64,000 nt of DNA, taken from assembly GCA_026770705.1 (NCBI GenBank), contig JANJGN010000039.1, forward strand, positions 8,246,001 through 8,310,000. Direction: 5' to 3'. Positions within the stretch are counted from its first letter, which is position 1. Every line of letters starts with the position of its first letter. Origin of the DNA: Isurus oxyrinchus (Eukaryota). Below, piece by piece: positions 1 through 64,000 of this stretch. A model generated the notes under the pieces. That model was not told where the DNA came from. It did not search any database and saw only the letters and a list, made by a program, of their open reading frames with translations. A program made the translations under genes and the position numbers.

Positions 1-379
1 ATGCACGTTATAGTTCACCTTAGTTTACTATCACAAAGTAAAAACACAGGGACGTCCTTTCATTATCAAATGACAAAGAAACATTCATAGTTTCGGCATT
101 ATGCAGCACTTTCTTTTCGTGGGAATCATTGGCAAGATTACTATTTTTTTCCGATATCACATATTCTTCTTCTTGCTGTCCATGTGATGCGGGTGCACAA
201 ACAGTGTTTCGAGCGATGTGTTTACAGGAATTTGATTCAGTGGCAGTCAGGGAATGCTGATGTATCTCCAAGTAAGGATATGGTGTGACTTGGAAATGAT
301 TTTGCAATAATAGTATTCCCAGGCCACTTCTGCTCTTGCCGTTCCAGGCCTCCGATGTGAAGTGCTCGAACGGATGCCT

Positions 380-2100
380 TTTGTTCACATCTGTCATATA
401 TCAGGAGCAGCAGCAATCATACCTAACAACACGGCTTTGACCTGGTGAATTGCAAGACAGGACAACTTGCATGCAAAGCAGCGGATGCAGCATGCAATTG
501 ACAGGTCTAATTAATCCCACCAGAAAATAACGTTAACTTAGCTCTGAAGTTCTGCTCATGTCATCTTCAATGTTGTTGGAAAATTCCATGACTCAGTGGT
601 GGCGGACACCACCAATAAACACATCGGCAATGATTGTGGAGCACAGCATATCAGTGCATATACATGGTTGAAGAACTTGCCACCATATTCAGACTGACGT
701 GACTGGTGGATGCATCATCCCGGCCCCCTTCTGTGGATGAGAGCAACACAGAAGCCAGTTTTGAGCCAATGTGGTTCACAACACTTGAGGTGAAGGAATG
801 ACTGAAGGAACTGCATGATGAAGAGACTATGGGTGCTGTCGGATACCAGCAATTGTACGGAAGATTAGTGCTCCTGAATAAACCTTCCTAGAGAACCTGG
901 TATAGTACAGCTAAAACACTGGCATGCACGCGAAAAGGTGAGCAGTTGCATAGCTGGGCCTATCCACAAAAACAAAACAGGTCAAATCCAAACAATCAAA
1001 TTACCACCAAATGTGCCTAATGATCATCATGAACAAAGTGATGGAATGCGTCATGGGCATTGCTTTCAATCGCCACGTACTCGGAAGTAACCTGCTCACT
1101 GGTGACCATTTTTTGCTTCATACGAGCTCCAGCTCTCGGTTTGGCCTTAAACCAAACATGGCCAAAAGTGCTGAATTCATGAGGTGATTGGAGAGCGGCT
1201 CCTGTTTACGTGAAGACAACATTTCACATAATGTTTTGTCAAGGAGATATATCAGGATTGGGGTCAATAAAAATAATGGGGGACCTACACATTGATTGCA
1301 GCCATACGTATCACAAAAGAAGGTTTATGTTTTAAAAACAAAAAACTGTGGATGTTGGAAATACAAAACAAAAACATAATTAGCTGGAAAAACTCAGCGC
1401 ATCTGTCAGCATCGGCGGAGAAGAGAAGAGTTGACGTTTCGAGATTTATATTTTGTTTTGTTTTGAAGGTGAATCAACTCATTCCGATGATATCACTGCA
1501 CGAGATCCTATGGGCAATATCCTGAGTCAAACCAACCTGAGCTTCTTCATTAATTGACTTCTCTGCATCATATTCCCAGAGGAAGGTTTGCGGTGGGGGA
1601 CGGGGGTTGGGGTAGTGTCCGCTGACGATTGTTCAAAGTTCAACAACATTCGCAACTTAAAAGATACTGAAGGCATCTTGCCCGTGTGCATCACGTCCTG
1701 GGCAATATCCAGGCTTCTGATGAAAACTGACAAGTCATGTTAGCACCACACAACTGACAGGCATATACCACCTACAAAAACAGAGTATCCAACCAATTCT
1801 CCTAGACATTTAATGGTATTTCCATCGTTTAATTCCCCATTTTTACATCGATGGAAAAACCATCGTCTCGAAACTGTGAAAGGAACGGCAGGTCGGAAGC
1901 TCACAATTCTGTCACGAGGACATCACCCCCTAAATATCCAAAACCTTCCCTCCATCTACAATGCACAATTCAGGAATGTAATGGAAAACACAACAGTTTT
2001 CTGCATGAGTTCCGCTTCAATAACATTCAACAATATTGACCTAATCCAGGGCAAAGCCGGCTGCTTGATTGGCAACCAGTCCTTAGCTTTAATGATTCAA
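380..2100 (+). mobile_element. Degenerate CR1/Jockey-group LINE ORF2 (RT region) fragment
   Basis: Decayed match to the family that is clearer at 43470-44370 and 50060-51590 (e.g. 'gggcaatatcctgagtcaaaccaacctgagcttcttcatcaattgac' and 'gtccgctgacgattgt', the PQGS/FADD region). Many stops and frameshifts. Confidence 0.7.
1334..1444 (-). mobile_element. Short Penelope-like terminal fragment inserted in copy A only
   Basis: Reverse complement of the 38360-38476 end of the Penelope element. Absent from the paralogous site near 26285. Flanked by tttatgtttt (1324-1333) and tttatatttt (1445-1454). Confidence 0.85.
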
Positions 2101-2404
2101 GCTGTTTATCTTTACCGAATAGTTATTCTTACTGATTTTAAAATCATATCAATCATCAACCAATAACTTAGCAAAATAACTTCATGAAAAATGGCTTTTT
2201 AGTCTTCGCACAATTGCAATCTTGCTTTCCTAAATACCATTTTGCCACGCCCCTCCGTTCAGTGTGCACCATTTTCCAGAGCATTAAGAGCACATGGTAC
2301 TTATGTGAAACCTCCTGGCATTATGTAAAACACGGGCAATAAATATTCGTTTATGTTGACCACCTCCCCTTCCCCTAAGATCATGACTGAATGAGCATCC
2401 ATGG

Positions 2405-2705
2405 ACGAATCATAGAATCACAGAATCATAGTACGGAAGAGTCTCCTTGGCCCAATGAGTCTTCACCGACAAGTGAGAAACACCTGAAATACATACGTAA
2501 TAACATTGACAAGCACTTGGACCATAGCCATGAATGTTACGACAAGCCAAGTGCTTATACAGGCACTTTTTAAAGGATGTGAGGCAACCCGCCTCCAACA
2601 TCCTCCCAGGCAGCGCATTCCAGACAGTCACCTCTCCCTGGGTAAAAATGCTTTTCCTCAAATTCCTCCTAAACCTCTTGCCCCTCACCTTTAACTTATG
2701 CACTC
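2405..2705 (-). mobile_element. CR1 LINE 3' end with short tandem-repeat tail
   Basis: Minus ORF 'HKLKVRGKRFRRNLRKSIFTQGEVTVWNALPGRMLEAG' is the typical CR1 ORF2 C-terminus. Tail repeats 'gaatcata/gaatcaca' at 2406-2430. Paralog at about 27243-27545. Confidence 0.85.
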
Positions 2706-2739
2706 TTGTGGGGCATAAAACACAGTTTTAGGGAGTGGC

Positions 2740-3200
2740 AAGAAACAAAAACTATTGTACACAGAGGACGTCAATGTCTATGACCAAGACAGGATCGGTA
2801 GCACCACTAATGGCCGATCAGCCCGACTCCGACAGATAACTGCTAGACTGGCTCTTTTGCAGGTGATCAGGGAACCAACAAGGTGCAAAGCCCGAAATGA
2901 ACTAGCCTCGCCAACCTTCAAGCAGCATATGCACCTGCCCATTACAGGATTGATAGGATAGAACACCTCACGTTCCTTGTGCAGACTTAGTCGGCCTTCA
3001 TGTTGGAATGTTCTTCCATGGTATAGTGTGACACTACCGTTGTGCGATACGGGTAGATTTCAAGCAGATCAGCAACACCAATGTGGGCATTCACCAGACA
3101 GTTTGGGCCATCAGCTGGAGCAGGGATGTGCACAACCATAATTTGGAATTCCAAGCCCAACCTATCTCCAACTCTTCAATTTCCATGCGGAATTATTATG
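2740..3200 (+). mobile_element. LINE ORF2 endonuclease/linker fragment (CR1/Jockey group)
   Basis: 'GSTTNGRSARLRQITARLALLQVIREPTR' is a decayed version of the segment also seen at 27600-28050, 38480-38940 (minus), 57480-57780 and 59690-60430 (minus). Confidence 0.65.
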
Positions 3201-3954
3201 GTGATGGTTGTGGTGCTGGACAAGAATTCCAATTTCTCCTTTTGGTGTTCGCTGTTGTCACTGTGCGACAGAGAATTCCTTGGATTACTGGGAATTAGCT
3301 GCGATTTTCCAATGTGGTGACATTGACGAGGCTGACTCTCTGCTCTCTGGAGCTTTGCCAAATGAGAATTGATCTCACTGAAACATACACCATTCTTACA
3401 GTGTTCCATGTTATCTATGATGGAGGGATGTTTCGCTGGCGGGTATGTCTAATATCATGAAAAACAATTTCAAAATAACAGATGTGCATTTACTGCAGAT
3501 ATTCCTTCACTTAGAGAGCAGCGAATGTTTGAAATTATCTCCTGCAACAGCGGCAGAGGCTCAGTCATTGGGAATGTTGAAGGCAGTGCGATGAACCAAT
3601 TTCTAAATATTAACTGCGCCCAGAGATATGAGATAGTACAAGGGAATGACATGAAGGCATGATTACAGCCATAATATAGTTCAATAGTGGAGCAAGCGCG
3701 AGCGGCCACCTTTCTAATTTCTGCTCCCATTGCCTATGAATCTATGTCCTTTTGTCACTTAGCAATGCGAGATGCACAAAGAGACAGGGGAGTCCGAAAA
3801 TCGTTTAAAACAACTCAGTTCAATTCTCCCTGTAAATCAGTTGGATTTGGAAGTTTCATCTAGACCAGCAGGTAGTGGAGGGCGATAAACTAAATGGGGC
3901 AGAATAATAAGAACCAGAAACTATTCGGGGTTCGTAGGTGTTTCAAAATCAGAC

Positions 3955-4330
3955 CACTTATGGCTCAGTCAGTTGAAATCTCCGTGCTGAGATAGATGTT
4001 TAACGATTTACTTCCGGCACCAGAAATTCAGAACAAAGTTCTCAGCTCATGGTCCAATCTCTTAGTGAAGTAATTCTGCACTATCGCAAGTAGAACCTTT
4101 AAGAACAGATTCACGATTGACGAGGAAAATGTAGAAGATTCAATTCCAATTATTCGAGGAGCAACATTGTCATAGCCAGTTATGTCCTGACCGATATTTC
4201 TACCTCTGCTAAAATCACCAAATAAAAAATCCGGTCATTGTCAACATGTTGTCAATGAAAGCTTCCTGAGCACAAATCGACGATCACGCTTACTTTAAGT
4301 AAATCCATCAATGTGGTCATGGACAAAGGC
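3955..4330 (+). mobile_element. Deu-domain tRNA-derived SINE (SacSINE1/AmnSINE-like), degenerate; paralog at 28842-29220
   Basis: tRNA-like head 'tggctcagtcagttga', then a Deu-core-like 'tgtcctgaccgatatttctacctc...ccggtcattgtcaacatgttgtc...gcttcctgagcacaaatcg'. Family assignment is from recalled consensus. Confidence 0.55.
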
Positions 4331-4870
4331 TGTTCAATTTCATGTCTATCAATATACAAGTGAGTCAGACATCGGAATGTCTTAAGCGCAGACAACATTG
4401 TGTTTCAGCCAAGCTTACAGATATCATCATTTCACACTGATTTGCAAAACTATCGCTATTAAAAATTAGGGGAATTGAAAGGGAATTTGTTGCTTGTGAT
4501 ATTGGAAAACAGGTGAAAACCGTGAGCAAACACTTTCAATAAGTGCAACCGAATTCTGCAGAATGCGAATTTGCCCCTGCAATGATTTCCATACCTCCAA
4601 TTACCTCCAATTTTAAACACGATCTGAATTGGTTATGACAATTATTGCAGAACCCCACCCAAATTCAAGAAATTCCCCAAAGAATGAAGACGGTCAACAC
4701 TGCAGAAAGCTGCGTGACACATAAAGCAACCTTAAGAAGTCATGTAACGTGAGAACTAACCTTTGATAACTCTCCAACAGAAAACGAAGTATTTCACGGT
4801 ACCAGAAACGCCTTTTGAGTACAAAGTCAATATCCAGTTATACGTCCACTGATTGTATTTAGGCTCTTAC

Positions 4871-4940
4871 CTGGTACACCAACAGCTGCGAGAATAGGGT
4901 AGTAAATGGCCTTTATCTTGTGAATTATCAGGTCTCCCAT
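4871..4940 (-). CDS. First coding exon of GPR139-like orphan class A GPCR gene A (MGDLIIHKIKAIYYPILAAVGVP+G); its main exon would lie left of the window
   Basis: ATG at 4940, 23 codons plus 1 nt, then a strong donor CAG|GTAAGA at 4870. YYPILAAVGVP fits the start of TM1 in this GPCR group. A near-identical exon is at 29762-29831. Too short for the ORF track. Confidence 0.85.
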
Positions 4941-5199
4941 CTTTATGAGAATCTGTCTTTCCTCCTGAGATGGGTAAACAGGATGGAATGGAACGATGTG
5001 AGCTGGAAACTACAAACCCCCGTCACCTGTGAATTAATTTCAGAAACATAAAATAAATAAAGTAAAATCACTGTCGATACTCGGAAGGAGATACCACATT
5101 AATTAAACCCAAAATATCAGGGTAAAACTGGCAGCAAAGCACTTGTAACATGGAAGAGAGATAAGCTGCTATATTTTACAGACATGAAGTCCTGTACAT

Positions 5200-5475
5200 A
5201 AACTTCCAAACCCACTTCCGCTTCTCCCTAGAAAGACAAGAGTAACATAGACTTGGGAACGCCACCATCTAGTAGCTGCTCTTCAAACCACTCACCGCCC
5301 TTATTTGGAAAGATATCGCCGTTTCTTCACTGCTTCTGCGTCAATGTACTGGACCTCCCCGTTATAACACAGACTACAGCAGCTCAAAAATGCATCTCAC
5401 TACCATCTTTTCAAGGGCAATTAGGGAAGGCAATAAATGCTGGCCTCGCCAGCGTCGCCCACATTCAATGAATGC
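5200..5475 (+). mobile_element. LINE 3' tail fragment (same CR1/Jockey-group family); paralog at about 30100-30370
   Basis: The terminal motif 'caagggcaattagggaaggcaataaatgctggcctcgccagcgtcgcccacattcaatgaatg' recurs at about 44350 and 52300. Confidence 0.7.
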
Positions 5476-5604
5476 ATAGAATAAGAGAGATTATTATTTT
5501 TAGCCTGAGAGTATGTAAATAAACATACATTAGACAACGATAACTTCGAGAATGGGTTTGTAAATGTCCCGTATCTGACAAAGTGAAAAAACGCTATTCG
5601 CTGC

Positions 5605-5789
5605 GAGAAGCGCTAATTGAAGCAGAAACACTGAGTCTTTTGGAGAAGATGAAATGATCCGTTCAGAGAAACTCTTATTTATACAACAGATAAATCCCCA
5701 TTAGCTCATTCATGTTCCCTGAAGAAATAAATCAGTTTCAGTCATTGAACAAACAGGTTACGTCAGTCACTCTCCTTGTGAAAGCAACC
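5605..5789 (-). promoter_or_regulatory. Candidate core promoter of gene A (conserved non-coding block with TATA box)
   Basis: 185 bp ungapped with 6 mismatches against 30500-30684, far more conserved than the flanks. TATAAATA on the minus strand at 5683-5676, a TTACGTCA CRE-like site, and TAAT homeodomain cores. Confidence 0.6.
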
Positions 5790-6879
5790 GCTACAAAGTG
5801 AAACATCAAATTTTGTACTGATGTCTGTGGTCAAACCAATTGAAGGGGCTGCATGATAGCGATCAATGGATAAATATTATCGGAGGTGGTCAGAGCGGAA
5901 AATGATTAAACCACCAGGGGTTATTGCGGGATAAATCGTCACTAATTTATATTAAAATGAATCTTAGCAACACAATGGTTCTGATCCTCCCTAAGTAGGG
6001 GGCACATTTCTGATGTTCCCCACTGTTTTGTGTTTCTGGATCCATTCTATGTTCCAACAAGGCACGTGTGTGATCCTTGTCTTAGACATTCAAGCTCCCA
6101 GAGGGAAGACATACGCTGCCCAGATCGTTCCTGGATTACGCTGGCACTGATTCCTCTGTCGGTGACTGGGCCTACATTCTATGGCGTTGCCCAGAAATTT
6201 GCACCATTCCGCCTGCAAATTAAAAATGCGACCAGAGGACATGGAGGGATCGTACTGGTGATTCCGTGAGGTGTAACACGATCTGTATGGAGAAGGCATT
6301 TGTTTTCTCAACCAGAAAATTTCAATATAATGCGTTCCAGACGTTTCCAAACCTATAAATGGTCAATAACCATCCTACCCCCGACAGCAAATCAATCTAT
6401 TCCACCCACTCACATATTACATCCAGAGAGATGTTTGGGCTGATTGAAAAACAATGTTTTGAATAAAATAATAGGTTAATTCGATTACAAAGCTGGGCGA
6501 ATATTCCAAGCTAAACATTTAACTCCTGACCCTCAGATGTCTTCTGCCGACGATCATTGGCCGATGGAATCATTCATTATAATGAAGCAGAACCTCCGGC
6601 TGTTGGTTTGCGCTGCATTTCATACAACATCAAACTCACAAGAATTAAGGGCAGGGGTAGCTCATTCGCCCTCTTGAGTCTCTTCTGCAACTCGAAAAGA
6701 AAATGGTTTTACCTGATCGTGGCCTCAGCTCCATTTTCCTGCCTGCACTTCTCCAACCTGCGTCACACACCCGGCCCTCCACACCCTCCACAAAACACAC
6801 ACATCCGTCCTCATGACCTCAATATCCTTTATTGGTCAATGAACTATCCAAACCAGTCTGGAATATGATGCTGCCCTCA

Positions 6880-7930
6880 AAAAGATGAAAAAAATGATCA
6901 ATGTCATTTGCTCTTTTGACGATGACCTGATAATCAGAGTGACGCAAGGCGGTTCGACAGTGTGGACCCCTTTCATGTGACTTGCGGTGCCAAGTAAGTC
7001 TCTGTCATGGCTTCAGCTCTATTTGTCATATACTTGCCGGCCATTATCCCGTTTACACTCAAAGAGTTTGGCACAGGCTTACATAATCATGTCAGGACAA
7101 ACGGCAACGTTGGCAAACGGCCAGGAATAAAACTTTGCACATAGGTCACTGAACAGCGACTGAGTGAAGCCTTATTCACGCACTACTGCGCTCGCTTTGG
7201 GCAGAATCCGGACATATCCAGCTGCATGCTGAGCGCTTTGCTGTGGACTCAGAACACTTTCGATTAACAATATATCCACAGATAGAGAAGCTGTATCAAA
7301 TCGCTGCTGGTCACCTGATCCAAGATGCCACAGCCACTCTGAACGAAAATCCCAACTGTTCAGTGCAGACGTTTGCTAATTTGGCAGCATGTTCTCCAAG
7401 AGAACTAACTGAATGAGCAAATTAAACATTGCCTGACAAAAGCAAGTTCGGCATTTAGCAGGCTGCACTCACTGTCTTCTGAAAGAAAAACATGGAGCTC
7501 CTCTCAGATGGAAGATCAAAGCCTGTCAGGCCGTGTTTTTTTATCTCAATTCTTGTCAGTGCGAGATTTGCAACATTGATCAGCCTCATTGAAACCTTGT
7601 GAAAACATTCCAATTTCACTGTCTGTAATCCATTTCCAACGGTAAGTGGCAGGACTGATTCCCACACACAAATATTCTTGCAAAGTGCAGCGTACTGAGC
7701 ATCGATAACATGGTCATTAGAGCCTCGCTTCCCTAGGTCAGTCATGTGGTTCATATGGAGAATGCCGACATACCAAAGGCCGCATTAGGTGAACACAGGA
7801 AGCTGCATGACAGGATGCTTCAAATCTCAAAGAAAAACCCAGAGATTGGAAACTGGGTCCGAATGCATGGGCTCCTGATTCCCCCTTGCCAACACCCCTG
7901 TAGCGTACCAGAACCATATGAGGCCAACGC
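6880..7930 (+). mobile_element. Degenerate RTE-clade LINE RT fragment; longer paralog at 31790-33150
   Basis: 'gtggacccctttcatgtgacttgcggtgccaagtaagtctctgtcatggcttcagctctattt' is a decayed DPF.V..GVKQGC..AP.LF motif. Downstream 'gcaagttcggcatttagcaggctg' is like ASSAFGRL. Confidence 0.65.
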
Positions 7931-7984
7931 CAGGCGCGGATAAAGCTGCACAGGGTAATGGAAAAAATATAAATATAAATCCAG

Positions 7985-8593
7985 AGCAGAATTAGAGAAT
8001 CCGGCTCCTCCAGCCAGCCTCACCATTCAATAACATTCTGGCTCATCTGATTGTGGACGCAATTCAGCATTCCGCCCAACTCCAATAACATTTGACACCC
8101 TTGGTACTCAAGGATATATCTGTCTCTGCCTGAAAAATATCCAGTCAGCTTCCCTACGCAGCACTTGTGGGAAGAGAGTTCCAAAGCCCTTCAACCCTGT
8201 GACTGAAATAAATCGCTTCCACCTCCCCTTCAAACGGGAGACCCACAACTTGAAAACTTTTCTCCCTTTGCCCCAAACTCCACGACAAGGGAAACATTCT
8301 CATTGCAAATAATATGCTGATTCCCTCAGGATCCAACCTATTTCAATCAAAGCACCCCTCTTTTTCCAGACTCCAATTGAAAACGGTTATCCAATCTTTC
8401 CGAATTTGATAAAACCCAGACAACCACCACGCTCCACCAACTCAGCCTCCTAGGTGTCTGCAGAATGAACGCTACCTCAACTGATTCTAAGTAATTGATA
8501 TCCTTTCTTAAAGTTGGAGGCCAAAACTGTGCACCGTTCTTTATATGTGATATCGGCAACGTTCTGCTCAACTTTAATAAAACATCACTACTT
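7985..8593 (-). mobile_element. CR1 LINE 3' portion; paralog at about 34765-35480
   Basis: Minus ORFs 'GAQFWPPTLRKDINYLESV' and 'YFSHRVEGLWNSLP' are CR1 ORF2 C-terminal motifs. Confidence 0.75.
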
Positions 8594-9569
8594 GCATAAC
8601 TTTAGACATCCTGCTAAATTAGTGTAATAGCAAATAAACATGAAGAGCTTGTAAAAATTGGCATGCACACTTTGTCAGAATTACTGCTAGTAGTTGAACT
8701 GTAATTGATAATTAAAGCTTAATTGTAACTCCTTCTTTGTTGGTTTTGATCGTCATGTGCAATTTAACAATTAAGCATAACCATATTCAACTTTTTAAGA
8801 ATACAAGTGAATCTCCTAACCCCTTTGCATTACTTTCTTACAACTTCACATTAACAATGCCCTCCATCTGGTTCTGTAGCATTGCCATGAGCTTATTGAC
8901 AGAGATGCTGAACAGACCTTGTAATTAAATCAGGAAATCTGGGAGAAGCTGCAGATCTCAGGTTGCAGCAGAATTATATTCAATTGCAATCCTTAAACTC
9001 ATGCCGCGGCATATTCCTCATTCCACTGAAATGTCCGCCGCGGGATTAACACAGATAAAATGACGAGTGCAGGTAGCAGTAAAAGAGCAGCACCAAATAT
9101 ACGACACAGCGGAAGGTGGTGCATCTTCAACACACCATTACCTGCATTTTAGACAACGGAAGAAAAGTGCAACAATGCTAACACCTCCCACAGACAGTGC
9201 ACCGAATCAAACCTTGAGTTCCAGTCGCATCCAGCAGCTTTTGATAGTGCCAGAAAGACAACTTTCAGGAGGAGGAGCCTTCAAAAGTATTCCCACTGGC
9301 TATGTTGGGAGCCAAACGACCTCAGTACAATCGACAAGGCTGAAACATTTGCAGCTCGTGTGTGTCAGGATTGTTAATGCTTCATCCTCCTAATGTCCCT
9401 GACATCACAGACGTCAGGCTGAATATAAAAAACAAAATATTGTTCCTAATGGAATTCTGAAATAAACACAGGTTAGGCTGGGAAACCTCAAAAGTTTTGG
9501 CAGATTCTGCGGAGAGAATCCGCACTCAACATGTTAATTCTGTTTCCATCAGGTTGTAGAATATTTGAT

Positions 9570-10120
9570 TTACTTGATAAAATCGCAGGAAATGGCTGAA
9601 AGGACTGGAAACAGCATTAGCTGTAGGGGTGACACAATCCCGGCAATTTTACTGAACATTCGGGCTCTATACCCAGACGAAACCGGAGGCCAAAAACATC
9701 AGCGCAGACATACCAAAAGCACATGCTACCGAACATGTGGAAAAAGTGCCCCAGTGTGTGCCCTACGCAAGTAGCATGAGAAATATAACCCTGGCAAATA
9801 CCCGTCCATCAATCTGGCCTTGGTCATAAGCAATAAAATGCAAGTTGTCATTTTGGTATTAAGCGGCAGTTACATAACACCACTAGCTCATTGATACACG
9901 GATGGAGGTCTGCCAGGGCCATTCGGCTAATGGCTTCATTACAGCTTTGCGTGTATCACATACAAAATGGCTGAACTCAGGAGCTGCGATGATAATGACG
10001 TGTCTTGATGTCAAGGCAGCATTTGTCAGTGAGCGACATGAAGGGAGCTCCGGTGTTACGATGACCGTACAGAATATTTGGATATTCATGATAGCAAAAT
10101 AAATAATCCGAACATCTTAA
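9570..10120 (+). mobile_element. LINE RT fragment (CR1/Jockey group)
   Basis: 'QGHSANGFITAL...CLDVKAAF' is the RT N-terminal LD..KAFD motif region. Confidence 0.65.
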
Positions 10121-10729
10121 AAAAAATAGTTGCATTGCTGCGATGGACCCAAACACAACATAATTCAAACATTAATAGGTCACTGATACTTCAGGTGAGA
10201 TGTAAATTTCAATGTTGGGTAGTCACAAAAACACAAGAAATTGGAGAATGTGGTGGATCAAATGCTCCTTCGAGCCTGCGCCGCCGTTGCTTACTAGCGT
10301 GGCATATCTTGGGGTTGAATTCCATTCCCTGCAATTTCCAGGCACCCGTTTTGTGAACCTTCTCTCTACCACCTCCGAAGATTGCGTTTCTTCTCTTCAA
10401 TGTCAAGACAAAAACTGCGCACAAAAGTCGAGGTGTTGCGTCAACAAAACACTGTGCAGACCTGTCAAAGTTTCTTCATTCCTCTACTCCAATTCCCGTT
10501 GCAACAAGTACACTCTCAGCTCTCAGGGTGTAAGATAAAGTGCTTCACATCAATCCCTATTTCTGAGGTGTAGATGAAATAGCTTTACTCAGAACAGTTC
10601 GGCCCGAGGTCCCTTCAGAAAACAGACACACTGCATCCGATTTGCAGCAGCAATCCAAATGCGCAATCCTCTTCTCAATTGTCACTGTCCTACGCAGAAT
10701 CCACCTAGCTTGTTCTCCCTATCTGATTC

Positions 10730-11808
10730 TGTTATGAATTCTCACCTTGAATTATTTTAATCCACCGATTCAAAGTCCCTGTAGTGTTGTCACATAATTA
10801 TACCCACGGTTTCATGCTGAGATACCTGTTTGCGTTCTGGGACTGTATCCTTCTTCCTGCAGCAGCACACGAGATGCAATTAAAATAATAATTCGTTTAT
10901 TTTGCTGTTTTATCTTCCACCACATTGAAACTTGAACTTGAGCTTCACATCTCAGAGCTCTAATAACATCATAATGTTGACTTCAATTGTTCTTCCTTCC
11001 AAAATTCTTTCTTACTTTCACTTAGGAGTTAAAGTATTCTTTACAAACATAAAATGCAGGTTTTGCAACAAAGCACCAAATTTTATTTCCAAGTAGAGGC
11101 TTAGCCTGTGGGTGAGCCACTCTGTTGTTCAGTTGGATTAAGACCATGAACTCTCGGTTCTTTGGTGTATACTATTGTTGAGAAGTAAACAGAGGTAAAG
11201 TTGCATTTGCATGTTCTTGAATGGAGCATTCAAGAGGGGAGTGAAATCTTTCACCTAGCCAGGAGACACCAGACAATATTTATATTACTGAAAGAGTTGG
11301 TGCAATGATATGGGTTTTATTGTTGGAAGAGGTCATGCCCAAAGGGCGTGGTAATTCACTGAGAATTTACATTCAAAGAAAGCTTAGAAGGGAGCTTGGG
11401 TGTGAAAGGCAGCAACATCTAACATCAAACAGCTGTAAGCCTCAACAGTGTGCAAAGCAAAGAGATTGAAAGGAACCTTGTTTTGAATTTGTAAGGGGAA
11501 AATGCTTTGCCTGGTATCTGGCTAAGTCTATTAAATATTGTTGCCTTGGTGGAGAATTACTTGGCATTTTTTTCAAAAATGTTACGATGATAGTAAATTC
11601 TAGCCACGTGTACATGCTTAATTTATTGCAAACTATTAAATGTCTCATTTAGTCTGTTAGAGGACCTGTCGAGAACCAATGGTTTTACCCCTGAATTTAG
11701 AGCAAGAACTCAAAGCATACGATTTGAAAAGACAGGTTATGACATTTGTTTAAATTTGCCCTCTGTGTCTTTAACTAGCACAGCCTTTAATAATGTTGTG
11801 TCATAACA
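10730..11808 (+). mobile_element. Possible solo LTR
   Basis: Bounded by the inverted termini TGTTATGA (10730) and TCATAACA (11801-11808); non-coding interior. No clear target-site duplication, so the left boundary is uncertain. Confidence 0.35.
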
Positions 11809-11929
11809 CATGTTAAGTTTCCAGGCCTGACGTTCATATTCCGCTAATCTAAACTAAAAGGTTTGGCAGAATTGCGCAATGTGCTTGCTGTTGAAACTCT
11901 TTTAAAATTTGTTGCAGCTCGAGGAACAG

Positions 11930-12145
11930 GGAGACCATAAGACCATAAGACAAAGGAGCAGAAATTAGGCCATTCGGCCCATCGAGTCTTGTCCGCCATT
12001 CAATCATGGCTGATTGGTTTCTCAACCCCATTCTCCCGCCTTCTCCCGGTAACCTTTGATCCCCTGAACAATCAAGAACTTACCTACCTCGATCTGAAAT
12101 ACACCCAATGAGCTGGCCTCCACACCCTTCTGTGACAATGAATTC
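11930..12145 (-). mobile_element. Relatively well-preserved CR1 3' end with (ccataaga) tail repeats
   Basis: 'accataagaccataagacaaaggagcagaaattaggccattcggcccatcgagtc...ccattcaatcatggctgat' is a classic CR1 3' UTR in reverse. Confidence 0.85.
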
Positions 12146-12229
12146 TTGGTTTGATATTACTGCAGACTATCCCCAGTATTTCGAGAAATTATTTAAGGAC
12201 GTAAGTCTACTGTTCTTTGTTCTTTGTAA

Positions 12230-13300
12230 CACTGAATTCCAAATAGCGCTGGCCCCCTGACAAATGAAGTTCCCCATATTCTCTGGTTTGGAAGGGAGCC
12301 TTTTTAACATGAAACATTTCCCCTAGTTATAGACTCCCCCACTAGATAAGCATCCTCTCAACATCTAAACTGATAAAGTCGCCCCAGAACCATATAGGTT
12401 TCAAGAATATCTCTTCCCACCTTTCCAAATTCTCATGAGCAGTGGCCCAACGAACAGACCTTTCCTCATAAGACAAGCTTTTCATACCAGGAAGCAGTCG
12501 TGTGATCCATCTATGAAGTGTGCCTAACGCATTTGCAATGCCACTTAAATAAGGAGAGCTTAACCGCACAAGACACCACCTACGTTTTGCAGCAGCAAGG
12601 AATCCCTACTTGCAAACATCACCCACCATCCAGTGAAGACTAATATTTTATATGCCTTACTTTTCGCTTCCTGTACCGGTATGCTAACTCTTCATGATTC
12701 ATGTTCGAGAAAATCTGGAGAACTTCTGCTGCAACAGACAGAATTCTATCTCTACCTTCAAATCTTCAGCCTCTATTATACCTACCAAAATGACGATCAG
12801 ACAATTTCCTATAGGTTCCTGCAACGTGTTTTTGTTATTTTTGAACAAACACTTAACATTTATCTTTGCAGAGTCTTTGCAACGATATCACAATTATTTT
12901 TCAATGCACATTAATATCGCCAGTAAAGTTGACCGCAGTGCACTCCATTTCTTTTTCCAAGTCAACATTATAAAACGGTTTGGGTAAAGTTGAGGCCACA
13001 GTACTGAACCCTATGGTACCCTCACCCGTCTAGATATAGTTCGTCAACTTAAAAACGAGCCAGTTATGTCGATTCTATTTCCTGTTAAGCCGCCCGATAG
13101 TCATGATGTTATGTTACCCTGAACCCATGACGATGTAACATGTGTATTCATTTTTTTTAAGTGAAACGTATCTGATATATTTAGGTAATTTAAAATAAAA
13201 CTGCATTTTATCGTCCTTATTTCCTCATCGTCCTTGTTACATCCTCAGATAACTAATAACTTGATACACGATTGTTATTTCAGAAAATCATGTGCACTGC
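12230..13300 (-). mobile_element. Old CR1 RT fragment
   Basis: Minus ORF 'SPYL...ITRLLPGMKSLSYEER'; further up, 'gagggtaccatagggttcagtactgtggcctcaac' resembles GVPQGSVLGP. Confidence 0.65.
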
Positions 13301-15699
13301 CTGATTGGAACATGAATTCCTACATTTTCTGCTTTCAGTTCCTTAAAAAATACCTTCCTGCTGGAGTTTAGAGAAAGAGAATAAACAGAAAAAGAACTCA
13401 TCAGCCTTGGAAACCTGCTGCATCTGGTCGCACAAGGATTTCTGTTTGTAGAATGAGAAGGCACCTTGCACTGAAGGGAAGGAGTCAAGCGAAAAAAGTC
13501 AAGATTAATAATAAATTAATTGTAAATATAACAAATAACATTTTATTTTAAAAGCACATGAACCATTAAGACATTTAGAATTTCGTCGCTCTCAAAAGTC
13601 AAGAGTTCAGCAATTCTTTCGAATATGTGTTTTCGGCCGAGCAGACATCGGGGCCACTTTACCAGCGGACAGTGAAATGTTAATGGAATTGTTGTCGTCC
13701 CTGTGTTACATACCAGCTAGGCCCGTTAAATTCTTCCTTAATAATCGTCAGAGAACTGGATGCATTTATATAATTCATGATTATTTAAAAGTAAGTAAAC
13801 AACTTTCTACTTATTCCAGATATGTAACCTTAAAGGTAAAGGCAGGTTGACTTTTTGTATTCGTTTCCTCTGTATTTCAACGTTGGACCATCCAGGCCTG
13901 TGAAGGACAGAACTCCTTGAAGTTCTTTGCATTGCTTATGGTCAGTGTTACAATTTAGGCAGATTGAACGTTGGTAATTATTTATTAAGACTGTGAGCTT
14001 CCGCAAGCTGGAGTAAAACAACGGTCAGCACTTTTGTTTTCGTACTGGACCCCAGATGTGACTGAGGCTCGACGGCAGGGTTGGTTTAACTGCACTTTTC
14101 CCTCTTCGTTCATCGGCGGTGACCATCACAGCCAAGACCTGCTTTTTCTGCTGATCTATGATTGCACTAGAGAAGCTGGTGCCGAGCAGTCCCTCGGTTC
14201 AAGCTGGATAGGCAGTACGATTTCATCCTTATTCTTCTTTTCTGCAGCGTCTTTATAAAACTGATTATTTTCTCGCCCATTTCTAAGGGCAGTTAAGAGT
14301 CAAGCATGTTACCGTGGGACTGGAATAACTTGTAGGTCGGGCAATGTGAGGCCGAAATATTTCCTCCACCATATGGCATTACAAACCCAGATTTTTAGAG
14401 ACAATCCAATTGTTCCATTAACACAATTAGTGGGAATATTATGCCAGGATTTCCGTTCCGGATTTCGTTTAATTGGAAGTTTGCTGGACTTATGTGAACG
14501 TTACTGTTTCTGAGAGTGTCCAACTGTGCGAGTTCTCTCCGAATCAACTCCACCGCTTTATTTATGAATAGTTACATGCATTTCACTGCTTGGAGAACGG
14601 TAAGGCCACACACCATGCATCAGATCCCTGTGTCTGCATACCTTTCTGTGTTGCACACTCTAATCAGAGCCATAAATCCACGCATGGTATATTCCTTCAG
14701 TGTATTTATAAACAGTTCAGTTCCCTGGATTACAGTTTGTTTTATCCCGTATTTTTAACTTGACTACCTGGTCCAGGCCACTTTCCCTTTATGAAAGCTC
14801 CAGTCCCGAGAATACTGCGCAGGAAAGGTCGATGAGTTGGATTCGGGAACATGGAAAATCGTGAAGGCGATGTTATCACAGCGTAAACAAACGAGATAAG
14901 ACGATGGAGAGAATTGAGAGAAAGAGAGAGAAATGAGAGATGTGCGTGTGTGAGAGCGAGAGAAAGAAAGGGAGGCCGAGTGAGACAGAAGCTGCTGATT
15001 TTTTACCAGAATGCAATTAACCTGATTAAGTCTCTGCTAGGCAAACATCTGAAGAGTTATTGCTCCGCATTGTAACCAGAAGCTCAAACCCCTCTCCTGC
15101 CCTTTCCATTTCACCATGCCTCAATGAAGATATGTGTTGGTGAGAGCAAAAATAATGATGGGACCAATGGTATCTGCCTAGATCAGTCCCTTCCTCGGGT
15201 TCTGACACAGATTAATGTCCCCATGTGCGCTCCTTCTCTCTTTGATCAGAGCAGCAAGATTGAAATAATAACTAGGATTAAACAAAAATAAGCAGAGGGT
15301 AATAAGCATCTGTTGATATACAGCGCCTCCTGTCAGTTTCACTGGGGGAGAGGAAAGGGTGAAATAATCACTGTTACCACTAAAAGCTAAATAAAGATTC
15401 CACCCACAATGATGTTCACATCAAACAAGATGGTGGAATAACGCATTTTTTTACTTTTGAAGCAAAAACAAGCAAATTATGTTGGGAAAGCTTTTTATTC
15501 TACGTGTTTAGTGATCCCTCCCATCTCTTTATTTCTCTGAAAGGCGAACATTCTTTTTAGAAAAAAAACATGGTGTTCTTATTCGGACTTTCTGTACTTT
15601 GCGCACTCACCTCGATCTAATAACCTGTGACACCCCCAATTCTTTTTGCATTAAAAGTGAATATTTGAGCTTAAAAACAGGAGGCGAGGGAAGGCAACT

Positions 15700-16090
15700 C
15701 ATCTGTGGTTGGTTAGTCATTTGCGAATAAATGTCACTTTGACGTCTGTGATGTCTCTTCGTTTTCCCTTCCTTATCTCTGTAATTTCCTCCTCCCCCCC
15801 TAAGACACCATGATAACTGTGGTAGTCTATTTCTGGCTGCATTATCCTCTGCGAATATAATGTTTCCAACATTACTGAACTTGCCTTCAGTTGCCTAGAG
15901 TTCATGCTCTGGAATCCCCGCCACGCACAGCCCCAACCACCCGCCCCCCCCCCGCCAACCCCCTCACCCCCACCCCCAGCGCGGCTCCAAATCTCTGCCT
16001 CCCTTTTCTGCTTCAAGATAATTCTTAAGACCGACCCGTTTGACTATCCCTTTGATCAGTTGTCATGTTCTGTTATGTGGAGCTGATCTG
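15700..16090 (+). mobile_element. L2 LINE 3' fragment with C-rich insert
   Basis: 'gccttcagttgcctagagttcatgctctggaatccc...cttcaagataattcttaagaccgacccgtttgac' resembles AFS...P.LWNSLP...FK..LKT.LF of L2. Confidence 0.55.
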
Positions 16091-17329
16091 AAGCAACTTG
16101 AGCCACGTGATTGTGTTAAATATGTCATATCAATATGATTTGTTGTTGTCACTTTGCCATATAATGCTCGGTGCAGCATCATTGGTTGTTTTACTATGTT
16201 TATATTCAATACTAATATGCGAGGGCTTCCATTGCTGCATTTCGGACTCTGTCTCATGTTACATCTGTAGTTGTCAGGATCACTGTATGAATCCCGTAAT
16301 CCCCTGCTCCATCCGACAATGTGACAGGAGGTCCTATGGCGATCTTGACAGAGGTAAAACAATGACGGGTCCTGAAATCTGACTGCTCCATGTACGGTGC
16401 TCAGTGAGATGTTTTTGTCCGAGTTCCATGAACAGTGAAACAGTTGTTTCAGAGTCCTGACCACATAGTGATTAAATAATCATCAAGGAGGCTTATAAAT
16501 AATTTGTCAGTTGAGTTAGCCAAATGCTGAAATGCAGAAACAATAACCATTATTATAGGCATTAGACTTACTATTTAAGAGGTTGAACGTATATTTAAGA
16601 GAAAATGAGAGAGGGAGAGAAGAGAATTTACTATGCCCATCACCCGCCATGGTCTTGCCCTCCCCCTTTCATACCGCTCCCTCCAGTGAGATAAAATTTA
16701 ATTCCCGTTCATCCAGCGAAAATCTCATACTCCCCCACTGTGGCCGCGATATATTCCCCCCGTCGCTGCTTTCATTGGATACCACTTTGGTGGGTTGGAT
16801 GATAATCAGTCAGGATGATACGAATCCATTGCAATCGGACATGGAAAAAAGAGCAGAATTGGCAAGGAATTAGCAGATGCAATTTAATGCATTGCAGGGC
16901 AAAATGATACACTTTGGCAGAAGGGGTAGAGAGGGTCAAAGGAAGCAGAATGTCAATGTTGTAAAGAATGTGGCTGAAAAGAGTGACCAGGCTGCAGATT
17001 CTTCGATATTTGAATGTGGTTGTCACAGCCATGCCGAGGCTATGGATAATTTTGGCAAACACGCTTGGCACCGCACTTTGGGGGCAGGATGTGGGGTGCG
17101 CTGTGCTGACTTTCCTTTCTGTGTAAGATTGGGGGCGTCTGATTAGTTGACATAAATCTGCGGCCAAATTCATATTTAGAATGCAATCAGTAGCACGTGC
17201 AGTGAGAGAAACAAGTGGATGAAATATTGCGCGGGTGAGGAGAAAAGGCAGGAAAAAGCGAGAAAATGAGAAAACACTGAAACGTTCTCTGGTTATTGAA
17301 GAATCAGAACTCCCCCACGATTCTGTTAT

Positions 17330-18320
17330 TCAATTACGGGATTTTGGCTTCAATCGCTGGCACAGCATTTCTTGGAAATCAGTACTTACCCTTGTGAAGA
17401 TGGTGGGGAGCTGCCTTCTTGTACAGCAGTAGTCCCTCGTGTACTTGTACACCCACAGTGCTCTTCGGGATGGATTTCCAGGATTTAGACCCAGCGACAG
17501 AGAAGGAACAGCAATACATTTCGAAATCAGGGTTGCAAGTAGTTTGAGGGGGGGGTGGGTGTGCGGTGGGAATCTTCGAGGTTTTTGTGCTCTCTGGCGC
17601 CTGCTGCCCCTTATCTTACTAGATGGTAGCGGTCGTGTGTTTGGAAAGTGTTGCCTAAGGAGTGTTGGGGAATTGCTGAAGTGCTTCTTGTAGATGGCAC
17701 ACACTGCTGCCATTGATCGTCAGCGGTGGAGGGACTCAATGTGTGTCAATGTGGTGTCAAACAACCAGTTGCTTTCTGCTTAATGCTGTCAAGCTTCTTG
17801 AGTTTTGTTGGAGCTGCAAGCATCTTGGCCTGTGGAGAGTAGAGCATCACAATCCTATATTTTGCCTTGAAGATGGTGGATAGGATTTGGGGAACCAGAA
17901 GGTGTGTTATTCTCCGCAGGATTCCTAGCCTCTGAAGTGGATTTGTAGACATTGTGTTTATATGCCTAATCCAATTCAGTTTCCAGTCAATGATAATCAC
18001 TGCTCGTGGGAAATTCGTTAATGCCATTGAACGTCAACAGGCGTTGGTTAAATTATCTGTTTTGTAGACAGTGATTGCCTGGCACATGTGTGGTCTGAAT
18101 TATGTTTGCCAATTGTCAGCCAAAGCCTGTATATTGTCCAGGACATGCTGAGTTTGGCCTAGGCTGCCTCACTATATCAGGAGTTGGGAATGCTGTTGAG
18201 CATTGTGCATCATCAGCGAACATCTCCATTATTGACTTTGCAATGGAGGAAAGATCTTTGAAGAGAGAACTAAACACTGTTGAGCGTCGGTCACTACCCT
18301 GAGAAAATCAGGTTCCCTCA
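17330..18320 (-). mobile_element. LINE RT C-terminal region and 3' tail (CR1/Jockey group); inverted paralog at 43470-44400
   Basis: Minus ORF 'IDWKLNWIRHIN...QRLGILRRITHLLVPQILSTIFKA...KLKKLDSIKQKA'. Confidence 0.8.
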
Positions 18321-19725
18321 GGAACTAAAATGACTGGGAGCTCAGCAGCCGGGGTGTATATTTGGAAAGTGCAGGTGCCAGAAGGTCAGAGGAACTATTT
18401 AGAAAAGATTGCTGCGTGGCCGACTTGTGGTTATTTAGTAATTCAGGCCAAAGGCATCGTCTGCGAAATATCACAATCACTGTAGCTGTTCGAAATGGTG
18501 GATCACGTTCACTTTGCTGTAAGAACAATGGGCGTTTGGCAATAAATGCTTTTCTTGCCAGCTGTAACCCTCATGCCATGACCGAATCTTTTTTTTTAAA
18601 TGTTCATTTATTCCTTGACAGCAGGTGTATGTTTCTATCTAACGGCACGTTCCATTTGCTATTTTAATTGGCCGTTCTTGTGGCCAAACATTTCCCTGGA
18701 TGATTAGACTGGTCAACTAGGAAAGGTTAAGGCGATTTTGTGTTAGTATCTGAGAAAACTGAATGACCCAGACAGCATGGTCAAGGAGTAGGAGTGGATG
18801 ATCGATGCATATCCTCTTCAGGGAGCCAATAAGGAAAGGGCATGTCAAATTCTGTTTTCCGTGCTGTAACCTGTATATGGTTGCATCTACGATCTGTGTT
18901 TAAGTGAATGGGAATAAATGATGAGAATATGTGAAGAGAAGAATTACATTATGTTTGTTCATGCGCAAAGTACAAAGGAATACAAAGGAAGATGTTTATG
19001 GTTGGGCCATGAGCGAGTGGACGTTTCATAGCTGGGAATTGGTGCGGATATCTGGTGGAAGCTTCACTCGTTGTTTTGATGAGTGGACTTCAAATTAATA
19101 ATTTTCAGACGCCACAGCATCTGTGAATTGTGATAACAAGCATTTGGTGGCCGTGTGTGTGAAAAGACCAGAAAACATGAAACATAGACTGTTGTGTATG
19201 AGCATGTGGGGAGGAGGCCGTCCCTGTCTTCGTGAATAATTAAGTTTGAGTTTTGCAAGCTTGCAAAGGAATTGTAGGGAAATTTGAAATCAAGATATGG
19301 AACCGTCTCTAAGTCCGATAGATCGTTGGAATGAGTCTTAAATTTACCATATGATCAATTGCGCCAATGCCCAGTCTTTCACAAAGCACGTGATCACCAG
19401 GCAGTCTTTGTTTTAATCATGTGATTTATATGGAACTCTGAGTAGCAGCTCATTGTGCAACAGTCGGATATTTGGGGGGAGCCAGGTTTCATGAAACCTG
19501 TTCTGAAAACTGCCCCATATCTTATTCGGCCCAGAAGAGACATTGAAGGTTATCTGTGCTGTTTTTCTATGTTACGCTTGTTCGAGTTATTTTGATCCAG
19601 CCTGTGATGTATGGGCTGTTGATCAGAGCATCTGCTCCAATGAGCTCTATGCGATCAGAGACTGGCATCACAATTCAAACTCTCAAACCCTGCAACTATA
19701 ACCAGGGTTGTTCAGTAATTTTCTT

Positions 19726-19763
19726 TTTATTATTATCATCATGCCTCAAGTCCACCATTTATT
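19726..19763 (-). promoter_or_regulatory. Candidate polyadenylation signals of GPCR gene B
   Basis: AATAAA on the minus strand at 19763-19758 and 19731-19726, about 155-190 nt after the stop codon. An AATAAA sits at the homologous place in copy C (about 42056). Confidence 0.4.
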
Positions 19764-19918
19764 ATAGAATAAAGTGAAAAGGAGTTCAATTTGAGACTAC
19801 ACCATGAAAGAGTATTTTCACCTGGGATGTAATTTTATCCAGAGTCAGCATACATCACTTCAAGTATTTTGCTAATGTGACTCCCTTCAGGCACAGTTTT
19901 TAAGTCCTCCTGCATATG

Positions 19919-20823
19919 TCAATTGGTTTTCAGCTGTAATTTGACTAATTTTACGCACCGTTTCAAAGAGTATTGCATTCCGTTCCTCAGCTCCTCCCTA
20001 AACCTAGACTGTGTCAGCACATAAATGAATGTATTTGTGCAGCAGCTGAGGAGCCCAAGCATGATTGCAACTGACCCAAGTTCATTAGTGCCAGAATATG
20101 AAATGATTGTTGTATGCAGAGAGAAAACATATGCGACTGGAGTTGTCCAAAGCAATATAAAGCTGCCGGTTATACTGAAGAGTAAAATTATGGACTTTCT
20201 TCGTCTTTCTATCTCTGGATCATTGTGATGCTCTCCATTGCAGCAACCGCGGAGACCCCTGCGAACTCTACTGGCAGCTAAAATACGTCTCACCATCAAA
20301 ACATTTAGCAACAAAATTAAAATGAATGGAACAAGTGGGGTCAAAGTTAGCACAAAGAAATCAAATGCAGCCCATTCAGCAGAACTGAAAAATGTCTGTT
20401 TTAGTTTGCAACCGCGAGGTACATTGCCAATTATATATGCAGGTTCATAAGCAAAATACCAGGGAATGTTTGTCAAACAACTCAAAACACTCACTACTGA
20501 TATGACAGCTACACCTGTTTTCTCTGTGCAATATTTTTTTCTCAGTTCCAGACAACATATCGCCACAAAACGATCGAAGGTGAACACCAATGTCAACCAG
20601 ACGGAGGCTGAAGTGACTACATAAATCAATGTCTCCATTAGATGGCATACCGTGCTCATGGTCAAGAATGAATCCGGAAAATAAATATTCAGCATTTCCT
20701 TCAGTATGACTTCAGTACAAATAAACAGGAGATCAGCCGCTGCCATCGCAATCATATAACATGTAATGCATTTGGAGAGACCACACTTTCTTCTGGAAAG
20801 GATGACAATCGCAACAACATTAC
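19919..20823 (-). CDS. Main coding exon (TM1-TM7) of GPR139-like orphan rhodopsin-class GPCR gene B; with exon 29831-29762 gives a 324-aa receptor
   Basis: Open frame with GN (TM1), MAAADLL (TM2), FTFDRFVAIC (TM3), PW (TM4), an ECL2 Cys, TP.VPF (TM5), SFILLW (TM6), SCCTNTFIY (TM7) and FREEL (helix 8). Acceptor 'ctccttctctctcttcctcacttacag|G' at 20824; phase 1 matches the upstream exon. Similarity to GPR139/GPR142-like receptors is from recall, not a search. Confidence 0.92.
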
Positions 20824-20999
20824 CTGTAAGTGAGGAAGAGAGAGAAGGAGATAGACGACACAGATGAACAAGGCAACTTCTCTTGCAGTTACAGCAAAGG
20901 CTCATGCATTTCACCCAAACATGCAGGACCTGCTTCCCGAGATGAGCATATACTAAATGTGGATTGGACTTAGTAAATGTGGACAGGGAAATGATCATT

Positions 21000-21760
21000 C
21001 CTCTTTTGATAGGAACATCATCAGTTTAAACTGGGCAACTAGTGTGCAATAACGATTGAGCTTCTTGAGCGAGAATGTGATGTGGACAATTTGAAGGTAC
21101 AAAAACGGCTCGGCATGTTGAACTTTAGATAGTAAGTAGGAGGTGTAAAGAGACAACTAATGTGTGAAGGTGCAATATCATTTGGGAAATAAAGACGCAA
21201 AATGGAATCTTGGGAAAGCAGAGTTAGACTCTGGAAGAGGTAGTCGTGCAATGTGCGCTGCGTGGTTTATGGATGCGGTAAGTATTTGAAATGGTTGCTG
21301 TGACACAGGACTCACAGCTCGTACGTAAATTGTTGCCCAGCAGCATTGGCATACTCTAAACGCTTGGGAGTGTAAAGATGGAATATTAACTGCTCAGGAT
21401 ATGTTAGAATGGTCACTGGGCTACAAAGAAACACTAGCATAGACGAGGCCGAACAAGGGTTTACCCAGGAGACTTCACAGATCCGGTCCAATGAGAATCA
21501 AAACATGGTGACATTTTTATGCAGATTCTCATTGAAACGTTGTGGTACGAGATGAGGGCAGATGAGTCAGGTTTTTTTTTAAGGCAAACTCAGTAATGGA
21601 AGATTAATATGCAGGCTGGGCATTGTGAAGGTTTAGGTCAGGTGAATGCATCGCAAATTCATTGCAGAAAAAAAGTGAAGCAACATTTCTTTGCCAACTG
21701 TGTATATTTGGTGCTGATCAGGCGGGTAGTTTAATGGCCGAATGGGAACAGTGACATAGG
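21000..21760 (+). mobile_element. Very old CR1 3' region in the intron of gene B
   Basis: Decayed CR1 RT C-terminus and tail ending 'atggccgaatgggaacagtgac'; internal 'aaaaaagtgaagcaacatttctttgcc'. Confidence 0.4.
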
Positions 21761-22899
21761 TATCAGATTAAGTGTGAAATATTTATTGGCCAACGGGAAG
21801 GCAGAGTGGGAATTTTGCAGGACCACGCTTCTTTCTGGAAGGACTAGTTTAAAGTGCAGTGAATAGATATCGCAAAAAACAGGGACAATAAGATTCGCAG
21901 CGATACAAGACACATTGTTAAAGTGTAGTAAGCAATTCGAAGATGTGATTCTAGTGTGTTTAAAATCAACTATCTATTCTGGGGAGACAGGGGTACGTTC
22001 CCATTGATTGATGAGCTGTATATCAAAGTACTTTTTTTTCCGAAAGGGCATAAGGGAGTCACTTGCATGTCATTCACAATATCTGTGAGAAATGATTTGA
22101 AATGTGAAGCTGAAAACTGACACTTGCAGGACACCAAGGGCAAAAGTTCCAAGTCGACATGGACCGTGACGGGCCCATCGATTTGAGTAGGTAGATTATT
22201 TTAGGTCTAATATAAGATTAGAAGAGCAAAACAATGAAGTGTCGATTACTTGATGATAATGATCTAACTCCTAACATATGCATGGTTAAATTATCATACG
22301 TTGCAGCTATTTTCATTTTAGATTGTTTCGGATCATACCATCCTTCAATTTTAGCAATATTTGATAAAATGCATATTTATTTTTCAAAATGCAAGAACAT
22401 TTTTGTGAATTAGCTATCTAATTCAATGATCTGTTACTATACAGAAGAATAAACTGAGAGATTTCTACTAATTACTGATTAAATCCAATAAGCTTTGTAA
22501 ATCAAGCGAAATTGATGTGAGCCTCAGATAATAGTGCCTGCAGCAACGTTTCTGATGTTTAACTAATGAAACTCCGTTGCATTTTTGAAGAATGGAGTTT
22601 CTCAGTGAATCTCAATGAACCTATTTGTTGCTGCCATACATTTACTAAGTTCATGCACATGTTCGTTTATTTATTATCTGCATTTCAAAGCAAGTTAAAT
22701 AACTCTAATAATTAATATCCAAAGTAAGTAATTGTTCGCTTCCTAAATTGTGTTTGTGGTTCTGATGCCTATGGTGTAGGATAGGATTTCATGGCTCTTG
22801 CAAGGGTACAGAATAGATTTTCGCATGAAATCTCTGGTTAGACTCAGGATGCCCAAATTCAGGAATATAAAATGCACATTCTCACAAGGAAGGGATGAG

Positions 22900-23640
22900 T
22901 TCAATGAAGTACTAAGTGCTTTGAAGGCTTTGCAACCTGGAGCAGACAGAAAGTGTAGCTTCCGCAAACTTGTATTTGGGAAAACATCAATGCAATGGAG
23001 CAATGTCTATAAACGGGGTGTTGAATTAACATTTTGGATCATATTAATTCCTGAGGATGTTCATTAATTTTTTACATGAGCTTTGAAAAAAGAAAGTGGT
23101 ATTAGTCAGATAAAGATAAACAGAATTTTACATTTCTGTATCAGCTTGTAAGTTAGATTTATGTTCATTTATCATAAACAAATTATTCCCTGAACAAATC
23201 TAGTATTGATATCCTTACAATGGCATGAATCTTCACTCAGAGTCATAAATATCAATTCGCATTTTTGAATTAAACAGAGATGGTTAACCAGATTATTAGC
23301 ACTTGAACCTGTACTTGACAGAACTGTAAATAAGGAAACAGTTAAAAGTAGGAAAAAGACAGTAAGTTTAACAATTATATATTGAAGCAGCAAATGTTTG
23401 AACAAATTAATTATCAAAACTAATATCCAATAAATTATCCACATGTTTCTAGACGTTTCTTCTACATTAAACATTGAAATGCCCCAGGAATGAACCACAG
23501 ATTTTTCTAACGAATTCAACGGTGAATTATCCAAACCATTATACATCATTTTATCTGTGAAATTAAGTGTACAGATATCAAGTATATTATCCACATAAGA
23601 CCCTGATCGAATAACTCGAGAATTGAACATTTAAATTGGC
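22900..23640 (+). mobile_element. Possible hAT-superfamily transposase fossil
   Basis: Across stops and frameshifts, plus-strand translation gives, in order, FG...SNVYK...LIP-GC, DLCSFIINKLF, QRWLTRLLALEPVL and ELSKPLYIIL...DP. This order resembles hAT core motifs. AT-rich. Pattern recognition only. Confidence 0.3.
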
Positions 23641-26600
23641 TGCACAATTGCTATCTGAAAATGCAATCTGCTTCTCTTATTGATTTGCTGTTTGTGAAAA
23701 GAAACATAGAGCAGGTTCAATGCACATTGACCTATATGCCTCTTGGAGTGGTTTCCGTAAATACCCCAGTCTGATGAACTACAGAGCGATTTAGTTTCTG
23801 CCACTTTCCTAACTCTATGTCACTTCAGGAGCGTTGCTTGCAACGTAATGTAAGCACAAATTAACATTTATCTGTGGCATCATTTGTATGCCATGCAGAT
23901 CCTAAAGTTCAAATTCATTTTAGGGACGTTGTGAATGCTCTGGCTAAAGCAACACAGAGTGAGATCCACTGAACAGTGTTTTTGGTTATGACGCATTTCT
24001 GCAGACTCGGTAGCAACACTAACAGTAGAAAGATAGGCCAAGACACCCGGTGCAGGTTAAAAACGCTGAAAGTGATTTACGTTCATAAAGCAACGTTACA
24101 TCAAGTAGGCATCAGACTGGATTTCACGCTTTTCGGCATTGTGATATTGGGTAAATGCAAAATGAGTGGCCTACTCCCTCTTGTCCTACTCATCCTCCCT
24201 TAGGCGGCCTCCACCTCGTCAATCCATCCAATTCCGGGGAAGAGGCAATGAAAGATGCAAAATGGTGTCCGCATCCAATCGACAGTGAATGCCTGGACGT
24301 CATGCAGCAGAGTGTAATGCTGTGAACAGACAGTCGCTATGGCTACAAGCTCAAAACAACCTATACTCAGACATTTTTTTGAAAAATACTTTTCATTCAA
24401 TGCTCAGGCAAGAAACGAAAAAGTGAGAAATAAAGCTTGAAGATGCAGCCATCTTCTCCAGCACAATCTGCTGCTACATTTGATCATGCTCCTGGAGGCA
24501 GGAGTTCCCTACCGCTCTTTGCCCGTCTCACAATAGCTGCACAAAAACACTTATTTTTCTCATCCGAGCCACAGCAAATGCAATGCACCAAACAGCACAA
24601 CATACGATTGGTTTACTGACAAGCTCAATAACCTGTTAATAAGTAACTTGAGAATGGTTGACCCGCCCATTCTCCATCTGCATTTGGGGAGAAGTAAGTA
24701 CACGACACCATTATACTCGATGCAGGTATCTGATATTTGTGCAGATTCAACGTTTTCGATGGGGGTGGGTGATGCTGGGGAGTGGGGGTGGTAAGCGGGG
24801 TGGGTGCGAGGGGTGATGGGGAGTGTGAGTGTGTAGGTTTGAGCTGCAATTTGGGGAGGAATGTCCAGCCCATCGTTTCGGCTACAGATTTAGGTATTCA
24901 GGAACGAATTGAAGATATACATCCTCAGTTGGGAACCAGACTACTGCGAAAGGATTTGAACTAAAACATGCATGTTGCAGTCTGTCTTAGTTTAGTGCTA
25001 CAAAGTAAACATAAAGGAACGTCCTTTCATATCAAATGACAAAAACATTCATAGATTCGGCATTATGCAGCACTTTCATTTTGGGGAATCATTGGTAGGA
25101 TCAGCATTTTTCCGAGAGCAGATATTATTCTTCTTGCTGTCCATGTGATGCGGTTGCACACACAGTGTTACGAGTGATGGATTTACAGGTGTTTGATCCA
25201 GTGGCATTCAGGGAACGCTAATGTGTCTCGGAGTCAGTGTGGGGTGTGACTTGGAAAGGATTTTGCAATAAGAGTGTTCCCATGCCACTTCTGCTCGTAT
25301 CCTTCCAGGCTTTCGAAGTGAATTGCTCGAAAGGATGACTTTTGCCGACACCTGTCATATATCAGGAGTTGCTGCAATCATACCTTAAAACGGGGCATTG
25401 ACCTGGTGAATTGTGAGACAGGACGACTTGTATGCAAAGCAATGGATGCAGAATGTGATTGACAGGGCTAATTGATCCAACCAGCAAATAACGTTAACTT
25501 AGCTCTGAAGTTCTGCTCATGCCATCTTGAATGATGTTGGACAGAGCAACGAATCAAGGGTGGTGAACACCCCACCAATATCCATATCGGCAATGATTGT
25601 GGAGCGCAGCACATCAGTGCATACACATGGCTCAAGAACTTTCCGCCATATTCAGACTGACGTGAAGGGCGGGTGAAACATCCCGTCCCCCTTCTGAGGA
25701 TGAGAGCGTCACAGATGCCAATTTTGAGCTAATGTGATTCACTGCACTTCATCTAAAGGAATGACTGAAGGAACGGGATGATGCAGAGACTATGGGTCCT
25801 GTCAGATACCGGCAATCGTCCGGGCGTTCAGTGCTCCCGAATAAATCTTCCTAGACAACCTGGTATAGGACAGCTAAAACACTGGCCTCTAAGCGAAAAT
25901 GTGAGCTGTCGCACAGCTGGGTCTATCCACAAAAACAAAACTCGTCAAATCGGACCAATAATTACCCCCTTATCCCCTATTCTTCATCATGAACATATTG
26001 ATGGAATCGGTCATGGTAATTGCTTTCAATCGCCATGTACTAGTGAGCAACTTGCTCACTGATGACCATTTTCTGCTTCGTATGAGCTCCAACTCTCGGT
26101 TCGGCCTTAAACCAAACATGGTCAAAAGTGCTGAATTCACGCGGGGAGTGGAGAGCGGATGTTATTTACATCAAGACAACATTTGAAATTCTGTGGTAAG
26201 AAGGAGATATATCAGGATTCAGGTCAATAAACATAATGGGGAAGCATCTCCATTGATTGCTGTCATACCTATCACAAAGAAGACTTTTTCTTGTTTTGTT
26301 TCTCAGGTGAATCATCTCATCCCGATGAAAGCACTGCACGAGATCCTATGGGCAGTGTCCTGAGTCAAACCACCTTGAGCTTCTTCATCAATTAACTTCT
26401 TTGCAACATATGCCCAGAGGAAGTCTTATGGTAGGGGAGTGAGTGGCAGGAGTGTCTGCTGATGATTGTTTAAATTTCAAAACCATTCGCGATTCAACAG
26501 ATGCTGAAGAAATCTTGCCCGTGTCCACCAAGACCTGGGCAATATCCAGGATTCTGCTGAAAACTGACAAGTCATATTAGACACACAACCGACAGGAAAT

Positions 26601-29600
26601 GACCACCTACGAAAAAAAAGTGTCCAACAATTTCTCATAGATATTTAATGGTATCACCATCGTTTAATTCTCCATTTTGAAGATCCACGGAAAAACCATT
26701 GACTAGAAACTGTGACTAGAAGCGCAAGTCAGGACTGGGAATTCTGTGGCGAGGACATACCCGCCTGACTCTGCAAAACCTTCACTCCATCTATAATGCA
26801 CAATTCAGGAATCTACTGGAATAAACAACAGTTTTCTGGATGAGTTCTGCTTCAATAACATTCAACAATATTGAACTAATCCACGACAAATCAGGCTGCT
26901 TGTTTGACAACTAATGCTTAGCTTTAATGATTCAAGCCGTTTATCTCTAGCGAATAGCTATTCTTACTGATTTTAAAGTTCATTTAAACCATCAACCAAC
27001 ACCTGAGGAAAATAACTTCATCGAAAACGGGAATTTTGGCTTCGCCCAATTCCATTGTTGCTTTCCTAAATATCATTTGGCCACGCCTCTCCATTCAGTG
27101 AGCACCATTTTTCAGAGCGCTAAGAGCACGGGAAACTTATATTCAACCTCATGGCACTTTGTAAAACACGGGCACTGAATATTCCCTTATGTTGACCACC
27201 TCCCGTTCCCCTCAGATGATGAATGAATGAGCATCCATGGACGAATCATAGAATCACAGAATCACAGTGCACAAGAGGCACTTCAGCCCTTCGAGTCTGT
27301 ACTGGCATGTGCAAAACACCTGTCCTGACTACTTAATTACATTTACCAGAAATTGACACATAGCCTTGAAGGTATTGATGTGCCAAGTGCTCATCCAGTT
27401 ACTTTTTAAAGGATGTGAGACAATCTGTCTCTACCACCCTGCCAGGCAGCGCATTAGAGACATTCAACAAACTCAGGGGAAAAAAGTTTTTCCTCCAATC
27501 CCACCTAAAACACCTGCACCTCACGCTTAACTTATGCACTCTTGTGGGGCATAAAACGAAGTTTTGGTGAGTGGCAAGAAACAAAAACTATTGTATGCAG
27601 GTGCTGTCATCGTCTATGACCAAGACAGGTTCGGTAGCACCACTAGTGGCCGATCAGACCGAGTCAGACATATAACCGCTGGATTGGGTCTTTGGAAGGT
27701 GATCAGGGAAACAACAAGGTGCAAAGACCGAAATGAACACGCCTCACCAAACGTCAAGCAACATATGCACCTGCCCATTACAGGAATGATAGGATAGGCC
27801 ACCACATGCTCCTTGTGCAGACATAGTCGGCCCTCACATTGGAAAGTTCCTCCATCGTATAATGTGACACCACCTTTGTGCGATATGGGGTAGTTTTCAA
27901 TCTGATCAGCAACATAAAAGTGGGCATTCATCAGGCAATTTGTGCCATATGCTAGACCAGGGATGTGCACAACCAGAGTTTGCAATTCCAAACCCAATCT
28001 ATCTCCAACTCCTCAATTTTCATGTGGCATTATTATGGTGATGGTTGTGGTGCAGGACAAGCATTCCAAATTCTCCTTTTGGCGTGAGTTTTTGCGCTGT
28101 TGTTATAGCTGTGCTACAATGATTGTTAACAAGATAATTCCTTGAATTACTGGGAATTAGCTGGGATATTCCAATGTGGTGACATTGACGAGACTGACCC
28201 TATGCTTTCTGGAGCTTTGCCAAATGAGAAATGATCTCACTGAATCATAGACCGTTCTTACAGGGTTCGATGTTACAGATGTTGGAGGGATGTGCCCCTG
28301 GCTGATGTGTCTAATATCATGAGAGACAGTATCAGAATAACAGGTGTGCATTTAGGGCAGACATGAGGGGGAATTTCTTCACTCAGAGAGCAGCGAATGT
28401 TTGAAACTATCTCTCCCAACAGCGGCAGAGGCTCAGTCATTGGGAATGTTGAAGGCAGCGCGATGAACCATTTTCTAAATGTTAAATGCATCCAGAGATA
28501 TGCGATAGTGCAAGGAAATGAATTGAATGCATCTTTACAGCTATGATATAATTGAGTAGTTGAACAAGCTCAAGCGGCCAAATTGTTAACTTCTGCTCCC
28601 ACTGCCTCTGCCTCTATGCTCTTTTGTCAGAACCTGCATGTCACTTAGCAATGCGAGATTCAAAAAGAGACAGGGGAGTCCGAAAATGCTTTAATCCAAC
28701 TAATTTCAATCCTCAATACAAATCAAATAAACTTGCAAGTTTTTTTTACATCAGCAGGTAGTGCAGGGCGAGAAATTGAATGGAGCAGAATATTCAGAAC
28801 CAAATTACTACTTGGGGTGTGTAGTTGTTTCAAAATCAGGCCACTTATGGCTCAGTCAGTTGAAATCTCCGTGCTGAGATAGATGTTTAACGATTTGCTT
28901 CCGGCGCCAGGACTTCAGAACAAAGTTCTCGGCTAATGTTCCAATGTCTTAGTAAATTAATTCTGCACTTCCACAAGCAGAACCTTTAAGAAAAGATGTC
29001 AAATTGATTCACGAGGAAAACGTAAAAAGATTCAATTCCACTTTTTCGAGGAGCAACATTGTTGTAGTCCCCTGTGTCCTGAACGAAATTTATACCTCAG
29101 CTAAAATCCACAAAATAATACAATCCGGTCATTGTTAACATTATGTCTATGGAAGCTTAAAGAGCACAAATCACGCTTACTTTAAGTAATTCCATCAACG
29201 TGGTCGTGAACAAAGGCTGTTGAAAATCATTTGTATCAACATACAAGTGAGTAAGACTTCGGAATGTCTTAATCACACACAGCATTGTGATTCAGCCAAG
29301 TTTCCAGATTTCGTAACTTCACACTGATTTGTAAAAATATCGCTGTTAAAAAGTACGTGATTTGACAGGGATTCTGTTGCTTGCGATATTGGAAAACAGG
29401 GGAAAACCGTGAGCAAACACTTTCAATTAGTTCAAGCTGAATTCTGCAGAATGCGAATTTGCCCTTGCATTGATTTTCATAGATACGTTTTATCTCCAAT
29501 TTTAAAGACGGTCTGCACTTGGTCATGACAATTATTGCAGAACGCACCCAAATTCAAGAAATTCCCCAAAGAATAAATACGGTGTCAACACTCTAGAACG

Positions 29601-29761
29601 ATGCATGAAAGATGAAGCAATAGTAAGAAATCAGTTAACATGACACCTAAACTTTGATAACTCTCCAACAGAAAAGGAACGGTTTCACGTTACCAGCAAC
29701 ACCATTTGAGAAGAAAGTCAATATTCACTTATACGTCCACTGATTGTGTTTAGGCTCTTAC

Positions 29762-29831
29762 CAGGTACACCAACAGCTGCGAGAATCGGGTAGTAAATGG
29801 CTTCTATCTTGAGAAGTATAGGTTCTGCCAT
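29762..29831 (-). CDS. First coding exon of GPR139-like GPCR gene B (MAEPILLKIEAIYYPILAAVGVP+G)
   Basis: ATG at 29831, 70 nt, donor CTG|GTAAGA at 29761. The leftover G joins GT at 20823 to give Gly in 'VGVP-G-NVVAIVIL', which completes TM1. Confidence 0.88.
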
Positions 29832-30499
29832 TTTTATGAGAAGATGTCTTTCCTCCTGAGATGGGTAAAAAAGGATGGAATGGAACGATGTGAGCTGGAA
29901 CTTACAAACATACCCTTCTCCTTTGAATTAATATCAGAAACTTAAAATAAACAATGTAAAATCACTGTCGAGACTCGGAAGGAGATACCACATTAATTAA
30001 CCCCAGAATATAAGGGGAAAACTCTCACCAAAGCATTCGTAACAGGGAAGAGAGAAAACCTGCTACATTTTACAGACATGAAGCCCTGTACATAAACATC
30101 CAAACCCACGTCCGCTACCACCTAGAAAGACAAAGGTAACATAGACATGAGAACGCCACCACCAGTAGCTCCTCTCCAAACCCCTCACCGTCCGGATTTG
30201 GAAGTATATCGCCGTTCCTTCACTGCCTCTGTGTCAAAGTACTGGACCTCCACCTTATAACACAGACTACAGCAGCTCAAAAACGCATCTCACTACCATC
30301 TTTTCAAGGACAAATAGGGATGGACAATAAATGCTGGCCTCGCCAGTTTCGCCCACATTCAATGAATGGATAGAATAAGAGAAATTCCTATTGTTAGCCT
30401 GAGTTTGTGAAAATAAACGTACATTAGACAACGAGAACTTCGACAATTGGTTTGTAAGTGTCCCGTATCTGACAAATTGCAATAAAGGCTATTTGCTGT

Positions 30500-30684
30500 G
30501 AGAAGCGCTAATTGAAGCAGAATCACTGAGTCTTTCGGAGAACATGAAATGATCCGTTCAGAGAAACTCTTATTTATACAACAGTTAAATCCCCATTAGC
30601 TCATTCATGTTCCCTGAAGAAATAAATCAATTTCAGTCATTGAACAAACAGGTTACGTCAGTCTCTCTCCTTGTGAAAGCAACC
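30500..30684 (-). promoter_or_regulatory. Candidate core promoter of gene B
   Basis: 179 of 185 positions identical to 5605-5789. Minus-strand TATAAATA at 30578-30571. Confidence 0.6.
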
Positions 30685-31789
30685 ACTTCAAAGTCAAACG
30701 TCCAATATTGGACTGATGTCTGTGGTCAAACCAGTGGAAGGGGCTGCATGTTTTGATCAACGGGTAAATATTATCGGAGGTGGTCAGGGCAGGAAAAGAT
30801 TAAACCACAAGTCGCTGTTGCGGGGAAAATCATCACTAATTTACATCAAAATGAAGCTTAGCAACTCAATGTTCCTGATCCTCCAGACCTAATGGAGAAA
30901 TTTCAGATGTTCCCCATTGTTTTGAGTTTCTGGTCTCATTCTATGTTCCAACAAGGCACTGTGTGATCCTTGTCATTGACTTTCAAGCTCCCAGATGGAA
31001 GACATACGCTGCACTGATCGTTCCATGGATTACGCTGGCACTGACAACTCCATCGGTTACTAGGCCTACAATCCATGGCGTTGCATTGAAATTTGCGCCA
31101 TTCCACCTGGAAGTTATAAATACACGCGGAGGACGTGGAGGGTTTGTCTTGGTTAATTACGTGATGCGTAACACAAGCTGTATGGAGAAGGAGTTTCTTT
31201 TCTCAACCAGAATACTTCAAAATAAAGTGTTCAAGATGATTCCGATCCCATAAATGCTCAATATCCATTCCTGCAGCAGCCAATCATCCTACAGCACCCA
31301 CTCACATACTCCATCCAGAGAGATGTTTGGGCTGATTGAAAAACGATTTTTTCTATAAAATTGTATGATAACTAGAGTACAATGCTGGGAGAATATTCCA
31401 CGTTGAACATTGAACCCTTGGCCCTCAAATGTCTTCTGCCGACTGTCATTGTCCTATTGAGTCACTCATTATAATGAACCCGAATTGTCGTCGCCTCCAG
31501 CTGTTGGTTTGGGCTGCATTTCATACATGGCCAACATCACAAGAATTAAGGGCAGGAGTAGGGCATTCGCCCTCTCGAGTCTGTGCTGCAGCTCTGAAAG
31601 AAAATGGTTTTACCTGATCGTGGCCTCAGCTCCATTTTCCTGCCTGCACTCCTCCAACCAGTGTCACACACCCTACCCCTCCATTGCACCCTGAAAACAC
31701 ACACATACATCCTCATGACCCCAATATCCATTATTCGTCAATAAGCTATCCAAATCACTCTTGAATATGAGGCCTCCCTGAAAAGTTGA

Positions 31790-33150
31790 AAAAGAGGATC
31801 TGTGTCATTTGTGCATTTGATGATGACCTGATAAACAGAGTGATGCAAAGTGGTTCGTCAGTGTGGACCCCTTTCAAGTGACCTGCGGCGCTAAGTAAGA
31901 CACTGTTCATGGCTTCAGCTCTGTTTATCATATACTTGGAAGCCATTCTCCACTATGCACTCAAAGAGCTTGACATCGGTTTGCATTTTCATTTCAGGTC
32001 AAACGCCAACGTTTGCAAAGAGCCAAGAGCAAAACCTTGTTCATAGGTGACTGAACAGCGACTGAGTGAAGTCTTATTCGTGGACCACTGTGCTTTCATA
32101 GGGCAGAATACGGAGACATCCAGCTGCGTGCTCACTCAGAACACTTTCGATTAACAGTATATCTGCAGATAGAGAAGCTGTATCAAATCACCGCTGGTCA
32201 ATTGATCCAAGAAGCCACAGCTGCTCTGAACAAAACACCCCTCTGTTCTGTGAGGAAGTTTGCTAACTCGGCAGAATGCTCTCCAGGAGAACTAACAATG
32301 AGCAAATAAAAAATCACCTGACATAAATGAGTTCGGCATTGGGCAGGCTGCACTCACTGACTTCTGGAAGAAAAACATGGAGCTTCCCTCAGATGGAAGA
32401 TCAAAGCCTATCAAACGGTGTTTTTTTATTGTGTTTTTTTATTTGCAACACCATTGGACTCATGTGGAGAATGCCAACATTCCACAGGCCTCAATAGGTT
32501 AACACGGGAAGCTGCACGACAGGTTGTCTCAAATCTAAAAGCCAAACCCAGAGATTGGAAGCTGCGTCACAGTGAATGGGGTCATAATACTCCCTTGCTA
32601 ACAGCCCTGTGGCTCACCTGCACCATATGAACCGTCCGCCCGGCACACTGGAATCCTGATGCTAAACTACACGGTGCACAGGCCTCCTTCAGGCGACAGG
32701 CACTGTGCGGATGGAGGATTGTCGACAGGTGCAAGGCTGTGATATCTGGATACCTTTGATACCAGCTAAAATTCTGCATAAACGCGGCAGATGTATGGCG
32801 GTCGCCGGACACATGTTTCAGGAAAGGGGTACCTACCGGCAGCTGCATCTGCCACTGAGCATTCCTTGACCAAAGGGCGAACAAATATAAAGTTAGCAGT
32901 GCACGCTCAATGTCGCTGTAAAGCACGGAGGCATTAACACCAGTGAGCAGGTTGAGAATGCTGCCGATCTCTCGGCCTGGCACCATCTGGTCCAGCAAGG
33001 CTAAAACCAGTTTGCAGCTCAGCGACTCGACAGAGAATTGGAAGGGCAGAGGCACAGGAAGCAGAAGAAACCCAAAATGGGCCAAAAGCGAGCCCTACGG
33101 CGGATGGACATATAGGTCCAGAATTGGGCTTCTCAGTCATCTGAATTCTC
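31790..33150 (+). mobile_element. Degenerate RTE-clade LINE (RT to C-terminus)
   Basis: Paralog of 6880-7930 that extends further, to the RTE-type terminal motif 'YRSRIGLLSHL' at about 33110-33145. Confidence 0.7.
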
Positions 33151-33539
33151 CATGAGCCTGAAGGAGCTGGATTACAAGGAACGGCCACTGACAACCTTCT
33201 CAAAGGCAACTTGGGAAGAGCAGTATCTTCTGGCCCATTTATACACAACCCCACCTCATGAAAATATGTATTTTAAAATATAATTGTGAACATAAAAAAA
33301 ACCTTTGGCAACCCCAAATTGAAAATTCATTCAGTGATTTCTACATTTGTGGAGAACAGGTTCAAGTGTGTTAAAGACAAGGAAAGGCGGGCAAAGTTAA
33401 TTTATCCTGCCTGAACGGACGTTGTAAACAAAACATGGAAATCGATTGTCCAATTTAGACTTGGTATAACTTCACAAATGATATCACCTTGATTTTTTTT
33501 GAGTGCACACCTGTCGAAGCGCCGGGGGAATCAATCATC

Positions 33540-33735
33540 AAGATAGTTCAATAGACAAACTGATAGCCAGATAGACAGAGAGATAAGTGCACAGAGATTG
33601 ACATGTGGAAAGAGTGATAGGAAGAGAGAGATAACATGCGAGAGAGAGAGAACAAGACAGTGTGTGCTAGAAAGAGAGTGAGTGTGTGAAAGAGCAAGAT
33701 AGATACATACATTGATAGATATATAGATAGATAAA
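33540..33735. repeat. Degenerate (GATA)/(GA) simple repeat
   Basis: 'agatagacagagagagataag...gagagagagag...gatagatatatagatagata'. Confidence 0.7.
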
Positions 33736-34389
33736 AAGCAATATTATTAGATAAGAATATACTTCTGTAGCTATGAACATGATGGGGTGTAAGACATTTG
33801 CTTCATGCAACAAATAGCCACAGAAGGATAGTGGGTAATTTCAGCTGTGAGGCAGAAAGAGTTTTTTGTGATAATTTGAAAAAAAGAACAGTAACGAAAT
33901 GAATTTCCACATGCGAGTATTGTGCTCGCATAGAACTGGAAATCTCTCCTGACAAATCCTCTTTAATATGGGATCAGAGATAACGGCCTAGAATTCGGAC
34001 CCTGACATTCGCTCCAGATAGCAAATGATACATTAGAGATGCAATAGTTTCCTCGCGACAGGAACAAAAACGTCACCAAGTTACCTGGAAGAGAGAATAA
34101 AGAGGAAGGAACAGAAGTGTTTCACCAGACGTGGAGCCAAGGGAACAGTTTGCCTTGAAATGTCCTAAAACCCTCCGTTCTTTGCGGCATTTAACATATA
34201 AACTGATAATTGGCCTGGGCAACACATTCAGTCACAAAAATGTATCTAAATCCCATTATCAAAAACTGCTCGGACAATCACAAACATAAAGTGAACAATC
34301 TTTGCGCACAATCCACAGAAAGTTCTAAGTGAGGGAGCTGTGTTCAAGAAACGCATTCAAGTGAAAGCGAATATATGGATGAAAATGAG

Positions 34390-34720
34390 ACTTAGCTGTA
34401 CACTCAGTATTTGTTTGCAACAAGGCAGTCGGAGGTGCAGATCGTTTGTTCCTATGCGTCACAAGGATCAACAGTGGGCTTTAGAAAACGGGAACAGCCT
34501 GAGAGCCACGGCTGGGAGCTTCAGTTTCTGGAAGGAGTTCGATGTGGAAGCTGGAGGTCGAGCCTGTGAGAGATCGAAGCTGGGGGAAGGCAATGAACTC
34601 TGCTTTCAAGACATTGAGGCAGATGCACTGTTGGAACAGGAGGACATGGTTTAGGGACGAGGGGAAACTGAAGTAATGGTGGATTGAAAGAGCAAGTGAT
34701 TTCCTCTTTCAAAAGGAGAT
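34390..34720 (+). mobile_element. CR1 ORF2 endonuclease 5' fragment
   Basis: Decayed N-terminal APE-domain layout: 'ggctgggagcttcagttt' (WEL) and 'gagatcgaagctgggggaaggcaatgaactctgc' (DR..GKGGGV). Confidence 0.45.
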
Positions 34721-36288
34721 TAAGCTGCACAGGGTAATGGAAACATATAAATACGAATTTAGAGTCGAAGTAGAGAAACCGGCTCTTCGAGCCAGCCCCG
34801 CCATTCAATAACATTATGGTTCATATGATTGTGGACGCAATTCCACATTCCCTCCACCTCCAATAACATTTGATACCCTTGGGACGCAAGAGAATATCTG
34901 TCTCTGCCTGAATAGATATCCAATCAGCCTCCCTACACAGCACTTGCGGGAAGAGAGTTCCAAAGCCCTTGAACACAATGACTTAAAAAAATCGCTTCCA
35001 CCTCCCTTTCAGCGGGAGACCCACAACTTGAAAACTGTTCTCCCTTTGCTCCAAACTCCACGACAAGGGAAACTTTCTCTTTGCATCAAATACGGACGAT
35101 GCCTCAGGATCTAACCTATTTCAAAGCACCTCTCATTTTCCAGACTCCAATCAACAAATGTTGACAAAGTTTCTGAGTAAGTTAACACCCAAACCACCAA
35201 AACCCTCCACCAACCCAGCATCACAAGCATCTGCAGACTGAATGTTATATCAACTGATTCTAATTAGTTGATATCCTTTCTTAAATTTGGAGACCAAAAC
35301 TGTGCACAGTACCTTAGATGTGATATCGGCAACGTTCTACACAACTGCAGTAAGACATCACTACTTCAATAATCAATTTTCTTTGCAATTAACAAAGTGC
35401 AGAATTCTATTTGCCTTGCTGTGCCTGCATATTAACATCGTGTGTCATGAGAAATCTATGAATTGCAATAAAACAACTGATGTGACTTTGAACTGTGAGC
35501 CTGTGTGGCTCTTGTCCAGAGAGAGGGAAAAACTTCTGAATAAGTAGTTTCCTATAAATATATACATAGTATTTTGACAACATATCGATTAATGAAGATG
35601 ACTGAAAAACACATTGTCCTTCATTGAATTTTGCAGGCACATATTGCTAAGCCATTGTGCTAATAGTGAGACACCATCATTGAATATTGTTTCTATTTAA
35701 TCCGTTCTAAAAAATAATGGCAAATGAGCATCCATTACAGCAGGTTTCGAATTCGAAAGTGATAAACACATATCGGGAATGATGAAACTCATCTGACCTG
35801 GAAGATCCGCACCATGTCTTCAAATCTCAATATTTCATGGTGTCTTCTTTTTCACTGGTGATGGTGCCGTCCCTGGAAATTTCGGAAGCGAGAGGCAGAA
35901 TTTCATTTGTAGTTGATAGAATGGCGAGACATGTATTATACAAACACGTTGAATTTATTTAATACGTTCGCAGATGGATGTGTTTTCGAGTATTTAGTGA
36001 ATTTAGGAATATGGTCACAGTACGGGAAGATCGATTTGAGATAGAAGATCACTTGATTGGTGGAGGAGACTCGAAAGGCCAATGCCTTTCTCCAGCTCAT
36101 ATTTCATATGTTCTCCCAATGTACATGCCGTACTGGTTCTTATCCGTCGTGAAGATTGCTCGTTTGGAATGTTCTATCAAGCTTTTAGCCACCAGTGTAT
36201 TGCATCCTGTTGATCGTAGAGACGAGCAGCTATGTGCCCCGATTTTGCAGAGGGTCGTTTTTATTGCTGGTGGTTTGGGTGCCAGATG

Positions 36289-38476
36289 AATCTCCTCTGG
36301 GGATCTCCCTCCAACAGCTTCCAACCTGATAGTCGCCCAACCTCGGATGGCCCGCTTCAATCTCCTACCCTAAATCCACAAACAGAACTGCCCAGGTAGA
36401 CCGATCGTCTCAGCTTGCTCCTGCCCCACAGAACTCATATCTCGTTATCATGACTCCCTTCTCCCTCACCTTGTCCAGTCCCTTCCCACCTATATCCGTG
36501 ATTCCTCTGACACCTTACGTGACATCAACAATTTCCAGTTCCCTGGCTCCAACCGCTTCCTCTTCACCATGGACATCCAATCCCTCTACACCTCCATCCC
36601 CCACCAGGATGGTCTGAGGGCTCTTAGCTTCTTCCTCGAACAGAGGCCCGAACAATCCCCATCCACCATTACTCTCCTCCGTCTGGCTGAACTTGTTCTC
36701 ACGCTGAACAATTTCTCCTTCAACTCCTCCCACTTCCTGCAAATAAAAGGTGTGGCTATGGGTACCCGCATGGGCCCCAGCTATGCCTGTCTCTTTATGG
36801 GGTATGTGGAACATTCCTTGTTCCAGTCCTACTCCGGCCCCCTTCCACAACTCTTTTTCCGGTACATCGATGATTACTTCGGTGCCGCTTCATGTTCTCG
36901 TCGGGACTTGGAAAAATTTATTAATTTTGCTTCCAATCTCCACCCCTCCATCATTTTCACGTCGTCCATCTCTTTCACTTCCCTTCCCTTCCTTGAGCTC
37001 TCTGTCTCAATCTCTGGTGATAGACTGTCCACCAATATCCATCACAAACCCACCGACCCCACAGCTATCTCGACTACAGCTCCTCACACCCAGCTTCCTG
37101 TAAGGACTCCATCCCATTCTCCCAGTTCCTTCGCCTCCGTCGCATCTGTTCCGATGATGCTACCTTCAAAAACAGTTCATCTGACATGTCCTCCTTCTTC
37201 CTTAACCGAGGTTTTCCACCCACGGTCGTTGACAGGGCCCTCAACCGTGTCCAGCCCATCTCCCGCACATCTGCACTCACGCCTTCTCCTCCCTCCCAGA
37301 AACATGATAGGGTCCCCCTTGTCCTCACTTATCAACCCACCAGCCTCCGCATTCAAAGAATCATCCTCCGCCATTTCCGCCAACTCCAGCATGATGACAC
37401 CGCCAAACACATCTTCCCTTCACCCCCCTTTCGGCATTCCGTAGGGATCGCTCCCTCCGGGACACCCTGTTCCACTCCTCCATCACCCCCTACTCCTCAA
37501 CCCCCTCCTATGGCACCACCACTTGCCCACGCAGAAGATGCAACACCTGCCCCTTCACTTCCTCTCTTCTCACTGTCCAAGGTCCCAAACCCTCCTTTCA
37601 AGTGAAGCAGCATTTCACTTGCATTTCCCCCAACTTAGTCTACTGCATTCGTTGCTCCCAATGTGGTCTCCTCTACATTGGAGAGACCAAACGTAAACTG
37701 GGCGACCGCTTTGCAGAACACTTGCGGTCTTTCCACAAGAATGACCCAAACCTCCCTGTCGCTTGCCATTTTAACACTCCACCCTGCTCTCTTGCCCACA
37801 TGTCTCTCCTTGGCTTGCTGCATTGTTCCAGTGAAGCCCAACACAAACTGGAGGAAAAACACCTCATCTTCTGACTTTACTACCATCCGGACTGAATATT
37901 GAATTCAACAACTTTAGGTCGTGAGCTCCCTCCCCCATCCCCACCCCCTTTCTGTTTCCCCCTTCCTTTTCTTTTTTTTTCCAATAAATTATATAGATTT
38001 TCCTTTTCCCCGCTGTTTCCATTATGAAAAGAATATATATTTTTTTACATCTTTTATGCTCTCCCCACCCCAACTAGAGCTATACCTTGAGTGCCCTACC
38101 ATCCATTCTTAATTAGCACATTCGTTTAGATAATATCACCATCTTTAACTTTAACACCTATGTGTTCTTTTGTACTATTGTTGTTGACATCTTTTGATGA
38201 TCTGCTTCTATCACTGCTTGTTTGTCCATACAACCACACTCCCACTCCACCTCTCTCTCTCTCTCTCTCTCTCCGCCCCCCACAGACACACCTTAAACCA
38301 ACTTATATTTCAACTCTTTCTTGGACTCGAACTCAAGTTCTGTCAAAGGGTCATGAGGACTCAAAACGTCAACTCTTTTCTTCTCCGCCGATGCTGCCAG
38401 ACCTGCTGAGTTTTTCCAGGTAATTCTGCTTTTGTTTTTGTTTTGGATTCCCAGCATCCGCAGTTTTTCTGTTTTT
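36289..38476 (+). mobile_element. Penelope-like retroelement (RT + GIY-YIG endonuclease), 5'-truncated and disabled
   Basis: LP*IHK...PGRPIVS, MDIQSLYTSIP, QIKGVAMGTRMGPSYA and FRYIDD (PLE-type RT), then NLVYCIRCSQCGLLYIGETKR..DRFAEH (GIY-YIG). In-frame stop at about 36371, frameshifts near 37058 and 37430, TGA at 37872. The 3' region has (CT)n and a hammerhead motif. Confidence 0.93.
38336..38374 (+). ncRNA. Minimal type I hammerhead ribozyme motif (mutated) in the Penelope terminus
   Basis: AGTT-CTGTCAA-A-GGGTC-ATGAG-GACTC-AAAA-CG-TC-AACT: stem I AGTT/AACT, stem II GGGTC/GACTC, with degenerate CUGANGA and GAAA cores. The copy at 1429-1443 keeps GAAA. Confidence 0.65.
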
Positions 38477-41395
38477 ATATTGAAGTAGAATGCTTGACTG
38501 GCATCAGAAACATCACCATAAACAGTCCAGATGAAAATTGCAGATTTGGGGATAGACTGGTCTTGGGGTTACAAATTATGGTTCTGCACCAATCAGCTGC
38601 AGCTAATGGTCCACAATGCCTCGTGAATGCCCACTTTTGATTTGTTAATCAAGGTGAAACCTACCCCATTTAGGACAATGGTTGTCTCAACACAATACGA
38701 TGGAGAGAAGCCCCAATGTGAAGGCGGAATTCATCTGTACAAGGACGTGCAGTGGTCTATCCTATCAATTCTTAAATGGACAGCTGCACCTGTGGTGGTT
38801 AGGTTTGTGGAGCGAATTCACTTAGAGGTTTGCACCTGATTGGTTCCCTGACCACCTCCCAAAGACCTAATCTAGCATTTATCTTTATGACTCTGCCAGC
38901 TCGGACATTATTGATGCTATTGATCCGCTCTTGCTCACAGACTTCAAGGTCTCCGATGGAAAGCATTTTTTCTTCTCTCTCCCTAAAACTTCGGCCATTG
39001 ATGATCATTGATTCATCTGCTGAGGTGAACGGGAGCTGGTCAGCAGAAGGGGACATTCATTGCCCATGTGTTGCGTGATGTCATGAGATGTCACTTAAGT
39101 GCCACGTGTACTGAAGGATATGAAAAATGGTGCACGCTGGAAGTGTTGCAAAATGGTATTTAGGAAAGCAGTAATAGAATTGAGCGTACCGACTAATTCG
39201 GTGGATATATTACGTTTTGGATAAGATAATTTCACTCAGATGTTTGCTCATGATTCGTATGAACTTTCAAAGCAGGAAGATGAATTATTCAGTTAAGGGT
39301 AAACAGCTTGAATCATTAAATTTATGGAATGATTACAAATCAAGCAATCAGCTTTGTCCTGGGTAAAGTCAATATCCTTGAATTCTACTGGAGCATACAT
39401 CATCTAGACAGTTGTAGCGTATCTCATCACATTCCTGATTTGTGCATTTTAGATGGAGGTAAGTTTTTGGAGAGTCAGGGGATGTGTTGCTCACCACAAC
39501 ATTTTCAGATTCTGAGCTGCCCTTCGAGTCACAGATTCCAGTCAATGGTTTGTCCAAGGATGTTGAAAACGGGGGCTTAAGCGATGGTAATGCCAGTAAA
39601 TGTCAAGGCTAATTTGTTGGATGTTCATTTGGTGCAGATGGACATTTCTTGTCAATTTTGCGGGGCGAATATTACTGATCATTCTTCAGCACAGGTCTGG
39701 CTGTTGCCCAGGACTTGATGCACATGGGCACAGATTTCATCAGCATCTGTTGAGTCGTGAATGGTGTGGAACTTTTAACAATTCTCAGCGGATATAACCT
39801 CCCCCCACTTTCCCACACCCCCCCCCCCCACCCCACCACACCAGCGTCCTACTGTGTTTCAAATGGAGAGAGCATAATTGATTCAGAAGCTAAAGATGGG
39901 TGGGCTCAGGACACTGCCCTCAGTCTGTCGTCCAGTTATGTCATGGTGCTGAGATGATGCACCTGCAAAAGAAAATAAAAATGAAAAAATAAATTATTTT
40001 TGCTTTGTATGAGTTCACTCAGTAGGGAAGTTTCCCCTTACTCTTATTGACCACAATTCTTATAACCCTCCTTGATACCACATTGTGATAACTGATGCAT
40101 TGATATAGTTCACATCCACTCTCCCCTCATCTTATAAGTACGGCACCTGTGTCCATGTTTGGAGGCAGTCCGAACCAGGAGTTCAGCTCGCACGAAGCAA
40201 AAAGTGAGGGTCAGTGAACAGTTTACTGCCGAGTATTTGGCGATGGAAAGCATTTTCTATGATACTTTTCATCACATTGATCTTGATTAAATGTAGGCTG
40301 ATGGGGCTGTACTTAGATTGGTTGGATTTGTCGTGATTATTTGTGGATAGGCATACCTGTGAAAATTCTCAAAGTTTCGCATAGTTGCCAAAGGTTTAGA
40401 TGCACCATACCAGCATCGATAGGAAGGCTGATTCAGGAGCAGTGATCTCCCGTACTATTGGCATTATCTAAATGGACCCATAACCTCTTCATCATCCAGT
40501 TCCTTCAGTCATTCCTGAAATCCGAGTGCTGAGAATCACATTGTATGAAGACTGGCATCTGTGATGCTTGTCATCCATAGGTGGAGGCCGGATGGTTCAT
40601 CTACCCGTCACTTCAGGGTGAATGTGGCTGCAAATTCTTCTGCCATGTATATGCACTGGTGTGCTGCGCTCCACAGTCATTGCTGATGGGGATATTGCTG
40701 GAGAGCAAGTGAGGTGCAGAATTTTACACCACCATTAAAGGTGACTGTGACAGGACTTCAGAGCTGAGCTATCGTTATTTGGTAGGGGGACCAATGAGCC
40801 CTGTCTTTCTCATGCTGAATACGCTTTTTTGCTTGCAAGTAGCCCCGGGCTTGAAATTCACCAGGTTAAGCCGTGTTGTTAGCTTTAATTGCTGCTGTAT
40901 TGGACATGGGGCAGGTGTCAGCAACGTTCCTTCGTTTGTGCATTTGACCTCAAAATCGTGGAAGGGAAACAGCAGAAGAGTGATGGGAACACTCTTAATT
41001 ACAAAATCCTTTCTGAGTCACGCATCAAGCTGACTTGCAGATACATCAACGTTCATTTACTGTCACTGGATCAAAAACCTGGAAATCAATCGCTCCCAGC
41101 AAATAATGCTAAGAGTCATGGGTTTTACGAGTCTGGCCAATTTGTAGTGAATTAAGCTGTAGAGGATATTAATTTAAACATCGGTGTATTAGGAGTTAGA
41201 TCTTTATCGTCAGGTAATTGGCAATTCGTAATTTTACTTTCCTGAACACAGATTAGTCTACAGACTCAAATCTTTTTGCCCAACATGGACAACCTTTTCT
41301 CGCAATTTTATGCACTTGGTACCCAGAAAAAAAATCAATTTTAAGCTTCACCTTCAAATCACAGATGTTGTCATTGAGACACAAGCGATTGTGTC

Positions 41396-41881
41396 CTAAA
41401 ACATACATTTTTCATTTCTGCTGAGTGGGCCGCACTTGAATTTATTACCCTTACCTTGACCCCATTTGTTCCATTCATTCTAATCTTGTTGCTAAATGTT
41501 TTGACAGCTAGGCGTATTTTGGCAGCCAGTAAAGTTCGCAGGGGTCTCCATAGTTGCAGTAATGGAGAACATCACAAGGACTCTGAAATAAAAAGCCGAA
41601 GAAAGTCCATTATTTTACTCTTCAGTATTACCGGCAGCTATATATTGCTCTGGACAACACCTGTTATATATATTATCTCTCTGCATGTAACAATCACGTC
41701 AAATTCTGAGGCAAATGAGCTTAGGTCAGTTGGATTCATGCTAGGGGACCTCAGTTGCTGCACAAATGCATTCATTTATGCGCTGACGCAGGCTAGGTTT
41801 AGGGAGGAGCTGAAGAGTGGAATGCAGTACCTTGTGAAACTGAGCGCAAAACTATGCAAATTACAGTGGATAACCCATTGA
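41396..41881 (+). pseudogene. GPR139-like GPCR pseudogene C (end of ECL2 through TM5-TM7 and C-tail only)
   Basis: LKHTFFISAEWAALEFITLTLTPFVPF...SCCTNAFIY...FREEL aligns ungapped to gene B (about 73% aa identity by manual count). The splice acceptor and TM1-TM4 are lost through a ~1.6-kb deletion. No first exon was found on the plus strand. Confidence 0.88.
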
Positions 41882-43469
41882 CCTGTACAGGCGGACATAA
41901 ACATTATGCCCTCATAACTCATGTTAGAATAACGCTTGTAACAACGTTTAATATCCTACTAAAAAAGGTTTCCTACTTAACATGCTCTGTTATAATATAG
42001 TGAACTATTATTCACAGTATACAGTAATCAGTGGTGAATTGTAAGTTGTGATAATAATAAAAAATAAGAATAATAATAATACTGAACAGCTCCTGTTAGC
42101 GTTGCAGAGTTTGAAAAAATGAATTGTGATGCCAGGTTTTGACAGCCTTGTGTTCATTGGAACAGTTGTTCTGATCAGCAAGAGAAGACCCAAACATCAC
42201 CAGCTGGATCATGACAACTCGACAAATGTAACATAGACAAACTTGGCAAATTTCCTACGACGTCTATTCTGGGGCAATTAGTACATAGGGGGATTTTTCA
42301 GAACATGTTTCACGAAGTCTGGCACCTTTCAAATATCGAACAGTTGCGCAATGAGCTGCTTCTCAGATTTCCATTTTCCGCACATGATTAAAACAAGGAA
42401 GGCCTGGTCATCACGTGTTTTGTGAAAGGAGGGGCAGTGGCGCATCTGATCACTCATTACCATGATTTATCGGACTGCGAGTCGACTCCATATATTGGAT
42501 TCTGTACATTTAAATCCGATTTCCCTCCGATTCATTTGAATACGCAAATGGCTCATACTTGTTTTTTCACGATTAATGAGGCTACTTCCTCTCCACATGC
42601 TCATTCACGACACTCTCTGTTTCATGTTATCCGGTCCTTTCACATACGCACAGCCACCAAATGGCTGTTATCATAATTCTCGAATATTTTCATATGTATG
42701 ACTTGAAATCCACTCATCAATGTAGCGAGTGATGCTTCAGCCAGGTATCTGCACAAATTCCCAGCCAAGAAACGTCTGATCACACATGGCCCTACCATTA
42801 ATTTCCTTTCCAGTATACCTACGCATATTGAATGCGAAAAATTGTAATGTAATTCTTCTCGTCGCATATTCTTATCATTTACTTAACTTAAAAGCCGTTC
42901 GTAGAATGCAACCATAGAAGGTCTACAGCACAGAAGCAGAGCATTTGGCCCCTCCTTTCCTTATTGTCTCACTTAAGGAAGATGCAGCCGGCAGTCACTC
43001 CGCCGGCTTCTCCCTGTTATGTGGGTGATTCGCTTTTCTCAGATATTAATCCAAAATTGTCTTGACGATTCCTAATTAACCACCCTAATCACCCGGGAAA
43101 ATGATTGTCCAGAACAACTGCCAATTAACGTTGCATTAAATAGAAAACTAGAACCGCTTTCCTTGAACAAATGAACATTAAAAACACGACAAGTTCGGTC
43201 ATGGCATGAGGGGCATAGTTGGCAAGAAAAACAATTATTGTCAATCTTTAACTGTTCTTACAGAAAAGCATACGTGATCCGTCTTTTCCAGCAGCTACAG
43301 TGTTTCTGATATCTTCACACTGGCTGCTTAGGGCCTGAATTACTAAATGCTCACACCGCCGGCTCAGCTACCACTCTTTTCTAAATGTTAGCTCTGGCTT
43401 TTCGCCATGTACACTTTCTAAATGTACATCTCGATTGCTCAGCTCCTAGTCCTTTTAGTTCCTGAGAGA

Positions 43470-44370
43470 ACATCAGTTCCTCAGGGTAATGTCCAAGGCT
43501 CAACGATGTTTAGCTCCATCATCAATGACCTTCTCTCCATCTTAAGGTCGGAATTGGGGATGTTCGCTGATGATTACACAATGCTCAACACAATTCGTGA
43601 CTCCTGAAATCATGAGGTTGTCCATGGCCAAATGCAGCATGTTCAGACTTTGGCTGAGGAGTGGCAAAGGACATTGACACCATACAAGTACCAGGCAATG
43701 TATATCTCCAAAGAGAAAATCAAACGATCGACAGCCAACATTCAATGGCATTACCATCGCTGAAAGTCGCACTATCAGCATTGTAATGCTTATCATTGAC
43801 CAGAAACAGAACTGGATTGGCCATATAAACAGAACCTCCACAATTGCGGTTCAGAGGCATGGAATCCTGCGGCGACTCCCCAATTCCATTCCACCATCTA
43901 CAAGTCAGACGATAGTACTGTGATGATATACTCCCCACTTGCTTGGGTGTGTGCAACTCCAAAACAGGCAAGAAGCACGACAGCATCTGGGACAAATCAG
44001 TCGTAGATTGACACCACATCAATAAACGATGACTCCCTCCACAACCGACGAAAAATAGCAGCAGTGTGTACTATCTGAAAGGTGCCACTGCCTGAATTTC
44101 CGAAGTCACCTTTGACATTACAGTCCAAACCCACGACCGGAGCATCTAGAAGAATAATGGGCAGCAGATTCATGGGAGCACAACGATTTGGATGTTCCCC
44201 TCCAAGCTACTCACCAGTCTGTTTGAGAAGATATCCCTGTTCCATCATTGTAATTGTGTCAAATTCCAGGAACTCCCTCCCTAAGAGCACTATGGCTGCG
44301 ATTCAAGAAGGGAGCTCACCACCATATTCTGAAGGGTACCTACGTCTGGGCAATAAATGCTGTGCGAGTG
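43470..44370 (+). mobile_element. LINE RT core to 3' tail (CR1/Jockey group)
   Basis: 'SVPQGNVQGSTMFSSIINDLLSILRSELGMFADDYTM' has the RT motifs PQG and FADD. Confidence 0.85.
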
Positions 44371-44889
44371 ATTGACGCCAAAACCCCCTTAATCAATAAT
44401 AATAAATTATCATTGTCTCCGTGGCTGCACAGCTACTGCGCTTCCTGTTTCTCCAGTCTGACAGCTCTCTTCTACTATAGTAAAATCAATGTCCTAGACA
44501 ATGCATCCTGCTTCTTATAAAACTATGCTCTACCTTTTTAGCTTCCTTACTTTTATTAACTTCTGCTTTGGGAGAAGAGTGTCTTTTACTTTCCTATCTG
44601 TGTTTTGATTATCTAGCTCCAATTATTTTTAAATCTATTTTGGGGGGGTGGGGCAGTCACTTTCTAATCCTTGCTTTGAATACCTCGCTGTCGCTCTTTT
44701 TAAAACTCTCCTCTGGCAGCTCAGCTACCGCTCTTTTACCTTTCTGCCCTGGCAACTCATCTACTTCTCTTTTAAAAAAATGTCACCTGTTCGTGATCAG
44801 CTCCCCACTCTCTCTAAATCACTGCTCTGCCTGTTCAACTGCCGCATTAAACGAATAATTTAACCTGCCCTGACTGCCAAGAGTCTAGC

Positions 44890-45520
44890 CAGCAATTGGA
44901 GACGGTTGAGTTTAATTAAGAATGGTCATTGGTTTGTAACACCATGACTTAAAATAAGAATATGCTTGTATAACCTACTAGCATTTTGATATCACAACAG
45001 AGAAAATTAATGAATTAATACATGGCAAAGTGGATTTTGAGATATTAATTGACAACTAATCGCAGATAAGGCTGCTTAAGAACATTTACGCTCATTAAAA
45101 AGGACAGAGGCGCGGATTGTGGGAGGGGGAGGAGTCGCTTTCCAATTGCATCAATTGTGGTAATGCACAGAAAACAGAAACTATTTATTATCGTTTTCAT
45201 TTAGTCTGGATGATGGTAGCCGGTGGCATTCCCCAGGAATCCGGGTTTGTTTTATTTTTGGTCGACATAGACCAGTTGAATCTTGGATTACAGCACAGCG
45301 TCTCAAAAAGGGTTAGTGATGGAGACATGGTGGGAGTTTACCAGTGAGGATGATACGAATCGGAAATCGAGAGACGAGCAGAATATGCAAGGGATTAGCA
45401 GATGCAATTTATTGTATTGCTATGTAAAATAATACAATTTGGCAGAAGGGGTAATGAAGGGAAATAGAGATGGACTGTCACTGTCCTAAAGAATGTGATA
45501 GAATGGAGGGACCAAGGTGC
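44890..45520 (+). mobile_element. Old CR1 RT fragment
   Basis: 'WMMVAGGIPQESGFVLFLVDIDQL', followed by a 'QMQF..C.I.HFGR'-like segment. Confidence 0.7.
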
Positions 45521-45849
45521 ATGTGCTTCGATTTTAGAGTATGGCAGACAGAGCCGTGCCTCAGGTATGGAAAATTGTGGCGACCGGGCCTGGCACCGCA
45601 CATTGAGGGCGGATGTGGACTGCGCTGCGGTGACCTGTGAATGCGGGCGACAATTCCTACCTGGGTAAGTTTGAAGGTGACTGTTTAAGTGACACAAATG
45701 TGCCGGCCTATTCGTATTTAGGATTCAATGGCTAGCAAAAGCAGAGACAAAGGAAATGGGGACAATATTGCTTGGAAGCAAAGAAAAGACAGAGAAAATA
45801 ACGAGAGAATGATAAGACCTTGAAATGTTCTCTGGAAAATATCTGACAT

Positions 45850-46620
45850 GTTCTGTGATTTCTGCTCTGGCTAGCACGTGACAAAAGTAGTAAGCCTGAG
45901 ATCAATCATTTGAGGTCCTACTTTTCAACATACTTCCTAACTCCTTGCATCCTGCTATTAGAAGCTAATCCCGGCATTGACCTATGTCGTTTGTAAGAAC
46001 GAGTACCACGGCCATTGTATGTTCACCCTCTCACTTCAGGATGTATTTTAGCCGCTCTGAGACATCCTTCACCCCAGCATCAGGGAGGCTACATAGCATT
46101 CTAGAGCCTCGTTTGCAACCACATAAAAGTCTATCTATTCCCCTTACAATTGAATCACCTTTTACAAGTTCATCCCTATAATGTTCACTCATCCCCTGTG
46201 CAACAAAACCAACCGTGGGGCAACGGTTTTGACTGCTGTTGCTTTCCCCTGAGAGGCCACTACCTCCAAATCTTTTCATAGCAGCGTATCTGTTTTTCAG
46301 TGGAATAGCCACAGGAGATTCCTGCAATCTCTGTCTAGTCTTCTTGCTCTGACTGGTGGTTACCCCTTCCCTTCCTGTCTGAGGACTCTTATCCTGTGGT
46401 GGGACCACGTGCCATCCAAGATATTCTGCGCCTTGCAGATGCACCACAGTGTCCCTACACGCCACTCCAGCTCCGAAACCCGGGCTTCTAGTATATGTAG
46501 CTGGCGACACTTTGTGCACACATGCTGGACCCGGGCTTTGGAAGTGTTCCAGGCTTCCAACAGAGAGCAGGAGGAAGACACCATGGCTTTGAGCCCTCCT
46601 TCCAGGCTTACCCATTTAAT
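45850..46620 (-). mobile_element. CR1 LINE ORF1 (zinc finger/coiled coil + SGNH esterase-like domain), disrupted
   Basis: 'CTKCRQLHILEARVSELE', 'IPLKNRYAAM' and 'VKGDSIVRGIDRLLCG...LPDAGVKDVSERL'. Confidence 0.85.
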
Positions 46621-47699
46621 TTAAATTAAACCTTTAGGAATATATTTAATATCACATAAAATCAATTAATTTAAGGCTCCTCTTTGTTATAGAGTAAAAC
46701 CTTGACAATCGATGAGCCACAAAATAAAACTTCAATAAGTATATGCTTTAAAAGTAGCAAATCGTTGCCCTTACCATACTCACAGGAAGATCTTGTTCCC
46801 TCGTCGCTGAACTCCATTAGTCGCTACTGCTCTCCCAACTCTTTTACAACCCACGACTCCTCTCGGGCTTCTCTTCAACTCCCAGCTCCTCTCGTGCTTC
46901 TTCTCAACTCCCGAATACTGCCGCGCTTCTCTCCTCTTAGTTAAGCCCTTGGTTAAACACTTTTTAGTAGTGGAGCACGCACACAAACCATATTTAACAT
47001 TAAAAAATCAGCTTTCAAACCACTTTTTAAAATCAGCTTCTCTGGATGTGCCAGATGCGACAGTGATATTTGTTCTGAAATGATTTTGCATTAATCAGGA
47101 GGATTTTAACTGATTGTGCTTAACCTCCCCCTCAGATCTGCCTCCACGTCTAATCAACCATCTCTCCCAAAATCATTTTATAAAATGTGATCTTGCACGA
47201 ATTCATCTGCTGGCTGGATAATTGAGAATTTGTAGTCGCAGAATAACTGACAGCAATTTAGGTGCAACAGATATTGAAATTTCTTCAGTTAAAAGGTTGC
47301 GAATCTTTGACATTCTCAACCACAGAGAGCTACTGATGCTCGGACGTTGAGATTTTACAATAAAAAAATGATAGACGTTTTTGGTACAAAGTGGATTAAA
47401 GGTGTTGGGATTTTTTATTACAATTGGAGCGAAGTTAAATGATCAGGCATGCTGAATGTGAGTGGGAAAGTAAGCTGCAAGGAACAAGTAGCCTTCGCTT
47501 CTCCAGATTTGAAGTTCATATGACCACATGTCTGCAGTAAGATTCGGCCTTTAACTTTCTCTCTCTTTTTACCTAATCCAATCAAAGCCTCTCATTCTCT
47601 ACATGAAGCTGTCTGGACTGTGTTGTGACACGCGAAATCGTAACACACAAGAGCAGAGTTGAAGTAGTCAGGATATTATTAATGGAGAAATTGGAATAG

Positions 47700-48130
47700 G
47701 GAAGCAGCAGGGAGATGGAACAGGTGGGGTATTTTCAACTTGTCAGGCTGGAACTCGGGATGAGCCAGAGGGATTACTGCTTGAGACTCTGCCATTCCCA
47801 ACCGGTATTAACGATCAGCTAATGGAGACTAATGTATTTACATCTGGAAAGCGTCCACAGCTGGAAAGAAATGTGAACTATAAGGAGAGAAGAAATAGAC
47901 TGCAAATAGATAATACATTTTAAATAAAGGGGGAAACAAGGAGTCAGATGCTGTCTGATATTAAAAAGTAAGAGTTTTTAAATATTATTAGTAAAGTCAG
48001 TAAACAGATGAATGTTCAAGTTTTGAAACGCCTGAATATAGAAATGCACAGGGGCTTTGGTTTACCCAAACAGGAACAAGGAACGACGACGCTTGCATGA
48101 AACAGCGCAAATCTAAATTGGAAGCCAATT
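47700..48130 (+). mobile_element. Very old CR1 RT fragment
   Basis: 'attttcaacttgtcaggctggaactcgggatgagccagagggattactgcttgagactc' is a decayed FS.W..V.SGVPQGS.LGP. Confidence 0.4.
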
Positions 48131-49049
48131 GCCTGTCGTCAGTAAAATGACAATAAAGGAGAAGATGATGCAAATCAAAAATATCTATTCCTTTATCTGA
48201 CCTTCTTTTGTCTTTTTGTCGGGAAAAAACTTCCTTTTGCTTTTAACCTCTGCCAGCGACCCACTTCAACACCTCAGCCACTTCCAATCCTGAACTCGTT
48301 TTGTTATTGGGATATGCATCTGTCGCTGATTATTGAACGTAAATGGATAATCAAAACCCTGGAAAATCGGGGCAAGGGTCAGCCATTTATCTGTAAGATG
48401 TGAACAAATTTCTTCACTGAAAAGCGTTGGGAATCTGTGGAATTTTCTCCACAGAAAGCAACAGATTGCTCGGTAGTTGAATTTAATCAGAAATCTTTTA
48501 ATCAAATATTTTGAAGCTGGTGGGATGAAAGTTTACATGGAGAGTTCAACGTTTGACAAAAATGACGATATACAAGTAAATTCAACGGGGCCTCAACCTT
48601 TGTTAACAAAATAACCTAACACTGCATACTTAGCACATGCCTGATGAGTACATGAGTTCAATATGTTTCGCTCTGGTCATCTTCTCTGCTTCCCCTCCCC
48701 CTCCACCCACCCTTATTTTCCTGAGCCTGTCTCTGTAACTGAGGCGGTTTAGTCAGTTTCTAAATGTTTCTTCAGCATTAAAATAATAGGCAGCAAACGG
48801 TTCTTGCTGCAAACGGTATTTCCGTCTGGCAAACAGGCTGCTCGACGAAGGGAGGAACATAGACCGGTTTAGTAACGCTATGTGCGTTCTACAGCTCAAC
48901 TAACTTTGGAGAAAATTGGATGAAAATATGTGACCAAAGTCTTGAAAAGTTTAGATACCTCGCGTTAGGAAAGCGTTCAGTTGTAATTTCAAGCAATATC
49001 AGCCAGATTTAGAAATATGAATATAGTAATAATATTAAAATGTATACAA

Positions 49050-50055
49050 ATAATTATTACAAGTTCTACGAATAGATTGGAGAACTTGATATTAGTGACT
49101 ATGGTTGATTGGATTAATAATTTGTTGGAACACGTTTCTTTGACGAAATCCCACATGGCTGATTGGTTAAAATCTATGGAAGCCCATGTGTTTTCCGGAC
49201 AATATAAAAAGCTGGATATAAAAATAATTCAGTGAAAACAAAGAATAATTGATAACAGCTACTTTTGTGACTCGAGGGCCGTTCCCACTGAGCTTCATCT
49301 GGACCTAGCAGTTGTAACTCTGCTTTGTATGACGTTTATTAATGGTTTTAGTTACAAATGTAGCGGGACCGATAAACATGTTGTAGGCCTCAAAAAAATT
49401 GACCGTGCGATTGATAGCGAGATTGAATTCTGTAGATTGCAGCAAGATATTCACGGACTGGTCAGGTGGACAGAACTGTTTCAAGTCGAATTGAACCCAC
49501 AGAACTGTGAGGAGATGCATTTAATAAGGCCAAACAAAGGAAATCATTGTGCAATTATTGGAATGATAATAAGATGTTTTGAGGATTCTGGATCTTAAAG
49601 GGATAGCCCACTTATGCCTGAAGGCAGCAGGAAACGTTGGTGAGGCGGCTGAGAAGCCATCTCGAATGCTTCTATGTTTTTTAAACGAGACACATAATAT
49701 AAGAGTACGGAGGTTTCGCTGGAACTTATCTAAAAGATTACTTAGAAGTTAACCTTAATGCTGTGCACAGGGCATGTCGCCATATTACAGAAAGGATGCA
49801 ATTGCATTAAAAAGGGTAGAGAAGATATTTCCAAAGATGTTGCTAGTACTGGAAAATTAAAGCTTTGAGGAAAGATTGGATCGGCTAGGGCTTCATCTCC
49901 TTGAAACTGAGGAGACTTGGTGAGATTTAATTGAGATGCACAAAACTGTGGGGAGCCAGGATAAAGTATATGCAAGCGTCTATTTGCATGAACAGAGAGG
50001 TCAGTGACGAGCGGACACATATTTACGATGTTTGTTGAAAGAGTAGAGGGGGACA
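49050..50055 (+). mobile_element. CR1 RT C-terminal fragment
   Basis: 'RLQQDIHGLVRWTELFQVELNPQNCEEMH'; downstream 'tattacagaaaggatgcaattgcatt...gaggaaagattggatcggctagg'. Confidence 0.75.
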
Positions 50056-50059
50056 TTCC

Positions 50060-51590
50060 TCTGCCAATTCGATTCATTCCACGTGATATCAAGAAATGAC
50101 TGAAGGCAGAGGATACACAAGGACAATGGGTCTTATCAATATTCCAGCAGCATTACTGTGGACCTGTGTTACAGTACTTGCCGCGCCCATTGCTTAGCCT
50201 TTCCAGTACAGCGGCAAAACTGGCTTATACCTGCAAACATGGGCAATTTCCCAGGTACGTCCTGCAGTAATAAAGCCGGGCAAATCCAACTCAGGCAATT
50301 GTTGTACCATCAGTCAGCTCTCCATATGAAGTGGTGATAGAAGGCGTCATGAATATATAATGAAGCTGCGGTTAATTAGTAATAACATATTCGCTTCAGT
50401 GTTTTTTTTTCTGCCAGGATCACTCAGCCATTGACCACAGTACAGCCTTGGTCAAAGAATAGATAGATGATTAATAGTCAGAGACGAAGTAAGAGTTGCT
50501 GCCTCTAGCAAAAAGGCAGCATGTGACACAGTGTGACATCATGACGCCCGAGAATATTTGGAGTCAATGCTAAAGAGGAAAAATTCCAGGTGGCATAATT
50601 CATACCTAGCACAAAGCAAGGTATTTGTGGTTTTTGGAGGTCAATCATCTCAGTCCAAGTGCATCATTGCATAAGTTCCACATTGTTGTGTCCTCGGCCT
50701 GCTATCTCAGCTGCTTCATCAATGTCCTTATTTCCATCATAAGGTTACAAGTGAGGATGTTCACTGCACAAGGTTTAGTGCCATTCATGAGTCCTCAGAC
50801 ACTGAAGCAATCCAGATCCAAATATGCCATCACTTGCACAATATGCAACATTTGGCTTTCAAGTGGCAAGTAGTATTCACGGCACACAATTGACAGGCAA
50901 TGTCCCGAATCTAACCGTGCCTCTGACATTGAATGGCACTGCCATCTCTGAAGTCCCCACAATCAATAGCGTGGAATTTATCATTGATCAGTGACTGAAT
51001 TGGCTGCCATATCAATACCTCAGCTTCAATTACCGGCCAGAGGCTATTACTACTGCGGCCAACAGCTCCCAGATTCCTGTCCCCAATCTTGAGGGCACAG
51101 GAGAGGTTTCTTATGGAATGCTTTGATCTTGCCTGGAGATGGGTAGCTCCAACATGCAAGAAGCTTAAAACCATCCAGGACAAAACAGTCCGCTTGATTG
51201 GCTCAATATTCACATATACCCTCTCCCTCCAACACTGACCCATATTTACAGAGCTGTGTACTATCGACAAGATGGATCCAAGAAGGCGCCAAGACCCTTA
51301 GACAGCCACAACTAAATCCACAACTGCTACCATTTAGACGGACAAGCAAAGCAGATGCACGGGAAAACCACCGCCTGTGAGTTCCCCTTCAATCCACACA
51401 TCATCATCAATTGAAAATATGTCACCTTCCATTTGCTGCAGCTGGGGCAGGAGCTGGACCTCCCCCAGAATAGCATTGTGGGTGCACACACATCACAAGG
51501 CATGGAGCCGTTCATGAGGGCAACTCACCAGCACCATGTCAAGGGCATTTATGTTTCGGCAAAAGCATGATAACTTGGCCAGCGACGCCC
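50060..51590 (+). mobile_element. LINE RT-to-3'-end fragment (CR1/Jockey group)
   Basis: Continuous decayed match to the family at 760-2100 and 43470-44370, including 'cagctgcttcatcaatg', 'aagaagcttaaaaccatccaggacaaaacag' and the 3' tail. Confidence 0.8.
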
Positions 51591-51979
51591 AGATAAGAGG
51601 ATTGATTTTAAAAAAAGGCATGTTTTCTTTTTACGCAGAGGTATGTGGGTGCTTGAACTTACTGCCCGGAAAGGCAACAGAGGAACAAAACCCACAACTC
51701 AATTAATGTATGGATGTACACCTCAAATGCTGTAAACAGCAGGGCTACAGACTGAGAATTCGAAATTGGGATGAGGCTGGACGTTTCATTTTCAGCCGGT
51801 GCAGACGCTGTGTTGTAATGTTCGACAATTCTATGAAAAGGATAATGATGGGCTCCATAAAATGCAACATATGACGTTCAATTATTACATGTGGATGATC
51901 AGAGAGGGAGCACAGCAGTATGAAATATTAAAAAGATGATCAATACAATGGAGGAGATGTAATACATGGACAACAGATT

Positions 51980-52580
51980 CAGCAACACACTCTGTGTAGC
52001 GGTGTGTACCATCCACAAGATGCGTGCAACAACTGCCAAAAGCTCCTTCGACAGCGCCGCCCAAACCCACGCCCACTAGCTTCTAGAAGGGCAAAGGCAG
52101 GAGCCACAGTGGAAATCCTCCAGCTAGAAGATCCCTTCCGAGCAACTCACCATCCCGGCTTGGAAATATAGTGGCCGTTCCTTCACCATCCCTGAATCAA
52201 AATCCTAGAGCACCCTCACTAACAGCACATTGGGTGCACCTAAAGGACAGCGACTGCAGTGGTTCAAGAAGGCGGCTCATCACCACCTTCTCCAGGGGCA
52301 ATTAGGGAAGGACATAAATGCTATCCCAGCCAGTCAAGCACACATCCTGAAAATAAATAAAAATGACATCAACCCTTTCAAGCCCCATGCGAATGTTATA
52401 TCTTTCAATAAGTCCACGTCTAATTGGTCTAAACTCCAATGAGTACAGGTCCAACATATTCAACCACTCCTCACAAGAAAATGCCTCCATCCGCAGGATC
52501 AACCGAACGAACATTCTCTGGACAACCTCCAATGCCCCTACATCTTTCCTTAGATAAGGGGGCCAAAACTGTTCACAGAC
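51980..52580. mobile_element. LINE 3' tail (+, 51980-52340) abutting a CR1 fragment (-, 52370-52580)
   Basis: 'LQWFKKAAHHHLLQGQLG' tail motif; minus ORF 'EVVQRMFVRLILRMEAFSCEEWLNMLDLYSLEFR'. Confidence 0.8.
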
Positions 52581-54039
52581 TTTTCCGACTCAAGCAGATG
52601 ATTCAATGGTGGTGCTACCGAGCCTGTGTTCATGCTGGGCATTGATAACTTTGGTCCCCCGTGTGCTTCTTCCAGGTGTGCGTCAGTTTGGTATATTCAT
52701 TCATCAGCTGAGGTGGGACCAGGAGGCGTTAGCACACTGGTGCCACCAATGGCCATATACACACTATTGTCATGAAGTATTGGGATCGAGGAGGATTGTT
52801 GAGGGTTTGCAGGAACACATACCTGCTGGATGTGATGGATCTGCCCTGTGGATGGGGGCCAAAGGCGGTGATGAATGAGCATGGGACATAGGGCGGAATG
52901 AGAGCACAGCACTGCTGTATCCAAATGTTGGAAAGGTGACCCTGCTGCTCCCTTCCCCCCACTCCCCCCACCACCCACACCAGTCTTGCCTATATGGCAG
53001 CACATGCCTGTTCGAGCGAGAAATGAGGCATGGACAGGCGGCAGTGAGCAATGCAGTGAAACTTTATTTGCATGGTTCAGGAAAGCGGTGGGATCGGGTT
53101 TAAGGGGGATCTCCGCATCCAAACAATCTGCCAGTCAAGGTTTGCTTCTGTCGGAGCCTCGGACACAGGCGCATCCTCCCTGGCCTCGGGCCTCATTTAG
53201 ACACGCAGCAGTGAAAGCCTCTGGCGCACCTGTTGGGAATATCGTCTGAATTGCTGTTGCAGGGGCTCGATTTGCAATACCCAACATGTATGCATCCGAA
53301 TGCGATGGCTGGAATAAAGCAGGAAAAATCTCATTAGTCACTGTTTCTGGGTCTGGGGTGTTGGTATTGTTGGGGGGGGGGGGGAGGGGTACTGGGGTTG
53401 GGAGGGGGGTGAATATCGGGTCACCTCCATTAAAAAGTACGAGGATGAGCAGTTGGCACCTATATGACATTCAAGGTGTGTGTCAAGTGCTAGTAAATGG
53501 AATTAGGTACGTAAAGCCTGTTGTTTCTCACGTGTCAATGCAGACTCGATGGGCAAAAGGGCCTCTTCCACACTGTGTGATCATGTGATTAAGAAGGTTC
53601 GTCTGTCTCTCACTCACGGGAGGCTGATGGACAACATGGTCTTACACGGAATCCCATGTCTCCCCCTTTTTTTACTCTATGCTTCCTTTCAATGTTTTGA
53701 CAAAATTCACCTCAACCCTTCACCTGTAAAAGCGATTCCCACGTCATCACCCCTCTTGGGCACAGATGATTATCCAGATTTTCGTATTCGATCCATTATT
53801 GAATCTCTTATCACGTTGGAAACTTAGATTGGGGTCACGGGCAACAGGCGGGAACATCATCTCTACATCAACTCTATCGAAACTTCCATGTGTCACACAA
53901 CAAAAACACAAAGTTGTTCAGTTCCCTGTGACGGAGCCTAGAGACCCAGCGAGCTTCACAGGAGAGTTATAAAATTGCATCAATCATCAACTCCCACAGG
54001 GTAACACTAGGGCAGCTGACTAAACGCTAGGTCCAAGGA

Positions 54040-54700
54040 AGGATTTTATTGAGCGTCTGAAGTTTGGAGAGGGGCCGGGAAAGATGTGGAGAGGTTTAGT
54101 GAATGAATTCTGGGGTTCGATTCCCAGGCGGTTGGAGATAGGGCCGCCAATGTAGGAGCGAGTGAAATGGGTGAAGGTCCAGGGGCCAGAAATGGGGTAA
54201 TGGAGAGATCATTGTGGGTGGATGTTTGGAGGGGATTACAGGGATTCGAAGATAAGGGATGGATTTGAAAACCAGAATCCAACATCTGAAATAGAGAGAC
54301 CGATTTCTAAAGAGGATCAAAAGTAAACCTAAAGGCACAGGGTGATCAGTGAATGTTAGGACATAGGCAGCAGAGTTTTGTGTCACTTCACTTTATGGAA
54401 GGTAGATTGAGGGAGACACAGCCAGAATTATATGGGCATAGGCTGCTCAAGAAGTAACCAATGTTTTGATGAAGATTTCAGTGTCAGGTCCGAACAGACA
54501 AGGTCACTGTTGGGTTATGTTTCCATACTGGTTATCGTTAGTCTTTGAGGTGGCACGGATATCTGGCAGGAATCACATTTTTGGATCAAAACTACACAAT
54601 TCTCAATCTCGGAGACTTCCCAGGGACAGGGATGAAGTAAGCAGAGAGGGAACAGGTGTAGGTCCAGGGCTGAAAACAATGGTGTGAATCAAGGATTCTG
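54040..54700 (-). mobile_element. L2 LINE 3' fragment
   Basis: Minus frames give 'ILVFKS' and 'tcgctcctacattggcggccctatctcc...gaattcattcactaaacctctcc', i.e. L2 RSTIGG.AFS...WNSLPKPL. Confidence 0.65.
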
Positions 54701-55836
54701 AGAGATACACTCACCTCCGCTATCATCAGGCGGGGCTCTTGGTTGGGCTTCGGTGGTCTGCACCAGTAGCAGGACACCAAGAACCAATAGCAATGCTTTC
54801 ATTATCATCTACCAATCTCCTCCCATCACAATGAGATGATCGGAGTTAGGACGGTATTTATACAAATTAAGAAAGAATTCTGTAGTTATCAATAACATTC
54901 TCCTGGTGGAGATTGGCAAGGACTGGGTCGTGTTAAATTAGTCATTCAGAAGCTGGGAACAACAATAAAGTGAATCACTGATTAAAGCTGTCTCCAAGGC
55001 AAGTTTTTCATTAATCAGCAGCAGCAAAACCTCAGCAATGATTAAAATGGGGTTAATTTATAGAAACATTGCTCTGTGATTAAATTGAAGACACACAGCA
55101 GAGGAAGAGGCCATTGACCAATCGCGCCAGTCCTGCCTCTTTGAATGCACCATCCAATTCTAGCCCATTCCTCTCCGAACATTCCCCAGTTTTGCATCTC
55201 CTGATCCAGTTCTCCTTGTGAAAGATAATATTGAAGCTGCTTCCACCGCCCTTTCAGTCAGCGCTGTACAGAGCACAATAACTCACTACAGCCAAAGCAA
55301 TTCTCCCCATCTACTCACGAGCACTTTGTAAATTCTATTAAATGTGTTTTGATTGGATCCGTAAACTCCAAACTTCTAAAATATCAGACCGAAAGTTCGA
55401 AAAGGAGTTGAAATGTTCTACCCGGTGCCAATTTTGACCCCTGAAGAAACACAGCTAAAGCTGGTCATCAAAAATTGCTGTTTGTTGGATCGTTCTGTGC
55501 CCTACTTGCCGGTGACAGTCCCCTACATTATGCTAGTAGCTACAACTCAGCACCATACCACAGGCAGTGGGGCGTGTGTTCACTTGTCCTTTAGTGGTGA
55601 ATGGTGCTGTGGAAATTATTCTTCCCCCATCATATATTGTATCCACACCCGATGGGAGCTTGTGAAATAAGACCCAACAGGGCATCGGAATAAAAAAAAA
55701 CTCCTGCAGAATTCCTGCTAACACCATTCCTCAGTCGGTGAATCCAAGTTGAGCAACGCTTGGTGGAGGCACTGTTATTCGCAAGGGCTGTAAACTAATT
55801 GAGCTAGTTTAAATGCTTCATTTTGGTGTCTGTAGG

Positions 55837-57048
55837 TGTTATGAATGCATGTTAGCTTTAAATTTTAAGTTTCATTTTTTTTTCTTGGATCTGTGTGTTA
55901 GGAAAATGTCAAATTGAGATTCAGTTTCATTTTAAAATGGTACCGGAATTTCAAGTGAGGGTTTGTCCACCAGTTGCAGCTAAGGTAAGCAAATATGTGT
56001 GGAAGATTTGGGCTTCAGGGTATTAGAAAGTCAGGCCCTTTCACATGCACAGACAAAAAACCTAGACACAGCCGTTTTGATTTGGAAGCTATTGGAGTTT
56101 GGCAGGTTTTGAATGTAGCTGCCAGGCAGGAACAGCCTAGAAGGAGGTGGATAGCCAAGCCCAAGCTGAATAAACTATCAAAGATCCAAGGGACGGGAAC
56201 ATGAGAAAGCCCCAAGCAGAAATTCTAGTTAAAGGGAGGACAGAATCCTGGAAAAGCTGCTGTTGAATGGAGCTACGAGTGAGGGTTTGAGATGGATTCC
56301 ATGCTTCAAGTTTAAAGTGTGAAGAGTCAGAATTCAGATGTAAAGTGAGAACAGCTCGCAAGAGCCAAGAAGGTCGAAAGAGGCAACTGACGTTCTGTAA
56401 CACTTTGCTCTCGGCAACTGAAACAGTCGTTCTGTTTTTGGCTCACTATTTGTGAGATAGTTCATGACAACAGCTTGGATGCATCTTGGGGCCCAGAGGC
56501 GAGGAAGATCAGAAGACGAAAGGCTGGAGGTGAACATTGCTGGAAGGCGTCTGGTTTAAGAGAGGATTCCAAGGTGAGGGACAGAGTTTGGAAGCCTTCG
56601 TATGAAAGATGAGGTTCAGTGTGACCAGTTGGCTCACTTTGTGCCAGGGGTCGGGACGAGTTGATGAAAGATTCAATGCATCTAGTTGAGTGGCATCTGC
56701 CATGTGATTTCAGAGTGTTGTGTACCTGACTGCATGGTGCCTATTGGACATTATACTTACTGTGGGTATTAGAGTGTAAGATAGCTTTTGTAACTTGTGT
56801 TATCCTTAAAAACCTTTATATATCTGTAAAGCAATAGTGATGGGTGAAGGCATGTTGTAATACATTTCAACTTTTCTTCTTTAATAAATCTTGTGTTCTT
56901 TTGCTAAATGTTCCTCAGCTGACTCCAGTGACACTTCAGTAGCCCCATCCACTTATCTAAAGAAACAAATAAAAGTGAGGGTCTATAAAGTTGGATTTCA
57001 ACCTGGTATCACGTTTGTACAGGGGTAACCTCAGCTGGGATGGAAAAA
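55837..57048 (+). mobile_element. Probable solo LTR
   Basis: Starts TGTTATGA, has AATAAA at about 56883 and 56968, and ends in a decayed 'cagctgggatggaaaaa'. Flanks tagg/tagc resemble a 4-bp target-site duplication. No coding capacity. Confidence 0.55.
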
Positions 57049-57479
57049 TAGCCCAGGATGTACACCGGGTGTAAGGGGTCTCCAATGTCGAGGATTAACA
57101 GTGACTCAGCAGCAACATTGTTGGATGAATTAGCTGAGTGTTGAAGGATATATCAAACAGGCTGGAAGGGAAGGAAGGTCCCTGTCCTTCCATTAACTCG
57201 AAAGCATGATTTAGACTTCCTACTATTCCACTTCGTTCGATTCTTGGAGGGCTTCTTTAGCTTGGGCCTGGCTATCTTTCCCCGTTAGAAACTATTCCTG
57301 CCTGGCAACTATCTTGAAAACTTGCTGAGCTCCAACAGCTTTCACATGTAACCTGCTGTTCCTAGCTTTAGCGTGTGTTTCTGAGAGAGAACCTTCCTTT
57401 CTAAGCCCCCGTGACCAGGCAATAGCCAAAAACTTTCATTTTGTTCCACCTCCATCTGTTAGAGATGCAGCGGTGAGAG

Positions 57480-57780
57480 AAGCAACAACAGTGGGTAACT
57501 TGCTTGGCCCGGTCCGCACTAATCTACCCTTGTGCAGATGAATTTGTCCATGGCGGATATCCGCAGGAGTGACCGGCACAAACTCATTGTAGGGGCAAAT
57601 CCAGTATTCACTACGATGGCATCCTCCATCGTGGTGTGCGTCACTCTCAACTGTGTTCAGCAGCGCAAAAGCGGGCATCCTTCGGGCACTGTGGGCCCTT
57701 TGCCACAGAGGCAGGATTGAGCACAAAGGTAATCTGTAACCTGATGTCCTGGCACAAACCTCACTCGCCGACTGCGCTGT
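57480..57780 (+). mobile_element. LINE endonuclease-linker fragment
   Basis: Homologous to 2880-3180 ('ctccatcgtggtgtgcgtcact', 'gggcatcc...tgtgggcc', 'aatctgtaacctgatg'). Confidence 0.55.
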
Positions 57781-59689
57781 GTGTTTACAGACAAAACATG
57801 GGATGTAGCGGGACAGGGAAATAGAACGCAATAAATTTCTCATGGGCACTTCGCGGTAGCAAATAGATGTTCGCATCGGAAGTGGGGCACACTTTAGAAG
57901 AATGGAGAGGTGAAGGATATGGAAGAGGGTGGAATGCCTGTTGGGTTTCACCCTGCACCAATTTCGGGCTCCATTTTGCCATCCATCCAAAACGTACTGC
58001 TTGTCTCGGGCTGCTTATCAGCCTCTTAAACATTTGCCTTGATCACGGAACTGACCGGTCATCAGTAGCCGTACCGTCTGACAGACTTGACCATGGGCAC
58101 CAGGATCTGGCAGGAATGATTCCCCCAGCACAGGGCCCCTGCTGCTTCCCGGCCACCTGTGTGTAAAATTCCAGTACAGGTTGTAATTCCACAAGCTTGT
58201 GGAAAATGTGTGTTCGGAATTCCTGAGGACAACATTGCCTGGGGACCTTAGTACGCTTGGGCTACAGAAAAATATCAATTACATAGTTAAATGTTAGAAA
58301 TAGATCTCGCACATGTATCGCCCTTTGTGTATGGCACTGTTACCTAAATGTTGTACAGTGCAGTCTGACTAGAGCTACTGGACTCTGTCCCATAGCCTGA
58401 GTCTCCTCCACCAGTGAATATAGTTTCTCTGTGTCAATCGTATCTGCTCCCCTTAACACCTTGTGTTCTTCAACCCAACCACTCTGGAACGATCCAAATC
58501 CCAGGGAGTACATGGATTATTTGTGAAATCTCTCTCAGTATGTTTTCCCTTGTAGCCCAGGTATCATTTCTGGTAAACATATCCTGCATTCCCTCCACGC
58601 CTGACAACTCACATTAGAGAAAATTGTCAATAATTGATTCGTCTCTCTCTCTCTCTCTGCGTCACCCAATTCTTGAACAACAGAGTGGCTTTTTTTAAAA
58701 TTACACAGCCTCAATGAATAATTCTAATATGAATGGAATTGTGGGGTACTATAGACAGGACATCCACAATTGATCAGTTGCTTCCTTCAATCGCTGGCAT
58801 GGAAACGATCTGACCCTGTGAATTTGCCATCCAAAAGTGTCATTATTTTCTCCAATTCCGTTATGTTGCTAGTTCTAGGTCTTTTATGATTATTATCTTT
58901 AAACACATTCAGGCTATATGTTATCTTCACTTGAACGGCCAGAATATATTTCTTGCCCATTGCAAATCTTTGCGACTCTCAACCAATTCTCATACCTACA
59001 ACATACCAACCTTAGCTAGTGCCCTAGTTTGACCATTCTAGACCAATATGGCGAGACAGATTGACTTTCCTACAACAATCTAGCCTTAACTTGTGCCAGT
59101 TCCTTACAATTCTAGCTCTCAGGCCAACATTCTCGCCATCGACATCCAGTTTTGGCTTCTGGTGACTGAGAACGCTGGGCTCTCCAGAGCCAAAGGGCAG
59201 AATGTTTCCCAGCTGCAACCTCAGTTCCATTCTGCGCTGCCTTTTCTCCTTAAAACTACGTTACAGCTCATTGTCATTTATAGAGTTGTCAACTATAGGT
59301 CAACTTAACAACATTCCAAAAGTGCATAGGAATTGCGATCCTGTATTCCTCAGCTGATATGAAGCGCCATTGGTAACGTATGCCTGGACAAATAGAGCAA
59401 AACGTCAATGGGGTGACGGCCCACAAGGTTTGAACCTCAGGTTTGCCTGCTGCTGGTCTTTAAATTGTCTCCTGCAGTCTGAATCTGAGTTTGTAATTGG
59501 GAAACATTTTGCTTTTGGTCTCTGGAGATTGCAGAATTATCATTCAACAGATGACAAAACTAAATACCAATTGGGTAGAAGTGTAGACTGAGGTCTAGAA
59601 TTGTAAAGAAGGGGCACAATTTAAGGCTAGATTGTTGTAGAAGAAAATCAGAAGTTCTCATTCCATTGGCCGAGAACAATGCTTGACAC

Positions 59690-60430
59690 GTTGTTCTAAA
59701 GGTCCTGGTAGGATGAAGAGTATGCCGGCCATGGTCTTGCAGATTATGTCTGAATTTAACTTTGCTGCTGCTGATACCCCACTGGGCCTCATGCATGTTG
59801 AGATTTGAGCTGCGTGATATGTTCTGAATATATCCCATTGACAGCGATGCGTGTAGCACAACACAATGAAGTGTCTCCCCAGTTTGTAGACAGGGATCTG
59901 TTGTCACAAGGAGTGTGCGGTGGTCAAGCCTACCAAAACCATCAGGGATAGATGCATCTGCAGCAGGTGGATTGGTGATCATGAAGCTAACTAGAATAGA
60001 CCCTCTTGTTTGTTCACCTGCCTCAGTCCTATTTTGCCTATTGAGGCTCATCCACCTGGGTCTGTTGCGGTGACCAGGAACCACTCTTGGTGATGAACAT
60101 GCCGGTCCCACAGCAGAGAACATTCATTGCCCTTGATACGCTCAGTATTTCTTCGATAAGTTGTTTAGAATTGATGAGATTCTGGAGAGTGGTAGGTGGG
60201 AATCAGCAGGAGGATCTCATTCCCCTGTTTGCCCTCATGCTTTGTGACATCACAGAGACTGGAATTATTGCTGAGCACTCCCAAAGAGAACCCATACCTA
60301 TTGTATTCCCCTGTGCCGACAAGCCTGGTATCTCCCTCCTGTCAGTGGGGCATGACAAACCCAGGAATATGGATGGCGAACCTTTGGCATTGTCTGTGAA
60401 GTTCTGATTCCCATAGCATGACAATTCAGG
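59690..60430 (-). mobile_element. LINE endonuclease-region fragment (CR1/Jockey group)
   Basis: Minus ORF 'ITNPPAADASIPDGFGRLDHRTLLV...LHCVV' has the SDH-like motif of an APE endonuclease. Confidence 0.7.
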
Positions 60431-60973
60431 AGCTACAAGATCCCAATGAGACCCTGCCATGTTCTACATGTAAGGCTAAATTGGAGCCGAAAGATGACAA
60501 CGTGACCTGGCCATTTTCTGACCTCTCCTCCTACCTTTTGATATGGTGACACAGTGATACGAATGAGAAATTACACACAGAGAAGAGGCGGTGATCGACG
60601 CAGATAGTTTTATTCACATGATCCAGAAAGCAGTGGGCCAGGGGTCGTTGGATCCACACAAAGCAACAGAGCCGGAATTACAGAAATTAAAGTCAATCTC
60701 AGCCAAATCCTCAGGTTGACCAGGCAGTGCGACATATTCACCTTTTTCCACCTCATTCAGCTTCACAACACTTAAAAATGAATGAGCATTTCCAGTGCAT
60801 TAAGGCCTCCTTGTCATTGCATTCTCCCATTCTACATGCCACTGCTTTATCCCCAATTCCCAAGGTCATAAATGCTAAGGAATTGATTTGTCCATGTAGT
60901 TGAGTGTCAGGCTTTTGATTCCTGATGCATACTGAGAGCTCAACTATGGGCCGTGATGATTGCATGGTGGCAC

Positions 60974-61477
60974 ATGGAGCCCAGAGCTGTGCACAGTGCA
61001 CCTAGTGTGGTCTAACCCATCGATAGGAAGGCCAGGGCTGTACACAGTGCTGAGCGTGTTGTCTAAACAAGGGATATGGAGACCAGAGCTGTGTACAGTG
61101 CTCCGAGTGTGGTTCAACCGAGGAATACAGACACCAGCACTGCGTTCATTTCTCTGACTGTAGTCGAAGTGAGGGTTATGATTCCAGCCATATTAAGAGT
61201 ACCCCATTTTTTGTCGAACCGAGATGAACAGAGGTGAATAAATTAAAACAAAAAACTGCGGATGCTGGAAATCCAAAGCAAAAACAGAATTACCTGGAAA
61301 AACTCAGCAGGCCTGGCAACATCGGCGGAGAAGAAAAGAGTTGACGTTTTGAGTCCTCGTGACCCTTCAGCAGAGAATGAGGTAAGCAACAATCAATGGA
61401 TATAGAGACCAGAAATGTGCACAGTGCACTGAGTGTGGTCTAACCAAGGCATATGGAGACCAGAATTGTGCACGTGC
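60974..61477. repeat. 51-bp minisatellite (about 3.3 units plus about 1.5 units), interrupted
   Basis: Unit starts at 60974, 61025, 61076, 61127 and 61402, 61453. Consensus is about atggagaccagagctgtgcacagtgctcygagtgtggtctaaccaagggat. Confidence 0.9.
61245..61375 (-). mobile_element. Penelope-like terminal fragment with hammerhead motif
   Basis: Reverse complement of 38340-38476. The minus strand reads CTGCTGA-A-GGGTC-ACGAG-GACTC-AAAA-CGTC-AACT. Confidence 0.88.
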
Positions 61478-61559
61478 TGCCAGACCTGTTGAGTATGAAC
61501 AAAGGTGGTTCTTCTAAGAACTAGCTGGGTGCATGCTTTGTCTCACCTGGAGAGTGAAG

Positions 61560-61920
61560 AAATGTCCCAAGGCGCCACACAGGAACCTGAGGGGGGAAAA
61601 ATGAAAGCAAACCATGGAAAACATATTACCGAGAGAGAACAAAAAGTTCACTCCAGAAAAGTTAACTTCAGGGATTATCTAAAACGGGGAGAGAGAGGTG
61701 GAGAGGATTATGGTTGGAATACCCGAGCTCGAGGCTCCAGCAACCAAATGCAGTGCCGGCAATGGCTGATCCTTCAGTCAAAGTCTGGAAACACAGAGCA
61801 TGCCAGAATTCGAGAGTTACCAATACCTGGAATCATTATTGGGCTGTGGGTGATGACAGAGGTAAGGAGGGGCTTGGCTGATCGAGGGATTTGGAAAAAT
61901 GGTGTATCAGTGATGCAAGA
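61560..61920 (-). mobile_element. L2 LINE 3' tail
   Basis: Similar to 54040-54280 ('ggagagagaggtggagaggatt...ggaataccc...ggcaatggctg...gagggatttggaaaa'). Confidence 0.55.
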
Positions 61921-62539
61921 TATCACCGAGTGACAACAGACAGATTTGGCAGTACGCGGAGACCTGGAATGACTACATTGTGGATTGAGATTAATTTAGA
62001 AAACTAATGCAACATTTTAAAAACTAATTTTGATAGGTTTCCCTTTGGAAATCTTTTAATGTCACAGCACCAACGTGCATTGATGGAGTTTCGACACATA
62101 TCAGCTTCAATCCAATTGAAATGCAGCGCAGCATCGATGGTTTTAATGGCCTCCTCCTATCTCCCTTAATGCTTCTTTGGGTTGTGTACTGAGAGATGGA
62201 CTAACCCCCTAATATACATCTTGCACTCACTGCTCCATCAGCAGTGACTGGGTGCACCAGTATCTGGAACCCAAGCAGCAAAAGCAGTGCTTTCCTCATT
62301 CCCCACTGATATCCTCCCAGGTCACAATGAGATAGTTGGAGCACAGAAACCCTTTATGTGAAGACAGTGCATACAGTTGCTAATACTGTCACACGCGCTC
62401 CTTGGGTAGACTCCAACTTGGGAAATTTGAAGGGACAGTTTACTGAGTCCAAAATTAACTGGAAGCAAGTAGGTTTTCATTCATCAGCGATGGGACAGAT
62501 CGGAATAACGATTCAGCTCACAAAGGTTTATAGGAATCA

Positions 62540-62765
62540 TAACATCAACCTCGGCCGCTCTGGGAAGAAGAGTTGGGAGATCTCTCCCTTCTTACCTGGG
62601 GCGAGTGTTCGTCCATCCATCAACAAAACGATCACAGGTTATCTGGTCAGTATCGCCTTGCTGGTGGGAGTTGCTGTGCACCAACTGGCAGCCACAAATC
62701 GTAGATGCTAGCACTGACCACCCTCAACAATGTCCTGGTGAAAGGTGTCACAAAAGCTTAATCTC
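62540..62765 (+). mobile_element. Deu-domain SINE core
   Basis: 'gaagaagagttgggagatctctccc...caggttatctggtcagtatcgccttgctggtgggagttgctgtgcaccaactggcagcc'. Confidence 0.6.
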
Positions 62766-64000
62766 TTTATCAGCACTGCTTTCTCTCTCTAACTTTCCTT
62801 ACTTTGTCCTCTTGTCTGACTGTTACCCCCTCTCTCTTTCTCAACCCACTGTTCAAATAGTGCGGTTTAAGTAGTCATTATGTTTTGGTTCTATTTATTA
62901 TGTTTTATGAGACTGTTAGTGTTTGAGTCGGCCTCTCTTTTTTTAAGTATATGAAGGCAAGTCATCTAATTCATGCTGCCTGACAGTAAAACTGGGTGCG
63001 ATAATTTTTAAAGTAAAAGGAAATCCTCAGTAGTTAAGTGGGAAGCAGGTGCCAGATATTCATAATTGGAGAGAACGATGTCTCTTTTTAATTCTCACGT
63101 GAACAGAGACTAAGTCTGCTAAGGCCTGGAAAGGCTTTTTCAATACAATTTGCAAACATTTGTCTGAACTTAGGAACAATGGACTTTGTAGCAATAGACG
63201 TACCTTCAGCCCCATGAGACTGCTCCACCAATCAAATAGATCACAGCTCATCCGGACGTGTCTCAATGACACTGTATCGCCGGTCCCACTAGCACACTTG
63301 AGTCACTTGTCTTTCAAAATCCAATCAAATTCTGCCTCGAATAAATGCTATCACCCAGCCTACACTGCTTTCTGGAGGAGAGAATTCCACATATCAATAA
63401 CACTTTGACAGATATGGACAATCTGCTCATCTCTACCATAAACAAAGATCTCTTCTTCTTAATCTGTTTCTATCGGTTCTAGTCTCCCTCACAATTGGAA
63501 ACCCCTCCCTTTATCTCCCTTATCAAATACACTCTGCATGAGAAACGTTTTTTTTATCACGTTGTGCTGTTCGAAACTCCAATGGGTGTGGGCACACACT
63601 GTCCAGCCTTATCTCATTAGAAAACTTCCTCATCATCATTCTGTAACCTGTCTTTTCGTTACTAAGATGAAAGGTCATTGAGATCATGGGTCGCTGTTCA
63701 AATTTTCTGCATGGATACAAAACTAACGTGCCTTTCGGAAGGGGGTTAGAGGATGCCATTTTGCGATCAGGTTACAGGCTTCCCTATGAAGCCCGTCAAA
63801 ACAGAGGCAGGCTGTGATTCTTTTGGTTTATTGGCAGAGTTTGCACTTTTCGTGTGGTGTGGTCAGTAGACATCTGTGAGATAGATGGGCAGCAAAATTG
63901 AGTGAGTTAGTGTCTGCCTGGGGTGGGACATGCACATCTTCAGTATGGCTGTAAGCTGTGTTTTCCCTGATGCCATTAGGAATCAACGATTTTGTGGTCA

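Follow-up and report, generated by a model that had tools for sequence, protein, structure and literature searches.

A very large, still-duplicating class A receptor family of sharks and rays that lies outside the GPR139/GPR142 clade

The window, by which we mean the whole 64,000-nt stretch of shark DNA analysed, contained three related receptor-gene units within 46 kb, in agreement with the initial annotation: an intact gene (B), a tandem paralog (A), and an inverted partial relic (C), as established by splicing frames and homology. Genes A and B lay on the minus strand. Gene B consisted of a 70-nt coding exon 1 (29762..29831; GT donor, phase 1), an 8.9-kb phase-1 intron (20824..29761; GT..AG), and a 905-nt coding exon 2 (19919..20823) with an AG acceptor and an open frame ending in TGA. 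The two exons spliced into an intact open frame of 324 amino acids, whose product matched Pfam 7tm_1 (E 2e-23). Exon 2 had been described as a single exon carrying all seven transmembrane helices; it was indeed large, but it encoded only the latter half of TM1 through the C-terminus, and TM1 was divided between the two exons. Two candidate poly(A) signals (19731..19763, minus strand) lay ~160–190 nt downstream of the gene B stop. Gene A had an equally tiny first coding exon (4871..4940; 70 nt, or 23 codons plus 1 nt, with a GT donor), as had been noted for both genes, and an intron (1..4870) that ran leftward past the window edge to an exon 2 starting at G000:C39:8241608. Joined with that exon, which was 82% identical to gene B, gene A also had an open frame (325 amino acids). 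It carried a DRF>DCF change that removed R3.50, with DRF kept in 10/10 sister copies of A.

Directly upstream of exon 1, genes A (4941..5860) and B (29832..30750; both minus strand) were 88–94% identical over a kilobase, compared to ~83% (71–88%) in the intron and further upstream, and a TATA-like motif lay 743 nt upstream of the gene A ATG and 747 nt above that of gene B. The raised identity of a proposed conserved promoter was thus confirmed, but its role remains that of a candidate promoter and 5' UTR, with a putative regulatory function for the gene B segment. A search with an O/E motif, a weak test, found no strict site above gene A or B, which counts slightly against the sensory explanation given below. 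Unit C (38483..45835, plus strand), identified by homology, comprised an intron remnant, the 3' half of exon 2, and downstream DNA; its coding remnant (41387..41881, plus strand) corresponded to residues 161–324, was 72% identical to gene B, and was open across 164 codons. Because neither tblastn nor blastn found an exon 1, unit C is a truncated relic lacking its 5' part. A broken Penelope-like retroelement with RT and GIY-YIG-like frames (36290..38478, plus strand) abutted unit C on the left, and a second copy, 92% identical, lay left of gene A.

Apart from the R3.50 lost in gene A, the gene products had the hallmarks of class A G-protein-coupled receptors (GPCRs), including the 7tm_1 match, seven helices, N1.50, D2.50, D/E-R-Y/F, N7.49, and Y7.53. 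In an AlphaFold model of relative P0015 (pLDDT 82.8), TM1 was predicted to begin at residue 5, consistent with the short extracellular N-terminus proposed earlier, and ECL2 was modeled as a hairpin. A fold search did not discriminate among known receptors, as GPR15, NTSR1, SSTR2, CCK1R, and GPR139 all matched the predicted structure with TM scores of about 0.7. Sequence membership in the OR, TAAR, V1R, V2R, or T2R families was not supported: Pfam returned 7tm_1 only, and the nearest kin were GPR139-like in a tree built without OR or TAAR sequences. Neighboring clusters in the Atlas included FMRFamide-receptor-like and Srw-carrying (PF10324) clusters; a Pfam search of gene B itself gave no PF10324 match.

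Genome-wide, a TM3 motif had 2,070 exact matches (control 0), a TM7 motif 2,491 (control 3), and an exon-1-plus-donor motif 1,495 (control 79). The family therefore has at least two thousand copies in the source genome, three orders of magnitude beyond the handful of paralogs that would have counted against the initial proposal of an expanded repertoire. In a protein search, every one of the 130 candidates scored, among 7,632, was at least 57% identical. Together, motif counts and protein search bore out the description of a clustered, duplicating, pseudogenizing, lineage-expanded orphan class A family. Exon 2, scored as open by a length rule, was open in 33/60 sampled TM3 loci (23/40 and 10/20) and in 6/20 loci picked by the TM7 motif, one of them frameshift-like; about 45% and 70% of these loci, respectively, were broken. 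The TM3 fraction suggests ~1,100 intact-looking genes, a sequence-based figure that comes from hand-picked rather than random loci and may include haplotype doubling.

Could the count be mostly an assembly artefact of uncollapsed haplotypes? In a rare-codon subset, 21/27 loci fell on contigs numbered 41 or higher, which were small where sizes were seen; because of this distribution, counts are perhaps inflated up to ~twofold by haplotype duplicates, and some pairs of copies were 99.1% identical. However, ten copies of gene B shared 98.0–99.1% mutual identity and five of them lay on one contig, which is impossible from two haplotypes. Diverged members were also abundant, and other species showed the same expansion. 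We consider a largely artefactual count extremely unlikely.

Many copies were near-identical recent duplicates (98–99%). The gene block recurred at 97–99% identity in 5/5 sister sites tested, dead unit C included, and had been copied as a whole ~50-kb unit. Such copying, together with the high proportion of broken loci, is what would be expected if neutral segmental duplication in repeat-rich arrays had inflated a modest functional core, with most copies redundant or dying and family size devoid of adaptive meaning. The neutral account is also in keeping with a failure to find positive selection: dN/dS at pocket positions was 0.61 (0.44–0.81) versus 0.58 for the rest of the protein, and diversifying pocket selection was thus not detected by this measure. 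Nevertheless, open frames were retained in many subfamilies at 34–86% identity, dN/dS was well below 1 in 12/12 diverged pairs (0.42 pooled), and the expansion recurred across sharks and rays (12 genera among the best 120 of 2,204 relatives), making a purely neutral origin of the family's size improbable. Among open sequences from the genome itself, 32/40 were below 90% identity to each other (median 47%). A dN/dS of 0.72 within the A group, like the near-identical copies, the R3.50 lost in gene A, and the low share of open loci picked by the TM7 motif, counts against the chemical-sensing explanation given below.

Those 2,204 relatives were database clusters matching at E<=1e-10; the best 120 were all elasmobranch and mostly carried the automatic name 'probable GPR139'. 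By sequence comparison this label is misleading: beyond the true gene, it covers four or more lineages. True GPR139 and GPR142 each gave a single match in the source genome (24% and 21% identity, respectively), on contigs C15 and C22, and were 21–25% identical to the family. The tree grouped the family into one long-branch clade (100/100 support; stem length of 1.17), nested with three non-mammalian GPR139-like paralogs, L124, L130, and L131; amphioxus genes were sister to this assemblage, and GPR139 and GPR142 fell outside. A reading of these genes as GPR139 copies is thus not supported. Its monophyly with single-copy GPR139-like genes of fishes and tetrapods was supported at 100/100, but placement as sister of subtype T1 reached only 87.7/95 on a long branch. 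L124 (contig C9; 28% identical to gene B and carrying an in-frame TGA), L130 (C6), and L131 (C21) were each a single locus in the source genome. These single-copy relatives are probably GPR210A, GPR210B, and the third set of PMC6504862, with names matched by inference. The single-locus relatives, like true GPR139 and GPR142, had an AG acceptor at the same position, and exon 1 of L130 fitted the family pattern. Because the relatives share these features, an arrangement in two exons is ancestral rather than a hallmark of chemoreceptors.

Tryptophan and phenylalanine binding by GPR139 is reported to involve F3x33, H5x43, W6x48, and N7x38 (accessible text of PMC5430874). By our alignment-based numbering, gene B has Y, V, W, and I at these positions, keeping only one or two of the four, and a role as aromatic amino acid sensors is thus not supported. 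In a related reading, family members would resemble GPR139 in responding to endogenous signals, whether neuropeptides or aromatic amino acids, within the brain, gut, or gonad. The family's kinship with the GPR139/GPR142 branch fits this idea, as does the frequent presence in the largest subfamily of Y3.33 (18/32), H5x43 (18/32), and W6.48 (27/32). However, R6.51 was not kept in the family, N7x38 did not rank among the four most frequent residues across 32 members, and true GPR139 and GPR142 were both present as single genes. Receptors for endogenous ligands are, moreover, usually stable single genes, a statement made for nematodes in the available portion of PMC2576165. We regard an endogenous-signal role as very unlikely.

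Variation was unevenly distributed over the receptor. Entropy was 2.14 bits at 29 pocket positions versus 0.48 at 24 G-protein-side positions, and 1.86 versus 0.92 in the outer versus inner halves of the TM helices (P 7e-14); conservation of the G-protein side is in part a product of the sampling, in which the TM3 motif served to choose most loci. dN/dS was 0.12 on the G-protein side, the fastest sites were located in ECL1, ECL2, and ECL3, and the pocket combined high entropy with a dN/dS equal to that of the rest of the protein.

Mammalian FPR and MRGPR expansions detect microbial or damage peptides, and the shark family may similarly be a non-neuronal or somatosensory surveillance repertoire in leukocytes, barrier epithelia, or sensory ganglia. 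Birth-and-death evolution and a variable outer face would be equally expected of such receptors, and the predicted fold is equally close to those of peptide and chemokine receptors. FPR and MRGPR families are, however, far smaller than a thousand genes, well short of the thousand-plus found here. In the available portions of the sources, cartilaginous fishes are described as having a relative paucity of GPCRs and no MAS1-related receptors (PMC8455134), and shark ORs as being expressed outside the nose too, with catshark or1 and or4 spleen-specific (PMC11979771); the missing MAS1-related receptors and the spleen-specific expression favor the surveillance reading. The only families known at such size are olfactory, the largest OR repertoire numbering 2,399 according to partial text of PMC10869828. 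We judge surveillance unlikely on balance, although it is the most probable of the alternatives.

Cartilaginous fishes reportedly have 20–62 known olfactory receptor genes (mean 43.8), the smallest vertebrate repertoire (accessible text of PMC10869828), well-developed olfactory organs, and, in the catshark, a nose dominated by V2R in Go/TRPC2 neurons (both from partial text of PMC10116579). Because the catshark nose is V2R-dominated and shark ORs are also expressed elsewhere, family type does not fix tissue. No RNA dataset containing gene B exon 2 was listed. In four runs guessed to be RNA, searched at 80% likeness, three gave faint cover of gene B exon 2 together with intron repeats, and none contained the exon joint. 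For locus L057, three guessed-RNA runs from two samples placed 29, 33, and 12 contigs on the coding exon, where DNA carry-over is possible, and 0 on its outer flanks, with tissue given as a code; run X1 placed 1,358 contigs on a 1.3-kb stretch of L057, a number that may depend on assembly. These coverages were not used as evidence because RNA status was guessed, tissue was coded, and DNA carry-over is possible at that depth. A literature search aimed at the family, with most subscription papers outside its reach, found no description of the expansion: 'GPR' had 0 matches in PMC11979771, term look-ups in PMC10620051 and PMC12294341 were likewise empty, and 'receptor 139' was absent from the supplements of PMC11057056 and PMC13188829.

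We observed high copy number and clustering, copying of 50-kb blocks, gene death, a clade apart from GPR139 and GPR142, and a cytoplasmic face that is conserved next to an outer face that varies. In our preferred explanation, to which we assign about even chances, units A–C belong to a very large, still-duplicating elasmobranch class A family, distinct from GPR139 and GPR142, that serves as a combinatorial repertoire for sensing external chemicals in sensory epithelia. The family may have arisen from one paralog of the GPR210-like group found outside mammals, perhaps the fourth of four. Its members would feed into a single G-protein output but prefer different ligands. The TM3–ECL2 cysteine pair, the ECL2 hairpin, and kinship with FMRFamide/srw-like receptors suggest peptide-type ligands, and either peptides or small polar molecules are likely to be sensed. 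A role in chemosensation is plausible. The family shows the clustered birth-and-death evolution with many pseudogenes typical of chemosensory repertoires, and by analogy with other such GPCR families its members would be expressed in sensory cells of nose, taste, or skin.

Whatever its function, a family with about a thousand intact-looking genes in a single genome, and with relatives in other sharks and rays, conflicts with the GPCR paucity described in the available part of PMC8455134, and the smallest-olfactory-repertoire statement (PMC10869828, accessible text) can now be tested directly against olfactory RNA-seq that already exists. A sensory family would be an independent origin of a chemoreceptor repertoire of mammalian scale; an immune or somatosensory one would be a receptor system of unusual size. 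The stronger proposal, that a thousand genes from a GPR139-related paralog, hidden as 'probable GPR139', constitute a seventh vertebrate chemoreceptor family, we hold tentatively, at somewhat less than even chances; if true, it would overturn the view of sharks and rays as GPCR-poor animals that smell with only ~40 receptors.

The family shares with GPR139 and GPR142, the source of its automatic name, a wider branch, an intron position, a short N-terminus, and the lack of P7.50, but differs in its low identity, separate clade, thousands of loci rather than single orthologs, conserved C3.25 and ECL2 cysteine, and lack of P6.50, R6.51, and N7x38. The single-copy GPR139-like genes are its nearest relatives by the fully supported clade, common exon layout, and amphioxus sister group, yet they remain single loci in the source genome and, for two of the subtypes, are conserved across bony vertebrates, whereas a long stem and a massive expansion mark the family. 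Tandem clusters, birth-and-death evolution, many pseudogenes, a short N-terminus, a variable outer face, and a dN/dS of about 0.4–0.55 resemble the OR, TAAR, V1R, V2R, and T2R families, to which the tests run revealed no homology within class A; in contrast to them, the family has a coding intron, peptide-receptor-like tree neighbors, and sensory expression that is putative. Finally, nematode srw genes, which the available portion of PMC2576165 describes as a chemoreceptor-type expansion out of neuropeptide receptors and proposed environmental peptide sensors, had an independent origin in another phylum and carry a domain without a match in gene B, but they parallel the shark and ray family as a fast-turnover expansion from neuropeptide-receptor-like GPCRs, and the family's Atlas neighbors carry PF10324.

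The receptor genes in this window belong to a real and surprising expansion, a birth-and-death receptor repertoire distributed across the Isurus oxyrinchus genome. First, degenerate sequence patterns counted genome-wide gave 2,070 exact matches for a TM3 motif (control 0), 2,491 for a TM7 motif (control 3), and 1,495 for exon 1 plus the donor site (control 79), counts that haplotype duplicates could inflate up to ~twofold (21 of 27 loci in a rare-codon TM3 subset lay on contigs numbered 41 or higher). The expanded family proposed in the initial annotation was borne out, as paralogs number in the thousands rather than a handful and clusters are present. A TM7 match accompanied 30 of 100 TM3 matches over the range listed for both, and rough totals were ~3,900 loci for the scaled-up TM3/TM7 union and ~8,300 loci by capture-recapture. 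In a protein search of the genome, all 130 candidates scored, from 7,632, had at least 57% identity. Second, exon 2 was open at 23 of 40 TM3 loci hand-picked, non-randomly, among the first 100 listed, at 10 of 20 loci from the rare-codon subset, and at 6 of 20 TM7-picked loci (of these, one was frameshift-like and one had an in-frame deletion). The pooled TM3 samples (33/60 open) imply by arithmetic ~1,100 open exons in the TM3 set alone, a figure that counts exon 2 by itself, derives from non-random samples, and agrees with the ~1,400 exon-1 matches above control. Third, 32 of 40 open sequences from this genome were less than 90% identical (median 47%), and thus diversity among family members is real. 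On a large contig, a divergent subfamily (L076-L080 type) has dozens of its members in a same-strand tandem array (G000:C21:83.0-85.0 Mb).

The family extends to other species. At E<=1e-10, 2,204 database clusters matched, and the best 120 all came from elasmobranchs, spanning 12 shark and ray genera. Among the matches listed, the closest were from lamniform sharks (73-75%), and most bore the name 'probable G-protein coupled receptor 139'; the genes are already in databases under a misleading name. We found no account of the family in the literature searched, a result that subscription papers could alter.

Self-comparison of the window revealed three related units, matching the earlier description of tandem gene A, intact gene B, and an inverted pseudogene C. 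Gene B, on the minus strand, consists of a 70-nt exon 1 (29831-29762) and a 905-nt exon 2 (20823-19919) separated by an 8.9-kb phase 1 intron, and its spliced frame of 324 residues is open and matches Pfam 7tm_1. Gene A has exon 1 at 4940-4871 and exon 2 ~4.4 kb left of the window; its 325-residue frame is open and has DCF where DRF is expected, and because DRF is intact in 10 of 10 sister A copies, the window's copy is likely impaired. Genes A and B share the small coding exon 1 and conserved upstream sequence, as first described, with 88-94% identity in the kilobase above exon 1 and ~83% elsewhere. A T-rich tract ending in AG lies ~105 nt above the gene A ATG (AAAG in B; window ~5040 and ~29940), which suggests a putative non-coding first exon near a TATA-like motif. 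A 4.1-kb segment at 12660-16782, 78% identical to a stretch ~32 kb leftward, belongs to the A-B tandem duplication. Unit C is inverted and retains only residues 161-324, in a 164-codon remnant (41387-41881) with the 5' half absent and no detectable exon 1. This remnant lacked stops in 6/6 copies seen (the window plus L134, L136, L137, L140, and L141), possibly by chance at 1-3% divergence. At the edge of unit C is a broken Penelope-like element (36290-38478; RVT_1 and weak GIY-YIG matches), from which 1.2 kb is missing in two sister blocks; a second copy, 92% identical, lies directly downstream of gene A.

On contigs C39, C56, and C153, ten copies of the B type were 98.0-99.1% identical to one another over 3.3-3.9 kb, and an A-type gene lay 17-36 kb from the B-type copy in 9 of 10 cases. 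In all five sister sites fetched, 20 kb from the B intron to C was 97-99% identical to the window, with both B exon 1 and the C relic present, and thus the duplication unit is a block of tens of kilobases. Ten roughly equidistant B copies are more than two haplotypes could yield, which argues against the expansion being an artefact, an explanation we regard as extremely improbable. Eight exon-2-type loci occur in 164 kb around the window, and the five besides A, B, and C are all broken. Both flanks (L031-L040) also contain several tandem arrays of short units, kilobases in scale, amid decayed family members.

The family is related to GPR139 and is not GPR139 itself. In a PDB search, GPR139 was a weak match (E 2e-10) ranked below the prolactin-releasing peptide receptor. 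A short GPR139 motif matched true GPR139 (L121, contig C15) once, GPR142 (L122, contig C22) once, and one expanded-family member. A profile built from L121 and L122 was searched against cluster representatives; ten matches looked up by name comprised genes of amphioxus, bichir, hagfish, and lamprey, together with several that bore no name. From these we reached two conserved non-mammalian subtypes, each single-copy (T1 and T2), and three single loci in this genome, L124, L130, and L131. We inferred a maximum-likelihood phylogeny (LG+F+G4, 277 columns, shortened search) from 54 sequences chosen by hand, which included only a minority of the 150 representatives. In it, the expanded family was monophyletic (100/100, stem 1.17) and nested with the L124, L130, and L131 lineages (100/100), amphioxus genes formed the sister group of these four lineages together (99/100), and GPR139/142 fell outside. 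The family shares a wider branch with GPR139 and GPR142, and these two receptors are separate single matches. FastTree with 83 sequences gave the same nesting; a sister relationship to T1 had moderate support (87.7/95) and is open to long-branch effects. Four vertebrate lineages versus one in amphioxus would fit two genome duplications. The accessible part of one study describes GPR210A, GPR210B, and one unnamed set in fish and coelacanth, with no mention there of sharks (PMC6504862), and we infer that these three sets are L124, L130, and L131. L124 (G000:C9:126713209-126714039; T1, GPR210-like) has one in-frame TGA in ECL2 in this assembly, reflecting lineage loss or sequence error, and its protein is full-length in catshark and other sharks. 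L131 (G000:C21:15048059-15048973) has an open 333-aa frame, is fast-evolving (branch length 1.0), and is sister to T2.

An AlphaFold model of the relative P0015 (58-sequence alignment, pLDDT 82.8) predicted seven helices, an ECL2 hairpin, and helix 8, with TM1 starting at residue 5, in keeping with the very short extracellular N-terminus noted initially; a fold search singled out no receptor. In other species, C3.25 was present in 83/85 sequences and the ECL2 cysteine in 85/85. Entropy was 2.14 bits at 29 pocket positions versus 0.48 at 24 cytoplasmic positions, the TM3 positions being partly fixed by locus picking; the position lists follow general class A numbering. Values of dN/dS were 0.35-0.55 in 12/12 pairs of diverged members and 0.38-0.85 inside the B/A clade, and were mostly higher in the outer half. 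The sites evolving fastest lay in extracellular loops and at the tops of TM6 and TM7. Pooled dN/dS was 0.61 (0.44-0.81) for the pocket, equal to the rest of the protein (0.58), and 0.12 for the G-protein side; purifying selection thus acts on the proteins and leaves the outer face free. Beside this constraint, growth of the family by neutral inflation appears unlikely. Positive selection on the pocket was not detected by pooled dN/dS (0.61 versus 0.58), which counts against the strongest reading.

A cytoplasmic face common to members, combined with hundreds of distinct outer faces, would be the expected look of a combinatorial sensor, and we give external chemosensing about an even chance of being the family's role. 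Immune or somatosensory surveillance, to which a free outer face might also be put, is a more doubtful possibility. The disulfide, the ECL2 hairpin, and FMRFamide/Srw-like neighbours suggest that the ligand may be peptide-like or small and polar, for which nematode srw offers a precedent (PMC2576165). Four GPR139 residues are required for activation by Trp/Phe (PMC5430874). Gene B has Y, V, W, and I at these positions; in a set of 32 family members, Y, H, and W occur often, and N7x38 and R6.51 are not kept. A role in endogenous signalling, the remaining alternative, seems very improbable to us.

The catshark nose is described as V2R-dominated, with every neuron positive for Go and TRPC2 and with v2r1 moderately frequent at 5.94 cells per mm (PMC10116579); this picture neither shows nor excludes another receptor class in the nose. 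The function of the family is directly amenable to experiment, and its size stands beside published work on cartilaginous fishes that counts 20-62 olfactory receptor genes (PMC10869828) and describes GPCRs as scarce (PMC8455134).
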